Source: an uncultured Actinomycetes bacterium
GTDB taxonomy: Bacteria > Actinomycetota > Thermoleophilia > Gaiellales > JALYLC01
Reading direction: 5' to 3'
Assembly: GCA_963743275.1 (NCBI GenBank)
Contig: CAVUPB010000011.1
Coordinates: 72,153 to 136,152 of the forward strand
Length of the DNA stretch: 64,000 bases
The notes under the pieces are model-generated. The model was not told the origin of the DNA. It was given only the letters and a program-made list of their open reading frames with translations, and did no database searches. The first letter of the stretch is position 1, and each line of letters opens with the position of its first letter. Made by a program: the position numbers and the translations under genes. Shown one piece after another: positions 1 through 64,000 of this stretch.

Positions 1-95
1 GCAAGCCGGGCGACCGCCTCGTGCTCGACGTGGTCGACTCGGGGGGCCCGCGCCGCGTCGTGCTGACGCTCGCCCGGCGGCCCGCGAAGGCCTAG
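1..95 (+). CDS. 3' end of a gene running off the left edge (partial). The tail resembles the end of a PDZ domain.
   Basis: Open frame ...KPGDRLVLDVVDSGGPRRVVLTLARRPAKA with stop TAG at 93-95. Too short for a firm call. Confidence 0.3.
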   Translation, partial: KPGDRLVLDVVDSGGPRRVVLTLARRPAKA

Positions 96-1009
96 CGCGG
101 CTTGGCGAGCGACCAGACGATCGCCGCCGGAATGCCCTCGAAGGCCTGGCGGAAGGCCTCCGGCGCCTCGTTCCAGGCCGTCTCCTGCGCTTCGAACCAG
201 CCCTGGTTCGGGGGTGGCTCGAGCAGGTCGTCGACGGCGAGGCCGGCCGCGGCGAACGCGCGCAGGTAGTCGCCGTGGACATGCGGGTGGGCGCGTACGA
301 AGGCCCAGGCGCCGTCCTCGTCGACGTAGGCGGCCTGGCCGCCGAGGTGCACCATCGACGGATGGATGTCGGTGAGGATCACACGCCCGCCGGGCCGCGC
401 GGCGCGCGCGATCTCGGCGATCGGCCGCGCGATGCTCGCGCAGTGATCGAGGGCGAGGCAGCAGACGACCAGGTCGAAGCTCCCGTCCGCGACCGGCAGG
501 GCCTCCAGCCGGCCCTCGGCGAAGCGCGCCGCGGGCACGCGGCCGCGCGCGATCGCGAGCATCTCGGCCGTCGTGTCGACGCCGAGCACGTCATGCCCCG
601 CGGCGGCGAGCCGTGCGCTGACGCGCCCCGTGCCGCAGGCCGCATCGAGCGCGCGCCCGGGCGGCAGCGAGGCGAGCAGCGGCAGGAGGACGGTCTCCTC
701 GAGCTGGATGAGCGGATTGCCGGGCGCGTCGTAGGTCTTCGACCAGGCGGCGTAGCCCTGCTCGACGGTGCGCTCCGGGAATGCGACCGCCTCCGACAGC
801 CGGGCCTCCGGGCTCTCGACGAGGTCGCGGATCTCGGCCATGCGCCGCGCGGCATCCCCGTCGCTGCCGGCGATCGCGCCGCGCAGGAGTGCGAGGCCCT
901 CGATGCCGAGGAGGAGCTCCGCGAGCTTGGCCCTGCGCGTCATGGCGCGTATTCTCGGCGAGCAGGGGCAAAGCGGCGACGATCGGAGGCTGTCCCGTGG
1001 AAGATGCAA
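92..1009 (-). CDS. Class I SAM-dependent methyltransferase
   Basis: 305-aa ORF with TTG start. SAM-binding motif LDAACGTGRVSARLAAAGHDVLGVD, plus FDLVVCCLALDH and PGGRVILTD. Confidence 0.8.
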   Translation of the reverse strand: MHLPRDSLRSSPLCPCSPRIRAMTRRAKLAELLLGIEGLALLRGAIAGSDGDAARRMAEIRDLVESPEARLSEAVAFPERTVEQGYAAWSKTYDAPGNPLIQLEETVLLPLLASLPPGRALDAACGTGRVSARLAAAGHDVLGVDTTAEMLAIARGRVPAARFAEGRLEALPVADGSFDLVVCCLALDHCASIARPIAEIARAARPGGRVILTDIHPSMVHLGGQAAYVDEDGAWAFVRAHPHVHGDYLRAFAAAGLAVDDLLEPPPNQGWFEAQETAWNEAPEAFRQAFEGIPAAIVWSLAKPR

Positions 1010-1608
1010 CCGGCGGCGTCACGTTTCTCGGCGAACCGCCCCCGAGCGACGAGGTCGAGGCCGAGTACGACGTGTCCCGGCAGAGCGGCTTTGTCTACAA
1101 CTACATGCGGGCGTGGTGCTGGCGTCCCGATCTCAGCGCGGCGTTCCGGGTGCTGCGCCTCCAGGTGGGGGACGGCTCGGCGCTGACCGACGAGGACTTC
1201 GCCGTGCTCGTGACTGCGACGGCGGCCGAGCTCGGCGACTCCTACTGCTCGCTCGCGTGGGGTGCGAAGCTCGCCGGCCTGAGCGACGACGCGACGAGCG
1301 CCCAGGTGATCGCCGGCGACCGCGCGCCCGCGCTCTCCGAGCGGGCCTCCGCGCTCGCGGCCTGGGCGCGTCAGGTCGTCGCCGATCCCAACGCGACGAC
1401 GCCGGCCCAGGTCGCCGGTCTGCGCGCCGCGGGGCTGGGAGACCGTGAGATCTTGGAGGCGACCGCATTCGTGGCGTTCCGCCTCGCCTTCTCGACCGTC
1501 AACGACGCCCTCGGCGTCAGGCCCGACCGGCAGGTCGCCGAGGCCGCCCCGCCGCTCGTGCGCGCCGCCGTGAGCTACGGGCGGGCGCCCGCCCTCCTCG
1601 ACTCGTAG
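997..1608 (+). CDS. Carboxymuconolactone decarboxylase / AhpD-like family protein
   Basis: Trimmed from ORF 781..1608 to GTG 997, which is preceded by GGAGG (about 985-989). CMD-like sequence LTDEDFAVLVTATAAELGDSYCSLAWG...REILEATAFVAFRLAFSTVNDALG. Confidence 0.65.
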   Translation: MEDATGGVTFLGEPPPSDEVEAEYDVSRQSGFVYNYMRAWCWRPDLSAAFRVLRLQVGDGSALTDEDFAVLVTATAAELGDSYCSLAWGAKLAGLSDDATSAQVIAGDRAPALSERASALAAWARQVVADPNATTPAQVAGLRAAGLGDREILEATAFVAFRLAFSTVNDALGVRPDRQVAEAAPPLVRAAVSYGRAPALLDS

Positions 1609-1614
1609 CGGCGC

Positions 1615-1833
1615 TCACAGCACCCAGTCCGCGGCCAGCGAGCCCTCGCCGTTGGCGCGCTCGAGCATGCGATCGTGGACGTGGCAGAGCGGCAGCGGAA
1701 CGACCCGCCCGTCGATGGTGCATTCGCGCACGAGCGCCGCGTTCGCCTCGCAGCGCGCCCCACGGCGCGGGGCCCACGTGGGCATGTACTGGCCCACGCG
1801 CCCGGCGCACTGTCCCAACGGCTCGTCGGACAT
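1615..1833 (-). CDS. Small Cys-rich hypothetical protein (72 aa)
   Basis: ATG (MSDEPLGQCAG...) preceded by AGGAGA. Four Cys plus His could bind a metal. No family recognised. Confidence 0.4.
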   Translation of the reverse strand: MSDEPLGQCAGRVGQYMPTWAPRRGARCEANAALVRECTIDGRVVPLPLCHVHDRMLERANGEGSLAADWVL

Positions 1834-2024
1834 GGCGTCTCCTGTCGCCCGCCTCGAGGCTGTCGTCCGCCGCGGCCGAGCGATGCCGAGCCGGGGCTGA
1901 CTGCGATCGCCCAGGTGGCCCCGCCGGCCGCAGGGACCGGGCGTGCCGAGCATGGGGAGAGCCGAGGGATCAGCCGTCGAAGCAGCATCACCCTGGCACG
2001 AGCGTAGCACCCGCTCGCGCCCCG

Positions 2025-2450
2025 TCAGACGGGCTCCTCCTCGATCTGCACCTCTGCGGCTGCGAAGCGGTCCTCGGCGCGATCGAAGACGAAGATCTCG
2101 ACGACCACGTCGGGGTCGAACATGACCTGGCTCTGGTAGGTCAGCACCTTGCGTTCCGTGAGCCCCTCGATCATGTCGACGAGGCGGTGCGTCATCTCGT
2201 TCTCGAACTGCTGGCGGAAGTTGCGCACGAGGTCGGCCTGCCCGAACTCGAGCATCGTCTTCTCCGCGACGGTCAGCCCTTCGCGCATGACGATCAGGAG
2301 CAGATCGTCGAACATGTAGGACTTCGTGCTGATCGGGCCCTTGCCGAACGCGTCCTTCTGCATGCGCGCCATGTCGGTGGAGATCTGCCGCAGCAGGCTC
2401 TTCCCGTGATCGGCGTCCGCGGCTGGTGGCGGCGCGTCGGACGAGCTCAT
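2025..2450 (-). CDS. DUF2294 (MpsC-like) domain protein
   Basis: 141-aa C-terminal part of ORF 2025..3161 starting at MSSSD. Sequence LLRQISTDMARMQKDAFGKGPISTKSYMFDDLLLIVMREGLTVAEKTM is typical of DUF2294. Confidence 0.65.
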   Translation of the reverse strand: MSSSDAPPPAADADHGKSLLRQISTDMARMQKDAFGKGPISTKSYMFDDLLLIVMREGLTVAEKTMLEFGQADLVRNFRQQFENEMTHRLVDMIEGLTERKVLTYQSQVMFDPDVVVEIFVFDRAEDRFAAAEVQIEEEPV

Positions 2451-2675
2451 TGCATCGTCTCCTCGTCGAGTGCCTCGATCGTACGCCAGGCCCTGCCCGC
2501 GTGTAGTCTGGCGAGCGGTTGACGCTGCCTTGCGGCCGATTCTGCTGCTCTTCCCGGGCCTGGGTGCATCGACTCGCAGTCGGGGCGCTGGCGTTGGGTC
2601 AAGTTCTCCGCTGCCGGTGACGTGCGCGCCTCGCCGGTGGCGAAGGACGGCCTGGATCGGAGCGATCGGAACGGC

Positions 2676-3074
2676 ATGCAGGGCGAGACCGGCGGACCGC
2701 GCGACCCGGGCGGCGACAGCGCCGCGACGCCCGACAACGCGCGCGTCCTGCGCAACGTCTCCCGGGCGATCGTGGAGCTCTACAAGGAGCAGTTCGGGCG
2801 CGGCCCCGAGACGGTGAGCTCGCGCTTCGCCGGGTCCGACACGCTCATCACGCTGCTCGGCAACACGCTCACGCCGGTCGAGCGCACGATGCGCGACATG
2901 GGCGAGGGCCAGCGCCTGCGCGACATCCGCATGATGTTCCAGCACGCCACGGAGGCGAAGTTCCGGGCCATCGTCGAGGAGCTGACCGGGCGTCAGGTGG
3001 TCGCCTTCATGAGCGGCATCGACGTCGCGCGCGACGTCTCCTGCGAGGTCTTCACGCTCGCGCCCGAAGTCTGA
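2676..3074 (+). CDS. DUF2294 (MpsC-like) domain protein, a divergent paralog of 2025..2450
   Basis: ORF 2622..3074. Sequence VLRNVSRAIVELYKEQFGRGPETVSSRFAGSDTLITLLGNTLTPVERTM parallels the neighbouring gene. The start could be 2622 or ATG 2676. Confidence 0.65.
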   Translation: MQGETGGPRDPGGDSAATPDNARVLRNVSRAIVELYKEQFGRGPETVSSRFAGSDTLITLLGNTLTPVERTMRDMGEGQRLRDIRMMFQHATEAKFRAIVEELTGRQVVAFMSGIDVARDVSCEVFTLAPEV

Positions 3075-3122
3075 GAAGCTTCTGAGACGGGGCACGGCCG
3101 GTCGCCGGAGCGGCTCGCGTGG

Positions 3123-3467
3123 TTGAATAGGCCGGTGCAGGACGCGCCCGCCGACAAGCACGCCGACCTGCGCTCGCTGCTCGAAGCGTCGGTGCGATCC
3201 GGTGACGCCCGGGTCGCGCGCGCGGATCGCGAGCTCGCCTTCGACCGGCCCGAGTACCTCGCCGGCGCGCGCGGCCGCTACTGCGCGCAGGTCGCCCGCG
3301 ACGCCAACGGCGTCGGCGACGCCGACGTGGCGGCCCTGCGCGCCGAGGGTCTCGGCGACGTCGAGATCTTCGAGTACACCGTCGCCGCGGCTGTCGGCCA
3401 GGCGAGCCGCCAGCTGACCTCCGCGCTCGCGGCGCTCGGCGCGGCCCCGAGGAGCGAGCCGTCGTGA
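3123..3467 (+). CDS. Hypothetical protein, weakly CMD/AhpD-like
   Basis: 114-aa ORF. Its stop overlaps the next start (ATGA at 3464-3467), suggesting translational coupling. Confidence 0.45.
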   Translation: MNRPVQDAPADKHADLRSLLEASVRSGDARVARADRELAFDRPEYLAGARGRYCAQVARDANGVGDADVAALRAEGLGDVEIFEYTVAAAVGQASRQLTSALAALGAAPRSEPS

Positions 3468-4042
3468 TGCGCCTGCCCGCCGTGACCCGCGGCGAGAAGC
3501 TCGGGCACCGCGTCACGTTCGCATTGATCCGCATCATGGAGCGGCGCCGCGCGCCCGACGTCGTGCGCACGCTGATGTTCCGGGGCGAGTTCTTCGGCTC
3601 GAAGATGATGTTCCACGAGGTGATGCGGGGCCCCTCGCCGTGGAGCGTCGGCGAGCGCGAGCTCTTCGCGGCCTTCGTGTCCAAGCAGAACGAGTGCGAG
3701 TACTGACTGCGCGCCCACGGCGCGGTCGCGTCGCGCGTGTACGGCAGCCAGGTGCTCGACGACCGCCTCGCGCAGCTCGACGACGCCGACATCTCTGCGG
3801 AGGCGCGCGCCATGCTCCCGCTGCTCGAGAAGTTCACGCTGGAGCACGATGCGCTCGGCGAGGGCGACTTCGCCGGCGTGCGGGCGCTCGGCGTGAGCGA
3901 CGAGGCGATCACCGACGCCTTCTACGTCGCCTACCTCTTCAACATCATCAACCGCATGGCCGACGCCCTGCGCTTCGAGGTCGGCTCGCAGGACGACTTC
4001 GACAAGTCGACGAAGTCGCTGCTCGGCCGCGGCTACCGCTAA
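3464..4042 (+). CDS. AhpD/carboxymuconolactone-decarboxylase-like protein interrupted by an in-frame TGA (3704-3706) at the second Cys position of its CxxC motif. It is either a candidate selenoprotein or a nonsense pseudogene.
   Basis: ORFs 3464..3706 and 3737..4042 are in the same frame. Read-through gives ...FVSKQNECEY[TGA]LRAHGAVASRVYGSQ..., i.e. the family motif N-x-C-x-Y-C-x-x-x-H. The combined length of about 192 aa is typical for the family. Confidence 0.6.
3716..3739 (+). other. Candidate SECIS-like stem-loop 10 nt after the in-frame TGA
   Basis: CACGGCGCG-GTCGCGT-CGCGCGTG: 8 bp with one bulge and a 7-nt loop starting GU. GC-rich hairpins are common by chance in this DNA. Confidence 0.2.
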
Positions 4043-4067
4043 GGCGGCGGCGGCCACAGACCCGGCG

Positions 4068-5393
4068 TCAGCCCCCCCGCTGTGCCGCGAGGAAGCCCCG
4101 GTACCAGGCGAAGCTCCCCTTGGGCGTGCGCTCGAGGCTGGGGTAGTCGACGTAGATGAGACCGAAACGCCGCGCGTAGCCTTCCGCCCACTCGAAGTTG
4201 TCGAGCAGCGACCACGCGAAGTAGCCCTCCACCGGCACGCCGAGGAGGATCGCCTGTCGCACGGCCTCGATGTGACCGGCCAGGTAGGCCTGGCGCTCCG
4301 GATCGGCGACGCGTCCGTCGGGGGCGCGGACGTCGCGAAATGCGGCGCCGTTCTCCGTGACCATGATCGCCGCCGGCGCATAGTCGCGGTCGATCCGGGC
4401 GAGCACGCTCGTCAGGCCACCCGGCGCCACCTCCCAGCCCATGTCCGTGTGCGGCGCGTCGTCCTGGTCGACGAGGCGGTGGCCTCCGCCGGGTGTCCGC
4501 TCGATGACCTCGCGGCGGTAGTAGTTGAGGCCGAGGAAGTCGATCGGCGCGGCGATCTCGGCCATGTCGCCGTCGAGGACGGGGGGCATGCCGGGTCCCA
4601 GGCGCTCGACCACATCGGCTGGGTAGGCGCCGCGGAAGACGGGGTCGAGGAACCAGCGGTGGCGCTCGCCGTCGGCCTCGAACGTCGCGGCCGCATCGGC
4701 GGCGGACGCCGTCGCGGGCCGCATGTCGCTCACGTCGATCGCGATGCCGACGCGCGCCGCGGGCGCCAGGCTGCGAATCGCCTCGGCCGCCCGTGCGTGC
4801 GCGAGCAGCAGGTGGTGGCCCGCCGCGAGCGCGTCGCGGGACGAGCGCCGGCCGGGCGCGTGCTCGCCGTTGCCGTAGCCGAGCCAGGCGGCCACCCAGG
4901 GCTCGTTGACCGTGATCCAGTGGCGCACGCGGTCGCCGAGACGCCCGGCCACCGCGCCGGCGAACTCGGCCAGGGCGTCGGCGGTGGCGCGCTCGGGCCA
5001 CCCGCCCGCGTCCTCGAGCGCGACCGGCAGATCCCAGTGGTAGAGGGTCAGCAGCGGCTCGATGCCGTTTGCGAGCAGCTCGTCGACGAGCCGGTCGTAG
5101 AAGTCGAGGCCGGCCGCGTTGACGCGGCCGCGGCCCTCGGGGAGCACGCGCGGCCATGCGACCGAGAACCGGAAGGCGGTCAGGCCGAGCTCGCGCATCA
5201 GCGCGATGTCCTGCGGGTAGCGGTGGTAGAAGTCGCACGCGATCGTGCCGTCGTCGCCGCCGCGCACCTTGCCGGCCGTGCGGCAGAAGCGGTCCCAGAT
5301 GCACTCGCCGCGCCCGTCCTCGGCGATCGCCCCCTCGACCTGATACGCAGCCGTGGCCGCTCCCCAGAGGAACCCCGGCGGGAACGTCTGCAC
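4068..5393 (-). CDS. GH1 beta-glucosidase
   Basis: FPPGFLWGAATAAYQVEGA, acid/base ITVNEPW and nucleophile VTENGAAF. The ORF track extends to TTG 5465, but 5411-5445 is AT-rich and looks noncoding, so GTG 5393 (VQTFPPGF...) is preferred. The start is uncertain. Confidence 0.85.
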   Translation of the reverse strand: MQTFPPGFLWGAATAAYQVEGAIAEDGRGECIWDRFCRTAGKVRGGDDGTIACDFYHRYPQDIALMRELGLTAFRFSVAWPRVLPEGRGRVNAAGLDFYDRLVDELLANGIEPLLTLYHWDLPVALEDAGGWPERATADALAEFAGAVAGRLGDRVRHWITVNEPWVAAWLGYGNGEHAPGRRSSRDALAAGHHLLLAHARAAEAIRSLAPAARVGIAIDVSDMRPATASAADAAATFEADGERHRWFLDPVFRGAYPADVVERLGPGMPPVLDGDMAEIAAPIDFLGLNYYRREVIERTPGGGHRLVDQDDAPHTDMGWEVAPGGLTSVLARIDRDYAPAAIMVTENGAAFRDVRAPDGRVADPERQAYLAGHIEAVRQAILLGVPVEGYFAWSLLDNFEWAEGYARRFGLIYVDYPSLERTPKGSFAWYRGFLAAQRGG

Positions 5394-5404
5394 GGTGTGG
5401 AGCG

Positions 5405-5450
5405 GGCCGGTTACTGAATCGGTAAAGATACATGTGACATTACCCGGTGG
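5405..5450. promoter_or_regulatory. AT-rich divergent control region between the GH1 gene and lacI-family gene, with an operator-like inverted repeat
   Basis: CCGGTTACtgaatCGGTAAAGatacatgTGACATTACCCGG. A related CGGTAAAG...TGACAcTTAACCGG occurs at about 6612-6645. Confidence 0.35.
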
Positions 5451-5536
5451 CTGCACGCCGCGCAACGTCCCCAGCCCCTGTCATGGGCCCGCAGGCGTCG
5501 CTCCCCACCCCATCTGAACCGGACTAGGATGCGCCG

Positions 5537-6574
5537 ATGGCGGCCGACGGACGAGGACGCGTGACGATCAGGCACATCGCCGAGCGCGCCGGTGTCTCCA
5601 AGGGCGCCGTCTCGTACGCGCTCAACGGCCGGCCGGGCGTCTCGGACGACACCCGCGAGCGGATCCTGGCGATCGCCGGCGAGCTCGGCTGGTACCCGAA
5701 CCGCGCAGCGCGGGCGCTCTCGGCGGCGCGCGCGCAGGCCTGCGGGCTCGTGCTCGCGCGCCCCGCGCGGCTGCTCGCGCTCGAGCCCTTCTTCATGGAG
5801 TTCATCGCGGGCGTGGAGTCCGAGCTCGCCCGCCGCTCGGTGGCGCTGACGCTGCAGCTGGTCGAGGATCTCGACGAGGAGATCGCGGTCTACCGCCGCT
5901 GGTGGGGGGAGCACCGCGTCGACGGCGTCCTCATGGTCGACCTCCGCCTCGAGGATCCGCGCGTCGCGCGGCTCGCCGAGCTCGGCCTGCCCGCCGTCGT
6001 CGTCGGAGGGCCGCTGCCCAACGGCGATCTGGCGTCCGTCTGGCACCAGGAGGGGCCGGCCATGGTGGACGCCGTGCGCTATCTCGCCGCCCTCGGCCAC
6101 ACGCGCATCGCCCGCATCGCGGGCCCCTCGGAATTCGTCCACACGGCGATGCGCAGCGCGGCCTTCGACGAGGCCGCGCGCGAGCTCGGCCTCGTGCCCG
6201 AGACGATCGAGACGGACTACACGCCCGAGAGCGGCGCGCGCGCGACGCGGCGCGTGCTGTCGTCGCCCGCGCGCCCCAGCGCGATCGTCTACGACAGCGA
6301 CGTGCTCGCGGTCAGCGGGCTGGGCGTCGTCCAGCAGATGGGGCTGTCGGTCCCCGACGACGTCTCGATCGTGGCATGGGACGACTCGCTGATCTCGCAG
6401 GTCGTCCACCCGCCGCTCACGGCCGTGACGCGCGACATCCTCCAGTACGGCATGGCAGCCGGCCGTCACCTGCTGGCCGTGATCGACGGGGTCGCCGAGG
6501 GCGATTGCGAGACGCCGCGCGGGGAGCTCACCGTGCGCGGGAGCACCACCCGCCGCGTCGCCGCCCCGGCCTGA
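5537..6574 (+). CDS. LacI-family transcriptional regulator
   Basis: N-terminal HTH VTIRHIAERAGVSKGAVSYALNGRPGVSDDTRERI followed by a periplasmic-binding-protein-like sugar-binding core. Confidence 0.9.
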   Translation: MAADGRGRVTIRHIAERAGVSKGAVSYALNGRPGVSDDTRERILAIAGELGWYPNRAARALSAARAQACGLVLARPARLLALEPFFMEFIAGVESELARRSVALTLQLVEDLDEEIAVYRRWWGEHRVDGVLMVDLRLEDPRVARLAELGLPAVVVGGPLPNGDLASVWHQEGPAMVDAVRYLAALGHTRIARIAGPSEFVHTAMRSAAFDEAARELGLVPETIETDYTPESGARATRRVLSSPARPSAIVYDSDVLAVSGLGVVQQMGLSVPDDVSIVAWDDSLISQVVHPPLTAVTRDILQYGMAAGRHLLAVIDGVAEGDCETPRGELTVRGSTTRRVAAPA

Positions 6575-6611
6575 GAGGTTCTCAGCCCGAGGCGGGGCGC
6601 CGTTCCGTGAC

Positions 6612-6645
6612 CCGATTGCGGTAAAGCAGTTGACACTTAACCGGA
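6612..6645 (+). promoter_or_regulatory. Putative promoter/operator upstream of the GH-A glycosidase gene
   Basis: gCGGTAAAGcagTTGACActTAACCGgataag contains a TTGACA -35-like hexamer and an imperfect inverted repeat CGGTAAAG/CTTAACCG, similar to the 5405-5450 site. Confidence 0.3.
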
Positions 6646-6648
6646 TAA

Positions 6649-8758
6649 GTGGTGAACTTCAGCGCGATGCGACGCAGCATCCCCTCGCTCGACGGTTCGC
6701 CGGCGACGTTCGGAAACGCCCCCTGGATCGGCGCGAACTTCTGGTCGCGCAGCGGCGGGCCGCGCATGTGGCAGCGCTACGACGCCGCCGTCGTCCGGCA
6801 GGAGCTCGCGGTCCTGAGCGAGCACGGCTGCAACGTCACGCGCTCGTTCCTCTACTGGCCCGACTTCGTGCCCGAGCCCGAGCGGCTCGACGAGGATTGC
6901 CTCGAGCGCTTCGCGGACTTCCTCGCCGCCCACGCCGAGCTCGGCCTCGGCACCATCCCGACGTTCATCGTCGGGCACATGTCCGGCGAGAACTGGGATC
7001 CCCCGTGGCGTGCCGGGCGCGATCTCTACCGCGACGTCTGGATGGTCTCCCAGCAGGCGTGGTTCGCCGCCGAGATCGCCCGGCGCTTCGGGGGCCATCC
7101 CTCCGTGGCGGGCTGGCTGGTCTCGAACGAGATGCCGCTCTACGGCGGCCCGGCGACGAGCGAGGAGATCACCGCGTGGGCGCGCATCGTCGTCCAGGCC
7201 GTGCGCTCGGCCGGGGCGACCCAGCCGATCTCGCTCGGCGACGGCGCCTGGGGCGTCGAGGTCTCCGGGAGCGACAACGGCTACTCGCTGCGGCAGCTCG
7301 CGCCGCTCGTCGACTTCATCGGGCCCCACGTCTACCCGATGCAGGACGACGAGGTGCGCCAGTTCCTCGCTCCGGCGTTCGCGTGCGAGCTCTGCGCGGG
7401 CTTCGGCAGGCCCGTCGTGCTCGAGGAGTTCGGGGTGAGCTCCGACTTCGCGTCCGACGCGCACGCGGCCGACTACTACCGCCAGGTCCTGTACACGACG
7501 CTGCTCGCGGGCAGCCGCGGCTGGCTCGCCTGGAACAACTGCGACTACGACGACCTGCTGCGACCAGGACCCCTACCGCCACCACGTCTTCGAGATGCAC
7601 TTCGGGCTCACCGATCGCCACGGGCGCCCGAAGCCGCAGCTGCGCGTTCTCGGCGAGTTCGCCCTGCTCGTGCGCGAGCTCGCCGAGACCGGGTGGGAAC
7701 GCGTCGCCGGCGACGTGGCGCTCGTGGTGCCGGAGCACTTCGAGCGCATCCTGCCGTTCACCGAGAGCGCCTACCGCGGCGACATCCGCGACAACCTGCT
7801 GCAGGCGTACGTCGCCTCGCGCGAGGCGGACCTGCCGGTCGAGCTGCTGCGCGAGCGCGACGGCATCGCCGCCGGAGCGCGCCTCTACCTCGCCCCGAGC
7901 GCGAAGCTGCTGACGGCGCCCGGGCTTCTGCGCCTGCGCGATCTCGCGACCTCCGGCGCGACCGTCTACGTCTCCTACTTCGCGGGCAGCACCGGCAACC
8001 AGCGCGGGCCGTGGCTGACCTGGCTCGACGAGATCTTCGGCGTGCGCCATGCGCTGCGCTACGGGCTCGTCGACCCGATCGCAGAGGACGAGGTGACGTT
8101 CGAGTTCGTCGCGGGCGTGGGCGACATCGAGGCGGGTACCCGCCTCGCGTTCCGGGTCGGCGGCGAGCCCAGCGCGCGCTCCTACCTGCCCGTCGAGCCC
8201 GCCGGGGCCGAGGTCGTCGCGGTCGACGGGCACGGGCGCCCGGCGCTGCTCCGGCACGCGCTCGGCGCCGGTGCGACGTTCCTCTGCACGTACCCGCTCG
8301 AGCACTTCGCGGCGCGCACGCCGCACGCGAATCCCGAGAGCACCTGGCGCGTCTACTCGGCCCTGGCCGAGGCCGCGGGGGTCTCCCGGCCGGTCCGCGT
8401 CGACGACCCGCGCGTGCTCGTCGGGCGCATCGCCGTGCCGGGCTCCGTGCGCGCGGTCTTCGTCAACACCGCGGAGGTCGCCGTCGCGTGCGAGCCGATC
8501 CTGGAGACCGGCGTCGCGCTGCGGCTCGCTCCGGAGGGTCTGACGCTCGCGGCCCGCGGCGTGGCGGTCGTCGACTGCGACGGCACCCGCGCCGACGAGC
8601 CCGCGCCGGCGGCGCCGGCGCGTACGGACTTCCCGCACCCCGAATCTGCACGACTCCCCGATGCCGGAGCGCCGCGGCCGCGTGAGGATGTCTCGCTGTT
8701 CCGTTCGGCGGGGCCTGACGCCGCCGACGCGAGGGGAGGGATGCGCAGTCCCGAGTAG
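6649..8758 (+). pseudogene. Clan GH-A (GH5/GH42-like) glycoside hydrolase disrupted by a +1 frameshift near 7555-7562
   Basis: Frame 1 reads well up to ...LAWNNCDYDDLL (acid/base LVSNEMPLYG, nucleophile VVLEEFGVS), then becomes Arg/Pro-rich junk. Frame 2 continues DQDPYRHHVFEMHFGLTDRHGRPKPQL... to the stop at 8758 (ORF 7595..8758). Confidence 0.75.
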
Positions 8759-8863
8759 GCCGTTTCCGCTCACTTCCACGACGTAGGCCAGTTTGGTAGC
8801 GCAGTCCGCCGAGCCGCGATCCCGCGGTTCGCGTAGTCAACGGAATACAGGAGGATCACCGAC

Positions 8864-10606
8864 ATGATCCGTATCAGCAGGCGAAGGGCCGCCGCCGGCC
8901 TGAGCGTGCTCGCAATCGCCGCGATCGCCGCTCTCGGCTCGGTTGGCGGGGCGGCCGCGAAGCCGGCCAAGAAGGCGACGCCGAGCGCCCTCTCTCGTCC
9001 CGACACGCTGTATACGACGGGCACGCAGTGGGGGACGTACAGCGATCTCAACCCGTTCAAGACCTGGGATTACGTCCCGGGCGTGATGGGTCTCGTGTAC
9101 GAGCCGCTCTTCAACTACGACCCGCTCAAGGACAAGTACACGCCGTGGCTCGCCACCAAGGGCAGCTGGGTGAAGAAGAACGTCTACCGCGCGACCATTC
9201 GCACCGGGGTGTCCTGGAGCGACGGCAAGCCGCTCACGCCCGCGGACGTGAAGTTCTCGTTCGAGACGGGCAAGATCCCGACGGCGACGTTCCATCAGCT
9301 CTGGGCGAGCGGTCTCAAGACCATCAAGGTGTCCGGTAACAACGTGACGTTCACGTTCGGGACGACGCCGAACTACCAGGAGTTCAACGGCTACCTCTAC
9401 AACATCCCGATCGTCCCGAAGCACATCTGGAGCGCGTACAGCCCGACCACGATCACGAGCGGCAACGTCGCGAACACGAAGAAGATGGTCGGCACGGGCC
9501 CGTACACCTACGGCACCGGACTGAACTCCAAGCAGAGCTTCACCTGGAAGAAGCGCAGCGGCTGGTGGGCCACGGGCGTCTACGGCCTCGACCCCAAGCC
9601 GCAGAACATCGTCGATATCTTCAACGGCAGCAACAACGCGTCGCTCGCGAACCTGCTGGCGGGGAACATCGACCTCAGCAACAACTTCGTCCCCGGCATC
9701 AACAAGCAGGTCGGATCGAAGATCCGCACGTACTATCCGAGCGCGCCCTACATGCTCTCGGGCAACACGGCCTGGCTGGTGCCGAACACGACGAAGGCAC
9801 CGCTCAACGACCCGCAGTTCCGGCGCGCGCTGGCCGAGTCCATCGACGTCGGCAAGATCGTCGAGTCCGACTACGGCCACATCGTCTCGCCGGCCAACCC
9901 GACCGGGCTCCTGCCCGTCTGGTCGAAGTACATCGACAAGGCGATGGTGCAGCAGTACGGGTTCTCGTATGACGTCGGCAAGGCCAAGGCGGCGCTCGCG
10001 GCCGCCGGCTACAAGGACACGAACGGCGACGGGTACGTCGAGAACAAGGACGGCTCGGCGATCAACCTCAGCCTGATCGTCCCGAACGGCTGGTCGGACT
10101 GGATGACCGCGATCCAGATCATCGCCGACAGCGCGAAGGACGCCGGCATCAAGATCACCCCGGCGTTCCCCGACTACAACACGCTGGTCGACGACCGCGG
10201 CCACGGCAACTTCGACCTGGTCATCAACAACGACCAGCAGATCGGCAACACGCCGTGGACGTACTACAACTACATCTTCCGCCTGCCGCTGTCCGACAAC
10301 CAGACGACGGTCAACTACGAGCGCTACGAGAACCCGGCCGCCTGGTCGCTCACGCAGAAGCTCGACAAGGTCAACGACGTGGCCTCGATCAAGAAGATCA
10401 CGTCGCAGCTGCAGGGCATCTTCCTGCAGGACCTGCCGGTGATCCCGCTCTGGTACAACGGCATCTGGGCCCAGTGGAACACGTCGCACTGGAAGGCCTG
10501 GCCCGCGTCCTCGGGCAGCGGCTCGCAGCACCTCCCGGCGCTGTGGCGCGGCTACCTGCAGATGGGCGGCATCCACATGCTCTCGGACCTGCAGCCGGTC
10601 AAGTAG
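8864..10606 (+). CDS. ABC transporter substrate-binding protein, family 5 (Opp/Dpp type), probably oligosaccharide-binding
   Basis: 580 aa with an N-terminal signal-like MIRISRRRAAAGLSVLAIAAIAALG and SD CAGGAGGA upstream. Family-5 SBP-like sequence throughout. Confidence 0.85.
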   Translation: MIRISRRRAAAGLSVLAIAAIAALGSVGGAAAKPAKKATPSALSRPDTLYTTGTQWGTYSDLNPFKTWDYVPGVMGLVYEPLFNYDPLKDKYTPWLATKGSWVKKNVYRATIRTGVSWSDGKPLTPADVKFSFETGKIPTATFHQLWASGLKTIKVSGNNVTFTFGTTPNYQEFNGYLYNIPIVPKHIWSAYSPTTITSGNVANTKKMVGTGPYTYGTGLNSKQSFTWKKRSGWWATGVYGLDPKPQNIVDIFNGSNNASLANLLAGNIDLSNNFVPGINKQVGSKIRTYYPSAPYMLSGNTAWLVPNTTKAPLNDPQFRRALAESIDVGKIVESDYGHIVSPANPTGLLPVWSKYIDKAMVQQYGFSYDVGKAKAALAAAGYKDTNGDGYVENKDGSAINLSLIVPNGWSDWMTAIQIIADSAKDAGIKITPAFPDYNTLVDDRGHGNFDLVINNDQQIGNTPWTYYNYIFRLPLSDNQTTVNYERYENPAAWSLTQKLDKVNDVASIKKITSQLQGIFLQDLPVIPLWYNGIWAQWNTSHWKAWPASSGSGSQHLPALWRGYLQMGGIHMLSDLQPVK

Positions 10607-10721
10607 CAGGCCTGCCGGCACATCGCCGAGTGAACTCCGCCCCTTCCACCGGTAGTCTCGGCGGGAGGGGCGGAGGTGCGTACGCCCGGCGGGCCGCGGT
10701 CGCGAGAATGGAGGAGCGTCG

Positions 10722-11711
10722 ATGAGGAACTACTTCGCGCGCAAGCTGCTGACCTACGCCCTCACGTTCTTCGTCGCGGTCAGCGTCGACTGGGCGATCC
10801 CGCGCTTCATGCCGGGCGATCCGGTGCAGGGGCTCATCTCGCGCATGCAGGCGCAGCCGGAGTCGTCGCAGGCGCTGACCGGCTACTACACGAAGGCCTT
10901 CGGCCTCGACGTGCCGGTCTGGAAGCAGTACCTCAACTTCTGGGGCGCGCTGCTGCACGGCGATCTCGGCGTGAGCATCTGGCAGTACCCTCGCCCGGTG
11001 ACCGATCTCATCGTGGAAGCCGCGCCGTACACGCTCGCGCTGCTCCTGCCGGCGATCCTGCTCAGCTTCTACGCCGGCAACAAGGTGGGGGCGATGGCGG
11101 CGCGCCGCAAGCTGCTCGACAACACCGTGCTGCCCATCGGCTACGTGCTCACGGCGACGCCGTACATGTGGCTGGCGATCGTCTTCGCCTACGTCTTCGG
11201 CTCGGTCCTGCGCGTGCTGCCGATCTCCGGCGCGTACAGCTACTCGCTCCAGCCGGCGTGGACGTTCGAGTTCGCGCAGAGCTTCCTGAGATACTGGCTG
11301 CTGCCGTTCTCGTCGCTCTTCCTCGTCGGCTTCGGCGGCTGGGCGATCGGGATGCGCAACATGATCATCTACGAGCTCGAGGCCGACTACGCCCACTATC
11401 TCGAGGCGCTCGGCGCGCCGCGGCGCCTCGTCCGGCGCTACGCCTACCGCAACGCGCTCCTGCCCCAGATCACGGGGCTCGCGCTGGCGCTCGGCGCCGT
11501 CCTCGCCGGCGCGCTCGTGACCGAGGTCGTCTTCAACTACCCGGGCGTCGGCAGCCTCGTGCTGACGGCGATCCAGAACCGCGACTACTTCCTGCTGCAG
11601 GGCATCTTCCTGTGCATCATCGTCGGCGTGCTGATCGCGAACTTCATCGTCGACATCGCGTACGTGCTGATCGACCCCCGCACGCGCACCGGCATGCAGG
11701 GGCACTCGTGA
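10722..11711 (+). CDS. ABC transporter permease (DppB/OppB-like)
   Basis: 329 aa, multi-TM, with the conserved loop ELEADYAHYLEALGAPRRLVRRYAYRNALLP. Confidence 0.85.
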   Translation: MRNYFARKLLTYALTFFVAVSVDWAIPRFMPGDPVQGLISRMQAQPESSQALTGYYTKAFGLDVPVWKQYLNFWGALLHGDLGVSIWQYPRPVTDLIVEAAPYTLALLLPAILLSFYAGNKVGAMAARRKLLDNTVLPIGYVLTATPYMWLAIVFAYVFGSVLRVLPISGAYSYSLQPAWTFEFAQSFLRYWLLPFSSLFLVGFGGWAIGMRNMIIYELEADYAHYLEALGAPRRLVRRYAYRNALLPQITGLALALGAVLAGALVTEVVFNYPGVGSLVLTAIQNRDYFLLQGIFLCIIVGVLIANFIVDIAYVLIDPRTRTGMQGHS

Positions 11712-12661
11712 GCGGCGCGCCGGCAGGGCGCTCCGGGGCCGACGTCGCGCTGCCCGTCGAGTCCGCCGCGAGCGGCGCCGCGCCGGCGCCGCTGGCCGCA
11801 CCGCCTGCGCATCGCGTGCCTCGCCACGAGATCCTGCGCGTCGCGTTCGGGAATCCGAAGCTGATGATCGGCGCAGGACTCGTCCTGGCGATGCTGGTGC
11901 TCGCCATCATCGGGCCGTTCCTCACGGACGAGTCGCCGCTCAGGTTCGGCGCCGACCTCGGTGTGCGCCCATCCTCCGCGCACTGGTTCGGCACGACCAC
12001 GAACGGGCAGGACGTCTTCGCGCAGTTCGTCTACGGCCTGCGGGCGAGCTTCATCGTGGGCACGCTCGGCGGCGGCCTGGCCGCGCTCATCGGCATGGCC
12101 GTGGGGTTCACCGCCGGCTACCGCGGCGGCATCGTCGACGAGATCCTCTCGATGCTCACGAACGTCGTGCTCGTCATCCCGACGCTCGCGGTCCTGATCA
12201 CGATCGCCGCCTACGTGACCACGCGCGGGTTCGTGACCGAGGCGCTCTTCATCGGGGCCACGTCGTGGCCGTGGGCCGCGCGCGCGGTGCGCGCGCAGAC
12301 GTTCTCGCTCGTCTCGCGCGACTTCATCGACATCGCGCGCCTGAGCGGGCGGCGGAGCTGGAAGATCATCGCCACCGAGATCGCGCCCAACATGGGCTCC
12401 TACCTGCTGATGATGTTCATCCTGCTCTTCGGCGGGGCGATCCTGATCGGCGCGACGCTCGACTTCATCGGCCTCGGTCCCTCGAATGCGATGTCACTCG
12501 GGCTGATGATGAACAACGCCGTGCTCTGGAGCGCGCTGCTGCTCGGCTCGTGGTGGTGGTTCATCCCGCCGGGCCTCGGCATCATCGGCATCGTCGGCGG
12601 TCTCTACGTGATGAACGTCGGGCTCGACGAGGTCTTCAACCCCAAGCTCCGGGACATGTGA
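11708..12661 (+). CDS. ABC transporter permease (DppC/OppC-like)
   Basis: GTG 11708 overlaps the upstream stop (GTGA). TM-rich sequence with DFIDIARLSGRRSWKIIATEIAPNM. The N-terminal part of ORF 10676..12661 is a shadow. Confidence 0.8.
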   Translation: MSGAPAGRSGADVALPVESAASGAAPAPLAAPPAHRVPRHEILRVAFGNPKLMIGAGLVLAMLVLAIIGPFLTDESPLRFGADLGVRPSSAHWFGTTTNGQDVFAQFVYGLRASFIVGTLGGGLAALIGMAVGFTAGYRGGIVDEILSMLTNVVLVIPTLAVLITIAAYVTTRGFVTEALFIGATSWPWAARAVRAQTFSLVSRDFIDIARLSGRRSWKIIATEIAPNMGSYLLMMFILLFGGAILIGATLDFIGLGPSNAMSLGLMMNNAVLWSALLLGSWWWFIPPGLGIIGIVGGLYVMNVGLDEVFNPKLRDM

Positions 12662-13614
12662 CCGTGACGCTCCGCGTCGATGAGCTCCGGGTCTTCTACC
12701 GCAGCGTCGCGGGCGACGTGCAGGCGCTCGACGGTGCCAGCTTCGAGATCGCCGACGGCGAGATCATGGGGCTCGCCGGCGAGTCGGGCTGCGGCAAGTC
12801 GACGCTCGGCAAGAGCATCGTCCGGCTCGACCGCCGCATGCGCTACGTCAGCGGATCCGTCGAGCTCGACGGCGACGAGCTCCCGATCTGGGACGACCAC
12901 GAGATGAATCGCTTCCGCTTCGCGCGCGTCTCGATCGTCCCGCAGTACGCCATGAGCGCGATGAACCCGACGCGCAAGATCGGGCGCATGATCCACGAGC
13001 TGCTCGACTCGCGCGGGGTGCGCTACCACGACGTGCTGCCGGAGCTGAAGCGGCGCCTCGAGCTCGTCGGCCTCTCCGAGGACGTCTTGCACCGCTACCC
13101 GATCGAGCTCTCGGGCGGCATGAAGCAGCGCTCGGTGATCGTCATCTCGACGCTGCTCGACCCGTCGCTGCTGATCGCCGACGAGGTCACCTCGGCGCTC
13201 GACGTCTCGACCCAGAAGGCGGTCGCCCAGACGCTCGTGGCCTTCCGCGAGCACGGCTTCGTCAAGAGCATGATCGTGATCACCCACGACATCTCCGTGC
13301 TCGCGCAGATCGCCGACACGATCCTCGTCATGTACGCCGGCAAGCTCGCGGAGAAGGCACCGACCGCGACGATCGTCGAGGCCCCGCAGCACCCCTACAC
13401 GCGGCTCCTGCTCTCGTCGCTGCCCGAGGTCGGCGTGCGCTACGAGGAGCACAAGCTGAGCGGCATCCCGGGGACGCCGCCTTCGCTCCTGGACCCGCCG
13501 ACCGGCTGCCGGTTCCGCGCCCGCTGCCCGCTCGCGTTCGAGCGCTGCGCCGAGGAGCCGCCCTTCCGCGAGATCGCGCCGGGCCACAGCGTGGCCTGCT
13601 GGGCGGTGGGGTGA
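12658..13614 (+). CDS. ABC transporter ATP-binding protein (DppD/OppD-like)
   Basis: GTG overlaps the permease stop. Walker A GESGCGKST, signature LSGGMKQR and a C-terminal oligopeptide-type extension (CRFRARCP). Confidence 0.85.
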   Translation: MTVTLRVDELRVFYRSVAGDVQALDGASFEIADGEIMGLAGESGCGKSTLGKSIVRLDRRMRYVSGSVELDGDELPIWDDHEMNRFRFARVSIVPQYAMSAMNPTRKIGRMIHELLDSRGVRYHDVLPELKRRLELVGLSEDVLHRYPIELSGGMKQRSVIVISTLLDPSLLIADEVTSALDVSTQKAVAQTLVAFREHGFVKSMIVITHDISVLAQIADTILVMYAGKLAEKAPTATIVEAPQHPYTRLLLSSLPEVGVRYEEHKLSGIPGTPPSLLDPPTGCRFRARCPLAFERCAEEPPFREIAPGHSVACWAVG

Positions 13615-13618
13615 GCCG

Positions 13619-14518
13619 ATGCTGACGCTGGAGCGGGTTTCCAAGACCTACCGCGTCGGCGCCTTCGGCGGCCAGCGCCTGCGCGCCGTCGACGCGGTGA
13701 ACTTCGAGGTCAAGCCCGGCGAGATCGTCTCGCTGATCGGCGAGAGCGGCAGCGGCAAGAGCACGATCGGCCGCCTGATCCTGCGCCTCCTGCCCGTCAC
13801 GGAGGGCGCGATCCACTTCGACGGCACGGACGTCTCGGCGCTCGGGCGCGGGCCGCTCAAGGAGTACTACCGCCACGTGCAGGGCGTCTTCCAGGACCCC
13901 TTCAGCGCCTGCAACCCGATGTTCCGCGTCGACCGCGTGTTCTCGATGATCCACACGGAGTACTTCCCGGGCGTCGCGCAGACGGAATGGCGCGCACGGG
14001 TCGACGCCGCCCTCGACTCGGTCCGGCTCGACCCGGAGCAGGTGCTCGGCAAGTACCCGCACCAGCTGAGCGGCGGCCAGCTCCAGCGCCTCTTCATCGC
14101 GCGCGCGCTGACGCTCGACGTGCGGCTGCTCGTGGCCGACGAGATCATCAGCATGCTCGACGCCTCGACGCGCATCGACGTGCTCAACCTGCTCGCGTCC
14201 CTCAAGGAACGCGGCCTCGGCGTGCTCTTCATCACGCACGATCTCTCGCTCGGCAACTACATCAGCGACCGCACGCTGATCCTCTATCGCGGCCGCGTGG
14301 TCGAGATGGGGGACACGCGCAAGGTGTTCGCCAATCCGCAGCACCCCTACACGCGCATGCTGATCGCCTCCGTGCCCCATCTCCACGAGAAGTGGAAGCG
14401 CGACGACGCCGGCGACGCCTGGCGAGCCGCGGCTGCGCTCCCGCATCCGGACACGATCGCACCCGAGCTCGTCGAGGTCGAGCCGGGGCACTTCGCAGCC
14501 GGGGTCGCCGGGGCCTGA
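13619..14518 (+). CDS. ABC transporter ATP-binding protein (DppF/OppF-like)
   Basis: Walker [10 protein letters not shown], signature LSGGQLQR and Walker B LLVADE. Confidence 0.9.
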
Positions 14519-14562
14519 CAGGCGCCTGCGAGGGTCGCGGGCGACGCGGCCGGCGTGCGTGC

Positions 14563-14589
14563 TCAATAGCGGTGCTGAGCTGTCGATTA
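14563..14589 (+). promoter_or_regulatory. Sigma-28 (FliA)-type promoter for the fliJ operon
   Basis: TCAA-N15-GTCGATTA, 31 nt upstream of the fliJ ATG. Confidence 0.5.
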
Positions 14590-14620
14590 CGGAACCGGCC
14601 ACGCGTCCCGGCCCTCGATC

Positions 14621-15070
14621 ATGCCCAGTCGCCGCTTCACCTTCAGCCTCGAGTCGATCCGCAGCGTGCGCCAGCACACGGAGCTCGTCGCCATGCGCCA
14701 GCTCGCCTACGAGCTCGATCGCGCCGCGCAGCTGCACGCAGAGCTCGGCAGCGCCGAGGCCCGCCTGAACGACGCGTGCGCCGCGCCGGTCGAGGTCTCG
14801 ACCGCGCGCGATCTGTCTGCGCGCCACGTCTATCGCGAGCAGCGCAAGCGGGAGCTCGGCGACGCGCGGCAACGTGCCGACGTGCAGGCCGGGCACGTCG
14901 CGACGGGACGGGCGCAGCTCGTGTCCGCCACCCGCGATCGCGAGACGCTCGACAGGCTCGAGGGCCGCCAGCGCGCGGCGCACGACATCCTCGAGCGGCG
15001 CGCCGAGCGCACCCACGCCGACGAGGTGTCGCTGGCGATGCGCCGGCTGCACCTGGGGGGCTCCGCGTGA
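14621..15070 (+). CDS. fliJ: Flagellar export chaperone FliJ
   Basis: 149-aa coiled-coil protein starting [28 protein letters not shown], with size and position typical of FliJ. Confidence 0.7.
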
Positions 15071-15639
15071 GCCTCGAATCCGTGCTGGCGCGCATCGAGG
15101 CGCTCGTTCCCTCGACCCCGCCCGTCGCGGCGACGGCGCCCGTCCCGGCGGCGACGACCCCCGCTGCGTTCGCGACCGCGCTCTCCCAGGCGTCTGCCGC
15201 TCAGGCTCCGGCCGCGGCTGCGACGGGCGACCAGGCTGCCGCGCCCTACCTTGCTGCGATCCGGAAGGCCGGTGCCGCTCACGGCGTCGACCCGCTCCTG
15301 CTCCAGGCCGTGATCGCCCAGGAATCGGGCTTCAACCCGAAGGCGACGAGCCCGGCCGGCGCGCAGGGCCTGATGCAGCTGATGCCCGGGACCGCGGCCG
15401 GTCTCGGCGTGACCGATCCGTACGACCCGCTGCAGTCGATCGACGCCGGCGCTCGCTATCTGAGCAACGACCTGGCGCGCTTCGGCGGCGATCCCAAGCT
15501 CGCCCTCGCGGCCTACAACGCCGGCGCAGGCGCGGTCGAGCGCTACGGCGGCGTGCCGCCGTACGCCGAGACCCAGAACTACGTCCAGAAGGTGCTGGCC
15601 CACTACGAGCGCTTGCAGACCCAGGGGAGCGCACCATGA
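15067..15639 (+). CDS. Lytic transglycosylase (SLT domain), flagellum-associated
   Basis: GTG overlaps the fliJ stop. SLT catalytic region [33 protein letters not shown]...AYNAGAGAV. Confidence 0.8.
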
Positions 15640-17060
15640 GCGACCTCATGACCGCGGCGCCTCCGGCGACCGCGCCGGGGCCGGCGATCGCCCCGGAACC
15701 CGCGTCTCCGCCGGGCGGGGCGCCACCCGGAGCCAGCTTCGCGGAGGCGCTCGTCACGGCCGGCCACGGGCCACCGGAGACAGGCACCGAACCAGGCACC
15801 CGGACCGCTGTTGCGGAAGGTGCGAAGGGCGAGAGCGACTCTCTCGGCCCTGAGGACTCGGACACGCTCACGGCGCCTGCCGTGACGGCGGACGCGTCCG
15901 CGGCGCTCGCGGCCGCGGCGCTGGTCGCCGTACCCGCCACACCCGTTGCGGGCACCGATCCCGCGGCAGCGGCCTCGGCTGAGGGAGCCGGCCAGGCCGC
16001 CCCGGCAGGTGCAGCCACGCCCGGCCAGGCTGCCGGGCCGCCGGTCGCGGCCGTCGCTGCGCCCGCCGGCGCGGACGTGCAGCCGGTCGAGCAGCCGCCG
16101 GTCCCGGCAGGCGCCCGCGCGGACGCACCGGTCGCAGACTCCGCGAGCGGCGTGGCGCCCGGCGCCGTGCGACCGCCGGTGACCCCTGAGGCCCCGGCCG
16201 CCCCGGCCGCCCCGGCCGCGGGGCCTGCCGCCGCCGCGCCTGCGGTCGCGCCGGATCCGCCCGTCTCCCCGGCGCTGCGGGACGCCGTCGCTCCCGTCAC
16301 GCCGGCGGAACCGGCAGGTGCGAACGGGCCGGTCGCGCCGAACGGGCCGGTCGCGCCGGACACGGCGAAGACGTCCGCCGTGCCGCACGCGCCGAACACG
16401 CCGGCCGCAGCGGTCGCCGGGCCCCCCGCCGCCGCGCCTGCGGCGCAGACGGATCAGCCCGCCCCGGCGGCGGCGGAGACGACGCCCGCGTCCGCGCGGC
16501 CGGTGCCCGCGGACCCGGCCCCGGCCCCGGCGGCTCCCGATCAGGCTGCGACCCCGCCGCTCGCACCGGCGCTGGCGCCGCGGGCCGAGACGTCCGCGGC
16601 CGTGCGTCCCGTCGTTCCGCCTCCGGCCCCGCCGCCGGCTGCGCCCGTGCCCCTGCGCGAGCTCGCGCACGCGGCCGGCGCGGCGATCCGGTTCACGGCC
16701 GGGCAGGGCGGCGGCAGCGCGCGCATCGTCCTCCATCCGCAGGATCTCGGCTCCGTCGAGATCCGCCTGCGCGCAACGGCGGACGGCATCTCGGCCACGC
16801 TGCGCGCCGACAGCCCGCAGGCCGCCCAGACCCTCAGCCTCGCGAGCGACGAGCTGCGCCGGTCGCTCGAGGAGCAGGGGCTGCCCGTGCTGAGCCTGGA
16901 TGTCTCGGACGGCAGTCGCAAGCAGGCCGCGCACGACGACCCGGAGTCGGCCGCCCGCGGGCGCCTCGACGCCGAGGAGGGCGCCGAGGAGGACGGGAGC
17001 GCAGACGGCGGCCCGCTCCGGCGGCCCGAGGCCGGAAGCCAGATCGACGTACTCGCGTAA
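15636..17060 (+). CDS. fliK: Flagellar hook-length control protein FliK (Pro/Ala-rich)
   Basis: ATGA overlap with the upstream stop. C-terminal Flg_hook-type domain [40 protein letters not shown] preceded by about 300 aa of P/A-rich spacer. Confidence 0.8.
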
Positions 17061-17078
17061 TCGAAGGGAAGCGACCGT

Positions 17079-17492
17079 ATGACAGCCATGCCAGCCCTCA
17101 GCTCGACCGCAACGACCCCGACCGCCGCGCCGGTGAACGCCAACGCGGCGCTCGGGCAGAACGACTTCCTCATGCTGCTGGTCGCCCAGCTCAAGTACCA
17201 GGATCCGATGAAGCCGGCCGATTCGACCCAGTTCATGGGGGAGATGGCCCAGTTCTCGACCGTGCAGGGCGTCACCAGCATGGGCACGACGCTGGCGGCG
17301 ATGAGCCACGCAAGCGACGTCTCCCAGGGGATCGCGCTGATCGGCAAGACCGTCAGCTACCTGGCCCCCGACGGCACGACCGCCTCGGGCACCGTCGGCT
17401 CCGTCTCGTCGGCCGACAGCGGCGTGACGCTCCACCTCGCGGCCGGGGACGTCGCCCTCAAGGACGTGCTGGGGGTGAGCGCCGGTGGCTGA
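17079..17492 (+). CDS. flgD: Flagellar hook capping/assembly protein FlgD
   Basis: LGQNDFLMLLVAQLKYQDPMKPADSTQFMGEMAQFSTVQG is the canonical FlgD N-terminal motif. Confidence 0.9.
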   Translation: MTAMPALSSTATTPTAAPVNANAALGQNDFLMLLVAQLKYQDPMKPADSTQFMGEMAQFSTVQGVTSMGTTLAAMSHASDVSQGIALIGKTVSYLAPDGTTASGTVGSVSSADSGVTLHLAAGDVALKDVLGVSAGG

Positions 17493-17871
17493 CCCGCTGC
17501 TCCCCGCCGAGGTCGGCAAGGTCGGCCCGCAGCACCTTCCCCGGCAGGCCGCCGCGGCGCCTGCGCGCCCGGGCGGCCCCGCGTTCGCGGACGTGCTGGC
17601 CAAGCGGCTCGAGGCTGCACCGCTGCGCTTCAGCGGGCACGCGCTGCAGCGGCTCGAGCGCCGCGGCATCAGCGTCGACGCGGCCGTGATGGCGCGCCTC
17701 GGCGATGGCGTCGCACGCGCCGCGGCCAAGGGCTCGCGCGACGCGGTCGTGCTCGTCGATCAGACGGCGTTCGTCGTCTCCGTCCCCAACCGAACCGTCA
17801 TCACGGCCGTCGACCGCGACCACATGCGCGAGCACGTGTTCACGAACATCGACAGCGCAGTCATCACGTAG
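17485..17871 (+). CDS. Flagellar operon protein of the TIGR02530 type (found between flgD and flgE in Firmicutes and spirochetes)
   Basis: 128 aa. RFSGHALQRLERRGISV matches the FSxHAxxRLxxRxI motif I recall for this family. GTG start overlaps the flgD end. Confidence 0.6.
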   Translation: MADPLLPAEVGKVGPQHLPRQAAAAPARPGGPAFADVLAKRLEAAPLRFSGHALQRLERRGISVDAAVMARLGDGVARAAAKGSRDAVVLVDQTAFVVSVPNRTVITAVDRDHMREHVFTNIDSAVIT

Positions 17872-17937
17872 ATCCCGTCAACCGCCAAGGCCGGACCCCG
17901 AGGGGAAGCCGCGGCAACGAAAGCCAGGAGCCCGGAA

Positions 17938-18798
17938 ATGATGCGAGGAATGTTCGCCGCGATCAGCGGCCTGCAGGTCCACCAGACGATGCTCGACGTC
18001 GTCGCCAACGACATCGCCAACACCAACACCGTCGGCTACAAGAGCGAGCAGACGACCTTCAAGGACGCGCTCTCGCAGACCACGCGCGGCGCCAGCGGCG
18101 GCACGACCACCCTCGGTGGCACGAACGCCATCCAGATCGGCCTCGGCGTCCAGCTCGGCTCGATCTCGAACCACATGGACCCCGGGGCGGTCCAGCAGAC
18201 CGGCGGCCCGCTCGACATGGCGATCCAGGGCGACGGGTTCTTCCGGGTCGGGGACGCCGCGGCGATCGCGGGCACCGGTGCCGTCTCGTACACGCGCGCC
18301 GGCAACTTCACCCTCGACGCCGGCGGCAGCCTCGTCACCCAGGACGGCGCGTTCGTGATCGGCTACCTGCCGACGACGCCCGCCACCCCGGCCGGCTACG
18401 CGAACCCGGCCAACCAGACCAAGCTCACCGTGCCGACGGGCGGCAAGTCGGTCTCGATCCAGTCCGACGGCACCGTGACCTACGTCGACTCGGCCGGCGT
18501 CCTGCAGACGCTCGGCACGATCAGCATGGCCAAGTTCCCGAACGCCGCGGGCGTCGAGCGGATCTCGGGGAACCTGTTCCAGGCCTCGAACAACTCCGGC
18601 GCGGCCGTGGCCGCGGTGCCGGGCGACGCGACCACGGGCATGGGCACGCTCGCGGTCGGCGCGGTCGAGATGTCGAACGTCGACCTCGCCCAGGAGTTCA
18701 CGCGCATGATCACGGCCCAGCGTGGCTACGAGGCCAACAGCCGCATCATCTCGACGGCCGACCAGATGCTCCAGAACCTGGTCAACATCGGTCGCTGA
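17938..18798 (+). CDS. flgE: Flagellar hook protein FlgE (short form, 286 aa)
   Basis: N-terminal MFAAISGLQVHQTMLDVVANDIANTNTVGYK and C-terminal LAQEFTRMITAQRGYEANSRIISTADQMLQNLVNI. Confidence 0.9.
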   Translation: MMRGMFAAISGLQVHQTMLDVVANDIANTNTVGYKSEQTTFKDALSQTTRGASGGTTTLGGTNAIQIGLGVQLGSISNHMDPGAVQQTGGPLDMAIQGDGFFRVGDAAAIAGTGAVSYTRAGNFTLDAGGSLVTQDGAFVIGYLPTTPATPAGYANPANQTKLTVPTGGKSVSIQSDGTVTYVDSAGVLQTLGTISMAKFPNAAGVERISGNLFQASNNSGAAVAAVPGDATTGMGTLAVGAVEMSNVDLAQEFTRMITAQRGYEANSRIISTADQMLQNLVNIGR

Positions 18799-18808
18799 TA
18801 GCCGATAA
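18782..18808 (+). promoter_or_regulatory. Sigma-28-type promoter overlapping the flgE stop
   Basis: TCAA-N15-GCCGATAA, with the -10 element starting 3 nt after the flgE TGA. Confidence 0.45.
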
Positions 18809-18810
18809 CC

Positions 18811-18844
18811 CGATGGCGGCGGGCGTTTCCGCCCGCCGCCATCG
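18811..18844 (+). terminator. Perfect 15-bp GC-rich stem-loop between flgE and flbD: an attenuator, an I-shaped terminator or an mRNA stabiliser
   Basis: CGATGGCGGCGGGCG-TTTC-CGCCCGCCGCCATCG. No U-tract follows. Confidence 0.5.
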
Positions 18845-18858
18845 AACCGGTCTTCACC

Positions 18859-19140
18859 ATGATCCCACTGCATCGACTCACCCACCCCACGCTTCCGCTG
18901 TACCTCAACCCGGACCTGATCCAGACGATCGAGGCGACGCCGGACACGGTCGTCGCCCTCACCAACTCGTCGCGGTTCGTCGTCAACGAGACGCCCGCCG
19001 AGGTGCTGACGATGATCCGCGACTGGCGCGCCGGCATCATCGCGAAGGCGCTCGAGGGTGACCTGAGCACCCCGCCGGCGGCACTCGCCCAGGTCGTGCA
19101 CCTGAGCCAGTGCGTCGACCCGTCGGCGCACGATTCCTGA
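18859..19140 (+). CDS. flbD: Flagellar protein FlbD
   Basis: MIPLHRLTHPTLPLYLNPDLIQTIEATPDTVVALTNSSRFVVNETPAEV is the typical FlbD sequence. Confidence 0.85.
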   Translation: MIPLHRLTHPTLPLYLNPDLIQTIEATPDTVVALTNSSRFVVNETPAEVLTMIRDWRAGIIAKALEGDLSTPPAALAQVVHLSQCVDPSAHDS

Positions 19141-19223
19141 AAAGTGATCTTTGAGCGCGACCGGTCGATAACCGGATGGTGGCCACGGACGGCCACTCGC
19201 AATCTCCAACGGACTGGAGCGAA

Positions 19224-20060
19224 GTGAAGGCGAATACCGCAATCGGAGTCATCGGCGCCATCGCGTGCCTGATGATCGCGGTGATCATGGAGGGCGGCCA
19301 GCCTGCGTCGCTCCTCAACATCCCTGCGCTGCTGATCGTGGTCGGCGGCACGGGCATGGCGACGTTCGCCTCCACGACCATGGAGGGGATCAAGAACATC
19401 CCGCGGCTCTACAAGAAGTCGTTCGGCGGCTCCGACGTCGATCCGGCCGCGGCGATCTCGCAGATGGTCGGGCTGGCCGAGAAGGCCCGTCGCGATGGCC
19501 TGCTCGCGCTCGAGGAGGAGCTCGCCGGGGTCGACGACGCATTCACCCGCACCGGCATCCAGCTCGTCGTCGACGGGACCGACTCCGATCTCGTCCGCGA
19601 CATCCTGCAGTCGGAGATCGACGGCATGAGCTCGCGGCACCGCGCCGGCGGCCATCTCTTCGCGACGGCGGGCGGGTTCGCGCCGACGCTCGGCATCCTC
19701 GGCACCGTGCTCAGCCTCGTCCACGTGCTCGAGAACCTCTCGAGCCCCGGCAAGCTCGGCCACGCGATCGCCGGCGCCTTCCTGGCCACGCTCTACGGCG
19801 TCGGCAGCGCGAACCTGATCTTCCTCCCGATCGCCAACAAGCTCAAGGAGCTGTCGGCGGTCGAGCTGCTCTACCGCGAGATGCTGCTCGAGGCGGTGCT
19901 CTCGATCCAGGCGGGCGACAACCCGCGCATGCTGCGCGAGAAGCTCGAGACGTTCATCGAGCCCGGCGCCCGCGGCGCCGAGCGCGAGGCCGCGCCTGCG
20001 CCGGTCGCGGTCGCCGCCGCCGAGGAGCCCGCGCCGGCCGAGCTGGCGGAGGCGGCATGA
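19224..20060 (+). CDS. motA: Flagellar motor stator protein MotA
   Basis: MotA/TolQ/ExbB channel sequence (GGFAPTLGILGTVLSLVHVL, AIAGAFLATLYGVGSANLIFLPIANKL). GTG 19224 has GGAG 5 nt upstream. The ORF track starts at 19176. Confidence 0.85.
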   Translation: MKANTAIGVIGAIACLMIAVIMEGGQPASLLNIPALLIVVGGTGMATFASTTMEGIKNIPRLYKKSFGGSDVDPAAAISQMVGLAEKARRDGLLALEEELAGVDDAFTRTGIQLVVDGTDSDLVRDILQSEIDGMSSRHRAGGHLFATAGGFAPTLGILGTVLSLVHVLENLSSPGKLGHAIAGAFLATLYGVGSANLIFLPIANKLKELSAVELLYREMLLEAVLSIQAGDNPRMLREKLETFIEPGARGAEREAAPAPVAVAAAEEPAPAELAEAA

Positions 20061-20872
20061 GCAGCGCTGCAGCCAACCGGCGGCGGCGCCGCCACGCGCC
20101 GGAGGAGCACGTCGACGAGCGCTGGCTCCTGACCTACAGCGACATGATCACGCTGCTGATGGCGCTGTTCCTCGTGCTGTGGGCGATCTCGTCGGTGAAC
20201 GTCTCGAAGTTCGCCGAGCTCAAGGTCTCGCTCCACCAGGCGTTCTCGGGCAAGGTGCTGGAGGGCAGCGGCAAGGTGCTCACCGGCGGGCAGGCGGCGA
20301 TGGCCCAGAACGGCTCCCCGGTCTCGCTGCCGATGCAGAACCCACCGCCGGCCTTCAAGATGATCTCGATCAGGGCCTCGCTGCAGGACGCCGCGCAACG
20401 GCAGGACGCCGAGAACCTGCGGCGCCTCCAGCGGCAGGTCGACGCGTACGCGCGCGCGCACGACATGTCCGCGCAGATCCGGACCTCGATCCAGGAGCGG
20501 GGCCTCGTCATCCACGTCCTCACCGACGCGGTGCTGTTCGACTCCGGGCAGGCGACGCTCAAGCAGCCGGCGCCTCTGCTCGGCGAGATCGCGCATCTGG
20601 TGACGCGTACGGGGATCGTCAACCCCATGCGCATCGAGGGCAATACCGACGACATCCCCGTCTCCCCGGGGAAGTTCCGCTCGAACTGGGAGCTGTCCTC
20701 CGCACGAGCCAATGCGGTGCTCGAGTTCATGCTGGCCCACGGCGTCGCCGCACGTCGCCTTTCGACGGTCGGCTACGGCGCTCAGCACCCGATCGCGTCG
20801 AACGCGACGGCGTCGGGCCGCAGCCGCAACCGGCGCGTCAGCCTCGTCCTCCTCCGCCGCACATTCCGCTGA
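20057..20872 (+). CDS. motB: Flagellar motor stator protein MotB (OmpA-like C-terminal domain)
   Basis: ATGA overlap with motA. ERWLLTYSDMITLLMALFLVLW plug/TM region and OmpA-like NWELSSARANAV...GRSRNRRVSLVLL. Confidence 0.85.
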   Translation: MSSAAANRRRRRHAPEEHVDERWLLTYSDMITLLMALFLVLWAISSVNVSKFAELKVSLHQAFSGKVLEGSGKVLTGGQAAMAQNGSPVSLPMQNPPPAFKMISIRASLQDAAQRQDAENLRRLQRQVDAYARAHDMSAQIRTSIQERGLVIHVLTDAVLFDSGQATLKQPAPLLGEIAHLVTRTGIVNPMRIEGNTDDIPVSPGKFRSNWELSSARANAVLEFMLAHGVAARRLSTVGYGAQHPIASNATASGRSRNRRVSLVLLRRTFR

Positions 20873-20892
20873 CCCGAAGAGAGCCGACACAC

Positions 20893-21315
20893 ATGAAGAA
20901 GAAGCTGCTCATAGCGCTGCCCCTCGTCCTGCTGCCGGTCGCCTACCTCGGCTACACGCAGTTCCTGACGGCGAAGCCCAAGCACACCGTCATGAAGATC
21001 GAGGGGTCGCTCGTCAGCGTCGGCGAGCCGTTCACGCTGAACCTCGCCCACGGCCGCTTTGCCCGCCTCTCGGTCTCGCTGCTCGTGACGAAGGCGCCGG
21101 CCGCCGACCCGGCTGCGCCGGCGGGCACGCCCGTCCTGCCGCAGAACGACGCCGTCCGCGCGATCGTCACCGACGTGCTGACCGGCGTCGACCCTTCGGC
21201 CCTGATCGCGGCGCGCCCGCGGCATGGCCTGCAGGTGAAGATCCTCGACGACATCAAGAAATCGACGGACGTGCCGGTTACCAGGCTGCTGTTCACCGAT
21301 CTGGCCGTCCAGTGA
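20893..21315 (+). CDS. fliL: Flagellar basal-body-associated protein FliL
   Basis: 140 aa with a single N-terminal TM (MKKKLLIALPLVLLPVAYLG) and FTLNLAHGRFARLSVSLLV...RLLFTDLAVQ. Confidence 0.75.
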   Translation: MKKKLLIALPLVLLPVAYLGYTQFLTAKPKHTVMKIEGSLVSVGEPFTLNLAHGRFARLSVSLLVTKAPAADPAAPAGTPVLPQNDAVRAIVTDVLTGVDPSALIAARPRHGLQVKILDDIKKSTDVPVTRLLFTDLAVQ

Positions 21316-21337
21316 TCTGCCGAACCAGGGGAGAGAG

Positions 21338-21694
21338 ATGACCGACAACTACGACAGCACCGCGATCGACGCCCGGCCCGCCGCGCCCTCGCTCGACGAG
21401 CTCGGCCCGGCCGGGAGCGCGGAGGACGGCGACGACCTCACGCTCGTCCTCGACGTGCGCGTCGAGATCGCAGTCGAGATCGGCCGTGCGACCATGAGCA
21501 TCCGCGAGACGATGGCGCTCGCGCCGGGATCGGTCGTCGCGCTCAAGAAGCCCGCCGGAGAGGCCGTCGACCTGCTCGTCAACGGCAAGCGGATCGCGCG
21601 CGGCGAGGTCGTGACGATCGACGAGGAGTACGGCCTCCGCATCACCGAGCTCGTCGCACCCGCCCATGGCTTGGACGCCGGCCTCGCCGCCTGA
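21338..21694 (+). CDS. fliN: Flagellar motor switch protein FliN (SpoA domain)
   Basis: VRVEIAVEIGRATMSIRETMALAPGSVVALKKPAGEAVDLLVNGKRIARGEVVTIDEEYGLRITEL. Confidence 0.85.
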   Translation: MTDNYDSTAIDARPAAPSLDELGPAGSAEDGDDLTLVLDVRVEIAVEIGRATMSIRETMALAPGSVVALKKPAGEAVDLLVNGKRIARGEVVTIDEEYGLRITELVAPAHGLDAGLAA

Positions 21695-21735
21695 CGGTGC
21701 GCCCGGGGTCGGACCCCGGGCGCGCCGCCGGCGGC

Positions 21736-21762
21736 TCAACTCACCCGCGCGGCCGCCGATAA
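21736..21762 (+). promoter_or_regulatory. Sigma-28-type promoter spaced for a leaderless methyltransferase mRNA
   Basis: TCAA-N15-GCCGATAA, with only 7 nt between the -10 element and GTG 21770. Confidence 0.55.
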
Positions 21763-21769
21763 ACCGCCC

Positions 21770-22822
21770 GTGAACGCCAGTGCAGCCCCAGGTGTCCGCG
21801 AGGACTGCGGCGACGACGGCTATTTCGAGTTCACGCGTCCGGAGTTGCGCGCGCTCGTGCCCGCCTCCGCCCGCCGCGTGCTCGACGTCGGCTGTGGCGC
21901 CGGCGCCCTCGGCGCCGCGCTGAAGGCGGAGCGAGGCTGCGCCGTCGTCGGGCTGGAAGGCTTCCCGGACGCCGCGGCGCGCGCCCGCGCGCGCCTCGAC
22001 GAGGTGCTCGAGCTCGACCTCGACGCGCTCGAGGCGCTGCCGCATGCGGCCGGCGGATTCGACGCGATGGTCTTCGGCGACGTCCTCGAGCACCTGCGCG
22101 ACCCGAAGCGGCTGCTGGAGGCGCTGCTGCCGTCGCTCGCGGAGGCGGGGGCGCTCGTCTTCTCGATCCCCAACGTCAGGCACTGGTCGGTCGTCTTCCC
22201 GCTGCTCGTGAACGACGCGTGGGAGTACACCGATGCCGGGCTCCTCGACCGCACGCACGTCCACTTCTTCACGCTCAAGGAGTTCTGCGCCCTGCTCGCC
22301 GACCTCGGCCTCGAGGCGACGCACGTGGGCGTCAACGATCACATGCCGCTGCCGGCCCAGCTGCTGCCGCTCGCCGATCTGGCGGCGGTCTACGGCGCCG
22401 ACCGCGAGCAGGCGGCGCAGGGGCTCGGCGCGTACCAGTATCTGATCGTCGCCCGGCGGCAGCCGCGCGACGACGCCAGGCCGTTCGTCTCCGTCGCGTT
22501 CCTCGACGAGCTGGTCGCGGCGCCCGAGATGCTCCACGACTACGCCCGCGCGTTCGACGGCCGGCCCGGCACCACGCTCGCGGTGCTCGCGCCGGGCGAG
22601 GACCCGGGCGACCTCGCGCTGGCGTTCGAGCCGGTGGTGGCGGCCCTCGGCCTCGACCGGCCGGGCAGCGCAGATGTCGTCCTCCTGACGGATCCGGACG
22701 CAGGCGACGGCCTCGCGGAGATCGCGGACGCGCTCTTCACGCGCGTCGGGCGCGACGGCTTCTGCACCGCCGCCCCCCGGATCGGCGACGCGAACGCCCT
22801 CGCAGACGCCTCGCGGCGCTGA
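21770..22822 (+). CDS. SAM-dependent methyltransferase fused to an uncharacterised ~95-aa C-terminal module, a probable flagellin-modification enzyme
   Basis: N-terminal VLDVGCGAGALGAALK...FDAMVFGDVLEHLRDP...LVFSIPNVRHW...THVHFFT. The C-terminal PFVSVAFLDELVAAPEMLHDYARAFDGRPGTTLAVLAPG...GLDRPGSADVVLLT is homologous to the N-terminus of the 42606..43793 product. Confidence 0.8.
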   Translation: MNASAAPGVREDCGDDGYFEFTRPELRALVPASARRVLDVGCGAGALGAALKAERGCAVVGLEGFPDAAARARARLDEVLELDLDALEALPHAAGGFDAMVFGDVLEHLRDPKRLLEALLPSLAEAGALVFSIPNVRHWSVVFPLLVNDAWEYTDAGLLDRTHVHFFTLKEFCALLADLGLEATHVGVNDHMPLPAQLLPLADLAAVYGADREQAAQGLGAYQYLIVARRQPRDDARPFVSVAFLDELVAAPEMLHDYARAFDGRPGTTLAVLAPGEDPGDLALAFEPVVAALGLDRPGSADVVLLTDPDAGDGLAEIADALFTRVGRDGFCTAAPRIGDANALADASRR

Positions 22823-22823
22823 C

Positions 22824-22930
22824 GCAAAGTTGGGGTCAGACCCCAACTTTGCACGCGCGAGACGACGCGGGACACCAGAGCGCCCGTGCACAGTTGGGGT
22901 CTGACCCCAACTTGCTGACCCCAACGTGCA
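22824..22930. repeat. Palindromic repeat cluster 1 (two 29-nt units plus an extra half-arm)
   Basis: GCAAAGTTGGGGTCAGACCCCAACTTTGC (22824-22852, perfect), GCACAGTTGGGGTCTGACCCCAACTTGC (22888-22915) and an extra GACCCCAACGTGCA (22917-22930). Confidence 0.9.
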
Positions 22931-22931
22931 G

Positions 22932-23210
22932 CTACGCGACGTGGAGATCGCCGCGCGCGAGGCCGTAGGCCCAGACCAGCGTCTCCGCGACCGCCTGGTA
23001 GAGCTCGGGCGGCACCTCGCCGCCGAGCTCGAGGGCGGCCAGCGCCTCGCTCAGGAGCGCGTCCTCGCGGATCGGCACGCCCGCCTCGCGCGCCGCCGCG
23101 ACGATCGCGTCGGCCACGAGTCCCTGCCCGGCCGCCACGACGATCGGGGCGGCGGCCCCGTTCGCCGTGTCGTAGCGGAGCGCTGCCGCCTTGTGCCTAC
23201 GCGTAGGCAT
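22932..23210 (-). CDS. Stand-alone FlhB C-terminal-domain-like protein (EscU/YscU/HrcU family, YlqH-like)
   Basis: 92 aa. ALRYDTANGAAAPIVVAAGQGLVADAIVAAAREAGVPIREDALLSEAL matches the FlhB cytoplasmic domain after the autocleavage site. Confidence 0.75.
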   Translation of the reverse strand: MPTRRHKAAALRYDTANGAAAPIVVAAGQGLVADAIVAAAREAGVPIREDALLSEALAALELGGEVPPELYQAVAETLVWAYGLARGDLHVA

Positions 23211-23916
23211 CGAAGGACTCGTCCACTCGCGGGCGGGCGGGACGCGCGTGCTGCGGGCGTCGCGCGGCGACGTCGACGTGCGCCGGGCCGGCGCACGCGC
23301 GCTCGAGCGCGCCCGCGAGCTCCGGCGCAGCCGCGGCGAACCGCGAGCGCGCCTCCGGCTCGACGACCACCTCGACCCTGATCGAGCCGTCGGCGAGCCT
23401 CAGATGCGCCTCGATCGGGCCGAGCGTCGCCGAATGGAGGACGAACGACGCCTCGCTGCCGGTCTCCCGGGAACGGCTGCCCTCCTCGCGTCCCTCGTCG
23501 CCGGCCACCGCCAGCGCCAGCGCGTCGCCGTTCGGGAGCGGCAGCGCGAGTCCCGGCTGCTGGAGCTCGTGCGCGACCTGGAGGAGCCTGCCGTCGCCGG
23601 CGAGCGCGAGCGCGCCCGCGGCCTGCGCCATGCGCCCGGCCGAGCCCGCCTCCGCGGCCGCTCCGGCCCCGTTCCTGATCTGCAGGAGCACCTCGTCGCC
23701 GTGGCTGCGGACGACCCGCACGGGCAGCCGCTGCCCGGGCGCGAGGCCGGCCGGCAGCTGCACCGAGAGCAGGATCCCCGCGAGCGAGATCACGCCGCGC
23801 CCGCCGTTCTGCGGCGCGGCGTCCACGCGCACCACGATGTCCGCACCCGGACGCAGCGCGAGCTCTTCGAGCAGCGCTCCGGCGGCGACCTGGCGGGCGA
23901 GGGTGGTGACTTCCAT
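23197..23916 (-). CDS. Second FliK-like protein (Flg_hook-type C-terminal domain)
   Basis: ASFVLHSATLGPIEAHLRLADGSIRVEVVVEPEARSRFAAAAPELAGALERA resembles the FliK C-terminal domain. It overlaps the downstream FlhB-CTD-like gene by 14 nt. The start is ATG 23916 or TTG 23952. Confidence 0.55.
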   Translation of the reverse strand: MEVTTLARQVAAGALLEELALRPGADIVVRVDAAPQNGGRGVISLAGILLSVQLPAGLAPGQRLPVRVVRSHGDEVLLQIRNGAGAAAEAGSAGRMAQAAGALALAGDGRLLQVAHELQQPGLALPLPNGDALALAVAGDEGREEGSRSRETGSEASFVLHSATLGPIEAHLRLADGSIRVEVVVEPEARSRFAAAAPELAGALERACAGPAHVDVAARRPQHARPARPRVDESFDAYA

Positions 23917-23917
23917 C

Positions 23918-23944
23918 TCAAGTTCGCGAGGTACGTGCCGACGA
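23918..23944 (+). promoter_or_regulatory. Sigma-28-type promoter for the flgF-flgG...fliC unit
   Basis: TCAA-N15-GCCGACGA, 45 nt upstream of the flgF ATG. Confidence 0.45.
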
Positions 23945-23979
23945 CTCGGCAACGGAAAGGGCAGTCCCCGCTCTCTCCG

Positions 23980-24006
23980 TTATCGACCAATGGATCGCGG
24001 CCTCTA
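23980..24006 (-). promoter_or_regulatory. Weaker sigma-28-like promoter for the FliK-like / FlhB-CTD-like pair
   Basis: On the minus strand, TAGA-N15-GTCGATAA. It overlaps the flgF start codon region. Confidence 0.3.
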
Positions 24007-24712
24007 CATCGCAGCCTCCGGCATGCTCGCCGAGCTCACGCGTCAGGACCAGATCGCCAACGATCTGGCCAACGCGTCGACGCCGGGCTACCGCGGCGAC
24101 ACGGCGGCGCAGCAGAGCTTCGGCTCGCTGATGCTCTCCAACCGCGCGACCGGCCAGATCGTCGGCCCGCTCGCACAGGGCGTCCAGATCGTCGGCAACA
24201 CCACCGACATGACGCCGGCGGCGCTCAAGCAGACCGACGAGCCGCTCGACATCGCACTCGACGGGGCGGGATTCTTCACGGTCCAGACGCCGGCGGGGAA
24301 GCGCTACACCCGTGACGGGCAGCTCGTGATCGACCCGCAGGGACGGCTGGCGACGGCCACCGGCTTCCTCGTCCTCGACGACAAGGGCCGGCCGTTCAAG
24401 GTCGGCACCGCCACCGCCCTCGTGATCGGGTCCGACGGCGCGGTCACGAGCGCCGGCAAGGCCGTGGCGCGCCTGGGGGTCGTCTCGCTGACGAACCCGG
24501 TCAAGCAGGGCGACACGCTGTTTGCGGGCACCGCCGCGCCGCGTCCGGCGGCCACGCGGGTCGTGCAGGGCTCGCTCGAGGGCTCGGGCGTCAACCCGAT
24601 CAGCGCGATGGTCGCGATGCTGACGTCGCTGCGCGCCTTCGAGGCCGGCCAGAAGGCCGTCCAGACGATCGACGAGACGCTGCAAAAGGGCATCTCCGTG
24701 GGCGGCGTCTGA
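23990..24712 (+). CDS. flgF: Flagellar basal-body rod protein (FlgF/FlgG family)
   Basis: MDRGLYIAASGMLAELTRQDQIANDLANASTPGYR and C-terminal GSLEGSGVNPISAMVAMLTSLRAFEAGQKAVQTIDETL. Confidence 0.8.
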   Translation: MDRGLYIAASGMLAELTRQDQIANDLANASTPGYRGDTAAQQSFGSLMLSNRATGQIVGPLAQGVQIVGNTTDMTPAALKQTDEPLDIALDGAGFFTVQTPAGKRYTRDGQLVIDPQGRLATATGFLVLDDKGRPFKVGTATALVIGSDGAVTSAGKAVARLGVVSLTNPVKQGDTLFAGTAAPRPAATRVVQGSLEGSGVNPISAMVAMLTSLRAFEAGQKAVQTIDETLQKGISVGGV

Positions 24713-24873
24713 GATGGATCCGGGTGCGAGCTAAATCCATGGACGCCCTGGTCGATGACCGTGCAGTCGGAGAGGGAACCCGCGGGCCGGACTGCATCGC
24801 GCAGAAGCCTCGGGGGATCGCAGACGTCGATCTCCCCACCCCTCTCGAAGGTACGAGGAAAGGCTAGGGCTTC

Positions 24874-25599
24874 ATGGCGAACGGGATCTATGCCGCCGCC
24901 GCCGGCATGGCGGCGCAGCAGGTTCGGCTCGACGCGATCGCGAACGACCTGGCCAACGCCGGCACGTTCGGCTACAAGAGCGAGCGGGTCGGATTCCGCG
25001 ATCTGCTCTACGGCGCCGAGCAGGGCGTGGCGGTCGGTTCGGGATCGGCCGCCGTCGACCTCGGCCGCTCCGACGTCCAGGGCGGGCTCACCACGTCGAA
25101 CAGCCCGCTCTCGCTCGCGATCTCGGGCCCGGGCTTCTTCCAGGTCAAGCGCACCGACGGCAGCGTCGCGCTGACGCGCAACGGCGCCTTCCAGCTCGAC
25201 TCGCGGGGCAGGCTCGTGACGTCGAACGGCGAGCAGCTCGTCCCGCCGATCCGCGTGCCGGTGGGCACCCAGCCGCACGACGTGATCGTCGCGACCGACG
25301 GGACGGTCAGCCTCAAGGGCCGCAAGGTCGGCACGATCCGCCTGGTCACCGTCCCCGCGCCGGCCTCGCTGCAGTCGGTCGGCAACAGCTCGTTCGCGGC
25401 GACGCGCGCGAGCGGCGCCGCGCGCCCCGTGACCGCCGCGGGAGCGAAGGTCGTGCAGTCGCAGGAGGAGGGCTCGGACGTCGACATCGCGACCACGATG
25501 ACCGACATGCTCGACACGCAGCAGACGTACACGCTCGTGAGCCGCGCGCTCCAGACCCAAGACCAGCTCGCCCAGATCGCCAACGGGCTGAAGCGCTGA
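24874..25599 (+). CDS. flgG: Flagellar basal-body rod protein FlgG
   Basis: GIYAAAAGMAAQQVRLDAIANDLANAGTFGYK and C-terminal SDVDIATTMTDMLDTQQTYTLVSRALQTQDQL. Confidence 0.8.
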   Translation: MANGIYAAAAGMAAQQVRLDAIANDLANAGTFGYKSERVGFRDLLYGAEQGVAVGSGSAAVDLGRSDVQGGLTTSNSPLSLAISGPGFFQVKRTDGSVALTRNGAFQLDSRGRLVTSNGEQLVPPIRVPVGTQPHDVIVATDGTVSLKGRKVGTIRLVTVPAPASLQSVGNSSFAATRASGAARPVTAAGAKVVQSQEEGSDVDIATTMTDMLDTQQTYTLVSRALQTQDQLAQIANGLKR

Positions 25600-25603
25600 T
25601 CCC

Positions 25604-25939
25604 GTGGCCGACTCGCTGCCACCCGTCGACTCGGCTCTGATCCCGGCCTCCGTGCGCAGCGCGGGCCCGGAAGCGCAGAAGCTGTACACCGTCGCGCTCT
25701 CGTTCGAGCAGCTGCTCACCCAGCAGGTCACGCAGGCGCTCACGGCGACGATGCACGAGCCCGGGGACGACACGGACGGCTCCGGCGGCGACGCGAGCAC
25801 CGGCATGGCCGAGCAGATGCTGCCGGGTGCGCTCGCCCAGGGCATCACGCAGGCGGGCGGGCTCGGCCTCGCGGGCCAGCTCTACGAGGCGCTCGGCGGC
25901 GGAGCCGCCGCGCAGAGCGCCGCGAAGGCGGGCGCATGA
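25604..25939 (+). CDS. Rod-binding protein (like the FlgJ N-terminal domain)
   Basis: 111 aa. KLYTVALSFEQLLTQQVTQAL...AEQMLPGALAQGITQAGGLGLAGQLYEAL fits the Rod_binding pattern. Confidence 0.6.
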   Translation: MADSLPPVDSALIPASVRSAGPEAQKLYTVALSFEQLLTQQVTQALTATMHEPGDDTDGSGGDASTGMAEQMLPGALAQGITQAGGLGLAGQLYEALGGGAAAQSAAKAGA

Positions 25940-26415
25940 GCCGGCTGCTCGAGCACCTCGAGCGGCAGCTCGCGTCCTCGCGCCGCCTGCTCGAGATCGT
26001 CATCACGCAGCGCGGCGCGATCCGCCGGCAGGACGTCGAGACCGTCCTCGCGAGCCTGGCCGACGTCCAGGCCGAGATGAACCACCGCGCCCGCCTCGAG
26101 CAGGAGCGCGACAGCCTGCTCGCCGAGGTCGCGGGCGCGCGCGGCGCGGCGCCCGAGACGATCGGCCTCGAAGACGTGCTCCTCGGCCGCCCGCCCGCCG
26201 AATGCCTGCAGGCGCGCACGATGTCCGCCGAGCTGCGCGGCCTCGTCGTCGAGATCGGCCGCATCCACGAGCAGAACCGCGTCATGATCCGCCAGGAGCT
26301 GGCGTTTCTCGACCACCTCATGCGCGTGCTCTCCGGGACGCCGCAGGCCGGATACTCGCCCACGGGCTGGCTCAGCACCCCCCAGGCAGCGACCGTCGTC
26401 GACGCGAAGGCCTGA
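25936..26415 (+). CDS. flgN: FlgN-like flagellar export chaperone
   Basis: 159-aa helical protein immediately upstream of flgK-flgL, with ATGA overlap to the previous gene. LLEHLERQLASSRRLLEIVITQRGAIRRQD. Confidence 0.6.
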   Translation: MSRLLEHLERQLASSRRLLEIVITQRGAIRRQDVETVLASLADVQAEMNHRARLEQERDSLLAEVAGARGAAPETIGLEDVLLGRPPAECLQARTMSAELRGLVVEIGRIHEQNRVMIRQELAFLDHLMRVLSGTPQAGYSPTGWLSTPQAATVVDAKA

Positions 26416-26418
26416 GCC

Positions 26419-27825
26419 GTGTCGATCTCCACCTTCGTCGGCCTCGAGACCGCGCTGCGCGGACTGCTCGCCCAGCAGCAGGCGCTCGACCTCGCCGGCC
26501 ACAACGTCGCCAACGCGAACACCGCCGGCTACACGCGCCGGGTCGCGAACCTCGCCACCTCGATACCGCTCCAGGTCGCGCCGGGAATGCTGCTCGGCAC
26601 GGGCGTCAACGTCGTCTCGTACCAGCGCATCCGCGACGGCTTCCTCGACACCCAGCTGCGGGCGCAGACGATGCTCCAGGGCGCTGCCGAGGCCAAGCAG
26701 GAGGGGCTCGGCCAGGTCGAGTCGGTGCTGAACGAGCCGTCGGACAGTGGACTCGGCAACCTGCTCGGCAAGTACTGGTCGGCCTGGCAGAACGTCGCGA
26801 ACGCGCCGGAGGACGTCGCCACCCGCCAGGCTCTCGTCGAGGCCGCCTCGAGCCTCGCCTCCGGCTTCAACTCCATCTCCTCGCAGCTCGGCACGATCAG
26901 GACGCAGACGAGCCAGGAGACCCAGCTGACGGTCGACGAGATCAACTCGGACGGCCAGGATCTCAGCAGCCTCAACAAGGCGATCTTCGACGCGACGGCG
27001 ATGGGCAACACGCCCGACGACCTGCTCGACCAGCGCGATCTCGTGCTCGACAAGCTCAGCAAGCTCGGCTCCGTCAGCACGACCGACAACGGCGACGGGA
27101 CGATCAAGGTGACGTTCTCGGGCGTCACGCTCGTCGACGGGACGACCCAGCACGTCGTGAGCGAGAGCGGCGGCACGCTGTCGAACGACATGGCCGTGCC
27201 GGAGACCGCCGCGCTCGGCGCGACGACGGGCAAGCTCGGCGCCCTCGTCGCCCTGCGCGACGTGACGCTGCCGGGGTACGCCGCGCAGCTCGACTCGATC
27301 GCCGCGACGCTGATCACGCAGACGAACGCCCTGCAGGCCGGCGGCGTCGACGTGAACGGGGTCACGCAGACCGGGGGCTACGGCCTCGACGGCTCGACGG
27401 GAGTCGCGTTCTTCTCGGGCACGAATGCGGCGACGATCGGCGTGAGCGTGACCGCGGCCAAGATCGCAGCCGCCTCGGCGTCGGGGAAGCCCGGCGACAA
27501 CACGAACGCGCTCCGGATCTCCGACGTCGCGTACGACAAGACGCTCGCCCCGCTCGGCGGCGCGACGATCGACGACGCCTACTCGACGCTCGTCACCACG
27601 ATCGGCTCCGCCTCCGAGGGCGCCACGCGCGCGGTCGGCAACGCGGGCGCGCTCGTCGCGACGCTCACGAACCGGCGCGACTCCATCTCGGGCGTCTCGA
27701 TGGACGAGGAGATGACGAACCTCATCAAGTTCCAGCAGGGCTACCAGGCGGCCGCCCGCGCGCTGACGACGATGGACGACGTGATCGAGCTCCTGATCAC
27801 CCGCACCGGGAGGGCCGGACTATGA
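26419..27825 (+). CDS. flgK: Flagellar hook-associated protein 1 FlgK
   Basis: MSISTFVGLETALRGLLAQQQALDLAGHNVANANTAGYTRR and C-terminal VSMDEEMTNLIKFQQGYQAAARALTTMDDVIELLI. Confidence 0.9.
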   Translation: MSISTFVGLETALRGLLAQQQALDLAGHNVANANTAGYTRRVANLATSIPLQVAPGMLLGTGVNVVSYQRIRDGFLDTQLRAQTMLQGAAEAKQEGLGQVESVLNEPSDSGLGNLLGKYWSAWQNVANAPEDVATRQALVEAASSLASGFNSISSQLGTIRTQTSQETQLTVDEINSDGQDLSSLNKAIFDATAMGNTPDDLLDQRDLVLDKLSKLGSVSTTDNGDGTIKVTFSGVTLVDGTTQHVVSESGGTLSNDMAVPETAALGATTGKLGALVALRDVTLPGYAAQLDSIAATLITQTNALQAGGVDVNGVTQTGGYGLDGSTGVAFFSGTNAATIGVSVTAAKIAAASASGKPGDNTNALRISDVAYDKTLAPLGGATIDDAYSTLVTTIGSASEGATRAVGNAGALVATLTNRRDSISGVSMDEEMTNLIKFQQGYQAAARALTTMDDVIELLITRTGRAGL

Positions 27826-28706
27826 CCGATCGGATCACGAACGCGATGACGTCGCGGACCGTGATGTCGGACATCCAGAGCGTCTTCGCGCAGCTCGCGA
27901 AGACCCAGGCGAAGCTCTCTTCGGGCAAGCAGCTGACCAAGCCCTCGGACGATCCGTTCGGGACGAGCCGCGCGCTGCTCTACCGCGCGGGCCTCGAGGC
28001 GAACAGGCAGTACCAGGCCAACACGGCCGACGCCTCCGCCTGGCTCGGGGCCACCGACACCGCGCTCAGCCAGATGGGCAGCGACGCGAACCGCGCGCGC
28101 GATCTCATCCTCCAGGCCGCGAACGGCACGCTCTCGCTCTCCCAGCGCGGCACGATCGCCTCGGAGCTCGACCAGATCGCCGAGTCGATCAAGTCGGCTG
28201 CGAACACCCAGTACGCCGGGCGCTACATCTTCTCCGGCTCGGCGACGACGACGGCGCCGTTCTCGGCCTCGGGTGCCGACACCTACCTCGGCAACTCGGA
28301 CTCGATCAGCCGCGAGATCGGCCAGAACATCCAGGTGCCGATCAACGTCACGGGCGACGCGGTGGCGACCCCGCTGCTCGCGGCGATCCGCCAGGCCGCC
28401 GTGGACATGCGCGCCGGCGGCACCCCCGCCAACCTGAGCACCGTCGACCTCGCGGCGATGGACGCCGCCAGCGACACGATCCTGACGACGCGCGCGACGG
28501 TCGGCGCGCACACGAACCGCCTCACCGCCGCGAGCGACCGGCTGCAGCAGCTCGAGCAGGCGCAGACGCAGCAGCTCTCCGACACCGAGGACGCCGACGT
28601 CGCCCAGACGATGATCGATTTCTCGAATCAGTCGGCGGTCTACCAGGCCGCGCTCAAGGCCGGCGCGAACCTGATCCAGCCCTCGCTCCTCAACTTCCTC
28701 AAATAG
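27822..28706 (+). CDS. flgL: Flagellar hook-associated protein 3 FlgL
   Basis: ATGA overlap with flgK. MTDRITNAMTSRTVMSDIQSVFAQLAKTQAKLSSGKQLTKPSDDP and a flagellin-like C-terminus. Confidence 0.85.
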   Translation: MTDRITNAMTSRTVMSDIQSVFAQLAKTQAKLSSGKQLTKPSDDPFGTSRALLYRAGLEANRQYQANTADASAWLGATDTALSQMGSDANRARDLILQAANGTLSLSQRGTIASELDQIAESIKSAANTQYAGRYIFSGSATTTAPFSASGADTYLGNSDSISREIGQNIQVPINVTGDAVATPLLAAIRQAAVDMRAGGTPANLSTVDLAAMDAASDTILTTRATVGAHTNRLTAASDRLQQLEQAQTQQLSDTEDADVAQTMIDFSNQSAVYQAALKAGANLIQPSLLNFLK

Positions 28707-28727
28707 GCCCGAAAGGAGGCCGAGCAC

Positions 28728-29210
28728 ATGCACATCGAAAGCACCCGGTTCGGCACGATCGAGGTCCGGGACGACGCGGTGATCACCTTCGCCGACGGAC
28801 TTCCCGGACTGCCCGGCCAGCAGTGGAGCCTCGTCGCCACCGACGAGAACTCCCCGTTCTTCTGGCTGCACTCGATCGAGCACCCCGACGTGGCGCTGCC
28901 CGTCACCTCGCCCTGGCTGTTCTTCAGCAACTACGAGGTGCGCCTCTCCGACGACGAGGCCGCGCGGCTCGGGCTCAGCGACGCCGGCGATGCGTACATC
29001 GTGTGCGTCGTGCGGGCCGCCGAGCACCTGGACGAGTTCACCATCAACCTCGTCAGCCCGCTCGTCATCAACGCCGGCACGCGCCAGGGCCGGCAGGTCA
29101 TCAACGACACGGGCGGCTACTCTGTCCGGCATCCCCTCTTCTCCGAGGTGGAGCTGGAAGCGGTGCGGTCGAGCCAAGCGGCCGTCCCGGTAGCGGCGGC
29201 AGGCGGTTGA
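28728..29210 (+). CDS. fliW: Flagellar assembly factor FliW
   Basis: IESTRFGTIEVRDDAVITFADGLPGLPGQQWSLV...PFFWLHSIEHPDVALPVTSPW...NLVSPLVIN. Confidence 0.9.
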   Translation: MHIESTRFGTIEVRDDAVITFADGLPGLPGQQWSLVATDENSPFFWLHSIEHPDVALPVTSPWLFFSNYEVRLSDDEAARLGLSDAGDAYIVCVVRAAEHLDEFTINLVSPLVINAGTRQGRQVINDTGGYSVRHPLFSEVELEAVRSSQAAVPVAAAGG

Positions 29211-29232
29211 AAGGCAAGGGAAGCGATCACCG

Positions 29233-29475
29233 ATGCTCGTGATCACGCGCAAGTCCGGTGAGCAGATCTGTCTCGGCGACGACGTCACCATCACGGTGCT
29301 CGACGTCACCGGATCGACAGTGAGGCTCGGCATCGAGGCGCCGGCGGAGATCCCCATCTTCCGTGGGGAGATCTGGGCCGACGTCAAGGCCGAGAACCGG
29401 GCAGCGGCGAACGCGAGCGTCGACGCAATCCCCCCTGTCAAGAACCGCACGGATCCGGGCCCCTCCGGGGCCTGA
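29233..29475 (+). CDS. csrA: Carbon storage regulator CsrA (flagellin translational repressor type)
   Basis: MLVITRKSGEQICLGDDVTITVLDVTGSTVRLGIEAPAEIPIFRGEI. Confidence 0.95.
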   Translation: MLVITRKSGEQICLGDDVTITVLDVTGSTVRLGIEAPAEIPIFRGEIWADVKAENRAAANASVDAIPPVKNRTDPGPSGA

Positions 29476-29521
29476 GCCCGCCTTCATTTTCAGCTCATCC
29501 TCGGAAAGGACTGACGGTCCC

Positions 29522-30337
29522 ATGGGACTTCGCATCGAGACCAACATCGAAGCGATGGATGCGCATCGCAACTTGCTCGCCACGTCGACGAAGATCTCTC
29601 AGTCGATGTCGCGGCTCAGCTCCGGCTACCGCATCAACAAGGCGGCGGACGACGCCGCCGGCCTCGCGATCAGCGAGAAGCTGCAGACGCAGGTCGGCGG
29701 CCTCAACCAGGCGCAGCGCAACGCGCAGGACGCCGTCTCGCTCGTGCAGACGGCAGAGGGCTCGATGAGCGAGGTGCAGTCGATGCTGCAGCGCGTTCGC
29801 GACCTCGCCGTGCAGTACAACAACGGCACGCTGTCGGCCTCCGACAAGGCCTCGATCACGAACGAGGTCACGCAGCTCTGCGACGAGATCGCACGCATCG
29901 CCTCGCAGACGAAGTTCAACGGCATCTCGCTGCTCACCGGCGCCGGCGTCATCAGCTTCCAGATCGGCGCCAACGACGGCGAGACGATCAGCGTGTCGAC
30001 GCGCGACATGTTCGGCGCGAGCTCGACGTATGACGTCAACTCCGCGCTGTTCACCTTCGGCGCGACGGTCACGCTGGCCTCGATCGACGCGGCGATCGAC
30101 AACATCTCGACCGCGCGCTCGACGTTCGGCGCGGTGCAGAACCGCCTCGAGCACACGCTCAACAACCTCGCGATCTACTCGGAGAACCTGAGCGCCTCCG
30201 TGAGCCAGATCAAGGACGTCGACATGGCGGCCGAGATGGTGAACTTCACGAAGCTGCAGATCCTGCAGTCGGCCGGCACCTCGATGCTGGCGCAGGCGAA
30301 CAGCGCTCCGCAGTCCGTGCTCAAGCTGCTCGGCTGA
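29522..30337 (+). CDS. fliC: Flagellin (271 aa), copy 1
   Basis: N-terminal LSSGYRINKAADDAAGLAISEKL and C-terminal FGAVQNRLEHT...DMAAEMVNFTKLQILQSAGTSMLAQANSAPQSVLKLL. It follows the fliW-csrA-flagellin order seen in Bacillus. Confidence 0.95.
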   Translation: MGLRIETNIEAMDAHRNLLATSTKISQSMSRLSSGYRINKAADDAAGLAISEKLQTQVGGLNQAQRNAQDAVSLVQTAEGSMSEVQSMLQRVRDLAVQYNNGTLSASDKASITNEVTQLCDEIARIASQTKFNGISLLTGAGVISFQIGANDGETISVSTRDMFGASSTYDVNSALFTFGATVTLASIDAAIDNISTARSTFGAVQNRLEHTLNNLAIYSENLSASVSQIKDVDMAAEMVNFTKLQILQSAGTSMLAQANSAPQSVLKLLG

Positions 30338-30378
30338 GGATTCGACCCCGGCGGAGCCCGGGGGATTCGCGATCGGAC

Positions 30379-30411
30379 GAAGGCCCGCCTCCGGCGGGCC
30401 TTCGCCGTTTT
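30379..30411 (+). terminator. Rho-independent terminator after fliC copy 1
   Basis: GAAGGCCCGCC-TCC-GGCGGGCCTTC followed by GCCGTTTTC. Confidence 0.7.
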
Positions 30412-30440
30412 CGCCGGCTTCGCCGCACTTGGGGCGTGCC

Positions 30441-30467
30441 TCAACTGCGACCGCCGCCGGCCGATTA
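30441..30467 (+). promoter_or_regulatory. Sigma-28-type promoter spaced for a leaderless CHAP-hydrolase mRNA
   Basis: TCAA-N15-GCCGATTA, with 8 nt to ATG 30476. Confidence 0.55.
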
Positions 30468-30475
30468 CCCGGGCG

Positions 30476-31099
30476 ATGCCGATCACCGACGTCGTCAGCC
30501 GCGTGACCGAGATCGAGACGCTCGCCGCGCGCACTTCGGGATCCGTCCCGCCCGACGCGAGCGCGGCCTTCTCCACGGCGCTCACCGCCGCGGCAGCGCC
30601 CTCGCCTCTGGCCACGGCGCAGCCCGCAGCGCTCGACGCCGTCGCGCGGCCCGTGCTGCTCGGCGGCACGAGCGGCGCGAACGTGCTCGCCGCGGCCGAG
30701 AGCCAGGTCGGCCAGAGCGAGCAGCCGCCCGGCTCGAACGACGGCCCCCAGCTCGCGGTCTACCGCACCGCGGTGGCCGGCTCGGCGGCGGGTCAGCCGT
30801 GGTGCGCGACCTTTGCCTCGTGGTGCGCTGCGCAGGCGGGGGTCCCGGTCGGCGACGGTGGCAGCGGCTCGGCCTCGGTCGCCGCGATCGCGGACTGGGC
30901 CTCGCGCTCCGGGCGCCTCCTGCCCGCGTCGTCGACGCCGGCTCCGGGCGATCTGATCCTCTTCGGCGGTCGCCACATCGGCATCGTCGAGTCGGTCAAC
31001 GCCGACGGCTCGCTGACGACGGTCGAGGGCAACCACGGCAACGCCGTGAGCCGCGCCCACCGGTCGCCCTCCGAGGCGACCGGCTACGTGCGTCTCTGA
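30476..31099 (+). CDS. CHAP-domain peptidoglycan hydrolase (amidase/endopeptidase)
   Basis: C-terminal CHAP-like QPWCATFASWCAAQAG...PGDLILFGGRHIGIVESVNADGSLTTVEGN, with the catalytic Cys and His in context. Confidence 0.75.
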   Translation: MPITDVVSRVTEIETLAARTSGSVPPDASAAFSTALTAAAAPSPLATAQPAALDAVARPVLLGGTSGANVLAAAESQVGQSEQPPGSNDGPQLAVYRTAVAGSAAGQPWCATFASWCAAQAGVPVGDGGSGSASVAAIADWASRSGRLLPASSTPAPGDLILFGGRHIGIVESVNADGSLTTVEGNHGNAVSRAHRSPSEATGYVRL

Positions 31100-31107
31100 G
31101 CCGTTCG

Positions 31108-31296
31108 TCAGACGCGCACGTCGACGTGCGGGAAGTCGTCGTCGTCGCCCTCGGGGGGAGCTTCGCGCTGCTCGCCACCGCGCTCGCGCGGGGAAGGGCG
31201 CCCCTCGTCGCCGCTGCGGTGGCGCCGCGCGACGGGCCGCGCCGGCGGGGCCGGCGTGACGAGGGGGAGGTCGACCGGGTCGACCGGCGAGCTCAT
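31108..31296 (-). CDS. Small hypothetical protein (62 aa)
   Basis: Its start overlaps the upstream stop (ATGA). Acidic/Pro-rich with no family recognised. It may be non-coding. Confidence 0.25.
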   Translation of the reverse strand: MSSPVDPVDLPLVTPAPPARPVARRHRSGDEGRPSPRERGGEQREAPPEGDDDDFPHVDVRV

Positions 31297-31583
31297 CCGG
31301 CCCGCTCCTCAGCGCCGCGGACGCGGTTGCGCCGGGCGGCCGCGATGGCCTGGCCGGTGAGCACGCGCCGCCAGACCGCGACGGCGGCGGCCCATGTGAG
31401 CAGGTACGCGACCACGCCGGCCGCGAACGCGTGCTCGAGCGCCGGAGCGAGCGCAGCGCCGTGCGTGAGGCCGGCGGCGAGCACGACGCCGTAGCCGGCC
31501 ATGCCGCCGAACGCCTTGCTGCGGCGGATCGCGATTCCGGCACTGGGGTGCTCCGCGAGCGATGTGAGGTGAGACTCGGACAT
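31293..31583 (-). CDS. Small two-TM membrane protein (96 aa) downstream of flhF
   Basis: MSESHLTSLAEHPSAG... with hydrophobic stretches FGGMAGYGVVLAAGL and AAGVVAYLLTWAAAVAVW. It sits where flhG usually lies. Confidence 0.4.
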   Translation of the reverse strand: MSESHLTSLAEHPSAGIAIRRSKAFGGMAGYGVVLAAGLTHGAALAPALEHAFAAGVVAYLLTWAAAVAVWRRVLTGQAIAAARRNRVRGAEERAG

Positions 31584-31611
31584 CAGGTGGGCTGGGCGAT
31601 CCCGGGCGATC

Positions 31612-32877
31612 TCAGCGAACCGCCATGCGGACGAGCTCCTCGGGCTCGGCCGGATGCAGGCCGGTGGTGGCGAGCGGGCTGTCGGTGACGAACGAGATCG
31701 GCAGGCCGTAGGCGAGCGAGAGCACGACCGGCATGCAGGTCTCCGCGCGGCGGTCCGCCCCGGTGACGAGGATCTGCGAAGGCTCGAGCGGCCCGGAGAG
31801 CTTGTCGAGCACTGCCCGGCCGGACTCGAAGTCGACGTCCGTGGGCATGACCACGTGGGTCTCGTCCGCGCGCAGCTTGCCCAGCAGGCGAGCCGATCGT
31901 GCGAACGAGCGCGCGTTGCGCGGGTCGAGCGGCGGGGTGTCGACGACGACGACCTCCGACTTGCGCAGACGCGCGCGCGAGATCGAGTCCGGGCGGCTCG
32001 CGACCTCGAACTCGATGCCGTCGTGGTCGGTGAGCCGGCCGAGCTCGAACGCGGTGCGGGCGGGCTCGAGGCTGACCGCCAGCACCCGCCGGCCCGCCGC
32101 TGCATACGTGTGGCAGAGCTTCGCGGCCGTGAGCGTCCGGCCCGACTCGGCCGTGCCGACGAGGGCGATGATGCGGCGCTTCTTCTCGCACCCGGCGGAT
32201 ACGCGGACGCGGCGCGTGAGCGCTCGCCGCGCCAGGACGCCGAACGGCTCGTCGGGAGCAAAGGGGAGCAACGTGCGCACGGCGTCATGGATGATGTCCT
32301 CGGCGAACTCGGCGCTGAAGCCGGCGGCGAGCAGATTGGCGCGCGCGGTCTCCGACTCGTCGGCGCTCGGGGTCAGCGGCCTCGGCCGCCGGGCGATCGC
32401 CGGCTTCTCGGCAGGGATGTCCGCCCGCACCTCGGCCGGGGCGCTCACGCGCAGCTCGGCCAGGGCATCCGTCCGCGCCTCGGCCGGCACGCTCGCCCGC
32501 GGCTCGGCCGGGGCGTCCGGGCGCAGCTCGGCCGGCACGTCCGGGCGAACCTCCGCCAGTGCATGCGACAGCTCGGACGCAAACGGCGACGTCTGGTCGA
32601 TCAGCGTCTGCAAGAGCGCGCTCTTCGGGTCGGTCCGCGGCTGGCCCGTGTCGTAGGCGTCGATCACGGCGCGCGGAGGCTGGGATTGCCGCACCGCCGC
32701 CGGGCGTGCCTCGACCTCGACGCACTTCTTGCCGAAGAAGCCCCCGACGCCGCCGACGACCCCCTCGCGCTGACGGACGATCACCGCATCAGGACCGAGC
32801 TCGCTGCGGATGCGCGGCAGCACCTCCTCGAGGGTGCCGCCCCGGTAGGTGGTGGTCGTATGTCGGGTGTTGCTCAT
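31612..32877 (-). CDS. flhF: Flagellar biosynthesis protein FlhF (SRP-type GTPase fold) with degenerate G motifs
   Basis: N-terminal [32 protein letters not shown] and an NG-like domain. G1 reads GTAESGRT and G3 reads DTPP. Six octapeptide repeats lie at about 32410-32553. Confidence 0.75.
32410..32553 (-). repeat. Six imperfect 24-nt (8-aa) tandem repeats inside flhF
   Basis: [48 protein letters not shown]. Confidence 0.8.
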
Positions 32878-32893
32878 GGGTCAACCTTTCGTC

Positions 32894-34944
32894 TCATGCG
32901 GCCACCAATCCGGCGCTCTCGACTCTGATTCCAGCGACGATCTCGTTGTAGGAGACGACCGCAAGCTGCGGGAACGCCTGCTCGACGAGCTGGCGCAGGT
33001 GCCTCCGGACGCGGCTCGAGCAGACGACGACGGGTCGCCCGCCGGCGGCGGTCATGCGCTCGACGGAGTCGCCGAGCGAGGCGAGCAGCGCGTGCGCCCG
33101 CACCGGGTCGAGCGCGAGCACCTCGCCCTCGGGCGTGAGCGCGAGCGAGTCGGCGACCTCGTGCTCGAGGGCCGGGTCGAGCGAGATCGCCCGCAGCGTG
33201 TTCTCCGCGTCGAGGTAGCCCGAGGTGATCGTGCGCCCGAGCGCCTGGCGCGCCGCCTCGGCCAGCTGGGCCGGTTCGCGCGTGAGCATGGCGCGGTCGC
33301 CGATCGCCTCGAGGATGGTGCCGAGGTCGCGGATCGAGACGCCCTCGCGCAGCAGGTGCTGCAGCACGCGCTGCACCTCGCCGATCCCGAGCTTGTCGGG
33401 CACGACGTCGTCGACGGCGGCCGAGTTCTGCTCCTTGAGCCCGTCGAGCAGCTTCTTCGTCTCCTGGCGCGTCAGCAGCTCGTCGGCGTGGCGGCGGATC
33501 GTCTCGGTCAGGTGCGTGACGATGACCGACTCGCCGTCGACGACCGTGTAGCCGAGCGCCTCGGCCTCGGCGCGGCCGCTGTCGTCGATCCAGACGGCGG
33601 GCAGCCCGAAGGCCGGCTCGGTCGTCGGGATGCCGGCGAGGCCCGGAATCGCGTCGCCCGGGTTCATCGCCAGGCGATGGCCGGCGATCAGCCGGCTGCG
33701 CGCCACCTCGGCGCCGCGCACCTTGATCACGTACTCGTGGGAGTCGAGCGCCACCTCGTCGTGGATCCGCACGGGGGCGATCACGATCCCCAGCTCGCCT
33801 GCGATCTGGCGCCGGATGAGCCCGACGCGTGCCAGCAGTCCTCCGCCCGAGCGCTGGTCGACGAGCGGCACGAGCCCGAAGCCGATCGAGAGCTCGAGCG
33901 GGTCGACCGCGAGCGCGCCGAGCACCGGGTCGGTCGGGGGCGCCTCGAGCTCCAGGGCCGTCTGCGACGGGAGGGCCGCCTCGGCCTTCTTCTGCTGGGC
34001 GATGGTGCGGCCGATCAGCACGAGCGCTCCGCCGACGACGAAGAAGGGCAGCTTCGGCAGGCCCGGCACGAGCCCCATGGCGCAGATCACGCCGCCGCCG
34101 AGCATCGTCGCGCGCGGCTGGCTGAGCAGCTGCGCGGTGATCTCGCTGCCGAGATCCTTGTCGCTGCCCGAGCGCGTGACGATGATGCCGGTCGCGGTCG
34201 AGATCAGCAGCGCCGGGATCTGCGCCGCGAGGCCGTCGCCGATCGTCAGCAGGGCGAACGTGTGGAGCGCCTGCGAGATCGTCAGATGGTGCTGACAGCA
34301 TGCCGACGGCGATGCCGCCGATGAGGTTGATGACGACGATGATCACGCCGGCCACGGCGTCGCCCTTGACGAACTTGGACGCGCCGTCCATCGCGCCGTA
34401 GAAGTCGGCCTCCTTGCGGATCTCGAGCCGGCGCGCGCGGGCCTCGTCGTCGGTGATCTGCCCGGCGTTGAGGTCGGCGTCGATCGCCATCTGCTTGCCG
34501 GGCATCGCGTCGAGCGTGAAGCGCGCCGCCACCTCGGCGACGCGCCCCGCGCCGTTCGTGATCACGACGAACTGGATCACGATGAGGATGAGGAAGACCA
34601 CGAGGCCGACCACGAGGTTGCCGCCGACGACGAAGTTGCCGAATGCGTGGATGACGCCGCCCGCATCGCCGTGGAGCAGGATCAGGCGCGTGACGCTGAC
34701 GTTGATCGCGAGCCGCAGCAGGGTCGTGAAGAGCAGGAGCGACGGGAACGCGGCGAATTCGAGCGGCGCGCGGCACGTACATCGTCGTGATCACGATCAC
34801 GAGCGCGCCGGCGATGTTGAGGGTGATGATGAGGTCGATCAGCGCCGACGGAAGCGGCACGACCATCATCACGACGACGAGGACGACCGCGAATGCCGCG
34901 GCCAGGTCGCTCTGCTTCAGCAGGCGCTTCAGGAACGCGTCCAC
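32894..34944 (-). pseudogene. flhA: Flagellar export gate protein FlhA, split over three frames by two single-base insertions (near 34764-34776 and at about 34295)
   Basis: Segment A (34944 down to about 34774): MDAFLKRLL...[16 protein letters not shown]. Segment B: [61 protein letters not shown]...[13 protein letters not shown]. Segment C: [41 protein letters not shown]... to the stop at 32894. Together they give a colinear FlhA of about 682 aa. Confidence 0.85.
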
Positions 34945-35093
34945 GGGCTACCGGCCCTCGCCCGGGAGGGCGGGGCCGACGGGGCGGCGCACGCCCGGCG
35001 GGAGCGTGCGCCGCGGATCGGGGAGATTCCGAGCAGGCACTGCTCCCGGTTGATCGGCCGGGGCGCGCGCTGCTTTAGACATCGCGCGGTTCG

Positions 35094-36170
35094 TCATGCG
35101 GCCCGGGTGACGGCGCGCAGCCGCCCGGCCGCCCGCAGGACGAACGCGAGCACCTGCGCGACGGCGGTGAAGAGCTCCTCCGGGATCTGCGCGCCGAGCT
35201 CGACGTCCCGGTAGAGCGCGCGGGCGAGGGGCGCCTCGTGCACGATCGTCACGCCTGCCTCCTCGGCGGCCTTGCGGATCGCCAGCGCGACGTGATCCAC
35301 GCCCTTCGCGACGACCTCCGGCGCGGGCCGCGTGCCGTCGTAGCGGAGGGCGACGGCGTAGTGCGTCGGGTTGACGATGACGACGTCGGCGCTCGGGACG
35401 TCGGCGAGCATGCGCCTGCGGGCCATCTCGGACTGCCGCCGGCGCATCTGTCCCTTCATCTCGGGCGCGACGTCCGCCTCCTTGGCCTCGCGCCGCACCT
35501 CGTCCTTGGTCATCTTCAGCGTCTTCTCGTGCTTGCGCCTCTGCCACGCGTAGTCGGCCCCGGCCACGAGCACGAGCACGGCGGCGACGCGCAGCGCGAT
35601 CGAGAGGATGGTGTGCGCGAGCGCCGACGCGAGCTGGCCGGGCGGCATGCCCACGAGCGTGCCCATCGTCGGCAGCTGCGACCAGACGGCCGAGAACGCG
35701 ACGCCCGCGATGATCGCGGTCTTCACGAGGCTCTTCGCGAGCTCGAACGCCTGCGCCGGCCCGAACATCCGCTTGAACCCCTTGATCAGGCTGAGCTTCG
35801 CGAAGGACGGCTTGAGGGCGTGCCCGCTGAGACGGAAGCCCACCTGGGCGACGCTCGCCAGCACGCCTGCGACCGCTGCGGCGATCATCACGGGCGCCAC
35901 CATCCCGGCGAAGGAGCTCAGCGCCCAGCTCGTGATCTCCCCCCGGCCGGACGAGGTCGCGAAGCTCGGGTCGGCGGAACGGCTGAGGCCGCTGGACATG
36001 ATCGCCTCGGCGCGCCCGAGCATGCGCGGGCCCGTCAGCGCGAGCGCGCCGAAGGTCGCGAGCAGCACGACGACCGAGTTGACCTCCGCGGAGCGGGCGA
36101 CCTGGCCTTCCTTGCGCGCCTTCTCGCGGCGCTTGCCGGTCGGCTTCTCGGTCTTGCCGTGGTCGGCCAC
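35094..36170 (-). CDS. flhB: Flagellar export protein FlhB
   Basis: MADHGKTEKPTGKRREKARKEGQVARSAE..., NPTHYAVAL autocleavage motif and a C-terminal domain. Confidence 0.95.
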   Translation of the reverse strand: MADHGKTEKPTGKRREKARKEGQVARSAEVNSVVVLLATFGALALTGPRMLGRAEAIMSSGLSRSADPSFATSSGRGEITSWALSSFAGMVAPVMIAAAVAGVLASVAQVGFRLSGHALKPSFAKLSLIKGFKRMFGPAQAFELAKSLVKTAIIAGVAFSAVWSQLPTMGTLVGMPPGQLASALAHTILSIALRVAAVLVLVAGADYAWQRRKHEKTLKMTKDEVRREAKEADVAPEMKGQMRRRQSEMARRRMLADVPSADVVIVNPTHYAVALRYDGTRPAPEVVAKGVDHVALAIRKAAEEAGVTIVHEAPLARALYRDVELGAQIPEELFTAVAQVLAFVLRAAGRLRAVTRAA

Positions 36171-36173
36171 CGG

Positions 36174-36974
36174 CTATCCCGCCGCCAGCGTGGTGAGCAC
36201 GCGGTCGATCGTCTGCGACAGATCGCCCTCGAGGTGCCCGGCGAGGAACGGCAGCGAGGCCGCGACGACCGCGAACGACACGATCACCTTGACCGGCAGG
36301 CCGATGACGAACACGTTCATCTGCGGCACGGCGCGGGCGACGAGACCGAACGCCGCGTCGACGACGACGACGGCGAGGATGACCGGGCCCACGAGCTCGA
36401 TCCCGATCAGGGGGATCTCGGTGAGCGACGCGACCGCCAGCCGGCCGAGCGCCGCCGGCGACGGGAAGGTGCCGAGCGGGACGAGGTCGTAGCTGCGCGC
36501 GAGCCCCATGATCATCATGCGCACGCCGCCGCTGAGCACGAACACCATGAGTGCGAAGAGCGTGTACACCTGGCCGAGCACGGAGGCCGGGACGCCGGTG
36601 ATCGGGTTGACCAGGGAGCCGAACGAGAAGCCGACGAGCGTGTCGACGAGCGAGGCGCCGGCCGACACGCCTGCGACCAGCACGCTGAGCGCGAGCGCGA
36701 ACGCGACGCCCACGCCGGTCTCCTGCACGAGCATGAGGGCGAGTCCGATCGGGTCCTGCGGCATGGTGTGCCCGTGCGAGGCGATCGGGGCGAGCGCGAG
36801 CGTCATCGCGGCCGCAGCGGCGAATTTCGCCCGCGCGGGCAGCAGGTTGGTCGAGAGCACGGGCGCGAGCAGGAAGAACGGCCCGATACGCCCGAGCACG
36901 AGCACGAACGCGACGAGATTCGCGCTCGCGATCTCGGGAAGCTGCACACCCCCCGGGAGCGCGAGGTCCTGCAT
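36174..36974 (-). CDS. fliR: Flagellar export protein FliR
   Basis: 266-aa polytopic membrane protein between fliQ and flhB. FVLVLGRIGPFFLLAPVLS. Confidence 0.85.
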   Translation of the reverse strand: MQDLALPGGVQLPEIASANLVAFVLVLGRIGPFFLLAPVLSTNLLPARAKFAAAAAMTLALAPIASHGHTMPQDPIGLALMLVQETGVGVAFALALSVLVAGVSAGASLVDTLVGFSFGSLVNPITGVPASVLGQVYTLFALMVFVLSGGVRMMIMGLARSYDLVPLGTFPSPAALGRLAVASLTEIPLIGIELVGPVILAVVVVDAAFGLVARAVPQMNVFVIGLPVKVIVSFAVVAASLPFLAGHLEGDLSQTIDRVLTTLAAG

Positions 36975-37246
36975 CAGTTCCCGACGAGCGTGGGAATGCT
37001 CATGTACAGCGCGTTCGTGTAGCCGACGAGCTGCGAGAGCATCCAGGGGCCGCCGATCGCGATCACGGCGCCGGTGGCGATGATCTTCGGGATGAAGGAG
37101 AGCGTCGGCTCCTGAATCTGGGTCGCCGCCTGGATGATCGAGATGACCAGCCCGACCGCGAGGCCGGCGAGCAGGAACGGCGCCGAGACCTCGAGCGTGA
37201 TGATCATCGCCCGCGTGGACAGATGGGAGACGGTGTCTTGGTTCAC
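36974..37246 (-). CDS. fliQ: Flagellar export protein FliQ
   Basis: GTG start giving 90 aa. TLEVSAPFLLAGLAVGLVISIIQAATQIQEPTLSFIPKI. Confidence 0.85.
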   Translation of the reverse strand: MNQDTVSHLSTRAMIITLEVSAPFLLAGLAVGLVISIIQAATQIQEPTLSFIPKIIATGAVIAIGGPWMLSQLVGYTNALYMSIPTLVGN

Positions 37247-37260
37247 GTGCGGCCTCCGCG

Positions 37261-37914
37261 TCAGTGGAATGACGAAACGAGCGATTGCATGATCAAAGAC
37301 CACCCGTCGACCAGCACGAACAGGAGGATCTTGAACGGCAGCGAGATCAGGACGGGGGGCAGCATCATCATCCCCATCGACATCAGCGTCGCCGAGACGA
37401 TCATGTCGATGATCAGGAACGGCAGGTAGATCAGGAACCCGATCTGGAAGGCGGTCGTCAGCTCGGAGACGACGAAGGCCGGCACCAGCACGTGCGTCGG
37501 CACGTCGGCGCGCGTGCGCGGCCGCTTCTGGTGGCTGAGCCGCAGGAAGAGCGCCAGGTCGGAGTCGCGCGTCTGCTTGAACATGAACGTCCGCACCGGC
37601 TCGAGCCCGCGGACGATCGCGGCGTGCCCGTCGATCTTGTGCGCCCGGTACGGCTCGACGGCGGCCTTGTCCACCTTGTGCAGCGTCGGCGCCATCACGA
37701 AGAGCGAGAGGAAGACGGCGATCCCGACGAGCACCTGATTCGGGGGGATCGACTGCGTGCCGAGCGCGTTGCGGGTGAAGCCGAGCACGATCAGGATCCG
37801 CGTGAAGCTCGTCATCACGAGCAGCAGGCCCGGCAGCAGGGCCAGCAGCCCGAGCAGGAGCATGGTCTGGATGGAGCTCGACATTCCGGTTGCCTGGGCG
37901 GCGGCGACAGTCAA
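37261..37914 (-). CDS. fliP: Flagellar export protein FliP
   Basis: MTSFTRILIVLGFTRNALGTQSIPPNQVL...GFLIYLPFLIIDMIVSATLMSMGMMMLPP. Confidence 0.95.
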   Translation of the reverse strand: MTVAAAQATGMSSSIQTMLLLGLLALLPGLLLVMTSFTRILIVLGFTRNALGTQSIPPNQVLVGIAVFLSLFVMAPTLHKVDKAAVEPYRAHKIDGHAAIVRGLEPVRTFMFKQTRDSDLALFLRLSHQKRPRTRADVPTHVLVPAFVVSELTTAFQIGFLIYLPFLIIDMIVSATLMSMGMMMLPPVLISLPFKILLFVLVDGWSLIMQSLVSSFH

Positions 37915-38528
37915 CGGGCCGTCATCCTCCTGAGCGACTCGAGCAGCGCCGCGCGGAAGCTCGGCCGGTCGCTCTCGACGATCGGGCTGCCGAGGACGGG
38001 CAGGTCGCGCGGCTCGATCCGCAGGTCGCGCGCCTCGTCGGCGCTGTAGACGCGGATGGGCGTCACGCCCTGCTCGGCCGAGCCCACGAGCACGATCTCC
38101 TCGCCCACCCGCACGAGGTGGATCGAGCGCGACGGCGCGAGCGGTGTCGACGCGACGACCGACATCCAGTCGTCGCCCTGGATTGTCCCGCTGCTCTTCT
38201 GCTGCTTGCCCGCGCTCCGCTTCAGCAGCCGGTAGAGGACGTAGATCAGCGCCAGCACGAGCGCGAGGCCGAACAGCATGTGGACCGCCGCGCCGCTCGT
38301 GGCCGAGCCCTGCAGGGCGCTCTGCGCGCTGCCGCTGCCGCTGCCGGTCACCTTCGCGGACAGGGGCGTACGGTCGCGGTGGAAGCCGGACTCGGCGGCG
38401 CTCGCCGGCACGAAGGCGAGCAACGACAGCAGGAGCGCAGCCACGGTGCCGGCGCGCCTGCGGAGGGGATCCGAGAGCACGGGGGGCGTACTCGGCTGGC
38501 AGCCGGACCGCTTGAGCGCGGTAGGCAT
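37911..38528 (-). CDS. fliO: FliO/FliZ-type flagellar protein
   Basis: Single TM MLFGLALVLALIYVLYRLLKR plus IHLVRVGEEIVLVGSAEQGVTPI. Its stop overlaps the fliP start. The start is 38528 or 38561. Confidence 0.7.
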   Translation of the reverse strand: MPTALKRSGCQPSTPPVLSDPLRRRAGTVAALLLSLLAFVPASAAESGFHRDRTPLSAKVTGSGSGSAQSALQGSATSGAAVHMLFGLALVLALIYVLYRLLKRSAGKQQKSSGTIQGDDWMSVVASTPLAPSRSIHLVRVGEEIVLVGSAEQGVTPIRVYSADEARDLRIEPRDLPVLGSPIVESDRPSFRAALLESLRRMTAR

Positions 38529-38662
38529 CGAGCTACCAAACGGTGAGTCAGTTCCCAGCAAAACGGTATGGGATATCGCTGCGAAGCGGGTATCTGCCGC
38601 GCCGGACGCCGAATCGATAAGTGGGTTGTCCCCCTGGCACCCTCCGCGTGAAGGCGGTTCGT

Positions 38663-39466
38663 ATGAAGGACAGCACCGGTTTCCAGCGGCTCACGCCCGA
38701 GCAGGCCGAGGCCCTCTGGCGCGCCTGGAGTGTGCGGAAGGATTCTTCCGCTCGCGACCGGCTGGTGCTTGCGTACGCGCCGATGATTCGCTACATCGCA
38801 TCGCGCAAGGTGCGGGAACTCCCGTCTCAGACGGACCTCGACGATTTCCTGTCTTGCGGGATGATCGCGTTGATCGAGGCGGTCGATCGCTTCGATCCCG
38901 AGAAGGGTGCCTCCTTCGAGCAGTTCGCCTGGACGCGTGTCGCCGGCGCGATGGTCGACGAGCTCCGCCGCCAGGATTGGGCCTCGCGCTCGGCGCGCCG
39001 GATGAGCCAGAAGCTCGAGCATGCGACCGACGAGTGGTATGCCCGCGAGGGTGCGATGCCGAGCCCCGAAGAGCTCGCGGCCGTGATGGAGCTGACCGTC
39101 CCGGAGGTCTGGGCGATCAAGGAGAACATCGAGCGCGCCGACGTGATCTCGCTGAACGCTCCGACGCGCTCCGGCGACTATTCGATCTCGCTCGAGGTCG
39201 GCGACACGATCGAGGCGCGCGACGGTCGTCTCGATCCGGAGCGGGCGGCGCTCGCCGCCGAGCGGCTGGCCCTCATCCGGAATGCGATCGCCGGCCTGCC
39301 GGAGCGCGAACAGCGCGTGCTGTCGCTCGTGCACACGCACGAGATGCAGGGCGCAGAGATCGGCCGGCTCCTCGGCGTCAGCGAGTCGCGCGTCTCGCAG
39401 ATCCTGGCCGAGGTGCGGAACAACCTGCGCCGGCAGATCTCGAACTACGACGCCGCCGCCGCGTAG
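38663..39466 (+). CDS. fliA: FliA/WhiG-family sigma-28 factor
   Basis: Region 2 LVLAYAPMIRYIASR...CGMIALIEAVDRFDPEKGASFEQFAWTRVAGAMVDELR and region 4 REQRVLSLVHTHEMQGAEIGRLLGVSESRVSQI. ATG 38663 has GAAGG upstream. Confidence 0.9.
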   Translation: MKDSTGFQRLTPEQAEALWRAWSVRKDSSARDRLVLAYAPMIRYIASRKVRELPSQTDLDDFLSCGMIALIEAVDRFDPEKGASFEQFAWTRVAGAMVDELRRQDWASRSARRMSQKLEHATDEWYAREGAMPSPEELAAVMELTVPEVWAIKENIERADVISLNAPTRSGDYSISLEVGDTIEARDGRLDPERAALAAERLALIRNAIAGLPEREQRVLSLVHTHEMQGAEIGRLLGVSESRVSQILAEVRNNLRRQISNYDAAAA

Positions 39467-39595
39467 TCGCGCTCCGCGCTTCGACCGGCCCGTTCCCGTG
39501 AGCCCTGCGCGGGGCGGGTCGTCGTCGTCCGGCGGCCCGCCGGGATCGCAACGCGCGTTCGCGCCAGTCGCCGAGAACGCGGGAGATCCCGCTCT

Positions 39596-39717
39596 GCACG
39601 GTTGGGGTCAGACCCCAACCGTGCGGTCCGGCGTGCAAGGTCGGGGTCTGCAAGGTTGGGGTCAGACCCCGATCTTGCGGTCCGCTATGCACGGTTGGGG
39701 TCAGACCCCGGTCGTGC
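39596..39717. repeat. Palindromic repeat cluster 2 (three 29-nt units plus an orphan left arm)
   Basis: GCACGGTTGGGGTCAGACCCCAACCGTGC (39596-39624, perfect), orphan arm GCAAGGTCGGGGTC (39635-39648), and units at 39650-39678 and 39689-39717. Each unit is followed by GGTCCG. Confidence 0.9.
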
Positions 39718-39784
39718 GGTCCGCCGCTCGCCGTTCGGCGCCGGCCGGCGTTCGACCGCGGGCCGCGCGTGCCCCGGCCCGGGA

Positions 39785-39820
39785 CCAAACGACCGAGGGC
39801 CGCCTCTCGGCGGCCCTCGG
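39785..39820 (-). terminator. Terminator after fliC copy 2
   Basis: CCGAGGGCCGCC-GAGA-GGCGGCCCTCGG (12-bp stem) followed on the minus strand by TCGTTTGG. Confidence 0.6.
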
Positions 39821-39884
39821 CCTGTCCCCTATATGTACCTGCTGTCTCTCTGTGTGGTGCGGGTGCTTCGTCGAACGGCGTCGC

Positions 39885-40700
39885 TTAGCCGAGCAGCTTG
39901 AGCACGGACTGCGGAGCGCTGTTCGCCTGCGCCAGCATCGAGGTGCCGGCCGACTGCAGGATCTGCAGCTTCGTGAAGTTCACCATCTCGGCCGCCATGT
40001 CGACGTCCTTGATCTGGCTCACGGAGGCGCTCAGGTTCTCCGAGTAGTTGGCCAGGTTGGCGAGCGTGTGCTCGAGGCGGTTCTGCACGGCGCCGAAGGT
40101 CGAGCGCGCGGTCGAGATGTTGTTGATCGCGGCGTCGATCGAGGCCAGCGTCACCGTGGCGCCGAACGAGAAGAGCGCCGAGTTGACGTCGTAGGTGGCG
40201 TTGGCGCCGAACAGGTCGCGCGCCGAGACGCTGATCGTCTCGCCGTCGTTGGCACCGATCTGGAAGCTGATCGCGCCGGCGCCGGTGAGCAGCGAGATGC
40301 CGTTGAACTTCGTCTGCGAGGAGATCCGTGCGATCTCGTTGCAGAGCTGCCCGACCTCGTTCGTGATCGCGGCCTTGTCGGACGTCGACAGCGTGCCGTT
40401 GTTGTACTGCACGGCGAGGTCGCGAACGCGCTGCAGCATCGACTGCACCTCGCTCATCGAGCCCTCTGCCGTCTGCACGAGCGAGACGGCGTCCTGCGCG
40501 TTGCGCTGCGCCTGGTTGAGGCCGCCGACCTGCGACGAGAGCTTCTCGCTGATCGCGAGACCGGCGGCGTCGTCCGCCGCCTTGTTGATGCGGTAGCCCG
40601 AGCTCAGCCGAGACATCGACTGAGAGATCTTGCCCGACGTGGCGAGCAAGTTGCGATGCGCATCCATCGCATTGATGTTGGTCTGGACGCTGAGGGACAT
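39885..40700 (-). CDS. fliC: Flagellin (271 aa), copy 2, inverted relative to copy 1
   Basis: MSLSVQTNINAMDAHRNLL... By manual alignment it differs from copy 1 at about 22 of 271 residues. The 3' ~160 nt are identical at the DNA level. SD AAGGAGGAA. Confidence 0.95.
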   Translation of the reverse strand: MSLSVQTNINAMDAHRNLLATSGKISQSMSRLSSGYRINKAADDAAGLAISEKLSSQVGGLNQAQRNAQDAVSLVQTAEGSMSEVQSMLQRVRDLAVQYNNGTLSTSDKAAITNEVGQLCNEIARISSQTKFNGISLLTGAGAISFQIGANDGETISVSARDLFGANATYDVNSALFSFGATVTLASIDAAINNISTARSTFGAVQNRLEHTLANLANYSENLSASVSQIKDVDMAAEMVNFTKLQILQSAGTSMLAQANSAPQSVLKLLG

Positions 40701-40765
40701 GCTCTTCCTCCTTGAAGGGCGGTGTTCCCGTTCGGCCCACTCCCTGTGGGCCGGCCCTGGCGCCT

Positions 40766-40779
40766 CGCTATCCGTAGCG
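40766..40779 (-). promoter_or_regulatory. Candidate CsrA-binding hairpin in the fliC copy 2 leader
   Basis: CGCTA-CGGA-TAGCG presents GGA in the loop. A second GGA site lies in the SD AAGGAGGAA (about 40705-40715). Confidence 0.45.
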
Positions 40780-40797
40780 GGTACCTTGGCCGTCTTG

Positions 40798-40824
40798 TAT
40801 TCGGCAGGCAGCGCGCGGACTTTA
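40798..40824 (-). promoter_or_regulatory. Canonical sigma-28 promoter of fliC copy 2
   Basis: Minus strand TAAA-N15-GCCGAATA, followed by a 97-nt leader to the ATG. Confidence 0.75.
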
Positions 40825-41015
40825 GGAACTCCGATCAGATCTTTCTCGCGCGCTGCCACAGCGGCCACAGCGGCGCGCGGCGCGGGTCTCCGGGGGTCGG
40901 CTCGTTACGTTCTGCGCTGCTTCTGTCAATTGATCTTTGGGGACGGCGAACGCCGGCCATCCCAGCGTCGCGTCCGCTCGCACGATCGCCCGCCTACGAC
41001 CGAGGGAGGAATGCA

Positions 41016-41174
41016 ATGAGTCCGGCCGTGCGCCGCGAGGCTCCCGGAAGCCTCGCACTCGTATGCGGGTCGAGTGAGCGCCACCGCTCGCCCGAGCCGC
41101 CTGTTGGCAGGTGGGACGATCACGCGAAGCCGGGAGTCCGCACTGGCTCGCCCGCGCGCCAGGCCCGGCCGTGA
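41016..41174 (+). CDS. Possible 52-aa upstream ORF coupled to the first response regulator
   Basis: ATG preceded by GGAGGA at 5-nt spacing. Its stop overlaps GTG 41171 (GTGA). The composition is indistinguishable from noncoding GC-rich translation. Confidence 0.25.
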   Translation: MSPAVRREAPGSLALVCGSSERHRSPEPPVGRWDDHAKPGVRTGSPARQARP

Positions 41175-41794
41175 GCCAGGCCATCACGTGTCTCGTCGCC
41201 GACGACCACCCCGCAGTCCTCGCCGCCGTGTGCCGTGCGCTCGAGCAGGAGGGGGACATCGAGGTCGTCAGCCGCGTCGCCGACGGCGAGCAGGCGCTCG
41301 CGCACATCAAGGCGCGGCGGCCGACGGTCGCGCTGCTCGATGTCCGCATGCCCGGCCTCTCCGGGATCGAGGTCGCCCGCCGTCTCGAGGAGAATCACCG
41401 CACCGGAGTGATCCTCTACACCGCGTACGGCGATCCGGCGCTCGTCGTCGAGGCCCTCGACGCGGGCGTCCGCGGCTTCGTCCTCAAACAGGCCCCCGTC
41501 GAGGACCTGCTGCGCGCGATCAGGCTGGTCGCGCTGGGATCGACCTACATCGACGCCGCCGTCGCGGGCGCGCTGGCGATGTCGGAGACGGCCGGGCTCC
41601 CGGTGCTCACGAAGCGCGAGCGCGATGTCCTGCGCCTGCTCGCCGAGGGCCTGCGCAACGAGGAGATCGGCGACCGGCTGTTCATCTCTCCGTTCACGGT
41701 GCGGAACCACGTCGAGACGGTCATGGCGAAGCTCGAGGCGAACAGCCGCGCCCACGCCGTGGCGACCGCGCTGCGCCAGGCGCTCATCACGTGA
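41171..41794 (+). CDS. NarL/LuxR-family response regulator (orphan)
   Basis: Receiver domain ITCLVADDHPAVL...VALLDVRMPGLSGIEV and HTH LTKRERDVLRLLAEGLRNEEIGDRLFISPFTVRNHV. The start was chosen by homology with its neighbour. The ORF track starts at 41111. Confidence 0.9.
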   Translation: MSQAITCLVADDHPAVLAAVCRALEQEGDIEVVSRVADGEQALAHIKARRPTVALLDVRMPGLSGIEVARRLEENHRTGVILYTAYGDPALVVEALDAGVRGFVLKQAPVEDLLRAIRLVALGSTYIDAAVAGALAMSETAGLPVLTKRERDVLRLLAEGLRNEEIGDRLFISPFTVRNHVETVMAKLEANSRAHAVATALRQALIT

Positions 41795-41896
41795 CATCGG
41801 CACGCATCGGCCCGGGCGGGACTATGCTGCCCGAGGGATGGAAGCAATCGCATCCCGGCCGCCGGCGGTGACCCCCGTCAGGCCGCTTCCCCGACG

Positions 41897-42523
41897 GTGA
41901 CGACCCGTCAGATCACCTGCCTCGTCGCCGACGATCACCCCGTGATCGTGGAGGCGCTCTGTCTCCTCCTGGACGGGTGCGGCATCCCGCTGGCGGGCCG
42001 CGCCCGGCAGGGGCACGAGGCCCTGGCGAAGATCGAGACGGAGCGCCCCGCGCTGGCGATCCTCGATCTGCACATGCCGGGCCTGAGCGGCATCGAGGTC
42101 GCGCGCAACGCCGCTCGCTCCGTCCCCGAGACGGCGATCATCCTCTACACCGCCGAGGCCGAGATCGCGCTCGTCCGCGAGGCGCTCGCCGCCGGAGTGC
42201 GGGGCTTCGTGCTCAAGGGGGCGCCGCTCCCGGACATCACGCGAGCGATCGAGATGGTCGTCGGCGGCAGCGTCTACATCGACCCGGTGCTCGTCGCCGG
42301 TCTCCACCGCGACGAGCCGTCGCCGAAGGCCAAGCTGACCGCGCGCGAGCACGAGGTCCTCTTCCTGATGGCGAACGGCCTCAGCTACGACGACATGAGC
42401 AGGCAGCTGACCATCTCGCCCGAGACCGCTCGCACGCATGTGCGCAAGGCGGTCGAGAAGCTCGGCGCCCGCACGCGCCCGCACGCGCTCGCGATCGCGC
42501 TCCGCGAGTCGCTCATCTCCTGA
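41897..42523 (+). CDS. NarL/LuxR-family response regulator (orphan), a tandem paralog
   Basis: MTTRQITCLVADDHPVIVEAL...LAILDLHMPGLSGIEV and HTH LTAREHEVLFLMANGLSYDDMSRQLTISPETARTHV. Confidence 0.9.
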   Translation: MTTRQITCLVADDHPVIVEALCLLLDGCGIPLAGRARQGHEALAKIETERPALAILDLHMPGLSGIEVARNAARSVPETAIILYTAEAEIALVREALAAGVRGFVLKGAPLPDITRAIEMVVGGSVYIDPVLVAGLHRDEPSPKAKLTAREHEVLFLMANGLSYDDMSRQLTISPETARTHVRKAVEKLGARTRPHALAIALRESLIS

Positions 42524-42547
42524 GCCTGCGCGGACCGGGGCGCGCCT

Positions 42548-42573
42548 GAGAGCGCATTCGGAAATGCGCTCTC
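42548..42573 (+). terminator. Perfect 10-bp hairpin after the second response regulator
   Basis: GAGAGCGCAT-TCGGAA-ATGCGCTCTC. Its 3' end overlaps the next promoter's TCAA. Confidence 0.45.
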
Positions 42574-42598
42574 AAGACTGCGCCGAGACGGGCGACAA
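42572..42598 (+). promoter_or_regulatory. Sigma-28-like promoter spaced for a leaderless mRNA
   Basis: TCAA-N15-GGCGACAA, with 7 nt to GTG 42606. Confidence 0.4.
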
Positions 42599-42605
42599 CC
42601 TTCGC

Positions 42606-43793
42606 GTGTCGAGTCCCTTCCTCGCGCTCGCCTTCCTCGACGAGATCGCCGCCGCACCCGATCTGCTGGCCGAGTACGCGCAGCTCTTCGAAGGTCGCGG
42701 CGACGTGTCGCTCGTCGTGCTCGCGCCGGGCTTCGAGGGCGCCGATCTCGAGCGCGAGCTGCGCCCGCTCGCCGAGGCGATCGGTCTCGACCGCGACGGC
42801 AGCGCGGACGTGGTGGTCGTCACCCAGGCCGGAGCGGAGGACGAGCTCAGCGAGCGCGCGGGCGCCGTCTACACGCGCATCGCCAGGGGCGGGCGGCTCG
42901 ACGGACTGCCGCGGGCGAGCAGCGCCGGCGCGCTCGCCCGTCTCGTCGAGAGCGCTCGGGTGGACGCCGCCGGTGCGCAGGAGGGGAATCCGAGCTACCT
43001 CCTCGTCACCTACGACAGCTGCCGCCTCGACGTCCTGCAGGCGGCCCATACGCCGGTGCTCGACTCGTATGCCCGGATCGTCGCCGCGCAGACACCCGCG
43101 AACTTCACGTATGCGGCGCATCAGGCGTTCTTCGTCGGGATGCTCCCGAACGCGATCGAGCCGCTGCCGTACCACAACCGTTTCGTCAGCCAGTTGCTCG
43201 CGCTCGCAGCCGTCGGCGAGATCCAGGTCGTCGACAAGGCCTGTGCGCATCGCGTGAGCAGCGACGTCAACCTCGTCGCCGGCCTCTCCGCCGCCGGCTA
43301 TCAGACCGTCGGCGCCGGTGCGATGAACTGGTTCAAGCAGAAGGCGCTGACCCAGTGGTTCGAGAACTTCGCCTACACCGGCACCGACGCGCGCGCCCAG
43401 ATCGACTTCCTCCGGCGCGAGATCGACCCGCGCCGTCCGTTCTTCGGCTTCGTCAACTTCGGCGAGACCCATGACCCGTTCGACTTCGAGGGCAAGCCGG
43501 ACCGGTGCCCGATCGAGGTGCAGTCGCGTCTGATCGAGTGGCCGCCGGTGCAGAACGGCGTGCCGGTCGGCCGCGACTCCGAGGCCTGGGCGCACCAGCG
43601 GCGCTCCGCCGAGTTCCTCGACGCGCAGCTGCCGGCGCTGTTCGAAGGGCTCCCGGGCCACACGATCGTGATCCTCTGCGGCGACCATGGCGAGGCCTTC
43701 GGCGAGGACGGCTACTGGGGCCACGGCGTCAACCATCCCACCGTGCTGACCGTGCCGCTCGCGATCTTCCGGCTCGACCGCGCGCCGCTGTAG
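42606..43793 (+). CDS. Alkaline-phosphatase/sulfatase-superfamily enzyme with an N-terminal ~95-aa module shared with the 21770 methyltransferase
   Basis: N-terminal PFLALAFLDEIAAAPDLLAEYAQLFEGRGDVSLVVLAPG...GLDRDGSADVVVVT. Catalytic part YLLVTYDSCRLDVL...TPANFTYAAHQAFFVG...VILCGDHGEAFGEDGYWGHG (sulfatase-like metal and nucleophile motifs). Confidence 0.7.
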   Translation: MSSPFLALAFLDEIAAAPDLLAEYAQLFEGRGDVSLVVLAPGFEGADLERELRPLAEAIGLDRDGSADVVVVTQAGAEDELSERAGAVYTRIARGGRLDGLPRASSAGALARLVESARVDAAGAQEGNPSYLLVTYDSCRLDVLQAAHTPVLDSYARIVAAQTPANFTYAAHQAFFVGMLPNAIEPLPYHNRFVSQLLALAAVGEIQVVDKACAHRVSSDVNLVAGLSAAGYQTVGAGAMNWFKQKALTQWFENFAYTGTDARAQIDFLRREIDPRRPFFGFVNFGETHDPFDFEGKPDRCPIEVQSRLIEWPPVQNGVPVGRDSEAWAHQRRSAEFLDAQLPALFEGLPGHTIVILCGDHGEAFGEDGYWGHGVNHPTVLTVPLAIFRLDRAPL

Positions 43794-43802
43794 CCCCCGC
43801 AC

Positions 43803-43831
43803 GCAAAAACGGGGTCTGACCCCATCTTTGC
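43803..43831. repeat. Palindromic repeat unit (cluster 3)
   Basis: GCAAAAACGGGGTCTGACCCCATCTTTGC, with imperfect arms and the same GGGGTC-W-GACCCC core. Confidence 0.8.
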
Positions 43832-43923
43832 GCGGCCCTAAAGAGCCCCCGGCGGAGGCCGACTACGTGGGCGTCCCCGGGCCGCGTGGCGGCCGCGTCC
43901 GCATTCGAGAGGACATTCCTCCG

Positions 43924-46900
43924 TTGACTGTGCCGATCGTCTCTGCCCCCTTCGCCGGCCTCGACGAGATCGCCGAGCCGTATGCGCTCCTGCTCGCGCC
44001 CGGCGCCGAGGTGAGCGCCGAGGCGATCGCGGAGCTGCGGGCGACGCTCGACGCGAATCCCGCCGCGGGCCTCGTCGGGGCCCGGCTCGCCGGGCCCGAC
44101 GGCCTGCTCCGGCAGGCCGGCGGCATCGTCGCGAGCGACGGCTCGATCTGGAGCTACGGCCACGGCCGGCAGGGCGACGACCCGCGCTACCTGCACGCGC
44201 GGGAGGTCGACTGGGTCTCGACGGACTGCGCGCTCGTGCGCGTCGCCGCGCTGCGCGCCGCCGGGGGCTTCGATCCCGCGCTCGCCGGCGAGGAGCGCGA
44301 CGCCGATCTCGCGTTCGCCCTGCGCCGGGCCGGCTATGCGGTCGTCTACCAGCCGTTCGCCGAGGCGGTCGTCCACGACCAGGCCGCCGAGACCGCCGAC
44401 GCCGCGGCCACCTGCGAGCTCAGCGTCATCATGCCGACCCACGATCGGGCGGAGCTGCTGCGCGACGCGCTCGAGAGCCTCGTGGGCCAGAGCGTCGCGC
44501 GCGACCGCTTCGAGGTCGTCGTCGTCGACGACGGCTCGACCGACGGCACCGAGCAGGTCTGCGCCGAGCTCTCCGAGCGGCTCGACCTCCGCTACGTCCG
44601 GATCGCGAGCTCGGGCATCGCCGCGGCCAAGAATGCCGGCATTCGCGCGGCGCGCGGCGCCATCCTGCTGTTCCTGGACGACGACGACGTGGCCGATCCG
44701 GGCCTGCTCGCGGAGCACCTCCGCGTGCACGCCGAGCGGCCCGAGGAGCACGTCGCGGTGCTCGGCTACACGACGTGGGGCGACTGGCTCGACGTGACGC
44801 CGCTCATGCACTTCGTGACCGACGTCGGCCACTACCTGTTCGCCTACAGCGACCTCGAAGACGGCCAGTCGCTGGACCACACCTACTTCTGGGGCGGCCG
44901 GAGCTCGTGCAAGCGCTCGTTCCTCCTGCGGCGCGGGCTCTTCAACCCGGCCTTCACGTTCGGCTCGGAGGACATCGAGCTCGGCTACCGGCTCTCCCGC
45001 TACGGACTCGAGGTCGTCTACGCCGCCGGCGCGATCAGCCGGATGAACCGGTCCGTCACGCTCGACGAGTTCTGCCGGCGCGTCGAGCGCCAGGGCCGTT
45101 CGCAGCTCGTCTTCTCGCGCCTGCACGCCGACCCCGGCGTCCAGACGTGGTGCGGCGTGGAGGCCGCCGCGGAGCGCTGGGCTGCGGTCGCGGCGGATCT
45201 CGACGCCCGTCTCGCTCGCGCCCGCGAGATCGAGGGTGCGCGCAGCGAGGAGTTCCACGCGCTGCTGTGGGGCATCTTCGACGCGCTGAAGCTGAAGGGG
45301 ATCGCCGAGGCTGCGAGCGAGGACGAGCAGGTCGCGCGGCCCGCGGCGCTGCGCCACGAGGCGCCGGGTGCCGCGCTGCGCGCCAAGTGGGCCGAGGAGC
45401 TGCGCGCGCAGACGGCGCCCGAGCACGAGCTGATGCGGGCGGCCGCCAACCGCGCGCCCGGCAGCCGGATCTTCGTCGCCGATCTGCTGCTCCCCGCCTA
45501 CACGCGCGCCTCCGGTGCGCGACGGATGTTCGAGTTGCTGCGCCTGCTCGCCGCCGCGGGTCACGCCGTCACGTTCGTCGCCGCCGACCCCTCCGACGGG
45601 CCGCGCTTCGTCGACGAGCTGCGCCGGCTGGGGATCGAGACCTACGCCGGCGACCCCGAGCGGGCGCTGCTGCTCGGGCGCTCCGTCGAGGCGCCGCACC
45701 TCGATCTCGGCGAGCTCCTGGCCGGGAGCGACTTCGATCTCGCGCTGCTCAGCCTGTGGTACGTGGCCGAGCGCTACCTCGAGCCCGTGCGGCGCTACGC
45801 GCCACGGGCGCGGATCGTGGTCGACACGGTCGACGTGCACTACGTCCGCGAGCAGCGCCATGCCGAGCTCGTGGGCGACCCGCTGCTCGCGCGCGGGGCA
45901 GCCGAGACGCGCCTGCGCGAGCTCGGCGTCTACGCGCAGGCCGACGCGCTCGTCGCCGTCACCGACAACGATGCCGACGGGATCCGCGCCGCGCTTCCCG
46001 AGGCCGAGATCCACATCGTCGGGAACATCCACGACGTCGCCGAGGCGTCGCCCGGGCCGGCGGGGCGCCAGGGCCTGCTCTTCGTCGGCAACTTCCTGCA
46101 TCGCCCGAACCCCGACGCGGTGATCTGGCTGCAGCGCGAGGTCATGCCGCTCGTCTGGGACGAGGAGCCGGATGCGACGCTGACGATCGCCGGGTTCCGG
46201 CCGACGGCCGAGGTACGGGAGCTCGCCGGCCCGCGCGTCGACGTCGTCGGCCACGTGCCCGACATGCAGCCGCTGCTCGACGCGCACCGCATCTCGGTCG
46301 CACCGCTGCGCTTCGGCGCAGGGATCAAGGGCAAGGTGTGCGAGGCGCTCGCGGCGGGACTCCCCGTGGTCACCACCGGCGTCGGGAGCGAGGGGATGGG
46401 CCTCGCCGAGGGCCACGACGTGCTGCTCGAGGCCGACGACGCGGAGGCGTTCGCCGCCGCCATCCTGCGGCTGCTCCGCGACGACGCGCTGTGGGCGCGG
46501 CTTGCCGCCGGCGGCCGTGCCTATGTCGAGCAGCAGCTCAGCTCGCAGGCGGCCGCGAAGCGGCTCGAGCGGCTGGTCGAGAGCGAGCGGGCCCGCAAGG
46601 CCGACGCGGAGCTGACATCGATCGTCGTGCTCGCGCTCGACAACGCCGAGCTGACCGGCGAGTGCCTCGACTCGATCGCCGCGCACACCGCCGAGCCCTA
46701 CGAGATCGTGCTCGTCGACAACGGCTCGGGCCCGGAGGCCGCGGATCTCTTCGCGCGCTGGGCGCGCGAGCGCGACGACCTGCGCGTGGTGCGCAACGCG
46801 GTCAACCTCGGCTTCGCCGGCGGCAACAACCAGGGACTCGCCCTCGCCCGCGGTGGCGCCGTCGTGCTGCTCAACAACGACACCGTCGTCACCGACGGCT

Positions 46901-49836
46901 GGCTCGGGCGCATGCGCGCGGTGCTCGAGCGCGAGGCCGGCGTCGGAATCGTCGGCCCGGTCACGAATCGGATCTCGGGCCCGCAACAGGTCGACGACGC
47001 CGTCTACGAGACCCCGCAGGAGCTTCACGCGTACGCGGCGGAGCGAGCGCTCGCACATGCCGGCCAGACCGCCGAGACGCTGCGCGTCGTCGGGTTCTGC
47101 ATGCTGATCAGGCGCGAGGTCGTCGATTGCATCGGCGGGCTCGACGAGCGCTTCGGCGCCGGCAACTTCGAGGACGACGACTTCTCCCTGCGCGCCGCGG
47201 CCCTGGGGTTCGGGGCCCGGATCGCGCTCGACGCGTTCGTCCACCACGCCGGCAGCCAGACGTTCGCCGCGGCGGGCATCGACCACCACCAGGCGATGCT
47301 GCGCAACTGGACGCTCTTCAAGGAGAAGTGGTCGATCCCGGCGGCGACGTCGATCGCCGAGCCCTACGCCGTCTCGCGTGAGACGGTGCTGGCCCGCTCG
47401 TGCGTCGTGCCGCTGCCCGCGATCGGGCGCTTCCACCGGCCCGAGGGGAACCTCTGGCGCGAGGCCGACGACAGTCGCGTCCTCGCCGCGGCCGCCGATG
47501 CGATCGAGGTCGGCCGCGTCGAGGCGCTCGCCGATGCCTTCGCCGAGGCCGCGCGATGGCTCGACCCGCACCGCCGCTACCAGACCCGCCGCCGCCTCGC
47601 CGAGCTGGTGCTCGACGCGCCCAAGCGGGGCGAGAGCGACTGGATGACGCTGTTCGCCGCCGGCGCGGAGGAGCTGACCGCCGTGCTCGAGGAGGAGCCG
47701 CGCGAGCCGATCCTGCTGAACTATCTCGGCGTCCTCCTCTACGAGCTCGGTGACCTGCGCACCGCGGAGTCCCTGTTCCGGGCTGCGTTCCGGCTCGACC
47801 CGGCGCTCGGACAGGCCCGGGAGAACCTCGAGGCCGCACGGCGGCTGCGCCGCGCGCACACGCTCGGCGCCCCGCGCGGCGCGTTGGCCGCGCGGGTGCG
47901 GGCGCTCGCGCCGCGCGCGCGTCGCCTGGCGGCTGCGGCGAGGCCGGTGGAGGGGTTGACGGTGTCGCTGTGCATGATCGTGAAGGACGAGGAGGAGTTG
48001 TTGCCGGCCTGTCTGGAGGCGGCGCGGGGTGCGGTCGACGAGATCGTGGTGGTCGATACGGGTTCGTCGGATCGCACGGTGGAGATCGCGGAGTCGTTTG
48101 GTGCGAAGGTCGTGTCGTTTCCGTGGAACGGGTCGTTTGCGGATGCGCGGAATGTCTCGATCGAGCATGCGACGGGCGATTGGATCATGTATCTGGACGC
48201 CGACGAGCAGCTTGCTGCGGGCTCGGCCGCAGAGTTGCGCTCGCTGCTCGGCAAGACCTGGCGCGAGGCCTTCAATCTCGTCGAGACGAACTTCACCGGC
48301 GGCGAGGGATCGGGGGAGTCGGTCGCCCACCTCGCGCTGCGCGTCTGGCGCAACCGGCCGGAGTACCGCTTCGCGGGCCGCATCCACGAGCAGAAGACGC
48401 AGTCGATGCCGAACTACCTGCCCGAGCGGTTCGAGACCACGACCGTGCAGATCTCCCACTACGGCTACCTCAAGAGCCGGATCTCGGCGAAGGAGAAGTC
48501 GCAGCGCAACATCGAGCTGCTCGAGGCGCAGGTCGAGGAGCGGGGGCTGAACGCCTTCTCCGCGCTCAACCTCGGCACCGAGTGGATGCTCGTCGGCGAG
48601 CAGGCGAAGGCGCGGGAGTACCTGGAGCAGTCGTGGACGATGCTGCGACGGCAGCCGGCGTGGCAGCGCCAGCCATGGGCCCCGATGCTGCTCTCGCGGC
48701 TCGCGACCGTCCGCCGCGAGCTCGGCGACCTCGCGGGCGTGCGCGCCCTCGTCGCCGAGGGCCTCGCGATCTATCCGGATCACACCGACCTCGTCTTCAA
48801 GCTCGCGCTCTGCGCCGTCGACGAGCGCGACTGGGCGGGCGCCGAGGTGCATGCCCGCCGCTGCCTCGCGCTCGGAGATGCGCCCGCCGCCTATTCGGGC
48901 AACGTCGGCGGCGGAACGTACCTCGCAATGGCGCTGCTCGGCCAGCTGAGCGAGGTCCAGGGGCGCCTCGACGAGGCCGAGGCGCACTACCGCCAGGCGC
49001 TCGCGGCGCATCCCTCGTTCGTCGCGCCCGCGCTGCCGCTCGCGACGCTCATGTTCCGCCGCGGCGCGGCGCCGGCCGAGGTCGAGGCGGCGCTGCCGGC
49101 CGGCCGGACGAGCGCGCTCCTGCTCGCGGCGAGCGCCTGCTTCGAGGCCGGCCATGCCCCCGAGGCGGCGGCGTGGTTCGCCCGCGTGCTCGACGAGCAG
49201 CCCGAAAACGGCGCCGCGCGCGTCGGGCTCGTCGAGTCCCTGCTCGCCGAGCGCCGCTACGACGAGGCGGTCGCCGAGGCGCGCCTGCGGGGCGACGGCT
49301 CGGCCGTCGCCACGAAGCTCGCCGCCGCCGAGCTCTTCATCCACGGGCTGCGGGCCGACGCGGCAGCGCTCGGAGCCGCACTCGAGACGTTCGACGGGAC
49401 CGTGCCCGAGGCCGCGCTCTTCGGCGCCTGGCACGGCCTGCTCGCCGGCGCTCCCGTACCCGATGTGCTGCCGGCAGAGCTGTTCGGCACGGTCGTCACG
49501 ATGCTCGAGGCGCTCCTGCGCGTCTCGGAGTTCCAGGCCTTCGAGACCCTGCACGGGCTGTTCACGCGCATCGACGTCGCTCCCGCGCTGCGCTCCGACG
49601 TCCTCGCGACGGTCTACTTCCGGCGCGGCTATCTGGATTCGGCGGCGGACGAATGGATCGCCTCGGTCGAGGCGGAGCCGAGCGCCGGCGCGCTGCTCGG
49701 CCTCGCGCACGTCGCGCTCGCCAAGGACCTGCCCGACGACGCCGCCGTGCTGCTGGACGAGGCGCTGGAGCTCGAGCCCGGCAACACGGACGCCTCGGCC
49801 CTGCGCGACGCGCTCGCCGACAAGGTGGCGGCGTGA
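43924..49836 (+). CDS. Giant multidomain glycosyltransferase (about 1970-2000 aa): GT-A fragment, GT2, GT4/GT1, GT2, helical linker, GT2 and a TPR-like tail
   Basis: LSVIMPTHDR...VVVDDGSTDGT...LFLDDDD (GT2). FVGNF...GIKGKVCEALAAGLPVVTT (GT4). SIVVLALDN...VLVDNGS...LLNNDTVV...GNFEDDD (GT2). SLCMIVKDEEELLP...VVVDTGSSD...MYLDADE (GT2). The start is uncertain: the ORF track gives 43828 inside the repeat, with TTG 43924 or GTG 43930 preferred. Confidence 0.8.
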   Translation: MTVPIVSAPFAGLDEIAEPYALLLAPGAEVSAEAIAELRATLDANPAAGLVGARLAGPDGLLRQAGGIVASDGSIWSYGHGRQGDDPRYLHAREVDWVSTDCALVRVAALRAAGGFDPALAGEERDADLAFALRRAGYAVVYQPFAEAVVHDQAAETADAAATCELSVIMPTHDRAELLRDALESLVGQSVARDRFEVVVVDDGSTDGTEQVCAELSERLDLRYVRIASSGIAAAKNAGIRAARGAILLFLDDDDVADPGLLAEHLRVHAERPEEHVAVLGYTTWGDWLDVTPLMHFVTDVGHYLFAYSDLEDGQSLDHTYFWGGRSSCKRSFLLRRGLFNPAFTFGSEDIELGYRLSRYGLEVVYAAGAISRMNRSVTLDEFCRRVERQGRSQLVFSRLHADPGVQTWCGVEAAAERWAAVAADLDARLARAREIEGARSEEFHALLWGIFDALKLKGIAEAASEDEQVARPAALRHEAPGAALRAKWAEELRAQTAPEHELMRAAANRAPGSRIFVADLLLPAYTRASGARRMFELLRLLAAAGHAVTFVAADPSDGPRFVDELRRLGIETYAGDPERALLLGRSVEAPHLDLGELLAGSDFDLALLSLWYVAERYLEPVRRYAPRARIVVDTVDVHYVREQRHAELVGDPLLARGAAETRLRELGVYAQADALVAVTDNDADGIRAALPEAEIHIVGNIHDVAEASPGPAGRQGLLFVGNFLHRPNPDAVIWLQREVMPLVWDEEPDATLTIAGFRPTAEVRELAGPRVDVVGHVPDMQPLLDAHRISVAPLRFGAGIKGKVCEALAAGLPVVTTGVGSEGMGLAEGHDVLLEADDAEAFAAAILRLLRDDALWARLAAGGRAYVEQQLSSQAAAKRLERLVESERARKADAELTSIVVLALDNAELTGECLDSIAAHTAEPYEIVLVDNGSGPEAADLFARWARERDDLRVVRNAVNLGFAGGNNQGLALARGGAVVLLNNDTVVTDGWLGRMRAVLEREAGVGIVGPVTNRISGPQQVDDAVYETPQELHAYAAERALAHAGQTAETLRVVGFCMLIRREVVDCIGGLDERFGAGNFEDDDFSLRAAALGFGARIALDAFVHHAGSQTFAAAGIDHHQAMLRNWTLFKEKWSIPAATSIAEPYAVSRETVLARSCVVPLPAIGRFHRPEGNLWREADDSRVLAAAADAIEVGRVEALADAFAEAARWLDPHRRYQTRRRLAELVLDAPKRGESDWMTLFAAGAEELTAVLEEEPREPILLNYLGVLLYELGDLRTAESLFRAAFRLDPALGQARENLEAARRLRRAHTLGAPRGALAARVRALAPRARRLAAAARPVEGLTVSLCMIVKDEEELLPACLEAARGAVDEIVVVDTGSSDRTVEIAESFGAKVVSFPWNGSFADARNVSIEHATGDWIMYLDADEQLAAGSAAELRSLLGKTWREAFNLVETNFTGGEGSGESVAHLALRVWRNRPEYRFAGRIHEQKTQSMPNYLPERFETTTVQISHYGYLKSRISAKEKSQRNIELLEAQVEERGLNAFSALNLGTEWMLVGEQAKAREYLEQSWTMLRRQPAWQRQPWAPMLLSRLATVRRELGDLAGVRALVAEGLAIYPDHTDLVFKLALCAVDERDWAGAEVHARRCLALGDAPAAYSGNVGGGTYLAMALLGQLSEVQGRLDEAEAHYRQALAAHPSFVAPALPLATLMFRRGAAPAEVEAALPAGRTSALLLAASACFEAGHAPEAAAWFARVLDEQPENGAARVGLVESLLAERRYDEAVAEARLRGDGSAVATKLAAAELFIHGLRADAAALGAALETFDGTVPEAALFGAWHGLLAGAPVPDVLPAELFGTVVTMLEALLRVSEFQAFETLHGLFTRIDVAPALRSDVLATVYFRRGYLDSAADEWIASVEAEPSAGALLGLAHVALAKDLPDDAAVLLDEALELEPGNTDASALRDALADKVAA
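47920..48273 (+). repeat. 354-bp block 100% identical to 51219-51572 (copy 1)
   Basis: Out-of-frame ORFs 47970.. and 51269.. (and 48029.. and 51328..) start with identical peptides at a constant offset of 3299 nt. The 5' boundary is sharp. Confidence 0.9.
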
Positions 49837-52800
49837 GCCTGCGCGTCGTCTCCGTCCTGCCCGGCGCGGAAGCGCAGGCGACCGGGCGGGAGAGCATCGC
49901 GGAGCCGCTCGTCTCCATCGCGATCCTGACGCTGAACGGCAGCGAGCACACGCGCGCGTGCCTCGAGAGCATCGAGCGCTCGACGGCGGAGCCGTACGAG
50001 CTGCTGCTCGTCGACAACGGCTCCAGCGACGGCACGGTCGAGCTCCTGCGCGACTACGCGGCGACGCGCTCGCACGTCCGGCTGGTGCTGAACGGCGCGA
50101 ACCGCGGCTTCGCGGGCGGCAACAACCAGGCGCTCGCGCTCGCGCGCGGCGAGTACGTCGTCCTGCTCAACAACGACACGATCGTCACGGACGGCTGGCT
50201 CGGGCGGCTCATCGGCGCGCTCGAGAGGACGCCGGGCGCGGGCCTCGCCGGTCCCGTGTCCAACTACGTCGCCGGGCCACAGCTCGTCGAGGCCGGCTAC
50301 GCGAGCGTCGGCGAGGTCGCGCCGTTCGCACGCGCCTGGGCCCGCGCCCACGCCGGCGCGGTCGAGCCCGTTGCCCGTCTGATCGGCTTCTGCCTGCTGC
50401 TCCGGCGTGAGGTGGTCGAGGCGGTCGGCGCGCTCGACGAGTCCTTCGGCGCCGGCAACTTCGAGGACGACGACCTCTGCCTGCGCGCTCGCGCGGCGGG
50501 CTTCGGCTGCGTGATCGCGCGCGATGCGTTCGTCCATCACACGGGCAGCCAGACGTTCATCGGCGAGCGGATCGACTACGGCGCCAGCCTCGTGCGCAAC
50601 CGCATGGTCTTCGAGCGGAAGTGGGGGTGCTCGCTCGACGCCCTCTGGGATCGCGGCCTGGCCGCAGTCGAGCCGGAGCGGCTCGAGCGCCTGCGCCACC
50701 TGCCGCTGCCCGCGCACTCGCTGCCGGAGTCGCAGGCGGGCGCCGCCGGCGATCAGCTGCGCGGCGAGCTCCGCGTCGAGGATCTTCTCGTGCGCGCCCG
50801 CGCCGCGGTGCTCGGGCACGACCTCCGGGCCGTGCGCGAGCGCTTCGCCGAGCCCGCCGGCTGGGACGAGGAGCAGCGTGCCTACCAGGCGGTGCGCCAC
50901 CTGACCGAGCTCGTGCTCGCGACCGGGGCGGCGATCCGCGACGAGGGCTGGATCGACCTCTACGTCGCGGCTGCCGAGGGCCTGCTCGGGGTGCTCGAAC
51001 GGGAGCCGTCCGAGCCGGTGCTGCTCAACTTCGCCGGGATCCTGCTCTACGAGCTGACCGAGCTCGAGTCCGCCGCCGCGCTCTTCGAGGCGGCGCTCCG
51101 GCTCGACCCGTCGCTCGACGAGACGGCCGGGAACCTCGCTGCGGCCCGTGACCTGCTCGCGCGCGAGGACCGGCCGCGTCTCGCGCACTACGGGCTCGCC
51201 GCCCTCGCCGACCTCGGCCGTCGCCTGGCGGCTGCGGCGAGGCCGGTGGAGGGGTTGACGGTGTCGCTGTGCATGATCGTGAAGGACGAGGAGGAGTTGT
51301 TGCCGGCCTGTCTGGAGGCGGCGCGGGGTGCGGTCGACGAGATCGTGGTGGTCGATACGGGTTCGTCGGATCGCACGGTGGAGATCGCGGAGTCGTTTGG
51401 TGCGAAGGTCGTGTCGTTTCCGTGGAACGGGTCGTTTGCGGATGCGCGGAATGTCTCGATCGAGCATGCGACGGGCGATTGGATCATGTATCTGGACGCC
51501 GACGAGCAGCTTGCTGCGGGCTCGGCCGCAGAGTTGCGCTCGCTGCTCGGCAAGACCTGGCGCGAGGCCTTCTACCTCGTCGAGACGAACCACACGGGCG
51601 GGGACGAGGCGGGGACGGCGGTCGCCCACCCGGCGATGCGCATCTTCCGCAACCGCCCCGAGTACCGCTTCGAGGGCCGCATCCACGAGCAGAAGTCGCG
51701 GCTGATGCCGACGTTCCTGCCGGAGCGGTTCGAGACCACGACCGTCCGGGTCGAGCACTTCGGCTACCTCAAGAGCCGGGTCGTCGGCCGCGACAAGTCC
51801 CGGCGCAACCTCGAGCTGCTCGCGCGCGAGGTGGAGGAGTCGCCCAGCCCGTTCGCGTCGTTCAACCTGGGCTCCGAGTATCAGATGCTGAGCGACTGGC
51901 AGCGCGCCGCCGGCCACTTCGACGACGCCTGGCGCGAGCTGCGCCGCGAGGGCGAGTGGCACACGGCGGGCTTCGCGCCGATGCTCGCCGCGCGCACCGC
52001 CCGCGCCCACCGCGAGTGCGGGCGGATCGAGAAGGCGCGCGACGTGCTCGCCGAGGCGGTCGCGCTGATGCCCGACTACACCGACCTCCACTTCGAGCTC
52101 GCGCTCTGCGCGCAGGCGACGGGCGAGCGGGCCGAGGCCGAGCGGCTGCTCCGGCACTGCCTCGAGATCGGAGACGCACCGCCGCGCTACGCGGCGACGG
52201 TCGGCACGGGCTCGCATCTCGCGCTCGGCGTCCTCGCCGAGCTGGCCGAGGCGCGCGGCGACGATGCCGAGGCGATCGCCCTCTACCGGCGCGGCCTCGA
52301 GCTGCGGCCCGCCTTCACGGCGACCGTGCTGCCGCTCGCGAAGCTCCTGCTCGAGAACGGCTCGACCCCCGCCGAGCTGTCCCGCGAGCTCCCGCTCGAA
52401 CGTCCGTCGGCGGCGCTGCTGACGGCGACCGCCTACCTCGAGAGCGGCCACGCGCAGGCGGCCGAAGAGCTCTTCCGGCAGGTGCTCGCCCGCCGTCCGG
52501 GAACGCCTGCGGCACGCATGGGCGTGCTGCAGGCGCTGCTCGGCCAGCGCCGCTACGCCGAGGCCGCCGCGGAGGCCGCGAGCGAGACGGCCGAGGCGGA
52601 GACCGCGTCGCTCGCCGCCTCCACGGGCATGTTCGCGTGCGCGGCGCTCGGCGCCCCGGCGCTGCTCGCCACGGCGATCGAGCGCGCGGAGCGGCTCGCT
52701 GTCGCAGACGGCGAGCTCGAGTTCTACCGGGGGTGGGAGGCGGCTCTCGGCGGTGCACCGCTCGGCTCCCTGCCCGCGTCGGCGCTCGAGCCCGCGCTCG

Positions 52801-53156
52801 GCGCGCTCGAGGCGCTGCTCCGCGTGCGCGAGTTCGACGCGTTCGGGCGGCTGGTCTCCGTGTACGAGTGCATCGATGCTCCGCTCGAGGAGCGCCGGGA
52901 ACGACTCGCCCAGCTCTACCTGCGCAGCGGCTACGCGGACTCGGCCGAGGACGAGTGGCGCCGCGGTGCGCTCGACGCGGATTCGCTCGTCGGGCTCGCC
53001 CAGGTCGCGCTCGTGCGCGAGCAGCCCGGCGAGGCGGCCGCGCTCGCAGGCAAGGCGCTCGACCTCGACCCGGCCTCGAAGACGGCCCGCAAGCTCGTGT
53101 CGGTTTTGACCCGATCGGGGGATACGGCCTCAATCTTGGGCTCGACAGGTCGATGA
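49833..53156 (+). CDS. Multidomain glycosyltransferase (1107 aa): GT2, helical linker, GT2 and a TPR-like tail. It is a paralog of the C-terminal half of the previous gene.
   Basis: GTG overlaps the upstream stop (GTGA). VSIAILTLNG...LLVDNGSSDGT...LLNNDTIV...GNFEDDD, then SLCMIVKDEEELLP...VVVDTGSSD...MYLDADE, and a TPR-like C-terminus. Confidence 0.85.
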   Translation: MSLRVVSVLPGAEAQATGRESIAEPLVSIAILTLNGSEHTRACLESIERSTAEPYELLLVDNGSSDGTVELLRDYAATRSHVRLVLNGANRGFAGGNNQALALARGEYVVLLNNDTIVTDGWLGRLIGALERTPGAGLAGPVSNYVAGPQLVEAGYASVGEVAPFARAWARAHAGAVEPVARLIGFCLLLRREVVEAVGALDESFGAGNFEDDDLCLRARAAGFGCVIARDAFVHHTGSQTFIGERIDYGASLVRNRMVFERKWGCSLDALWDRGLAAVEPERLERLRHLPLPAHSLPESQAGAAGDQLRGELRVEDLLVRARAAVLGHDLRAVRERFAEPAGWDEEQRAYQAVRHLTELVLATGAAIRDEGWIDLYVAAAEGLLGVLEREPSEPVLLNFAGILLYELTELESAAALFEAALRLDPSLDETAGNLAAARDLLAREDRPRLAHYGLAALADLGRRLAAAARPVEGLTVSLCMIVKDEEELLPACLEAARGAVDEIVVVDTGSSDRTVEIAESFGAKVVSFPWNGSFADARNVSIEHATGDWIMYLDADEQLAAGSAAELRSLLGKTWREAFYLVETNHTGGDEAGTAVAHPAMRIFRNRPEYRFEGRIHEQKSRLMPTFLPERFETTTVRVEHFGYLKSRVVGRDKSRRNLELLAREVEESPSPFASFNLGSEYQMLSDWQRAAGHFDDAWRELRREGEWHTAGFAPMLAARTARAHRECGRIEKARDVLAEAVALMPDYTDLHFELALCAQATGERAEAERLLRHCLEIGDAPPRYAATVGTGSHLALGVLAELAEARGDDAEAIALYRRGLELRPAFTATVLPLAKLLLENGSTPAELSRELPLERPSAALLTATAYLESGHAQAAEELFRQVLARRPGTPAARMGVLQALLGQRRYAEAAAEAASETAEAETASLAASTGMFACAALGAPALLATAIERAERLAVADGELEFYRGWEAALGGAPLGSLPASALEPALGALEALLRVREFDAFGRLVSVYECIDAPLEERRERLAQLYLRSGYADSAEDEWRRGALDADSLVGLAQVALVREQPGEAAALAGKALDLDPASKTARKLVSVLTRSGDTASILGSTGR
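51219..51572 (+). repeat. 354-bp block 100% identical to 47920-48273 (copy 2)
   Basis: As for copy 1. It encodes RRLAAAARPVEGLTVSLCMIVKDEEELLP...LLGKTWREAF in both genes. Confidence 0.9.
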
Positions 53157-53207
53157 CGTGAGCGACATGGGATCGACACCGCGACGCGCCGGAGCAGGAG
53201 GGGACGA

Positions 53208-53561
53208 ATGACGAAGACAGGACCCACAGACGCTGCGCCGGGAGCTGCCACCGTCGATCGGCTGGTCGACGCCGCCGAGAACGCGCAGGCGGCCTTCCTC
53301 GCGCCCTCCCATCTCGCGATCGGCGCGGCGCCGCCGCCGGCGCTCCTGTGCGCGCTCGACCGGGCGGCGCAGGTCGTCGCCGACCTCGACGCGCGCCGGC
53401 TCAGCCTGCGCTTCGAGGCGGGCGCGGACAGCCGGGTCCAGGCGCAGGTCATCGATGCCGACGGGAACGTGCTGCGGCGGCTGCCGGTCGGGCAGGCGCT
53501 CGAGCTGCTGAACGGGCGCGGCTCGTGGCGCGAGCGCGGATTGGGCGCGGGGTCGCAATGA
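53208..53561 (+). CDS. flaG: FlaG-like flagellar protein
   Basis: 117 aa immediately upstream of fliD. LSLRFEAGADSRVQAQVIDADGNVLRRLPVGQALELL fits the FlaG pattern. Confidence 0.65.
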   Translation: MTKTGPTDAAPGAATVDRLVDAAENAQAAFLAPSHLAIGAAPPPALLCALDRAAQVVADLDARRLSLRFEAGADSRVQAQVIDADGNVLRRLPVGQALELLNGRGSWRERGLGAGSQ

Positions 53562-54967
53562 CCCTCAGCGTCGCGAGCCAGAGCATCAGCGGCCTCGCCT
53601 CGGGGCTCGACACGGCCTCGATCATCAGCTCGCTGATGACGATCGAGCAGCGCCCGCAGGCTCGCATCCAGCAGAAGCTGGTCGTCGAGCAGGCGCGCCA
53701 GGCGGCGCTCAAGGACGTGCTCTCGCAGCTGGGCGCCCTCAAGGCCGCCTATCAGGGGGTCACCGATCCGGCGGCCTGGGCCGACGTGCAGACCGTCAGC
53801 TCGACCGACGACGCGCATCTGTCGGCCACGCGCACGGCCGGCGCGGCCGCCGGCGCCTATGCCGTCGCGATCTCGCAGCTCGCGCGCGCCAACCAGTACA
53901 CGGCCTCCGGTGCGACCACGGCCGCCGCCGACGACGTCATCCACCTCACCGTCGCGGGCACGACCAGCGACGTCGCGATCGCCGCGGGCGACACGCTCGA
54001 TGCGATCGCAGCGAAGATCCAGGGCGTCGGCAACTCGCCCGTGTACGCCTCGGTGGTCGGCGGGCAGCTCGTGATCTCCGACCGCGCCACGGGGGCGGCG
54101 GCGAGCATCTCGTCGATCACGACCAACGGCACGTCCGGACTCTCGTTCGCCGAGACGCGCACGGCGCAGGATGCGGCCTTCACGGTCGACGGCGTCGCCC
54201 ACACGAGCGGCTCGAACGTGGTGACCGATGCGATCGCCGGGCTGACGCTGACGCTGAAGGGCCAGACGACCGCGCCGGCGACGATCAGCGTCGGCGCGCC
54301 GGCGGTCGACAGCACCGCGCTCCAGCAGAAGATGACGGCGTTCGTCACGCAGTACAACACGACGATCGGCTCCATCCTCGACAAGCTCAACGAGCCCGTG
54401 GTCGCGTCGCCGCAGAACGACGCCGACCGCGCCAAGGGCGTCCTCAACGGCGACAGCTCGCTCCAGGCGCTGCTCTCGAGCGTCCGCAACGCCTTCAGCG
54501 ACCTCGTCTCCGGCCGGCCTCCGGGGCTGCAGTCGATGGCGCAGGTCGGCATCTCGACCGGCGCGACGACCGGCGCGGGCTCGCTGAACGCCGACGCGAT
54601 CGACGGCAAGCTCGTCTTCGACTCGGGCCGCTTCGCGACCGCGATGGCGAGCGATCTGAACGGCGTCAAGGCGCTCTTCACGAACCCGACCGGCAGCTAC
54701 GCCAGCGAGGGGCTCGCGCAGCGCCTCAACCGCATCCTCACGCCGTGGACCGCCGGCAGCGCCTCGAACGGCCTGCTCAACACACGGATCGACGGCGAGT
54801 CCGCGACGATCACCTCGCTGCAGGCCGACGCTGCCGCGTGGACGCCGCGGCTCGCGCTCAAGGAGCAGATGCTCAAGGCGCAGTTCGCGGCGATGGAGAC
54901 GGCGCTCTCGCAGGCGCAGTCCCAGAGCCAGTGGCTCGACGGCCAGCTCGCCCAGCTCGGCAAGTAG
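53558..54967 (+). CDS. fliD: Flagellar filament cap protein FliD
   Basis: ATGA overlap with flaG. ISGLASGLDTASIISSLMTIEQRPQARIQQK and C-terminal LKEQMLKAQFAAMETALSQAQSQSQWL. Confidence 0.9.
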   Translation: MTLSVASQSISGLASGLDTASIISSLMTIEQRPQARIQQKLVVEQARQAALKDVLSQLGALKAAYQGVTDPAAWADVQTVSSTDDAHLSATRTAGAAAGAYAVAISQLARANQYTASGATTAAADDVIHLTVAGTTSDVAIAAGDTLDAIAAKIQGVGNSPVYASVVGGQLVISDRATGAAASISSITTNGTSGLSFAETRTAQDAAFTVDGVAHTSGSNVVTDAIAGLTLTLKGQTTAPATISVGAPAVDSTALQQKMTAFVTQYNTTIGSILDKLNEPVVASPQNDADRAKGVLNGDSSLQALLSSVRNAFSDLVSGRPPGLQSMAQVGISTGATTGAGSLNADAIDGKLVFDSGRFATAMASDLNGVKALFTNPTGSYASEGLAQRLNRILTPWTAGSASNGLLNTRIDGESATITSLQADAAAWTPRLALKEQMLKAQFAAMETALSQAQSQSQWLDGQLAQLGK

Positions 54968-54994
54968 CGCTCCCCCGATCCGACCCGAGGTGTC

Positions 54995-55435
54995 ATGAAC
55001 CCCTACGCGAGCGCCAGGCAGGCCTATACCGAGTCGACCGTGATGACCGCGTCGCCCGAACAGCTCGTCGTGATGCTCTACGACGGCGCGATCCGCTTCC
55101 TCCGCCAGTCGGCGGAGGCGATGCGGGCGGGCAACCGCGAGCTGTCCCGCAACCGGATGAGCCGCGCGGAAGAGGTCATCGACGAGCTCAACTACTCGCT
55201 CGACCTGAGCTACGGCGAGGTGCCGCAGAACCTGCGGAGCATCTACCTGTTCGCGAAGCGGCAGCTGATCCGCGCCAACCTCGACGGCGATGCCGAGTGC
55301 ATCGACCGCGTCGCCCGGATGCTCGCCGACCTGCGCGAGTCGTGGGTGACGATCGCCCGGCGCGCCGAGGACGGCAACGCTGCGGAGGCCGGGCAGGCCG
55401 TCGGCGCCGGGCTGCGCGACGGGCTCGCCGCGTGA
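54995..55435 (+). CDS. fliS: Flagellin-specific chaperone FliS
   Basis: YASARQAYTESTVMTASPEQLVVMLYDGAIRFLRQS...IYLFAKRQLIRANL. Confidence 0.9.
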   Translation: MNPYASARQAYTESTVMTASPEQLVVMLYDGAIRFLRQSAEAMRAGNRELSRNRMSRAEEVIDELNYSLDLSYGEVPQNLRSIYLFAKRQLIRANLDGDAECIDRVARMLADLRESWVTIARRAEDGNAAEAGQAVGAGLRDGLAA

Positions 55436-55737
55436 GCTACGAGCGCCTGGCCGAGCTCGCCCTCCGCGAGGAGCAGCTCGTGGCCGGCGAGCGCTGGAGC
55501 GAGCTCGTCGAGCTCCAGGCAGAGCGCGACGAGACGATCGCGGCGCTGCCGAGCACGGCCGGCCTGGTCGACCTCTCGCTGCTCGAGCATGCCCTGCTCC
55601 GCTCGCGCGCGACCGAGCGGGCGCTCGGCGCCGAGCTCGCCCGCGTGGGCGGCGAGCTCGCGGCGGTGCGGCAGGGAAGGCGCGCGCTCGTCGCCTACGG
55701 CGGCGAGCTGGACGCCCGGCTCGACGCGCGCGCCTAG
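55432..55737 (+). CDS. Small coiled-coil protein (101 aa) after fliS, a FliT/FlgN-like chaperone candidate
   Basis: GTG overlaps the fliS stop. Helical and Glu/Leu/Arg-rich. Identity rests on position only. Confidence 0.4.
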   Translation: MSYERLAELALREEQLVAGERWSELVELQAERDETIAALPSTAGLVDLSLLEHALLRSRATERALGAELARVGGELAAVRQGRRALVAYGGELDARLDARA

Positions 55738-55750
55738 AGCCGGCGGCCAC

Positions 55751-55847
55751 GCAACGTCGGGGTCAGACCCCGACGTTGCGCAATGCACGATTGGGGTCAG
55801 ACCCCAATCGTGCGGACCGCAAAGTTGGGGTCAGACCCCAATGTTGC
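55751..55847. repeat. Palindromic repeat cluster 4 (three 29-nt units)
   Basis: GCAACGTCGGGGTCAGACCCCGACGTTGC (55751-55779, perfect), GCACGATTGGGGTCAGACCCCAATCGTGC (55785-55813, perfect) and GCAAAGTTGGGGTCAGACCCCAATGTTGC (55819-55847). Confidence 0.9.
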
Positions 55848-55876
55848 GGACCCGACTCGGCATCACCCGGATGGTC

Positions 55877-55903
55877 TCAACTCACGGCCGGGGCGGTCGA
55901 TGA
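55877..55903 (+). promoter_or_regulatory. Sigma-28-like promoter for flgB-flgC-fliE-fliF-fliG-fliH-fliI
   Basis: TCAA-N15-GTCGATGA with a 71-nt leader and SD AAGGAG. Confidence 0.45.
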
Positions 55904-55974
55904 CCTGCTCGGTCTCAGGGAGCGAGACCGGAGAGCCCACGGACGGGCGCATCCGACAAGGAGCCACTCCGAGC

Positions 55975-56337
55975 ATGGGACTCTTCGACATCACGGACCT
56001 TGCGCTGCAGCGGGGGCTGAGCGGCGCCGGGCACCGGCAGCAGTTGCTCGCGAACAACCTCGCGAACGTCAACACCCCCGGCTTCAAGCGCTCCGACCTC
56101 GACTTCCAGTCGAGCCTGGCCTCCGCGCTCTCGTCGGACGATCCGACGACCGCCCTCGACTCCATGAGCTTCGAGCCCCAGATCGACACGACGAGCAGCA
56201 TGCGCGCCGACGGCAACAACGTCAGCGCCGACCAGGAGCTGTCGAACATGACCGAGAACGCCGTGCAGTACGAGGCGCTGGCCGCGGTCGAGAAGGCGCG
56301 AATCGGCTGGCTCCGCACCGCGATGGGCGGCTCCTGA
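55975..56337 (+). CDS. flgB: Flagellar basal-body rod protein FlgB
   Basis: LSGAGHRQQLLANNLANVNTPGFKR...MRADGNNVSADQELSNMTENAVQYEAL. Confidence 0.9.
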   Translation: MGLFDITDLALQRGLSGAGHRQQLLANNLANVNTPGFKRSDLDFQSSLASALSSDDPTTALDSMSFEPQIDTTSSMRADGNNVSADQELSNMTENAVQYEALAAVEKARIGWLRTAMGGS

Positions 56338-56750
56338 TGAGCGGCATGTTCGGAGCGCTCGACATCGCGGCGTCCGGCATGGCCGCCGAGCGGCTGCGTC
56401 TCGACGTCACCTCGGCGAACCTCGCCAACGCCGACACGACCCGCGGGGCGAACGGCCAGCCGTACGTCCGCCAGGAGGTCGCGCTGCAGGCCGGCGGCGT
56501 CACGAGCTTCTCGAACGTCCTCTCGGGCGTGCAGGTCGCCGGCATCGTCAACGACCCGAGCCCGCCGCGCCGCGTCTACCAGCCGGGCCACCCCGATGCC
56601 GACGCGAACGGCTACGTCAATCTCCCGAACGTCAACTCGGTCACGGAGATGACCGACCTGATCGCGGAGAGCCGCAGCTACGAGGCCGACACGCAGGCAT
56701 TCCAGACGGCCAAGACGCTGTACTCCAAGACCCTCGACCTCCTTCACTGA
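56337..56750 (+). CDS. flgC: Flagellar basal-body rod protein FlgC
   Basis: MFGALDIAASGMAAERLRLDVTSANLANADTTR...GYVNLPNVNSVTEMTDLIAESRSYEADTQAF. Confidence 0.9.
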   Translation: MSGMFGALDIAASGMAAERLRLDVTSANLANADTTRGANGQPYVRQEVALQAGGVTSFSNVLSGVQVAGIVNDPSPPRRVYQPGHPDADANGYVNLPNVNSVTEMTDLIAESRSYEADTQAFQTAKTLYSKTLDLLH

Positions 56751-57052
56751 TGACGCTTCCGATCCCACCCATCGGCGGCGCCACGCTGCCGTCGCTGACC
56801 AGCGACACCGCGCCCGCGACCGACACCTCGGCCGGCGGCTTCGGCAAGGCGCTCGCGGGCGCGATCGACAAGCTCTCCGCGTCGCAGAACCAGGCGAGCG
56901 ACCAGGCGCAGCAACTCGCAACCGGTCAGGCGAAGGACATCTCGTCCGTCGTGCTGTCGGTGGAGCGGGCGAGTCTCGAGCTCCAGCTCGCCGTCCAGCT
57001 CCGCAACAAGGGCGTCGAGGCGTATCAGGAACTCTTCCGGATGCAGGTGTAG
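56750..57052 (+). CDS. fliE: Flagellar hook-basal body complex protein FliE
   Basis: 100 aa. GGFGKALAGAIDKLSASQNQASDQAQQLATGQAKDISSVVLSVERASLELQLAVQLRNKGVEAYQELFRMQV. Confidence 0.9.
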   Translation: MTLPIPPIGGATLPSLTSDTAPATDTSAGGFGKALAGAIDKLSASQNQASDQAQQLATGQAKDISSVVLSVERASLELQLAVQLRNKGVEAYQELFRMQV

Positions 57053-57055
57053 CGC

Positions 57056-58591
57056 ATGAACCTGACAAGTCTGCGCGAGACGTGGAACGGCATCGACACC
57101 CGCGGTCAGCTGACGCTCGCGGCGTCGCTGCTGGCCGTCGTCGGGACGCTGTTCCTCCTCTACACGTTCGCGTCGCGGCCGAGCTACACGACGCTCGCGA
57201 GCAACCTCCAGCCGGCCGAGACCGCCAAGGCGGAAAGCGCGCTCGGCGCGGCGGGCATCGCCTACAAGACCGAGAGCGGCGGCACGCAGATCGCCGTCCA
57301 GTCGGGCCAGGAGGCGTCGGCGCGCGTCGCGCTCGCCGAGAAGGGCGTGCTCAACGGCAGCCACGTCGGCTTCGAGCTCTTCGACAAGACGAGCCTCGGC
57401 GCGACGGACTTCCAGCAGACGGTCAACTACCAGCGCGCGCTCGAGGGCGAGATCGCCTCGACGATCGAGCAGATCCAGGGCGTCTCGAGCGCGAGCGTGC
57501 AGCTCGTGCTGCCCGAGGCCACGCTGTTTGCGGACCAGCAGGCGAAGGCGACCGCCGGCGTGCTCGTCGACGGCGGCTCCGGCCTCGACGCGGCGACCAT
57601 CAGCGGCATCGCCCACCTCACCGCCGCGAGCGTCAAGAGCCTCGACGCCCAGCACGTCACGATCACCGACGAGACCGGGGCGCTGTTGTGGCCGACGAGC
57701 TCCGGCACGGGCCCGACCACATCGGGCAAGCTCCAGGCCGACGCGCTCTACGCCGCGCAGCTGACGGGTCAGATCAACGCGCTCCTCGCCGCGACGCTCG
57801 GTCCCGGCAAGGCGATCGCGCGCGTGCACGCCGATCTGAACGCCGACGAGACGACCATCGACAAGGTCACCTACGCGAAGAGGGGCGTCCCGCTCACGAA
57901 GCAGACGGGCCTCGAGTCGCTCAACAGCAAGGGCGGCGCGCCCGCCTCGCTGCCGTCCGGCGCGAACACCAACACGACGCCGTCGTACGCGGCGACGGCG
58001 GCGGGCGGGAAGAGCCAGTCGCAGTACAAGCACGCGACGAACTCGACGACCTTCGGGGTCGACAAGACGATCAAGCGCAGCGTCCTCGCCCCCGGCACGA
58101 TCAACAAGCTCGACCTCGCGCTCGTGGTCGACACCTCGGTGCCCGCGGCCCAGGTCGCGTCGCTGAAGAAGTCGGTCGCCGGCATGGCGGGCATCACGCC
58201 CTCGCGCGGCGACACGTTCGCCGTGTCGAGGGTCGCGTTCGCCAAGCCGCCGAAGGCGGCGCCGAAGCCCGGCCCGGTCGACGGCCTCATGAGCGATCCG
58301 CTCTCGATGGCGCGCAACGCCCTCATCGGGCTCGGCTCGCTCGTCTTCCTGTTCCTGATGCGCCGGGCGCTCAAGCGCCGCGAGAGCGATCCCTCGGTGC
58401 CGGAGCCCACCTGGCTGCGCGAGATCCAGAGCGGCAGCATGACGGTCGCCCAGCTCGAGTCGGCCGGAGGCCACGTCGCGCTGCCTGCCTCGGGCTCGAA
58501 ACAGAGCCCGGCCAGCCGTCAGGTCGAGGAGATGGTGCGCAGCCAGCCCAACGCAGTGGCGAACCAGGTCGCGGCATGGATGAAGGAGTAG
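57056..58591 (+). CDS. fliF: Flagellar MS-ring protein FliF
   Basis: 511 aa. YTTLASNLQPAETAKAESALGAAGIAYK...GFELFDKTSLGATDFQQTVNYQRALEGEIASTI. Confidence 0.9.
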   Translation: MNLTSLRETWNGIDTRGQLTLAASLLAVVGTLFLLYTFASRPSYTTLASNLQPAETAKAESALGAAGIAYKTESGGTQIAVQSGQEASARVALAEKGVLNGSHVGFELFDKTSLGATDFQQTVNYQRALEGEIASTIEQIQGVSSASVQLVLPEATLFADQQAKATAGVLVDGGSGLDAATISGIAHLTAASVKSLDAQHVTITDETGALLWPTSSGTGPTTSGKLQADALYAAQLTGQINALLAATLGPGKAIARVHADLNADETTIDKVTYAKRGVPLTKQTGLESLNSKGGAPASLPSGANTNTTPSYAATAAGGKSQSQYKHATNSTTFGVDKTIKRSVLAPGTINKLDLALVVDTSVPAAQVASLKKSVAGMAGITPSRGDTFAVSRVAFAKPPKAAPKPGPVDGLMSDPLSMARNALIGLGSLVFLFLMRRALKRRESDPSVPEPTWLREIQSGSMTVAQLESAGGHVALPASGSKQSPASRQVEEMVRSQPNAVANQVAAWMKE

Positions 58592-59622
58592 CGACCCGGC
58601 CCGCGCCCAGCGGGATCACCCCGCGCCAGAAGGCGGCGATTCTCTGCGTGACGCTCGGCCTCGAGGGCGCGGCGAGCGTGTTCCGGCACCTGCCCGACGA
58701 GCTGGTCGAGCGGCTGGCCGCCGAGATGGTGCGCATCAGCGAGGTCAGCCCCGAGCACGCCGAGCTCGTCCATCGCGAGCTGGCCGAGAACGTCCTCGCC
58801 CACGGCTACCTCGTCGAGGGCGGCGTCCGCTACGCGCGCGAGGTGCTGACGGAGGCGGTCGGCGAGTCGCGGGCGGGGGCCATCCTCAGCCGGCTCGCGA
58901 CGTACATGGAGGCGACGCCGTTCGAGTTCCTGCGCGAGTCGTCGCCGGAGCAGATCTCCACCTTCCTGCGCGGCGAGCATCCGCAGACGGTCGCGCTCGT
59001 GATCGTCAACCTGCCGTCGAGTGAGCTCTCGGCCAAGGTGATGCAGCTGATCCCGGCGGCCGAGCAGTCGGATGTCGCGATGCGCATCGCGCTGATGCGG
59101 CAGACCCCGCCCGACGTCGTCAGGGACGTCGCCGGCGTGATGGAGGCGAAGCTCGAGACGGTGCTGCGGCAGGAGTACTCGGCGGCCCGCGGCGTCGGCT
59201 CGCTCGCCGACATCCTCAACAACTCCGATCGCGGCACCGAGCGCAACGTGCTCGAGTACCTCGCGAGCGCGAATCCCGAGCTTGCCGACGAGGTGCGCGC
59301 GCTGCTGTTCGTCTTCGACGACCTGCTCAAGCTCGACGACCGGTCGATCCAGCTCGTGCTCAAGGAGATCGACTCGAAGGATCTCGCGCTCGCCCTGCGC
59401 GGAACCGCCGACGAGGTCAAGGAGCGCATCCTCGCCAACATCTCGCAGCGGGCCGCCGAGATGGTGCGCGACGAGATGACGCTGATGCCGCCGCAGCGGC
59501 GGCGCGTCGTCGAGGAGGCGCAGTCGAAGGTGGTCGCAGTCGTGCGCAGGCTCGAGGATGCGGGGACCATCGTCCTCGTGCGCGGCGAGTCGGGCGACGC
59601 CGAGGACGAGCTCGTCGCATGA
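58576..59622 (+). CDS. fliG: Flagellar motor switch protein FliG
   Basis: RQKAAILCVTLGLEGAASVFRHL...FLRGEHPQTVALVIVNL...ALLFVFDDLLKLDDRSIQLVLKEIDSKDLALALRG. Confidence 0.9.
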   Translation: MDEGVATRPAPSGITPRQKAAILCVTLGLEGAASVFRHLPDELVERLAAEMVRISEVSPEHAELVHRELAENVLAHGYLVEGGVRYAREVLTEAVGESRAGAILSRLATYMEATPFEFLRESSPEQISTFLRGEHPQTVALVIVNLPSSELSAKVMQLIPAAEQSDVAMRIALMRQTPPDVVRDVAGVMEAKLETVLRQEYSAARGVGSLADILNNSDRGTERNVLEYLASANPELADEVRALLFVFDDLLKLDDRSIQLVLKEIDSKDLALALRGTADEVKERILANISQRAAEMVRDEMTLMPPQRRRVVEEAQSKVVAVVRRLEDAGTIVLVRGESGDAEDELVA

Positions 59623-60245
59623 CGCAGCAGCCGTTCGTGTTCGAGCAGCTCGACGAGGGCGCGCTCGTGTCGACCGCCGAGAGCTCGCGCTCGCGGGCCG
59701 CCGAGCTCGTCGCTGCCGCCGAGGTCGCGGCCGCGGGGATCGAGGCGGCCGCGCGCGAGCGCGGCTTCGCCGAGGGGCGCGCCGCGGGCCTGGTGGCAGC
59801 GGACGAGGCACTCGCGGATGTCCGCGCGGCGCTCGACGCCACGGTCGAGGGCCTGGCGGCGGCGCGGGCGGAGTTCGTCGCGGCGGCCGAGCTGCGCGCG
59901 GTCGAGCTGGCGCTCGCGCTCGCCGAGAAGGTGCTGGGCGTGGCGCTGGCCGCCGACCCGGCGCTCGTGTGCGAGGTCGTCGAAGGCGCGCTGCGCCGAC
60001 TCAGCGACCTGGACGGCATCGCGATCGAGCTCCATCCGGACGACGTCGAGCTCGTCGGCGCCTGGATCGGCGCCAGCGGCAAGAACGCCCGGGTGGCGAT
60101 CGACGTACGGCCGGAGCGCCGCGTCGGCCGCGGCGGCTGCATCGTGCGCACGTCCGAGGGCGCGATCGACGCGCGACTGCCGGAGCAGCTGGCGGTGGCC
60201 GGCGAGCTGCTGCGGGAGGCCTTCCCCGCCGGGCGGCGAGGGTGA
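59619..60245 (+). CDS. fliH: Flagellar assembly protein FliH
   Basis: 208 aa between fliG and fliI, with ATGA overlap. FliH-like AELRAVELALALAEKVLG...VRPERRVGRGGCIVRTSEGAIDARL. Confidence 0.75.
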   Translation: MTQQPFVFEQLDEGALVSTAESSRSRAAELVAAAEVAAAGIEAAARERGFAEGRAAGLVAADEALADVRAALDATVEGLAAARAEFVAAAELRAVELALALAEKVLGVALAADPALVCEVVEGALRRLSDLDGIAIELHPDDVELVGAWIGASGKNARVAIDVRPERRVGRGGCIVRTSEGAIDARLPEQLAVAGELLREAFPAGRRG

Positions 60246-61582
60246 CGGCCGCGGCGCTCGAGCCCTACTTCGACGCCGTGCGCACCGCCGACCTGATGCG
60301 GCACCGCGGCCGCGTCAAGAGCCTGATCGGGCTCGTGATCGAGGCGACCGGACTGCGCGCGGAGGTCGGCGAGCTCTGCACGATCTCCGCCGGGCGCAGC
60401 GCCCAGCCGGTCGCCGCGGAGGTCGTGGGCTTCCGCGACGGCGGCACGCTGCTCATGCCGCTCGGCGACATGCACGGGATCGGGCCCGGCAATCCGGTCA
60501 CGGCGACCGGCCGGCCGTTCCGCGCCCCGGTCGGGGAGCAGCTGCTCGGCCGCGTCCTCGACGGGCTCGGGCGGCCGCTCGACGAGCAGCCGGCCCCGGC
60601 GACCGGCGAGCTGCGCCCGACCGCGGCGCCGCCGCCGCGACCGCTCAGCCGCCGGCGCATCGTGCGGCGGCTCTCGCTCGGCGTGCGCGCGCTCGACACG
60701 CTCGTCCCGTGCGGCACGGGGCAGCGGCTCGGGATCTTCGCCGGCTCGGGCGTGGGCAAGTCGTCGCTGCTCGGCATGATCGCCCGGTCGACGACCGCCG
60801 ACGTCAACGTGATCTGCCTCGTCGGCGAGCGCGGCCGTGAGGTGCGCGAGTTCATCGAGCGCGATCTCGGCGACGCGCTCGCCCATTCGGTCGTCGTCGT
60901 CGCGACCTCCGACGAGCCGGCGCTCGCGCGCATCAAGGCGGCGCTCGTGGCGACCACGATCGCCGAGTGGTTCCGCGACCGCGGCGACGACGTGCTGCTG
61001 ATGATGGACTCCGTCACCCGGCTCGCGACGGCGCAGCGGGAGCTCGGCCTCGCGATCGGCGAGCCGCCGGCGGCGCGCGGCTTCACGCCGAGCGTGTTCG
61101 CGCTGCTGCCGCGCCTGCTCGAGCGCGCCGGCCAGAGCGACCGTGGGTCGATCACCGGTCTCTACACCGTGCTCGTCGAGGGCGACGACATGAACGATCC
61201 GGTCGCCGACTCCGTGCGCTCGATCCTCGACGGCCACTGCGTGCTCACGCGCGAGCTCGCGCATCGCAACCACTACCCGGCGATCGACGTCCTCCAGTCG
61301 GTGTCGCGGCTCGCCGGCGAGGTGACGGGGCCCGAGGTGCAGGCGGCGGCCGGGACGCTGCGCGAGCTGCTCGCGCTGCACCGCGAGAAGGCCGACCTGA
61401 TCGCGATCGGCGCCTACGTCGGAGGCACCGACGCGCACATCGACCGCGCGATCGCGGCGATGCCGGCGATCGAGGGCTTCCTGCGCCAGCGCGTGGACGA
61501 GCCGTCCCCGGCCGAGCAGTCCGATGCGGCGCTGCTCGACCTCCTCGCGCCCGCGGTGCCGGGCGACGTCGTTCAGGCGTAG
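60242..61582 (+). CDS. fliI: Flagellum-specific ATPase FliI
   Basis: Walker A GIFAGSGVGKSSLLGMI, Walker B DVLLMMDSVTRLA and HYPAIDVLQSVSR. Confidence 0.95.
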   Translation: MTAAALEPYFDAVRTADLMRHRGRVKSLIGLVIEATGLRAEVGELCTISAGRSAQPVAAEVVGFRDGGTLLMPLGDMHGIGPGNPVTATGRPFRAPVGEQLLGRVLDGLGRPLDEQPAPATGELRPTAAPPPRPLSRRRIVRRLSLGVRALDTLVPCGTGQRLGIFAGSGVGKSSLLGMIARSTTADVNVICLVGERGREVREFIERDLGDALAHSVVVVATSDEPALARIKAALVATTIAEWFRDRGDDVLLMMDSVTRLATAQRELGLAIGEPPAARGFTPSVFALLPRLLERAGQSDRGSITGLYTVLVEGDDMNDPVADSVRSILDGHCVLTRELAHRNHYPAIDVLQSVSRLAGEVTGPEVQAAAGTLRELLALHREKADLIAIGAYVGGTDAHIDRAIAAMPAIEGFLRQRVDEPSPAEQSDAALLDLLAPAVPGDVVQA

Positions 61583-61794
61583 ACGTCGATGCGCGGGCGG
61601 CGCGGCGGCTGTGCGGCGGCGCTCGAGGTGACGATCGTGCGGTAGGCGCTCCGCACCTCCGCCAGCGCGCGCAGGTCGCCCGTGCCGGTGTCGGGATGGA
61701 GGTGGCGCAGGCGCGCGCGGTACGCCGAGCGAGCCGCGGCGGGCGTGCAGGCGGCCGGAAGGCCGAGAATCCGGTGGGCGTCCCGCAATTCCAT
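61573..61794 (-). CDS. Small J-domain (DnaJ-like) protein, 73 aa
   Basis: AHRILGLPAACTPAAARSAYRARLRHLHPDTG contains the HPD tripeptide in J-domain context. It is convergent with fliI and overlaps it by 10 nt. Confidence 0.55.
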   Translation of the reverse strand: MELRDAHRILGLPAACTPAAARSAYRARLRHLHPDTGTGDLRALAEVRSAYRTIVTSSAAAQPPRRPRIDVYA

Positions 61795-61877
61795 CTCGGA
61801 TCGAAGCTACCACGACTCCCTGGCCGCGGTCGATCCCCGAGCGGCCCGGCCGTCGAGCCGCCCGTGACGGCTCCGCC

Positions 61878-61904
61878 TCACATCCGCGGGCGTCCGGCCG
61901 ATTA
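61878..61904 (+). promoter_or_regulatory. Sigma-28-like promoter for fliM-fliY
   Basis: TCAC-N15-GCCGATTA, about 40-55 nt upstream of the fliM start. Confidence 0.4.
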
Positions 61905-61958
61905 CCGCGATGAGCGCTTGCACGAGGGAAGAGGGCGAAGCAATTGGCCGGAGATCAG

Positions 61959-62927
61959 GTGTCGCAGCAACTCTCCGAAGATCAGGTAGCGGCGCCGGCC
62001 GACGCCGGGCGCGGCGGCGCGGTCCCGGGCAAGGCCGCCGAGGCGCCTGCGCGGCGCCAGCGGCGCGTCCGCGAGGTCGATTTCTCGCGCCCGACGAAGT
62101 TCAGCCAGGATCAGCAGCGCCGCATCGGCCACGGCTACGAGGGCTTCTGCCGCTCGGTCTCGACCCAGCTCTCGGCGCAGCTCCACACCGCGGTCGAGTT
62201 CGAGCTGCTCGCGGTCGACCAGCAGAACTGGTCGGCCGCGCTCGGCGAGCTGCCGAAGCCGTCGCTGTATGCCGTCGTCGCGACCGACGCGGGCCTCAAC
62301 CTGCTGCTCGGCGTCGAGCTGGCCGCGGTGATGCGCATGATCGAGCGCCTGCTCGGCGGCAGCTTCTCGTCGCCCCCGCTCGAGCGCGAGCCGACCGAGA
62401 TCGAGCTCGCACTCGCGCGCCGGCTGCTCGGCACCATGATCGGCCAGCTCTCGCGCGCCTGGGACGAGCTGATCGGAACGACGCTCTCGCTGCTCGTGCT
62501 CGAGACGCAGGCCGCGAACATCCAGCTCGTGCCCTCGAGCGAGCCGACGCTCGCGATCACGAGCGAGATCCGGATGGACGAGCACTCGTTCGCGTTGACG
62601 CTGCTCGTACCGCACCGCTCGATCGAGGCCGATCTCCCGAAGCTGACGGTCGGCCTCTACGGCGATTCGTCCGAGGCGCTCGCGAACACGGGCGAGGCCG
62701 CCTCCGCCCTGCGCAGCGTCACGGTCGAGGTGCGCGCCGAGGTCGGCTCGAGCGCCCTCACGATCGACGAGGTGCTCGCGCTCCGGCCGGGCGACCTCGT
62801 GCGGCTCGGACCGTGCGCCAACGGCGGCACGCTGTTCGCCGAAGCCGTTCCGATCCACCGCACGAAGCCCGGCCGCAGCGGCACGCGCCGCGCCGTCGAG
62901 ATCGTCGACCGGATCGACCCGCGATGA
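61959..62927 (+). CDS. fliM: Flagellar motor switch protein FliM
   Basis: VREVDFSRPTKFSQDQQRRIGHGYEGFCRSVSTQLSAQL...VERLLGG-type middle domain and a C-terminal SpoA-like region. GTG 61959 has GGAG 5 nt upstream. The ORF track starts at TTG 61944. Confidence 0.85.
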   Translation: MSQQLSEDQVAAPADAGRGGAVPGKAAEAPARRQRRVREVDFSRPTKFSQDQQRRIGHGYEGFCRSVSTQLSAQLHTAVEFELLAVDQQNWSAALGELPKPSLYAVVATDAGLNLLLGVELAAVMRMIERLLGGSFSSPPLEREPTEIELALARRLLGTMIGQLSRAWDELIGTTLSLLVLETQAANIQLVPSSEPTLAITSEIRMDEHSFALTLLVPHRSIEADLPKLTVGLYGDSSEALANTGEAASALRSVTVEVRAEVGSSALTIDEVLALRPGDLVRLGPCANGGTLFAEAVPIHRTKPGRSGTRRAVEIVDRIDPR

Positions 62928-63769
62928 GCGCCGAGGACACCCTCCTCCCGCTCGGCGAAGCGACGGCCGACGCGGTCGCCGGCGTCCTGGCGACGCTCGC
63001 GCCCGGCGCGGTCGAGCGCGGGGCGGTCGCGATCGTCGCGACCGGCGCCGACCCGTTCGCGGGCATCGAGCCGCCGGCGGTCGCGGCGAGCGTCTCGTAC
63101 GCGGGCGGGGTGCCGGGTGGAAGCGTCTTCGTCACGACGATCGCCGCCGGCCGCCGCCTCGCCGCCGCCGTCACGGGCAGCGAGCAGCCGGCGGGCGCAG
63201 CCGAGCTCTCCGAGAGCGAGCTCGCGGCCGTCTCCGAGGCGATGAACCGGATGATGGCCGCCGCGGCCGGCGCGACGAGGACGCTGCTGGGCGAGCAGGT
63301 CGACGTCACCGCTGCGGTCACGCAGCCGCTCGCCGCTGCGGGCGGGGTGGGCCCAGCCTCCGCCGCGACCGCGCACGCCACGGCCGTCGACCTCTCGCTC
63401 TTCGGCGAGCCGTCGCGGCTCGTGCAGTTCGTCCCGGAGGCGTTGCTCGGCGGCGCTGCGGGCGGACGCGCGGGCGCCGCCCCCGACGCCGGCGTGCTGC
63501 GGGGCGTGAAGCTACGGGTCTGGGCGGAGCTCGGACGCGCCCATCTGCCCGTCGGACGCGCCGTCGGGCTGGGTCGCGGCTCGGTCGTCGAGCTCGACCG
63601 CGAGGTGGACGAGCCGGTCGACGTCTTCGCGAACGGTCACCGGATCGGCACCGGCCGCCTGCTCCTGGTCGAGCAGGGCGAGTGGGCCGTGCAGCTCGAG
63701 CAGCTGTTCTCGACGGATCCCCGCGAGCGGACGGGCCGGGACGACGGGCCGCTCCCGCCGGCCGAGTAA
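62924..63769 (+). CDS. fliY: FliY-like switch protein (CheC-like N-terminal part plus FliN/SpoA C-terminal domain)
   Basis: ATGA overlap with fliM. SESELAAVSEAMNRMMAAAAG (E-x2-N CheC-type motif) and C-terminal VKLRVWAELGRAHLPVGRAVGLGRGSVVELDREVDEPVDVFANGHRIGTGRLLLVEQGEWAVQLEQL. Confidence 0.75.
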   Translation: MSAEDTLLPLGEATADAVAGVLATLAPGAVERGAVAIVATGADPFAGIEPPAVAASVSYAGGVPGGSVFVTTIAAGRRLAAAVTGSEQPAGAAELSESELAAVSEAMNRMMAAAAGATRTLLGEQVDVTAAVTQPLAAAGGVGPASAATAHATAVDLSLFGEPSRLVQFVPEALLGGAAGGRAGAAPDAGVLRGVKLRVWAELGRAHLPVGRAVGLGRGSVVELDREVDEPVDVFANGHRIGTGRLLLVEQGEWAVQLEQLFSTDPRERTGRDDGPLPPAE

Positions 63770-63842
63770 CCGCCGCACTCGCCCGAACCGCGGACGCTAC
63801 GGCGCCCGGCCTCGACGCATTCGGGGCCGAAGACCCGCCGCA

Positions 63843-63872
63843 GTTGCATTGACCCGATCTTTATGCCTAGAA
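63843..63872 (+). promoter_or_regulatory. Sigma-70-like promoter in the AT-richer spacer after fliY
   Basis: TTGCAT-N18-TAGAAT (an alternative -35 TTGACC has a short spacer). Confidence 0.35.
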
Positions 63873-63933
63873 TCCGCGCCTAGCGACGGGGTTCCGTCAA
63901 AATCGGCTGAATAGATCGGGTTGTTTTGGCGAA

Positions 63934-64000
63934 ATGAGCGGGTTCGAAGGAGACAGCTCGACGATCGTGAGCCTGGAAGCGCGGGACATCCGCTTCCCGA
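63934..64000 (+). CDS. 5' end of a gene running off the right edge (partial), possibly an enolase-superfamily dehydratase
   Basis: MSGFEGDSSTIVSLEARDIRFP... I(V)xLExxDxRFP is how L-fuconate-dehydratase-type enzymes begin. The start is ATG 63934 or GTG 63967. The fragment is very short. Confidence 0.3.
   Translation, partial: MSGFEGDSSTIVSLEARDIRFP

What the first reader, a model, noticed from the sequence alone, without database searches (positions are those of the whole stretch)
3464..4042. In-frame TGA at the second Cys of the CxxC motif of an AhpD/CMD-like protein: selenocysteine candidate or nonsense mutation
ORFs 3464..3706 and 3737..4042 share a frame and are separated only by TGA (3704-3706) and ten sense codons. 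Read-through gives ...SKQNECEY-TGA-LRAHG..., which is the AhpD/carboxymuconolactone-decarboxylase redox motif C-x-x-C-x-x-x-H with TGA in place of the second Cys.

Cys-to-Sec replacement at redox-active CxxC sites is the classic signature of bacterial selenoproteins, and AhpD-like selenoproteins have been described. A bulged 8-bp hairpin with a GU-starting 7-nt loop lies at 3716-3739, within the usual SECIS distance window. However, TGC to TGA is also a single-step nonsense mutation, and GC-rich hairpins are frequent in this DNA.
Basis: partly seen in the sequence, partly recalled or inferred. Interest (0 to 1): 0.65.

Follow-up and report, generated by a model that had tools for sequence, protein, structure and literature searches.

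The report
AhpD-like selenoprotein gene with SECIS
The in-frame TGA is almost certainly a real selenocysteine codon in a member of the known AhpD-like (CxxU) selenoprotein family, followed by a conserved recoding hairpin, so this is a gene that annotation would wrongly cut in two, not a mutation or a new kind of system.

Summary
Window 3467-4042 (+) is one reading frame with a single in-frame TGA (3704-3706) at the second Cys position of E65-x11-C77-x-Y79-U80-x3-H84, the AhpD proton-relay motif. With Cys substituted for the TGA, the product scores above NCBIfam's cut-off for TIGR01926, "peroxidase-related enzyme". A 2026 review lists that model as the AhpD-like CxxU selenoprotein family, first described in 2005.

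All 83 homologous loci first fetched, from at least eight bacterial lineages, carry TGA at the same codon, and so does a 84th, L084. Next to it lies a nearly invariant 18-nt stretch that forms a 6-bp hairpin with a GGUC loop (window 3718-3733), 17 nt after the TGA. This hairpin meets all four published bacterial SECIS criteria. It shows compensatory changes at three pairs, and synonymous sites are frozen only there. Three Cys-coding homologues lack it.

A translationally coupled partner gene of about 110 aa (3135-3467), with no family of its own in Pfam or NCBIfam, precedes the selenoprotein gene in 79 of 84 loci.

Nonsense mutation is rejected. One thing is untested: whether this genome carries selA, selB, selC and selD. 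None was found in the parts of the 64-kb window examined. Verdict: a new member of a known kind, of low to moderate interest.

The parts
3467..4042 (+). Selenoprotein gene. It encodes an AhpD-like / peroxidase-related enzyme of 191 aa including Sec80. ATG 3467 is the likely start (GTG 3464 is the alternative), and the stop is TAA 4040-4042.
   Evidence: Translation is. TIGR01926 scores 92.2 bits against a cut-off of 81.8. Pfam CMD scores 24.8 against 23. Homologues are 40-72% identical over the full length. The best solved relative is PDB 6K40, an AhpD-like protein, at E=6.7e-29. GC3 is 0.98 downstream of the TGA.
3704..3706 (+). TGA, read as selenocysteine (U80), at the second Cys position of the CxxC motif.
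   Evidence: TGA is at the aligned codon in 84 of 84 sequences and in L084. Cys-form homologues have TGC or TGT here.
3659..3718 (+). Active-site segment: E65 (3659-3661), C77 (TGC 3695-3697), Y79 (3701-3703), U80 and H84 (CAC 3716-3718). This is the AhpD proton-relay spacing E-x11-C-x-[H/Y]-C-x3-H.
   Evidence: E65, C77 and H84 are invariant in alignments A1 and A2. The spacing equals Glu118/Cys130/His132/Cys133/His137 of M. tuberculosis AhpD and Glu36/Cys48/Tyr50/Cys51/His55 of PA0269 (PMC3141380).
3718..3733 (+). Bacterial SECIS core. A 6-bp stem (3718-3723 with 3728-3733) carries the apical loop GGUC (3724-3727). The loop starts 17 nt after the TGA.
   Evidence: RNAalifold predicts exactly this helix on 84 sequences. 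It is 99.8% paired, 3 of 6 pairs show changes on both sides (16 cells), and 0 of 500 shuffles reach this. The hairpin alone has dG -8.1 kcal/mol. Synonymous-site entropy is 0-0.47 bits at codons +4..+9, against 1.2-1.5 bits at invariant G/A/V codons upstream. Cys forms lack it. It meets the bSECIS model of PMC13188914, Fig. 2A.
3135..3467 (+). Upstream partner gene of about 110 aa. The start is GTG 3135 or TTG 3123. Its stop, TGA 3465-3467, overlaps ATG 3467 by 1 nt. It is a CxxC-less relative of the C-terminal helices of the selenoprotein.
   Evidence: An ORF ends at the selenoprotein start in 79 of 84 loci, with a 1-nt overlap in 46 and a 4-nt overlap in 22. tblastn detects it in 71 of 85 loci; one of these hits (L077) lies about 2.5 kb away on the other strand. 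hhalign of the partner profile against the selenoprotein profile gives 91% probability and E=1e-6 to residues 116-171. It has only sub-threshold TIGR01926 and CMD matches and no family of its own.
3450..3454 (+). AGGAG, a possible ribosome-binding site 12 nt before ATG 3467. Low confidence.
   Evidence: Read directly from the sequence. Not tested.

Best explanation
Window 3467-4042 encodes a 191-residue AhpD-like thiol/selenol oxidoreductase of the TIGR01926 / COG2128 'peroxidase-related enzyme' family. Codon 80 (UGA, 3704-3706) is decoded as selenocysteine.

Recoding (inferred). During translation the mRNA hairpin at 3718-3733 (6-bp stem, GGUC loop, 17 nt after the UGA) is bound by SelB carrying GTP and Sec-tRNA(Sec). 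SelB delivers selenocysteine to the UGA in place of release factor 2. This step is inferred from the hairpin's fit to the bacterial SECIS model and from its conservation.

Catalysis (inferred). In the protein, Sec80 takes the place of the second cysteine in the relay E65...C77-x-Y79-U80-x3-H84. There a selenolate would be the nucleophile and would form a selenenylsulfide with Cys77 while reducing a peroxide or a partner protein's oxidised cysteine. This step is inferred by homology with M. tuberculosis AhpD, PA0269 and DR1765. The substrate and the reductant are unknown.

Partner (association shown, complex inferred). The gene is translationally coupled to an upstream gene of about 110 aa that resembles the C-terminal helices of the same fold without the redox motif. 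It probably supplies a second subunit. The association of the two genes is shown. The complex is inferred.
For: Shown here:
- The frame, the TGA and the motif.
- Family membership: TIGR01926 92.2 bits against a cut-off of 81.8.
- TGA at the homologous codon in 84 of 84 sequences (83 fetched loci plus the window), from Myxococcota, Gemmatimonadota, Actinomycetota, Desulfobacterales, Opitutales/Moanabacter, Vicinamibacterales, Binatia and Sericytochromatia. L084, fetched later, also has it.
- Seven database proteins stop exactly at C-x-[FY] because gene callers stopped at that TGA. The apparent Trp in three JGI proteins: the one checked (P0005, L084) is TGA translated with code 4.
- Cys forms exist with TGC or TGT.
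- RNAalifold independently predicts the hairpin, with compensatory changes C-G to U-A, G-C to U-A and G-U to C-G.
- Synonymous sites are frozen only within the hairpin codons.
- The hairpin is lost in three Cys forms, including one from 73% GC DNA.
- All four bSECIS model constraints are met.
- The 111 codons after the TGA are open, have GC3 0.98 and are 66-71% identical to the nearest homologues, much as for the upstream part at 72-76%.
- TGA is also the commonest ordinary stop in this window, so the code is not reassigned.

From the literature: AhpD-like COG2128/TIGR01926 CxxU is an established selenoprotein family (PMC1088965, PMC2398784, PMC1794560, PMC13188914).
Against: - The Sec-decoding genes (selA, selB, selC, selD) could not be looked for in this organism. 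The window has no tRNA gene, and no sel gene was found among the roughly 40 ORFs scanned. A few stretches of the window were not scanned.
- There is no protein-level evidence.
- The single-sequence fold of 3695-3770 is not more stable than shuffles (z=0.62), so the RNA evidence is entirely comparative.
- Some covariation involves synonymous changes that both lower GC (CAC to CAU with UCG to UCA) and may stem from few independent events.
- No Rfam family matches the hairpin.
Confidence: 0.92

Rival explanations
1. The gene is a selenoprotein gene by descent, perhaps acquired horizontally as a two-gene cassette. The present host cannot decode UGA as Sec, so only a truncated 79-aa peptide is made. 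The gene would then be a non-functional or decaying relic.
For: Sec machinery was not found in the window. No neighbouring gene is shared with any of the other loci. The nearest homologues are in unrelated taxa, a Gaiellales MAG and Myxococcota MAGs. Both points are consistent with horizontal transfer.
Against: The 111 codons after the TGA have no stop or frameshift. Their GC3 of 0.98 matches the host's own extreme codon bias. They keep 66-71% identity to homologues. The SECIS matches the consensus at every position. The partner gene and its 1-nt overlap are intact. A 64-kb window is about 1% of a genome, so the absence of sel genes from it carries almost no weight.
Confidence: 0.04
2. The TGA is a recent nonsense mutation (TGC to TGA) or a sequencing error in an ordinary Cys-type AhpD-like gene.
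For: TGC to TGA is a single-base change. GC-rich hairpins are common in this DNA.
Against: TGA is at the same codon in all 83 homologous loci examined across many phyla. The closest relatives are all TGA forms. A covarying SECIS follows the TGA, and Cys forms lack it.
Confidence: 0.01
3. The UGA is read through without selenium, by Cys or Trp insertion from near-cognate tRNAs, or by Cys-tRNA(Sec). This would give a CxxC or CxxW protein. The hairpin would act only as a general read-through stimulator.
For: Cys insertion at Sec codons occurs under selenium limitation in some systems (own knowledge). No selenium-specific evidence was obtained here.
Against: The hairpin has the SelB-type features: a GGUC loop and 17-nt spacing, essentially as in E. 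coli fdhF (the fdhF sequence is from my own memory). If Cys were the intended residue, TGC would be simpler, and other members of the family do use it.
Confidence: 0.02

Closest known systems
AhpD-like selenoprotein family (COG2128 / TIGR01926, CxxU motif), first described in the Sargasso Sea selenoproteome of Zhang, Fomenko and Gladyshev 2005 and called 'AhpD-like 1' in the GOS analysis of 2008
   Same: It matches the same HMM above its cut-off. It has the same CxxU motif, with Sec at the second Cys position, Cys-containing homologues, and a SECIS-like stem-loop directly after the UGA with G in a small apical loop (PMC1088965, PMC2398784, PMC13188914).
   Different: Nothing essential differs. 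This copy sits in a 72% GC, flagellated, probably soil-type bacterium, whereas the family was first described from marine plankton. The papers I read do not mention a conserved upstream partner gene or the near-invariant 18-nt SECIS.
DR1765 of Deinococcus radiodurans (PDB 6K40) and the structural-genomics 'uncharacterized peroxidase-related proteins' 3C1L, 2OYO, 2PFX and 2PRR
   Same: They are the closest solved relatives, at E=7e-29 to 1e-18. They share the CxxC-x3-H helix and the same C-terminal helices. Loss of DR1765 sensitises cells to H2O2, and complementation depends on the CxxC cysteines (PMC8945050).
   Different: They have Cys, not Sec. Whether they have partner genes was not checked.
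Mycobacterium tuberculosis AhpD (TIGR00777), the AhpC-reducing adaptor
   Same: It has the same five-residue proton-relay spacing, Glu118/Cys130/His132/Cys133/His137 against E65/C77/Y79/U80/H84 here (PMC3141380). The chemistry is probably of the same kind.
   Different: TIGR00777 scores 12 bits against a cut-off of 192. No ahpC was found among the ORFs nearest the gene. The chain topology is different. This gene is not an orthologue.
E. coli fdhF SECIS, the reference bacterial SECIS
   Same: The hairpin lies directly 3' of the UGA, and the apical loop is GGUC. The loop occupies positions 21-24 here and 22-25 in fdhF, counted from the U of UGA (the fdhF sequence is from my own memory).
   Different: The conserved stem is shorter (6 bp). 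There is a G-U pair rather than a bulged U. The lower stem is not conserved between homologues.
Avi_7169/Avi_7170 pair (TIGR04030 alkylhydroperoxidase domain protein with TIGR04029 CMD domain protein)
   Same: This is also a two-gene arrangement of an AhpD-type protein with a small CMD-related partner (own knowledge of the TIGRFAM descriptions). The selenoprotein scores 35 bits on TIGR04030.
   Different: That score is far below the cut-off of 233 bits. The partner here does not match TIGR04029. The resemblance is in architecture only.

Membership tests
AhpD-like selenoprotein (TIGR01926 / COG2128, CxxU) | The protein matches the TIGR01926 model above its curated cut-off. | tested here: met
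   92.2 bits against a cut-off of 81.8, covering residues 13-170 and model positions 12-173 of 178, with C substituted for U.
AhpD-like selenoprotein (TIGR01926 / COG2128, CxxU) | An in-frame TGA aligns with the second Cys of the CxxC motif of Cys-containing homologues (a Sec/Cys pair). | tested here: met
   Alignment A1 shows X80 against an invariant C in the Cys forms. Their codons are TGC, TGC and TGT in L085-L087.
AhpD-like selenoprotein (TIGR01926 / COG2128, CxxU) | TGA-containing orthologues occur in other organisms. | tested here: met
   83 of 83 loci have TGA at the codon, and so does L084.
AhpD-like selenoprotein (TIGR01926 / COG2128, CxxU) | Sec-decoding machinery (selA, selB, selC/tRNA-Sec, selD) is present in the same genome. 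| not testable with these tools
   Only 64 kb is available. It has no tRNA gene and no sel gene among the ORFs scanned.
AhpD-like selenoprotein (TIGR01926 / COG2128, CxxU) | Selenium is incorporated into the full-length product. | not testable with these tools
   This needs 75Se labelling or mass spectrometry.
Bacterial SECIS (bSECIS consensus model; PMC13188914 Fig. 2A) | An apical loop of 3-9 nt on an upper stem of 4-16 bp. | tested here: met
   The loop is 4 nt (GGUC) and the stem is 6 bp, at 3718-3733.
Bacterial SECIS (bSECIS consensus model; PMC13188914 Fig. 2A) | G in one of the first two loop positions, usually followed by G or U. | tested here: met
   The loop is G-G-U-C in 81 of 84 sequences and A-G-U-U in 3. 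G and U at loop positions 2 and 3 are invariant.
Bacterial SECIS (bSECIS consensus model; PMC13188914 Fig. 2A) | A spacing of 16-37 nt between the UGA and the apical loop. | tested here: met
   17 nt (3707-3723) lie between the TGA and the loop. The spacing is the same in all 84 sequences, because alignment A3 has no gaps.
Bacterial SECIS (bSECIS consensus model; PMC13188914 Fig. 2A) | A minimum free energy of -7.5 kcal/mol or lower. | tested here: met
   -8.1 kcal/mol for the 16-nt core alone, and -20.2 with the window-specific lower stem.
Bacterial SECIS (bSECIS consensus model; PMC13188914 Fig. 2A) | Binding by SelB and selenium-dependent read-through. | not testable with these tools
   This needs a reporter or binding assay.
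AhpD/CMD-fold thiol oxidoreductases (proton relay E-x11-C-x-x-C-x3-H) | The five relay positions are present at the canonical spacing. | tested here: met
   E65, C77, Y79, U80 and H84 are present. E65, C77 and H84 are invariant in A1 and A2. The spacing is as in MtAhpD and PA0269.
AhpD/CMD-fold thiol oxidoreductases (proton relay E-x11-C-x-x-C-x3-H) | An all-helical AhpD fold. | tested here: inconclusive
   The fold is supported only by sequence homology to solved structures (6K40 at E=6.7e-29, and 3C1L, 2OYO, 2PFX, 2PRR). No structure was predicted.
Canonical AhpD (TIGR00777), partner of AhpC | A match to TIGR00777 above its cut-off, and linkage to ahpC. | tested here: not met
   12 bits against a cut-off of 191.95. 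The neighbours identified are an MpsC-domain protein, a methyltransferase, a GH1 beta-glucosidase and a LacI-type regulator. The small ORFs between 781 and 2519 matched no family. No peroxiredoxin was found.
NF041238 AhpD-related CFYUT (seleno)protein | A match above its cut-off. | tested here: not met
   29.6 bits against a cut-off of 175.

The most novel reading that the evidence does not exclude
The AhpD-like CxxU selenoprotein may work not as a stand-alone enzyme but as the catalytic half of an obligate two-subunit module. It is almost always preceded by a translationally coupled protein of about 110 aa, which has no family of its own in Pfam or NCBIfam and is a CxxC-less copy of its own C-terminal helices. 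The Cys forms keep this partner as well.

The cassette, together with an 18-nt SECIS that is nearly identical across at least eight phyla, may spread by horizontal transfer as a self-contained unit. The SECIS would then be unusually 'universal', readable by SelB proteins of very different bacteria.
Probability: 0.4. Interest if true: 0.4.

Novelty: new member of a known kind. Interest (0 to 1): 0.28.

Why it matters
For annotation, this gene would be split or truncated by standard gene callers. The databases already hold truncated products, code-4 "Trp" products and chimeric products of its relatives. It should be annotated as one selenoprotein gene.

For the organism, it predicts a Sec-decoding system (selA/B/C/D) and a selenium requirement in a high-GC, flagellated bacterium.

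More generally, the 84-sequence set gives an unusually clean SECIS for a family whose recoding element has been shown only as single predicted folds. It has a fixed 17-nt spacing, a GGUC loop, compensatory changes and frozen synonymous sites. The set also reveals a conserved partner gene that could guide the first biochemical study of these uncharacterised peroxidase-related selenoproteins. None of this changes current understanding of selenoproteins.

Tried and rejected
- **Single-sequence folding of 3695-3770.** Not more stable than shuffles (z=0.62), so it says nothing in 72% GC DNA.
Tested on the alignment: 50% paired, equal to shuffles. Rejected in favour of 3718-3733.
- **Rfam.** No match at gathering thresholds over the whole window. 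At E up to 10 on 3640-3800 there were only two chance snoRNA-model hits.
- **Exact-sequence look-up of the truncated 79-aa product.** Not on record. The FliF look-up found only a 3-kb contig without DNA, so the source organism was not identified.
- **tRNA-Sec near the gene.** None in the window or in 60 related loci.
- **Sel genes in the window.** None among about 40 ORFs scanned. A few stretches were not scanned.
- **Conserved neighbourhood beyond the two-gene cassette.** tblastn of eight neighbouring window proteins against all loci gave no hit.
- **Other in-frame-TGA candidates in the window.** The pairs split at 21692-21694, 41792-41794 and 3072-3074 are separate, complete genes.
- **'Trp' forms and a 313-aa 'fusion' protein among the homologues.** P0005, the one checked, is TGA translated with genetic code 4. 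P0002 and P0006 are assumed to be the same.
- **dN/dS between the window and its three nearest homologues.** Compatible with constraint on both halves, but not decisive, because synonymous sites are compressed by extreme GC3.
- **Errors.** One search used the wrong frame for the partner and was repeated. One search failed on bad coordinates.
Full report
**1. The observation**

Reading 3300-4200 and translating 3464-4042 confirms a single open frame interrupted only by TGA at 3704-3706. The translation is ...FVSKQNECEY*LRAHGAVASRVYG..., and the frame ends at TAA 4040-4042. Homologues begin MRL..., so the real start is most likely ATG 3467, giving 191 residues. The window is 68-74% GC throughout. 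TGA is also the commonest ordinary stop codon of its high-GC3 ORFs, so the genetic code is not reassigned.

**2. What the protein is**

With Cys placed at the TGA, the product matches Pfam CMD (24.8 bits against a cut-off of 23). It also matches NCBIfam TIGR01926, "peroxidase-related enzyme" (92.2 bits against 81.8). It falls far below the cut-offs of three related models:
- canonical AhpD, TIGR00777: 12 bits against 192;
- the CFYUT AhpD-related selenoprotein, NF041238: 30 against 175;
- TIGR04030: 35 against 233.

The closest solved structures are the AhpD-like protein DR1765 (PDB 6K40, E=6.7e-29) and four structural-genomics "uncharacterized peroxidase-related proteins". The residues E65, C77, Y79, [TGA]80 and H84 reproduce the spacing of the AhpD proton relay. 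That relay is Glu118/Cys130/His132/Cys133/His137 in M. tuberculosis AhpD and Glu36/Cys48/Tyr50/Cys51/His55 in PA0269 (PMC3141380). E65, C77 and H84 are invariant in the alignments.

**3. Is the TGA a mutation?**

No. A protein search found full-length Cys-type homologues at 37-49% identity. It also found closer partial hits. Seven of these (P0044, 45, 46, 50, 51, 53, 55) end exactly at ...C-x-F, one residue before the second Cys. Their contigs show TGA there, with homologous sequence continuing in frame.

A scan of one genome per GTDB species found 409 relatives. The 80 best come from Myxococcota, Gemmatimonadota, Actinomycetota, Desulfobacterales, Opitutales/Moanabacter, Vicinamibacterales, Binatia, Sericytochromatia and others. 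All of them carry TGA at the aligned codon. Counting the window and the three metagenome loci, that is 84 of 84.

Three JGI proteins appeared to have Trp at the site, and one of them appeared to be a 313-aa fusion. On the DNA of that one (P0005, locus L084), both oddities are TGA codons translated with code 4. Cys forms are real: L085, L086 and L087 have TGC, TGC and TGT.

**4. The recoding signal**

The 18 nt CAC GGC GCG GUC GCG UCG (His-Gly-Ala-Val-Ala-Ser) that begin 9 nt after the TGA are nearly invariant at the nucleotide level.

*Structure and covariation.* RNAalifold on the 84 ungapped sequences predicts one helix, alignment columns 21-26 with 31-36. In the window this is 3718-3723 with 3728-3733, and the loop is GGUC at 3724-3727. 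Counting pairs for that structure gives:
- 99.8% of cells paired;
- three of six pairs with changes on both sides: C-G to U-A in 7 sequences, G-C to U-A in 4, and G-U to C-G in 5 (plus A-U in 2);
- 0 of 500 shuffles reaching the observed paired fraction or covariation score;
- all slid registers much worse.

Two of the double changes also alter the amino acids (Gly-...-Ser to Ser-...-Glu) while keeping the pairs. This argues for selection on the RNA.

*Frozen synonymous sites.* Third-position entropy is 0-0.47 bits at codons +4 to +9. It is 1.2-1.5 bits at equally invariant Gly, Ala and Val codons upstream.

*Control.* The three Cys forms cannot form the helix. In that pairing their energies are -3.9, +7.0 and +7.0 kcal/mol, against -8.1 for the window. 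One of them comes from 73% GC DNA.

*Fit to the published model.* The element satisfies every constraint of the bacterial SECIS model (PMC13188914 Fig. 2A):
- a loop of 3-9 nt on a stem of 4-16 bp;
- G in the first two loop positions, followed by G or U;
- 16-37 nt between the UGA and the loop (17 nt here);
- a free energy of -7.5 kcal/mol or lower.

*Specificity.* The motif TGA-N9-CAYGGCGCRGTYGCGTCR occurs once in the window (0.01 expected). It occurs once, at the Sec site, in 77 of 85 loci. The eight exceptions are seven covarying variants and one of the three Cys forms (L085). The other two Cys-form loci were fetched after this scan.

The single-sequence fold is not significant. Rfam has no matching family.

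**5. Surroundings**

An ORF of about 110 aa (3135 or 3123 to 3467) ends in TGA overlapping ATG 3467 by one base. An equivalent ORF ends at the selenoprotein start in 79 of 84 loci, overlapping by 1 nt in 46 and by 4 nt in 22. The Cys forms have it too.

A profile of 22 such partners aligns to the C-terminal helices (residues 116-171) of the selenoprotein profile, with 91% probability and E=1e-6. The partners have no CxxC motif. They reach no Pfam or NCBIfam family threshold. 14 of 22 give sub-threshold TIGR01926 matches.

No other neighbour is shared with any locus. In this window the cassette lies between an MpsC-domain gene and a methyltransferase gene on one side, and GH1 beta-glucosidase, LacI and oligopeptide ABC transporter genes on the other. 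A large flagellar cluster follows. The window has no tRNA gene, and none of the ORFs scanned is selA, selB or selD. The source genome is not among the GTDB representatives. The best matches, at 72% identity, are a Gaiellales MAG and a Myxococcaceae MAG.

**6. Mechanism**

Shown:
- a conserved UGA;
- a covarying SECIS-type hairpin at fixed spacing;
- an intact and conserved downstream coding region, with GC3 0.98 and 66-71% identity to the nearest homologues, against 72-76% upstream;
- a translationally coupled partner gene.

Inferred:
- SelB with Sec-tRNA(Sec) binds the hairpin and inserts Sec at codon 80.
- Sec80 acts at the position of the second active-site Cys (Cys133 in MtAhpD) and cycles with Cys77 through a selenenylsulfide.
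- The enzyme reduces a peroxide or an oxidised partner thiol.
- The partner protein assembles with it.

For the nearest characterised Cys relative, DR1765, loss of the gene sensitises cells to H2O2, and complementation depends on the CxxC cysteines (PMC8945050).

**7. Comparison with what is known, and novelty**

"AhpD-like protein, COG2128, CxxU" was reported as a new selenoprotein family in the Sargasso Sea metagenome, with 27 sequences (PMC1088965). It was found again as "AhpD-like 1" in the GOS data, with 299 selenoproteins and 902 Cys homologues (PMC2398784). It was also found in sequenced genomes (PMC1794560). A 2026 review lists it under TIGR01926 (PMC13188914).

The window gene meets every testable defining feature of that family. 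It is therefore a new member of a known kind. Two things were not mentioned in the papers I read: the conserved, coupled partner gene, and the near-identity of the SECIS across phyla.

**8. Verdict**

- The TGA is a genuine selenocysteine codon of a known selenoprotein family: confidence about 0.92.
- The main remaining uncertainty is the presence of the Sec machinery in this organism, and therefore present-day function.
- Interest is low to moderate (0.28).

Noticed in passing
window 14579-62927: Most of the window is a flagellar gene cluster in 72% GC DNA. It includes FliJ, rod/hook proteins, MotA, FliN, a FliK-like protein, FlgK, two flagellin genes (29324-30337 + and 39885-40904 -), FlhF, FlhA, FlhB, FliR, FliO, a sigma factor, FliD, FliF, FliI and FliM. 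The closest relatives of the selenoprotein cassette include Myxococcota MAGs. As far as I know (own knowledge) that group is not flagellated, so the source organism is probably something else.
   Followed up: partly
window 43750-49836 (+): A single 2028-aa ORF inside the flagellar cluster carries three GT2 domains, a GT1/GT4 domain and TPR repeats. It may be a flagellin-glycosylation enzyme.
   Followed up: no
window 21692-21694, 41792-41794, 3072-3074: Three other places have two high-GC3 ORFs in the same frame separated only by TGA: FliN and a methyltransferase, two NarL-type response regulators, and MpsC and the partner gene. For the first two, each half matches a complete family on its own, so they are ordinary adjacent genes and not selenoprotein candidates. 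The third was judged from the MpsC match and the partner gene's own start.
   Followed up: yes
L084 252-1193 (protein P0005); also P0002 and P0006: Public JGI protein entries show Trp at the Sec position, and one is a 313-aa 'fusion' of partner and selenoprotein. On the DNA of P0005, both features are TGA codons translated with genetic code 4. Other database entries are truncated at the TGA (P0044-P0055), or are chimeras of an unrelated N-terminus with the C-terminal half (P0042, P0047).
   Followed up: partly
L025 and L031, 10180-10261 (+): ARAGORN calls a 'tRNA-Val (cac)' that lies across the Sec codon and SECIS of the selenoprotein gene. It is probably a false positive caused by the GC-rich hairpins.
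   Followed up: no
L002 about 10700 onward; L003 about 2560: In two ENA metagenome contigs the reading frame downstream of the TGA is lost or stops early, although the first residues (24 in L003, about 50 in L002) are homologous. These look like indel errors in the assemblies rather than real pseudogenes.
   Followed up: no
L036, L065, L076 (Opitutales / Moanabacter), loop of the SECIS: These three loci have AGUU instead of GGUC in the loop (GCA GUU instead of GCG GUC), a paired change at loop positions 1 and 4. It could mean that the first and last loop bases interact, as in the N1...N2 pair of the published bSECIS pattern.
   Followed up: no
window 2622-3074 (+): An MpsC-domain gene (Pfam PF10057, E=1e-17) ends about 50-60 nt upstream of the partner gene on the same strand, and may be co-transcribed with the cassette in this genome. 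It is not linked to the cassette in any other locus.
   Followed up: partly

Follow-up and report, generated by a model that had tools for sequence, protein, structure and literature searches.

Does a single class of promoter serve the flagellar genes of this Gaiellales soil bacterium, early and late ones alike, and which sigma factor would read it? The original prediction, made from the window (the whole 64,000-nt stretch of DNA analysed here), listed ten sigma-28-type promoters, regarded their TCAA −35 box as a departure from the known consensus, assigned leaderless mRNAs to three of them, and proposed a flat flagellar hierarchy.

A recurring element in the flagellar cluster

All ten of the 27-nt strings quoted in that prediction are found letter for letter at their coordinates and on their strands, each with a 15-nt spacer. 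The count was nevertheless too low: a weight-matrix scan of the window yielded 15 sites at ≥18 bits, with a spacer of 15 nt in all of them, the additional five lying upstream of flgG, flhA, fliO, the giant glycosyltransferase and the fliD operon. Each of the 15 is located between genes or overlaps the end of one, and has the same orientation as a flagellar gene at most 115 nt downstream. They are listed here with related features of the window; gene identities are from Pfam, and L001 is the closest relative.

14563-14589 (+), P(fliJ): TCAA-N15-GTCGATTA; fliJ ATG (14621) 31 nt on; probable unit fliJ, SLT, fliK, flgD, Flagellar_put, flgE; orthologous site in L001
18782-18808 (+), P(flbD): TCAA-N15-GCCGATAA, overlapping the flgE stop; flbD 50 nt on; probable unit flbD, motA, motB, fliL, fliN; orthologous site in L001
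19164-19171 (+), motA −10-only box: GTCGATAA, 12.4 bits; TGAT at the −35 position; motA 52 nt on
21736-21762 (+), P(methyltransferase): TCAA-N15-GCCGATAA; 7 nt from −10 end to GTG 21770; leaderless candidate
23918-23944 (+), P(flgF): TCAA-N15-GCCGACGA; flgF ATG (23990) 45 nt on
23980-24006 (−), P(FliK-like, FlhB-C-terminal-like): TAGA-N15-GTCGATAA; faces P(flgF), so that the predicted 5′ ends overlap
24732-24758 (+), P(flgG), new: TAAA-N15-GTCGATGA; leader 115 nt; probable unit flgG, rod-binding protein, flgN, flgK, flgL, fliW, csrA, fliC1
30441-30467 (+), P(CHAP hydrolase): TCAA-N15-GCCGATTA; 8 nt from −10 end to ATG 30476; leaderless candidate
35051-35077 (−), P(flhA), new: TAAA-N15-GCCGATCA, between flhB and flhA; GTG 34944 106 nt on
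38489-38515 (−), P(fliO), new: TCAA-N15-GCCGAGTA; candidate GTG 38480 8 nt on; probable unit fliO, fliP, fliQ, fliR, flhB
38613-38620 (+), fliA −10-like box: ATCGATAA; fliA ATG 42 nt on
38663-39466 (+), FliA/WhiG-family sigma factor with regions 2, 3 and 4 (Pfam, TIGR02479, solved structures)
40798-40824 (−), P(fliC2 flagellin): TAAA-N15-GCCGAATA; leader 97 nt
41171-42523 (+), two NarL/LuxR-type response-regulator genes
42572-42598 (+), P(sulfatase/AP-like hydrolase): TCAA-N15-GGCGACAA; 7 nt from −10 end to GTG 42606; leaderless candidate; the gene has an alternative upstream ATG at 42438
43839-43865 (+), P(giant glycosyltransferase pair), new: TAAA-N15-GCCGACTA; GTG 43930 64 nt on
53130-53156 (+), P(fliD operon), new: TCAA-N15-GTCGATGA, overlapping the glycosyltransferase stop; ATG 53208 51 nt on; unit of an unknown 117-aa gene, fliD, fliS, fliT
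55877-55903 (+), P(flgB): TCAA-N15-GTCGATGA; leader 71 nt; probable unit flgB, flgC, fliE, fliF, fliG, fliH, fliI
61878-61904 (+), P(fliM, fliN/Y): TCAC-N15-GCCGATTA; GTG 61959 54 nt on

The strict pattern TMAA-N15-GBCGAHDA, that is, T(C/A)AA-N15-G(C/T/G)CGA(A/C/T)(A/G/T)A, occurs 11 times in the window, compared with 0.06 occurrences expected from dinucleotide shuffles. When the search is confined to intergenic DNA plus 30 nt per gene end (9.4 kb), the 11 matches stand against 0.017 expected (2000 shuffles). Only the 15-nt spacing is enriched: among spacings of 8 to 23 nt it gave 11 matches in the window and every other spacing 0 or 1, and in related loci totalling 1.3 Mb it gave 101 matches compared with 0–16 for the others. 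Eight of the ten originally listed sites match the strict pattern; the FliK-like and fliM sites have deviant −35 boxes (TAGA and TCAC, respectively), and in the window a looser −35 pattern that admits both is by itself without specificity. The fliM site scores 20.7 bits and combines a strong −10 box with correct spacing and flanking bases.

Thirteen of the 15 sites served to train the matrix, which inflates their scores, and the independent values are those of fliO (19.2 bits) and flhA (18.1 bits) only. The non-flagellar part (14.5 kb), which carries sugar and peptide transport genes, contains no matrix site, and the runners-up have a 16-nt spacer and are located within coding sequence. The extended consensus reads C-T(C/A)AA-N15-G(C/T)CGAT(A/T/G)A-C, and a purine stands 8 nt past the −10 box in all 13 training sites. 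This agrees, as had been proposed, with the sigma-28/SigD/WhiG consensus TAAA-N15-GCCGATAA (Helmann 1991 as cited in PMC8325347), and a sigma gene of the cognate family is located in the cluster. The TCAA box is no departure, since the published consensus of actinobacterial WhiG1/2, XT(C/A)AX / GCCGA, already includes it; several of the sites underlying that consensus are within flagellar clusters (PMC13595943).

Conservation of the sites in related loci

The relatives compared belong to Gaiellales, Solirubrobacterales and Conexibacter (class Thermoleophilia). In these loci the two boxes are kept at orthologous positions while the spacer sequence has diverged, as seen in alignments upstream of flgF (CTCAA and G.CGA invariant; alignment A1), the FliK-like gene and flgG (both boxes invariant; A2). 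A site precedes flgF in 47 of 80 relatives' loci and flgG in 41 relatives (80 loci); the numbers are 18 relatives for fliS, 17 for flgB, nine each for CHAP and fliC, and three for the orthologue of the 117-aa gene. The FliK-like site reappears as TAGA or TGGA with GTCGATWA in ten relatives, and because of these orthologous sites we accept it despite its deviant −35 box. In L002, L003, L005, L006 and L083, fliC is preceded at a distance of about 102 nt by a site with TAAA. For fliO, the arrangement in L082 is identical to that in the window and TCAA/GCCGATTA is found upstream in about ten metagenome loci, while flhA has sites at the same position in the metagenome loci L089 and L091.

Other sites are less well represented. 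L001 lacks the methyltransferase promoter, and its methyltransferase gene is instead coupled to the stop codon of fliN. Before motA, L001 has a full TAAA-N15-GGCGATTA where the window retains the −10 box only. Support for the fliM (TCAC), AP-like and giant glycosyltransferase sites comes from the window alone; in L110 another gene precedes fliM.

Distance between −10 boxes and start codons

The gaps from −10 box to start codon are as originally claimed, 7 nt for the methyltransferase, 8 nt for CHAP and 7 nt for the AP-like gene, to which fliO, also with 8 nt, can be added as a fourth candidate. In Actinomycetota, leaderless mRNAs are frequent. The methyltransferase start is fixed by an N-terminus that matches that of L001 residue for residue from residue 1. 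For CHAP, ATG 30476 is the first start possible in frame, and L001, L004, L010, L017 and L064 have an ATG 8–11 nt past the −10 box. In 29 loci of Solirubrobacterales/Conexibacter type (L024–L076) the conserved ATG of flgF likewise lies 8–12 nt past the box. Start codons followed by an open frame, counted over 183 unique sites, peak at offsets 7–11 with about 10 per offset compared with a background of about 2.4, an approximately fourfold excess. The conserved N-termini and this accumulation of start codons make the leaderless reading plausible, and the methyltransferase, CHAP, sulfatase-like and possibly fliO genes are most likely transcribed into leaderless mRNAs. The gap is not constant in the putative leaderless genes (7–11 nt), so that leaders of a few nucleotides are possible for some of them.

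The cluster sigma factor and a proposed tier above it

The sigma factor encoded at 38663-39466 scores 201.1 against TIGR02479 (cut-off 189.6), and its best solved-structure matches are WhiG of Streptomyces venezuelae and FliA chains. Its gene lies within the cluster, adjoining fliO and fliC2, in the window and likewise in 31 related loci. The scan of the window detected no full site before fliC1, fliA or the two response-regulator genes, and a full site (weight-matrix score ≥15) upstream of fliA is present in none of 31 loci. There is also no T(C/A)AA box 15 nt 5′ of the fliA −10-like box in the window. That box does contain a TCGATAA shared without change by the window, L081 and L082, and in relatives at 58% identity GCCGATAC is invariant about 100 nt 5′ of fliA. 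The −10-like box of the window could represent an auto-regulated promoter that is weak or depends on an activator. As fliA and both response-regulator genes are without a full site, at least one tier would stand above FliA, and the two LuxR-type regulators would be candidates for it. TcrA of Actinoplanes missouriensis is a precedent for a response-regulator tier above FliA (PMC13083903). A FliW-CsrA pair is also encoded in the cluster.

Discussion

The best explanation, to which we assign a probability of about 0.85 from sequence comparison, is that the recurring element is a promoter of the sigma-28 (FliA/SigD/WhiG) class, that it heads essentially every flagellar unit with a leaderless subset among them, and that the cluster sigma factor is its reader. 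The 15 copies would head the units for rod, MS-ring, C-ring and ATPase (flgB-fliI), switch (fliM-fliN), export gate (fliOPQR-flhB and flhA-flhF), hook (fliJ-flgE), stator (flbD-motAB), distal rod and junction (flgF; flgG-flgL-fliW-csrA-fliC1), flagellin (fliC2) and filament cap (fliD-fliS-fliT), as well as five accessory units: methyltransferase, CHAP hydrolase, sulfatase-like hydrolase, giant glycosyltransferases, and FliK-like with FlhX.

It is highly improbable that the element is a regulator binding site or a dispersed repeat. The only argument in its favour is the general one that an operator might underlie any conserved intergenic motif; against it are the bipartite structure, in which short boxes flank a rigid 15-nt spacer whose sequence is unconstrained, the strict orientation toward the downstream gene, the absence of any extended repeat around the boxes in the alignments, and the base-for-base match to the consensus of a sigma factor encoded alongside. 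A more serious, though still doubtful, alternative is that the working promoters are a core subset of the 15 and that the poorly conserved sites are look-alikes or decayed, their genes being expressed by read-through. The doubt concerns the AP-like, fliM, methyltransferase and giant glycosyltransferase sites and the −10-only boxes of motA and fliA. The AP-like −10 box, GGCGACAA, is the weakest of all sites (9.6 bits), the fliM −35 box is deviant and neither has orthologue support, L001 manages without a methyltransferase promoter by what appears to be translational coupling, and, compared with L001, the −35 box of motA is lost. All the doubted sites are nonetheless exact in spacer length, correctly oriented and flanked by the C bases, and chance would supply just 0.017 strict matches in intergenic DNA.

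We consider it somewhat unlikely that the close-spaced promoters yield no leaderless mRNAs, with translation beginning at a downstream in-frame start behind a short leader, or with longer read-through transcripts only. The AP-like and fliO starts are not fixed by homology (their N-termini are unconserved or without orthologues), three of the four starts are GTG rather than ATG, and the gap ranges over 7–11 nt across relatives. The methyltransferase and CHAP frames, by contrast, have no earlier start, and their alignment with relatives extends back to residue 1; FlgF, whose N-terminus (MDRG/MERG) is universally conserved, begins within the same short distance in the 29 loci; and both the start-codon excess and the frequency of leaderless mRNAs in the phylum argue in the same direction. 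It is unlikely that the sites are genuine sigma-28-class promoters whose main or additional reader is a second FliA/WhiG paralogue with its gene elsewhere, for example a WhiG2-type sigma held by the c-di-GMP-dependent anti-sigma RsiG; c-di-GMP, and not the cluster sigma factor alone, would then switch motility. WhiG1 homologues and WhiG2 homologues have similar target promoters, and S. venezuelae WhiG can be replaced by either of the two from G. obscurus (PMC13595943); Thermoleophilia have WhiG homologues together with single-motif RsiG homologues in Conexibacter, Patulibacter and Thermoleophilum (PMC8325347); and the best structural match of the window's sigma is WhiG itself. The position of its gene inside the flagellar cluster, here and in the 31 loci, is in turn reported to be the typical arrangement in the WhiG1 clade, which is independent of RsiG, and no RsiG-like gene was recognised within the window. 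The cluster sigma factor most likely reads the 15 promoters.

Under this main reading, one sigma factor would be common to early and late genes, and the tier above FliA would be whatever activates fliA, which has a −10-like box only and two LuxR-type response regulators nearby. The part of the flat-hierarchy proposal that stands is the shared motif, carried by the early flgB-fliI, fliOPQR-flhB, flhA and fliM units as by late ones and conserved for flgF, flgB, fliO and flhA; the flatness was overstated, given the missing full sites at fliA and the regulators. In the window flhA contains two frameshifts; if these are real and not assembly errors, the flagellar system may be decaying.

In A. missouriensis, where 11 of 11 flagellar units are under FliA1/FliA2 promoters (PMC13083903), all flagellar transcription units are FliA-dependent, and in the Gaiellales cluster the predicted counterpart is a motif before nearly every operon. 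In other Actinomycetota the two most frequent flagellar targets of WhiG include FlbD, whose gene heads one of our putative units (PMC13595943). The cited actinobacterial WhiG/FliA literature does not mention Thermoleophilia for such a layout. The layout is already documented in other actinobacteria, and the present cluster is another case of it, in an early-branching class.

Results

Gene layout of the window and its relatives

Genes in the window (G+C content 72%) were called with a codon-usage caller combined with Pfam and NCBIfam annotation; calling by third-position GC alone was too crude and was dropped. The resulting layout is listed below.

Gene layout of the window
1–14518: sugar hydrolases, a LacI regulator and an oligopeptide ABC transporter
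14.6 kb to window end: a single flagellar cluster of the Gram-positive type, which runs past 64 kb
Cluster start, + strand: fliJ, SLT, fliK, flgD, 'Flagellar_put', flgE, flbD, motA, motB, fliL, fliN, methyltransferase
After the methyltransferase, + strand: flgF, flgG, rod-binding protein, flgN, flgK, flgL, fliW, csrA, fliC1, then a CHAP hydrolase
Between the methyltransferase and flgF, - strand: FlhB-C-terminal-like and FliK-like genes
One block, - strand: flhF, flhA, flhB, fliR, fliQ, fliP, fliO
38663–39466: FliA-type sigma gene, followed by fliC2 (- strand), two LuxR-type response regulators, a sulfatase/AP-like hydrolase (AP-like) and two very large glycosyltransferases
Cluster end in the window: unknown gene, fliD, fliS, fliT; flgB, flgC, fliE, fliF, fliG, fliH, fliI; last fliM, fliN

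Pfam and NCBIfam annotation found neither flgH nor flgI in the part of the flagellar cluster within the window. The nearest genomes are Gaiellales metagenome-assembled genomes, with FlgF 85% identical in the closest related locus, L001, followed by Gaiellaceae, Solirubrobacterales, Conexibacter and Baekduia, all in the class Thermoleophilia. The local order from fliJ to flhA is common to the window and L001, and two other related loci (L003 and L005) have flgB/flgC, the fliD operon and a glycosyltransferase immediately 5' of flgF. The fliJ gene (14621) heads a unit adjoining the unrelated ABC transporter, 47 kb from the fliH-fliI pair (61582) that it normally follows, and the cluster order therefore looks rearranged.

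Three further features of the gene content deserve mention. The flhA gene (32894–34944, - strand) is spread over three reading frames by two frameshifts, with junctions near 34296–34300 and 34764, while in the relatives, including L001 (~90% protein identity), it is one intact frame of ~685–718 aa. The frameshifts reflect either an indel error in the assembly or a true pseudogene; were they real, the export gate would be broken. The two glycosyltransferase-TPR genes (1968 and 1107 aa, + strand) contain duplicated segments at 46658–48540 and 49954–51839, offset by ~3.3 kb, with 644 nt at 91% identity and 630 nt at 75%, suggesting that a probable flagellin-glycosylation enzyme was partially duplicated in tandem. 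The 377 nt separating fliI from fliM contain, on the opposite strand, a 71-aa frame with a J-domain (HPD motif; 61573–61788, - strand), whose Pfam DnaJ match (E = 1.7e-5) is slightly below the gathering score.

Predicted sigma-28-class promoters in the flagellar cluster

The original prediction listed ten sigma-28-type promoters with a 15-nt spacer, and all ten sequences are present at the positions given. The pattern TMAA-N15-GBCGAHDA has 11 matches in the window compared to 0.06 expected from dinucleotide shuffles, and 11 compared to 0.017 in intergenic DNA alone. The excess is specific to the spacer length: with spacers varied from 8 to 23 nt, the window yields 11 matches at 15 nt and 0–1 at each other spacing, and 1.3 Mb of related loci yield 101 matches at 15 nt and 0–16 at the others.

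A weight matrix covering both boxes identifies 15 sites at 18–26 bits, every one with a spacer of exactly 15 nt, so the original count was short even though its positions were right. The sites are intergenic or extend across a gene end, and each is co-oriented with a gene of the flagellar cluster 7–115 nt downstream. Matrix noise reaches at most 17.7 bits and consists mostly of coding DNA with a 16-nt spacer; no site was detected by the matrix scan in the non-flagellar 14.5 kb of the window. The five sites missing from the original list are the following.

Predicted promoters added by the matrix scan
24732–24758, + strand: flgG
35077–35051, - strand: flhA
38515–38489, - strand: fliO
43839–43865: giant glycosyltransferase
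53130–53156: fliD operon

The fliO and flhA sites were outside the matrix training set and are thus independent matches. The extended consensus is C-T(C/A)AA-N15-G(C/T)CGAT(A/T/G)A-C, with the CGA core and the final A invariant in the 13 training sites and retained in the fliO and flhA sites, and with TCAA as the -35 box in 9 of the 15 sites versus TAAA in 4. All 13 training sites have a purine 8 nt past the -10 box, which would be the likely start of transcription.

Several candidates and patterns were set aside. Loosening the -35 box to T[CA][AG][AC], which admits the TAGA and TCAC variants, makes the pattern unspecific (16 matches at N15 and 16 at N16), and the sites with these variants were therefore judged on other evidence. 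The sequence TCAA-N16-GCCGAGCA, 1 nt before fliW, is made of flgL C-terminal codons and the fliW ribosome-binding site and was rejected, and a motA site was retained merely as a '-10 only' feature rather than as a full promoter. The sigma-70 consensus has no match in 14.4–31.7 kb or 38.3–41.3 kb, a comparison that is uninformative at 72% G+C, and the entire window has no Rfam match at gathering thresholds.

Conservation in related genomes

Proteins of the window were mapped onto 80 related genome loci, which were then scanned with the weight matrix.

Number of loci with a predicted site (matrix scan of 80 genome loci)
flgF: 47 loci, 44 of them TCAA
flgG: 41 loci
fliS: 18 loci
flgB: 17 loci
FliK-like: 10 loci
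CHAP: 9 loci
flagellin genes: 9 loci

In alignments of the regions upstream of flgF/FliK-like (A1) and flgG (A2), the boxes are invariant while the 15-nt spacers and the flanks diverge freely. The unusual -35 box of the FliK-like promoter, TAGA, is kept in relatives as TAGA or TGGA, which makes this weak-looking site credible. The fliO promoter is kept in fliA-centred metagenome loci (n = 31), one of which (L082) has the identical 8-nt gap to the GTG, and two of these 31 loci, L089 and L091, also have an flhA promoter in the flhB–flhA interval. L001 lacks the methyltransferase promoter; there the gene and the fliN stop codon overlap. The fliM, AP-like and glycosyltransferase sites are drawn from the window sequence alone; a search for an orthologous fliM site in the related locus L110 showed a different gene preceding fliM. 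Judged by sequence, the set of predicted sigma-28-class promoters is real, statistically overwhelming and evolutionarily conserved.

The sigma factor and the regulatory hierarchy

The 267-aa protein encoded at 38663–39466 has sigma-70 regions 2, 3 and 4 and scores 201.1 against TIGR02479, the FliA/WhiG subfamily (cut-off 189.6). Its best relatives of solved structure are S. venezuelae WhiG (6PFV), FliA (9WSM), Aquifex sigma-28 (1RP3) and the E. coli FliA holoenzyme (6PMI). The sigma-28-class reading of the elements is supported by the sequence, in that they have the consensus and the 15-nt spacer, precede motility genes and share their cluster with a sigma gene of the family. Co-location and consensus suggest that the cluster-encoded sigma factor would read the 15 sites. 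A paralogue elsewhere in the genome could share them, as WhiG1 and WhiG2 types recognise similar promoters (PMC13595943).

The motif precedes the early units flgB-fliI, fliOPQR-flhB, flhA-flhF and fliM-fliN, the late units fliC2, fliD-fliS-fliT and flgG through fliC1, and also fliJ-flgE, flbD-mot and flgF. The claim that early genes carry the FliA-type motif as well as late ones is thus borne out by matrix sites before both groups. In enteric bacteria, FliA serves only the class 3 (late) genes, beneath the FlhDC master regulator and the FlgM checkpoint. By contrast, basal-body and export-gate operons here carry the motif, and neither FlhDC nor FlgM was detected within the window: Pfam found no FlhC or FlhD domain among its annotated proteins, and Pfam and NCBIfam searches (small proteins at permissive E-values, the rest at E ≤ 0.01) found no FlgM in the window, beyond whose 64 kb the cluster continues. 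The enteric scheme is inapplicable, because no FlhDC was found in the window and the early genes carry sigma-28 sites.

The flat hierarchy of the original prediction holds in being non-enteric; it is not fully flat, since fliA and the two response-regulator genes have no full site and the cluster contains a FliW-CsrA pair. These three genes are the exceptions to the rule of one motif per unit. A full sigma-28 site 5' of fliA is absent in the window and in 31 related loci. There is a conserved -10-like box before fliA (ATCGATAA at 38613–38620, GCCGATAC in more distant relatives), and neither form has a matching -35 box. The two NarL/LuxR-type regulators are encoded at 41171–42523.

A perfect inverted repeat, GGTAG-N8-CTACC (38520–38537, + strand), adjoins the fliO -35 box ~75 nt 5' of the fliA -10-like box and is kept in two related loci (L081 and L082). 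It is found once in the window and so is not a recurrent operator; it is possible that it represents a regulator site common to the divergent fliO and fliA promoters.

Leaderless spacing

The original prediction of a gap of 7–8 nt between the -10 box and the start codon of three accessory enzymes is confirmed (methyltransferase 7, CHAP 8, AP-like 7), and fliO has similar spacing.

Start codons close to a predicted -10 box
21770: methyltransferase GTG, 7 nt past the end of the -10 box
30476: CHAP ATG, 8 nt past the end of the -10 box
42606: AP-like GTG, 7 nt past the end of the -10 box
38480: fliO GTG, 8 nt past the end of the -10 box

In these four genes the gap would leave no room for a ribosome-binding site, the start codon being at most a few nucleotides from the predicted 5' end. 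The methyltransferase and CHAP frames have no earlier start codon, and alignment to relatives extends to the very first residue of both proteins; a CHAP gap of 8–11 nt also occurs in L001 and four other related loci (L004, L010, L017 and L064). In 29 Solirubrobacterales/Conexibacter-type loci (L024–L076), the universally conserved FlgF N-terminus, MDRG or MERG, begins 8–12 nt past the -10 box. Among 183 unique sites, open-frame start codons peak at offsets 7–11, with ~10 per offset compared to a background of ~2.4. Given the start-codon spacing, the N-terminal alignments and the peak at offsets 7–11, the predicted leaderless output from these close-spaced promoters is a reasonable reading; CHAP and the methyltransferase make the best case for it, AP-like and fliO a weaker one. 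Roughly one quarter of such promoters in these clusters are positioned for leaderless transcripts.

In the L024–L076 loci (~10 nt upstream of locus position 10001), flgF, and often flgG too, starts 8–12 nt past the -10 box, and these core structural genes appear to be leaderless. The window differs from these loci in that its flgF has a 45-nt leader, with no obvious ribosome-binding site.

Leaders, hairpins and facing promoters

The flgG leader (24759–24873, + strand, 115 nt) contains a hairpin, composed of GGCYGGAC, a variable stem-loop and GAAGCC, that is conserved across Thermoleophilia (alignment A4). Covariation is seen at two inner pairs, one changing from UA to CG in 10 sequences and the other from GC to AU or CG in 3, and the hairpin has no Rfam match. 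One GGA lies in the internal loop and a second across the ribosome-binding site (AGGGAAGGA), and the hairpin could be a CsrA site before an operon that itself encodes FliW and CsrA. In Solirubrobacterales relatives the flgG leader is missing altogether and flgG looks leaderless.

The fliC1 gene lies 46 nt after csrA (29476–29521, + strand) with no sigma-28 site between, likewise in the related loci L001–L006, and is therefore probably co-transcribed with fliW-csrA. Its leader has GGAAAGGA across the ribosome-binding site. A separate TAAA promoter precedes fliC2, whose 97-nt leader includes several GGA motifs.

The flgF and FliK-like promoters are face-to-face (23918–24006), with predicted starts at ~23952 rightwards and ~23972 leftwards; the predicted 5' ends overlap by ~20 nt and the polymerase footprints would overlap as well. 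This facing arrangement is kept in relatives (alignment A1), which suggests that the two promoters may interfere mutually. At the flbD site, a GC-rich hairpin, GGCGGCGGGCG-tttc-CGCCCGCCGCC (18815–18842, + strand), extends from approximately the predicted flbD 5' end, directly 3' of the flgE stop codon. Possible roles are termination or stabilisation of the flgE message, or stabilisation of the flbD transcript.

Discussion

The boxes, the 15-nt spacer and the flagellin, hook-associated and motor genes targeted are the same as in B. subtilis and enteric sigma-28 promoters, whose classical sigma-28/SigD/FliA consensus is TAAA-N15-GCCGATAA (Helmann 1991, as cited in PMC8325347). For actinobacterial WhiG1 and WhiG2, Denis et al. 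(2026, PMC13595943) give a -35 box XT(C/A)AX and a -10 box GCCGA, and report that several of the sites fall within flagellar clusters (Actinoplanes, Cellulomonas and Geodermatophilus) and that flagellin and flbD are targeted most often. Our sites agree with that survey in the C/A at the second -35 position, the GCCGA core with variable first two bases, the presence of several sites within the flagellar cluster, and flagellin and flbD among the targets (PMC13595943). The survey sets the spacer at 16 bases, compared with 15 here between T(C/A)AA and the G of GCCGA, a difference that probably reflects a different framing of the -35 box. In its discussion, WhiG homologues are placed mainly at late flagellar stages, and Thermoleophilia, Gaiellales, Conexibacter, Solirubrobacter and leaderless transcripts go unmentioned in its main text. 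A survey of flagellar evolution (PMC10746217) covers Thermoleophilia and never mentions promoters.

In Rubrobacter radiotolerans, a member of an early-branching actinobacterial lineage that is sister to Thermoleophilia, 5'-end capture confirmed 12 WhiG sites with the same consensus (Schumacher et al. 2021, PMC8325347). Unlike in the window, WhiG there acts on type IV pilus genes and c-di-GMP enzymes, Rubrobacteria having no flagella, and the sigma factor is under the control of RsiG and c-di-GMP (PMC8325347).

A. missouriensis has 11 flagellar transcription units (PMC13083903), all with FliA1/FliA2 promoters and with the response regulator TcrA above them; the findings of Jang et al. (2016) and Hashiguchi et al. 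(2020) on Actinoplanes are taken here as relayed in PMC13083903 and PMC13595943. The two systems share one cluster of many short units (11 there, ~15 here), FliA-family promoters that include early structural genes, a sigma gene in or near the cluster, and an upstream regulator, TcrA there and two LuxR-type candidates here. Actinoplanes is a sporulating member of Actinomycetia with 3–4 FliA paralogues and developmental control, whereas the window, from an uncultured Gaiellales relative, shows one sigma gene and retains flgF/flgG, flhF, the FlhB-C-terminal-like protein and FliW-CsrA. The Actinoplanes promoters were mapped experimentally, whereas ours are predicted from sequence. FlgM is reported to be absent from almost all actinobacterial flagellar clusters (PMC13595943); the classes without FlgFG lack it, which implies that the early-branching FlgFG-containing classes retain it (PMC10746217).

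The choice of -35 box differs among genes in the related loci with a site: TCAA versus TAAA is 44 to 2 for flgF and 17 to 1 for fliS, whereas for the flagellin genes TAAA outnumbers TCAA 8 to 2. These counts lead us to speculate, as a long shot, that the choice between TCAA and TAAA is made gene by gene across the class, so that one sigma factor would order assembly by graded promoter affinity rather than by tiers of regulators. In FlgM-poor actinobacteria, the flagellin promoters would have the consensus box and the structural genes the weaker variant. Fine-tuning might be added by the GGA-bearing hairpin of the flgG leader (a candidate CsrA site), by leaderless starts and by the facing flgF and FliK-like promoters.

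Earlier work has already described the motif, its C/A variant and the absence of an enteric-style hierarchy, and nothing is overturned by our analysis; our additions are the lineage, the full map of 15 units and how often leaderless spacing occurs. The operon map and the weight matrix are usable to annotate Gaiellales, Solirubrobacterales and Conexibacter genomes. The documented actinobacterial layout, with one FliA-type sigma factor before all flagellar operons, is extended to Thermoleophilia, an early-branching and largely uncultured soil class, and its reaching this class supports the notion that the arrangement is old in the phylum and not a speciality of Actinoplanes.

Follow-up and report, generated by a model that had tools for sequence, protein, structure and literature searches.

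Palindromic repeats that recur at gene boundaries in a flagellar region of an uncultured Actinomycetes bacterium are best read as a REP/BIME-like, RAYT/TIRYT-associated repeat family of a Gaiellales-like actinobacterium, not as flagellum-specific control sites; we put the probability of this reading at about 0.78. The family is a new representative of the known REP/RAYT kind.

The exact core GGGGTCWGACCCC occurs nine times in the 64-kb stretch of DNA analysed here (the window; at 22832, 22896, 39604, 39658, 39697, 43811, 55759, 55793, and 55827), and a tenth, one-mismatch core, GGGGTCGGACCCC, lies at 21705. Shuffled windows held a mean of 0.08 core matches, and ten or more were reached in 0 of 100 shuffles. 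Eight of the nine exact-core units have the full form GCA-N5-core-N5-TGC, and the ninth (22888-22915) is one base short in its right arm. Four are perfect 29-nt palindromes, each with different N5 arms, and GG(T/A)CC directly follows five of the nine. Together with two half-units and one divergent unit they occupy five sites (Table 1), all strictly intergenic by gene calls on the window. Because intergenic DNA makes up ~7% of the window by our own gene calls, the chance of all five sites being intergenic is ~2e-6. Cluster 1 is flanked by a methyltransferase gene and an FlhB-C-like ORF (Pfam PF01312), cluster 2 by FliA and flagellin, unit 6 by a sulfatase-like gene and a giant glycosyltransferase gene, and cluster 4 by FliT and FlgB. 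A sequence-only reading of this DNA had described at least nine strictly intergenic units, four perfect copies with four different arm sets, frequent GG(T/A)CC after the units, and clusters placed after the methyltransferase, fliA, an AP-like enzyme, and a fliS-adjacent gene, and our core counts, gene calls, and reading of the window agree with it; the right half-unit (22916-22929), the left half-unit (39635-39649), and the divergent unit (21696-21726) are additions to its list. A covariance model trained solely on units from outside the window found all nine window units (E = 8.6e-13 to 4.8e-05) and scored the divergent unit at E ~0.09. In one relative (L192), a canonical unit stands at the junction that matches the site of this FliN-side divergent unit. 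Within clusters 2 and 4, all units share one orientation, as judged from the centre base and the model score, and their linkers are GGWCC-containing 5-10-mers.

Table 1. Repeat units and partial units in the window (cluster 1, units 1 and 2; cluster 2, units 3 to 5; cluster 4, units 7 to 9)
Feature	Coordinates	Strand	Sequence or form	Position relative to genes and promoters	Score or fold
Divergent unit, 31 nt	21696..21726	+	GGTGCGCCC-GGGGTCGGACCCC-GGGCGCGCC, centre G	starts 1 nt past FliN stop (TGA, 21692-21694); ends 10 nt before sigma-28-like -35 box	covariance model E ~0.09; ssDNA fold -21.9 kcal/mol
Unit 1, perfect palindrome	22824..22852	+	GCAAAGTT-GGGGTCAGACCCC-AACTTTGC	starts 1 nt past methyltransferase stop (TGA, 22820-22822)	covariance model 47.1 bits, E = 7e-12; DNA fold -15.1 kcal/mol
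Unit 2	22888..22915	-	GCACAGTT-GGGGTCTGACCCC-AACT-TGC, right arm minus one base		covariance model 24.9 bits (-) vs 15.5 (+)
Half-unit fused to unit 2	22916..22929	-	TGACCCCAACGTGC	on - strand reading, starts 2 nt past TAG stop (22934-22932) of FlhB-C-like ORF	read from sequence
Unit 3, perfect palindrome	39596..39624	+	GCACGGTT-core-AACCGTGC, then GGTCC		covariance model 41.4 bits
Left half-unit abutting unit 4	39635..39649	+	GCAAGGTCGGGGTCT		read from sequence
Unit 4	39650..39678	+	GCAAGGTT-core-GATCTTGC, two G.T mismatches, then GGTCC		covariance model 40.9 bits
Unit 5	39689..39717	+	GCACGGTT-core-GGTCGTGC, three G.T mismatches, then GGTCC		covariance model 36.5 bits; DNA fold -10.2 kcal/mol
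Unit 6	43803..43831	-	centre T on +; mismatches are G.T on -	9 nt past stop of sulfatase-like gene; 8 nt before sigma-28-like -35 box	covariance model 50.1 bits (-) vs 39.6 (+); RNA fold -25.7 kcal/mol (-) vs -17.5 (+)
Unit 7, perfect palindrome	55751..55779	+	GCAACGTC-core-GACGTTGC	13 nt past FliT stop	covariance model 49.1 bits
Unit 8, perfect palindrome	55785..55813	+	GCACGATT-core-AATCGTGC, then GGACC		covariance model 37.9 bits
Unit 9	55819..55847	+	GCAAAGTT-core-AATGTTGC, GGACC on either side	ends 30 nt before sigma-28-like promoter of flgB	covariance model 42.5 bits

Two sequence scans gave at least 157 distinct units. Across 157 units, the pairs u4/26, u5/25, and u6/24 are 92, 90, and 88% Watson-Crick, with three to four pair types, versus 42-73% when shuffled, and 67% Watson-Crick pairing at the flank positions -1/+1 compares with 44%. 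In alignment A2, 80.4% of cells pair versus 70.0% after shuffling (0 of 500 shuffles reach the observed value), and the covariation score is 0.259 versus 0.100 for shuffled alignments and 0.04-0.10 for slid controls. The claim that selection acts on a hairpin and not on a linear sequence, first made from the few perfect copies in the window, is supported by covariation across 100-157 independent units. The hairpin has an invariant apical stem, GGGGT/ACCCC, capped by a triloop; a loosely paired two-base step adjoins the core, and the covarying lower stem, for which the family has 47 different N5 arms, is closed by GCA/TGC. Pairing runs ~2-5 bp past this foot. When the 157 units were oriented, the sole flank bias was Y at -1 and R at -2, both of which pair with +1 and +2.

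The at least 157 distinct units come chiefly from soil metagenomes and from Thermoleophilia/Gaiellales MAGs, where hundreds of unrelated, non-flagellar gene contexts harbour them. Overlap with an ORF call was seen in only 26 of 127 units, and part of those ORF calls are spurious. Adjoining gene 3' ends are twice as frequent as 5' ends, and divergent spacers are rare as unit sites (6/80). With 9-10 units in 64 kb and at least 157 distinct units in the two scans, the family has the properties of REPs, namely short (20-40 bp), imperfect palindromes that are extragenic and repeated many-fold.

The REP/BIME-like nature of the units, one of several possibilities raised by the sequence-only reading, is supported by RAYT-type Y1 genes in related contigs. 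ORFs homologous to Y1 transposases lie between or adjoin units in L176, L141, L233, L146, L129/L218, L239, L057 (Halomonas), L024, and L019; in the first six of these loci, the Y1 (HUH) gene is bracketed by family units in inverted orientation. One unit precedes the ATG by 30-91 nt, and an inverted unit lies over the stop codon or up to ~100 nt past it. The unit-adjoining ORFs match Pfam PF01797 above cut-off (E = 1.6e-11 to 2e-7), and three reach 80.3, 78.3, and 62.6 bits with the NCBIfam model "REP-associated tyrosine transposase" (NF047646; cut-off 80). Their sole PDB match, TnpA(REP) (4ER8), is non-significant (E = 0.77), and the HUH, FQxR, Y..NP, and WPxS motifs align in it. C-terminal HTH_23, HTH_28, and HTH_38 matches were found in the proteins of L176 (239 aa) and L233 (280 aa as scanned), and the L141 protein gave no match in the HTH domain scan. 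The MAG contigs L239, L240, and L241 share a neighbourhood (amidohydrolase, transposase, convergent TPR gene, ThiF), and L146 and L176 have the upstream gene end in common. In L240 and L241, the flanking unit keeps its arms, and its apical palindrome is AGTGCCAGGCACT, altered in both halves. As the sequence-only reading had noted, the window itself contains no transposase or RAYT-type gene (tblastn gave no match in the 64 kb). We infer that the source organism's own genome encodes a cognate Y1 enzyme; the arm type in the window (..GTT/AAC..) is slightly unlike that of transposase-flanking units (..CAAC/..TTG.. or GAAAA..).

The units might instead be U-tract-less terminators or insulators that were selected to separate flagellar transcription units, with an RNA hairpin that halts or pauses polymerase or blocks 3' exonucleases. 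U-tract-less "I-shaped" intrinsic-terminator hairpins have been described in Actinobacteria, and the units resemble intrinsic terminators in being G+C-rich hairpins directly downstream of genes. Every site in the window is 3' of genes, three co-directional junctions (21736, 43839, and 55877) have the order stop codon, unit(s), sigma-28-like promoter, the clusters are very stable as RNA (z-scores of -7 to -11), and canonical hairpin-plus-T-run terminators are absent from the gene ends that lie between 20 and 60 kb. The sigma-28-like boundaries at 18782, 23918, and 30441, however, are unit-free, and a terminator would need neither the invariant 13-nt apex nor the GCA/TGC foot. A terminator scan returned no site at any unit, and the sequence that follows the units is GGTCC, GGACC, or GCG.., not a T-run. 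Sequence identity over loci and taxa and the transposase genes found alongside are signs of a repeat family. The family also occurs in hundreds of non-flagellar contexts. Comparison with relatives weighs further against a selected boundary function, for the corresponding junctions of close syntenic relatives are unit-free and retain the same promoter. The FliT/FlgB junction holds three units in the window, one in L137, and none in L235-L238; spacer length is 237 nt in the window versus 119 nt, with the same sigma-28-like promoter. Units are also present in relatives downstream of FlhB and ahead of a rod gene, positions that are empty in the window. With unit numbers of zero, one, or three at FliT/FlgB among syntenic relatives, the units do not belong to a conserved scheme of flagellar regulation. 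The special tie to flagellar operon boundaries that the window had suggested was not borne out, given hundreds of unrelated contexts and syntenic Gaiellales relatives in which the matching flagellar region contained no family unit over 20 kb. We therefore regard selected terminators or insulators as improbable; a terminator or insulator effect may arise as a side effect of the units.

Still less credible, to the point of being almost negligible, is the proposal that the units are operator-like palindromes bound as duplex DNA by a dimeric flagellar regulator. Its appeal lies in the perfect, invariant palindrome of the 13-nt core and in the proximity of sites to sigma-28-like promoters. But the 47 N5 arms, variable yet complementary, carry the signature of single-strand pairing and not of base-specific duplex contacts, and such freely covarying arms do not fit the binding site for a dimeric protein that had been suggested from the window. 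The units also lie downstream of genes, often 1 nt past stops, and are arrayed in tandem every 34 nt, and the family is genome-wide, with syntenic flagellar loci devoid of units.

A separate observation concerns stop codons. Frequently, and in one orientation, the hairpin begins exactly 1 nt past a stop codon. A stop triplet occupies -4..-2 in 23 of 126 centre-A units, and in 22 of the 23 it terminates a called gene (TGA, TAG, and TAA are all present), so that the unit taken with its -1 pyrimidine abuts the codon directly; the mirror side has six stop triplets, three of them called-gene stops (binomial P = 1.6e-4, with part of the 22 cases being orthologous and hence non-independent loci). In the window, units start 1-2 nt past the stops at 21694, 22822, and 22932(-). 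The hairpin may have acquired a role in which it hinders the terminating ribosome or fixes the mRNA 3' end, thereby tuning the upstream gene. This excess over the mirror side and the three window stops speak for such a role, as does precedent in E. coli, where REPs located no more than 15 nt from a stop codon are reported to tune upstream gene expression (summarised in PMC12306157). Stop adjacency is nonetheless confined to a minority of family units, a transposase insertion preference or the element's ..GAC foot making TGA could equally cause the bias, and the count includes the orthologous loci; we consider an acquired role doubtful. Equally tentative is the idea that hairpins are placed on the sense strand right 3' of stops, by the transposase or by selection, and that one RAYT/TIRYT clade uses the GGGGTCWGACCCC apex as its recognition code. 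Co-evolution of such a clade with its repeat is suggested by the AGTGCCAGGCACT apex beside the orthologous transposase in L240/L241.

The TIRs that flank TIRYT genes share the motif GGGGWSAS, and some form self-complementary, moderately abundant families in dimers or clusters (PMC3733652; the motif is also given in PMC6006769). Like the TIRtron/TIRYT system (Di Nocera et al. 2013), the family described here has a RAYT-homologous Y1 gene flanked by GGGGWSAS inverted repeats, the core starting GGGGTCAG in all units, and its repeats are self-complementary, dispersed, and found in dimers or clusters. It differs in that each repeat forms an entire 29-39-nt hairpin whose stem covaries, and so is more than a terminal inverted repeat, and in that the hosts are Thermoleophilia/Gaiellales-like Actinomycetota; the word "Actinobacteria" is absent from the text of PMC3733652 and PMC6006769. 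Subclass 2.1 TnpA(REP) proteins have a C-terminal HTH_23/HTH_28 domain, and Quentin et al. (2018) did not find REP-like sequences beside their genes (PMC6006769). By domain matches, the L176 and L233 transposases, longer than RayT and with C-terminal HTH_23/HTH_28, are similar, but here repeats do lie beside the Y1 gene. With E. coli REP/BIME and RayT (TnpA(REP), PDB 4ER8) and Pseudomonas REPINs, the family shares short, extragenic, imperfect palindromes that are single or clustered, past gene 3' ends and between convergent genes, with many copies near stops and a cognate Y1 gene bracketed by repeats. REPs are defined by a conserved, unpaired GTAG or CGTC tetranucleotide tag at one end (PMC3733652), and neither tag appears in the position-wise composition of the 157 oriented units; unlike an E. 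coli REP, the unit is almost wholly self-complementary, with a 3-nt loop and no GTAG tag. Whereas BIMEs alternate Y and Z REPs, with defined linker motifs or IHF sites between them, and REPINs are inverted doublets, tandem units here share orientation at 34-54 nt spacing, and no alternation is seen in clusters 2 and 4. The transposase is only a distant relative of RayT (E = 0.77 to 4ER8). With IS200/IS605 elements and their subterminal hairpins, the family shares the enzyme superfamily (TnpA Y1, PF01797) and presumed recognition of single-strand DNA hairpins, but its units are solo, non-coding, far more numerous than the gene, and not the ends of a transposase-carrying insertion sequence. From intrinsic terminators the units differ in lacking a T-run, in being invariant in sequence over loci and taxa and transposase-associated, and in their absence from orthologous junctions of relatives.

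We propose a RAYT/TIRYT-type Y1 (HUH) tyrosine transposase as the enzyme to which the repeat family belongs. Homology to E. coli TnpA(REP) and to IS200/IS605 suggests that it would recognise the hairpin in single-stranded DNA, reading sequence in the constant apical GGGGTCWGACCCC and in the GCA/TGC foot and structure in the variable stem. It would cut and rejoin at the hairpin, and copies would therefore be gained and lost over time. Mobility of the units and their recognition by the enzyme are inferred from this homology; neither a target duplication nor a cleavage site was found for the units, and their presence or absence among relatives could reflect deletions instead of insertions. Copies would persist where they are harmless, just past stops, between convergent genes, or between a stop and the next promoter, and for this reason would mark transcription-unit boundaries in the flagellar window. 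Once transcribed, the hairpins (predicted at ~-17 to -26 kcal/mol for the RNA fold of one single unit) would probably serve as barriers or stabilisers at 3' ends, an effect that we take to be a by-product and not the cause of sequence conservation.

A conspicuous repeat is thus explained without new flagellar regulation, and REP/RAYT-type systems are extended to an actinobacterial class (Thermoleophilia/Gaiellales) that is little studied and for the most part uncultured. The comparison suggests that the GGGGWSAS "TIRs" described beside TIRYT genes represent the apical half of genuine hairpin repeats whose stems covary, which bears on DNA recognition by this Y1 subclass. For annotation, the units flag gene 3' ends and can be masked by a simple covariance model. 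The orientation-specific abutment of stops offers a testable clue to how insertion sites are chosen or to how REPs affect translation termination. If hairpins are placed at stops, this Y1 family would target the ends of coding regions, or would supply hairpins with which cells control translation termination and mRNA 3' ends, and the cross-phylum GGGGTCWGACCCC apex would be the recognition code of a RAYT/TIRYT clade that co-evolves with its repeat.

We searched the window for the 13-nt palindromic core GGGGTCWGACCCC of the 29-nt hairpin repeat GCA-N5-core-N5-TGC (the unit), allowing up to one mismatch. Ten matches were found, nine exact, as a sequence-only reading had placed them, and one with a centre G at 21705; the shuffled expectation for the core is a mean of 0.08 (dinucleotide-preserving shuffles of the window). 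When the regions were read directly, the outer GCA...TGC, the four perfect 29-nt palindromes, each with its own N5 arm, and the GG(T/A)CC that trails five units were also as described, and the palindrome observation stands as a whole. That reading had overlooked the structure of unit 2 of cluster 1, whose right arm is one base short and joined to a right half-unit, a left half-unit adjoining unit 4, and a divergent 31-nt palindrome that shares the core (centre G) and has G+C-rich arms. Gene calling used codon log-odds, with unambiguous ORFs as the training set, and gene names came from Pfam; by these calls all five sites are intergenic, as claimed for the four clusters, intergenic DNA being ~7% of the window. 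There is no Rfam match in the window at gathering thresholds, tRNA and tmRNA scans were likewise empty, and exact 13-mers and 11-mers matched only unrelated primers in the literature. The FlhB/FlhA spacer holds a G+C-rich hairpin, GGCGCACGC-N-GCGTGCGCC, with a marginal covariance-model match (E = 0.36). This hairpin could be the remnant of a unit or have nothing to do with the family; in L203 (L-numbers denote loci fetched from other genomes and metagenomes) a canonical unit occupies this spacer.

Gene order, units and promoter-like motifs in the window
Feature	Position (nt)	Strand	Placement
Sigma-28-like motifs	18782-18808, 21736-21762, 23918-23944, 30441-30467, 43839-43865, 55877-55903	+	
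Sigma-28-like motif	40798-40824	-	
FlgG-like, FlbD, MotA, MotB, FliL, FliN			precede divergent unit
Divergent unit	21696-21726		1 nt past TGA stop
Methyltransferase			between divergent unit and cluster 1
Cluster 1	22824-22930		
Right half-unit	22916-22929		cluster 1
FlhB-C-like, FliK		-	directly past cluster 1
Rod proteins, FlgN, FlgK, FlgL, FliW, CsrA, flagellin, CHAP-domain protein			past FliK
Third flagellin-like gene	27822-28706		
Flagellin	29522-30337	+	
GGCGGCGTCGTCCGCCGCCTTGTTGATGC in flagellin	29641-29659	-	
FlhF, FlhA, FlhB, FliR, FliQ, FliP, FliO		-	past CHAP-domain protein
Split FlhA	32894-34944	-	
FlhA ORF, profile 261-655	32894-34105	-	
FlhA ORF, profile 1-45	34282-34944	-	
G+C-rich hairpin	34984-35014		FlhB/FlhA spacer
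FliA			last gene ahead of cluster 2
Cluster 2	39596-39717		
Left half-unit	39635-39649		adjoins unit 4
Second flagellin	39885-40700	-	past cluster 2
GGCGGCGTCGTCCGCCGCCTTGTTGATGC in second flagellin	40563-40581	+	
Two LuxR-type response regulators, sulfatase-like protein			between second flagellin and cluster 3
Cluster 3	43803-43831		
Two giant glycosyltransferases, FliD, FliS, FliT			between clusters 3 and 4
Glycosyltransferase/TPR genes	43930-53156		
Cluster 4	55751-55847		
FlgB, FlgC, FliE, FliF, FliG, FliH, FliI and so on			past cluster 4

The window is flagellar throughout. A sigma-28 (FliA) promoter-like motif, TCAAsnn-N12-GCCGAyaA, lies in seven intergenic regions, 8-98 nt upstream of flagellar genes, and at three of these motifs the -35 box begins 8-30 nt past the end of units. 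FlhA (FHIPEP) is split between two ORFs with its middle portion in a different frame; either the gene is a frameshifted pseudogene or the assembly is wrong here. The two flagellin paralogues, in opposite orientation, share an identical GGCGGCGTCGTCCGCCGCCTTGTTGATGC; the third flagellin-like gene is probably FlgL. Two multi-domain genes of the glycosyltransferase/TPR type, 1968 and 1107 aa long and kept in the syntenic relative L235, adjoin a methyltransferase and the sulfatase-like gene, a set that may be a flagellin glycosylation island.

RNA folding of the clusters gave very stable structures (z-scores -7 to -11), and single units fold as single-stranded DNA at -10 to -22 kcal/mol; a terminator scan found zero hairpin-plus-T-run terminators at gene ends between 20 and 60 kb. 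The proposal that the arms covary was borne out in 157 distinct pooled units oriented by centre base, where the outer three variable pairs are Watson-Crick in 92, 90, and 88%, with 3-4 pair types, versus 42-73% with shuffled partners. The two core-adjacent positions are paired in only 60% and 47%, and the dominant soil subfamily has a recurrent C.A, C.T or A.A step there. Pairing reaches beyond GCA/TGC, positions -1/+1 being Y-R in 67% versus 44% shuffled, and more weakly to ~-5/+5. Among 100 units from outside the window, 80.4% of cells are paired versus 70.0% shuffled (0/500 shuffles equal it), and the covariation score is 0.259 versus 0.100 for shuffled and 0.04-0.10 for slid partners. A covariance model built on these 100 units, as the sequence-only reading had advised, recovers 9/9 window units (E = 8.6e-13 to 4.8e-05). 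The dominant subfamily, with consensus cTGAC-GCAACAAC-GGGGTC-A-GACCCC-(A/T/G)(A/T)TGTTGC, is oriented; hence, its centre base is constrained.

Selection on one strand as RNA was rejected, given that G.T is not in excess over A.C (28 versus 47) in the centre-A orientation, the strand on which the middle base of the core reads A. This imbalance arises because of the conserved C.A step, and the G.T pattern of three window units is therefore not general. We also dropped CRISPR, integron attC, and DNA-uptake-sequence readings on the grounds of irregular spacing, absent cassette ORFs, and covarying arms.

Outside the window, at least 114 loci match GCA-N5-GGGGTCWGACCCC in a scan of one genome per species. 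Among the matches listed, full palindromes come chiefly from MAGs labelled Gaiellales, Thermoleophilia, Solirubrobacteraceae or "uncultured Actinomycetes", and the bare core with other flanks is also repeated in Halomonas, Burkholderiales, and other groups. At least 120 metagenome loci match the full pattern, most of them soil and rhizosphere contigs. The window FliS shares 84-90% identity with proteins that their sources assign to Gaiellales, from which we infer a Gaiellales-like host within the Thermoleophilia. Halomonas genomes (L057, L026, L018, L087, and L104) carry the same 13-nt core in dense clusters with different arms, 14 cores lying inside ~2.3 kb of L026. A second arm type, GAAAA..-core-..TTTTC, shares contigs with the GCAAC.. 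type in L004, L007, L012, L040, L086, L152, L179, L210, and L239.

ORFs listed between pairs of cores yielded transposase candidates. They carry the motifs YH(V/I)..RGN, NH(Y/F)HL, FQ.R(Y/F), and Y(I/V)..NPV, and their proteins match Pfam Y1_Tnp (PF01797) above cut-off. Scores against NCBIfam NF047646, "REP-associated tyrosine transposase", were 80.3, 78.3, and 62.6 bits (cut-off 80); two of the four proteins scanned have a C-terminal HTH_23/HTH_28 domain. The sole PDB match, E. coli TnpA(REP) 4ER8, is not significant (E = 0.77), with the catalytic motifs aligned. By tblastn, unit-adjacent transposase genes were found in L176, L141, L233, L146, L129, L218, L057 (Halomonas getboli), L024, and L019 (a Spirochaetaceae MAG), and none in the window, as the sequence-only reading had noted. 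At E <= 1e-20 this large clade counts 5577 proteins, many of which JGI names RayT. The transposase genes at these loci have a unit 30-91 nt ahead of the start codon and an inverted unit that overlaps or trails the stop codon; in L176 (~1010-1026, locus coordinates) the gene ends inside the downstream unit, its TGA stop forming the core centre, GGGGTC-TGA-CCCC. In L057 (~3760-4530) cores lie on both sides of a Y1 transposase homologue that shares 41% identity with the L176 protein.

Three MAG contigs (L239, L240, and L241) share the same gene neighbourhood around the transposase. In L239, GAAAAAAC-GGGGTCAGACCCC-AAATTTTC and its inverted partner stand on either side of the gene; of the two arm types in this contig, GAAAA.. 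is the one that flanks it. Beside the orthologous gene, the units at L240 9896-9924 and L241 6153-6181 retain the arms, and the apex AGTGCCAGGCACT replaces GGGGTCAGACCCC, the downstream unit (L240 ~10702-10730) having a hybrid apex, AGTGCCTGACCCC. In a search of all loci, the alternative apex AGTGCCWGGCACT was present only beside the L240/L241 transposase. The changed apex could reflect enzyme-repeat co-evolution, or decay.

Di Nocera et al. divided REPs into super-families by their GTAG or CGTC tag and described "TIRtrons", RAYT-like genes (TIRYTs) with flanking inverted repeats sharing GGGGWSAS, some self-complementary and some forming moderately abundant families in dimers or clusters (PMC3733652). 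Quentin et al. equated TIRYTs with subclass 2.1 of TnpA(REP), whose proteins have C-terminal HTH_23, HTH_28 or Bac_DnaA_C domains; these authors found no REP-like sequences adjoining subclass 2.1 genes (PMC6006769). Unlike classical REPs, the window family has no GTAG or CGTC tag. Its core starts GGGGTCAG, which fits GGGGWSAS, and two unit-bracketed transposases have the C-terminal HTH domain of subclass 2.1; the family therefore fits the TIRtron/TIRYT kind. The word "Actinobacteria" is absent from the texts of PMC3733652 and PMC6006769.

The sequence-only reading had offered a REP/BIME-like element among its explanations and had set the units at flagellar operon boundaries. RAYT-type genes bracketed by units in other loci favour the REP/BIME-like explanation, and syntenic relatives, identified when the window was compared by blastn with every fetched locus, speak against a special tie to flagellar boundaries. 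The FliT/FlgB junction holds three units in a 237-nt spacer in the window, one unit in L137, and none in the Gaiellales contig pairs L235/L236 and L237/L238 (FliS 84% and 74% identical), where the spacer is 119 nt; L235/L236 keep the sigma-28-like motif of this junction, at flgB, 19 nt past the stop codon. Zero cores occur across 20 kb of flagellar genes in L235-L238. Conversely, relatives carry units where the window has none, after FlhB in L203 and ahead of a rod gene in both L223 and L157, and after FliN a canonical unit in L192 stands in place of the divergent one. In all loci, gene 3' ends border units twice as often as 5' ends and divergent spacers rarely hold units, both typical of REPs (PMC3733652). 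The boundary positions in the window thus mark sites where such elements are tolerated rather than a flagellum-specific role.

Units also abut stop codons. In the centre-A orientation a stop triplet occupies -4..-2 in 23/126 units, 22 of these triplets ending a called gene upstream, versus six on the mirror side (the other flank), three of called genes (binomial P = 1.6e-4, with some cases orthologous and hence non-independent). Three window units obey this abutment, at 21694, 22822, and 22932 (minus strand). Listed abutting stops are TGA (18), TAG (3), and TAA (2); the units' own ..GAC foot may add to the TGA count, and TAG and TAA stops at the same 1-nt distance weaken TGAC as a strict insertion target. 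Ribosome stalling is reported for E. coli REPs <=15 nt from a stop codon, according to a summary passage in PMC12306157. The abutment may stem from a preference in insertion or from a function.

The units are best explained as a family of REP-type hairpin repeats, associated with RAYT/TIRYT genes, in a Gaiellales-like actinobacterium. By homology, the units would be mobile and recognised by the enzyme; a cognate transposase gene is putative for the window's genome, the bracketed genes being known from other loci. TIRtron/TIRYT-like repeats are already known, and the window family adds one in a Gaiellales-like actinobacterium.
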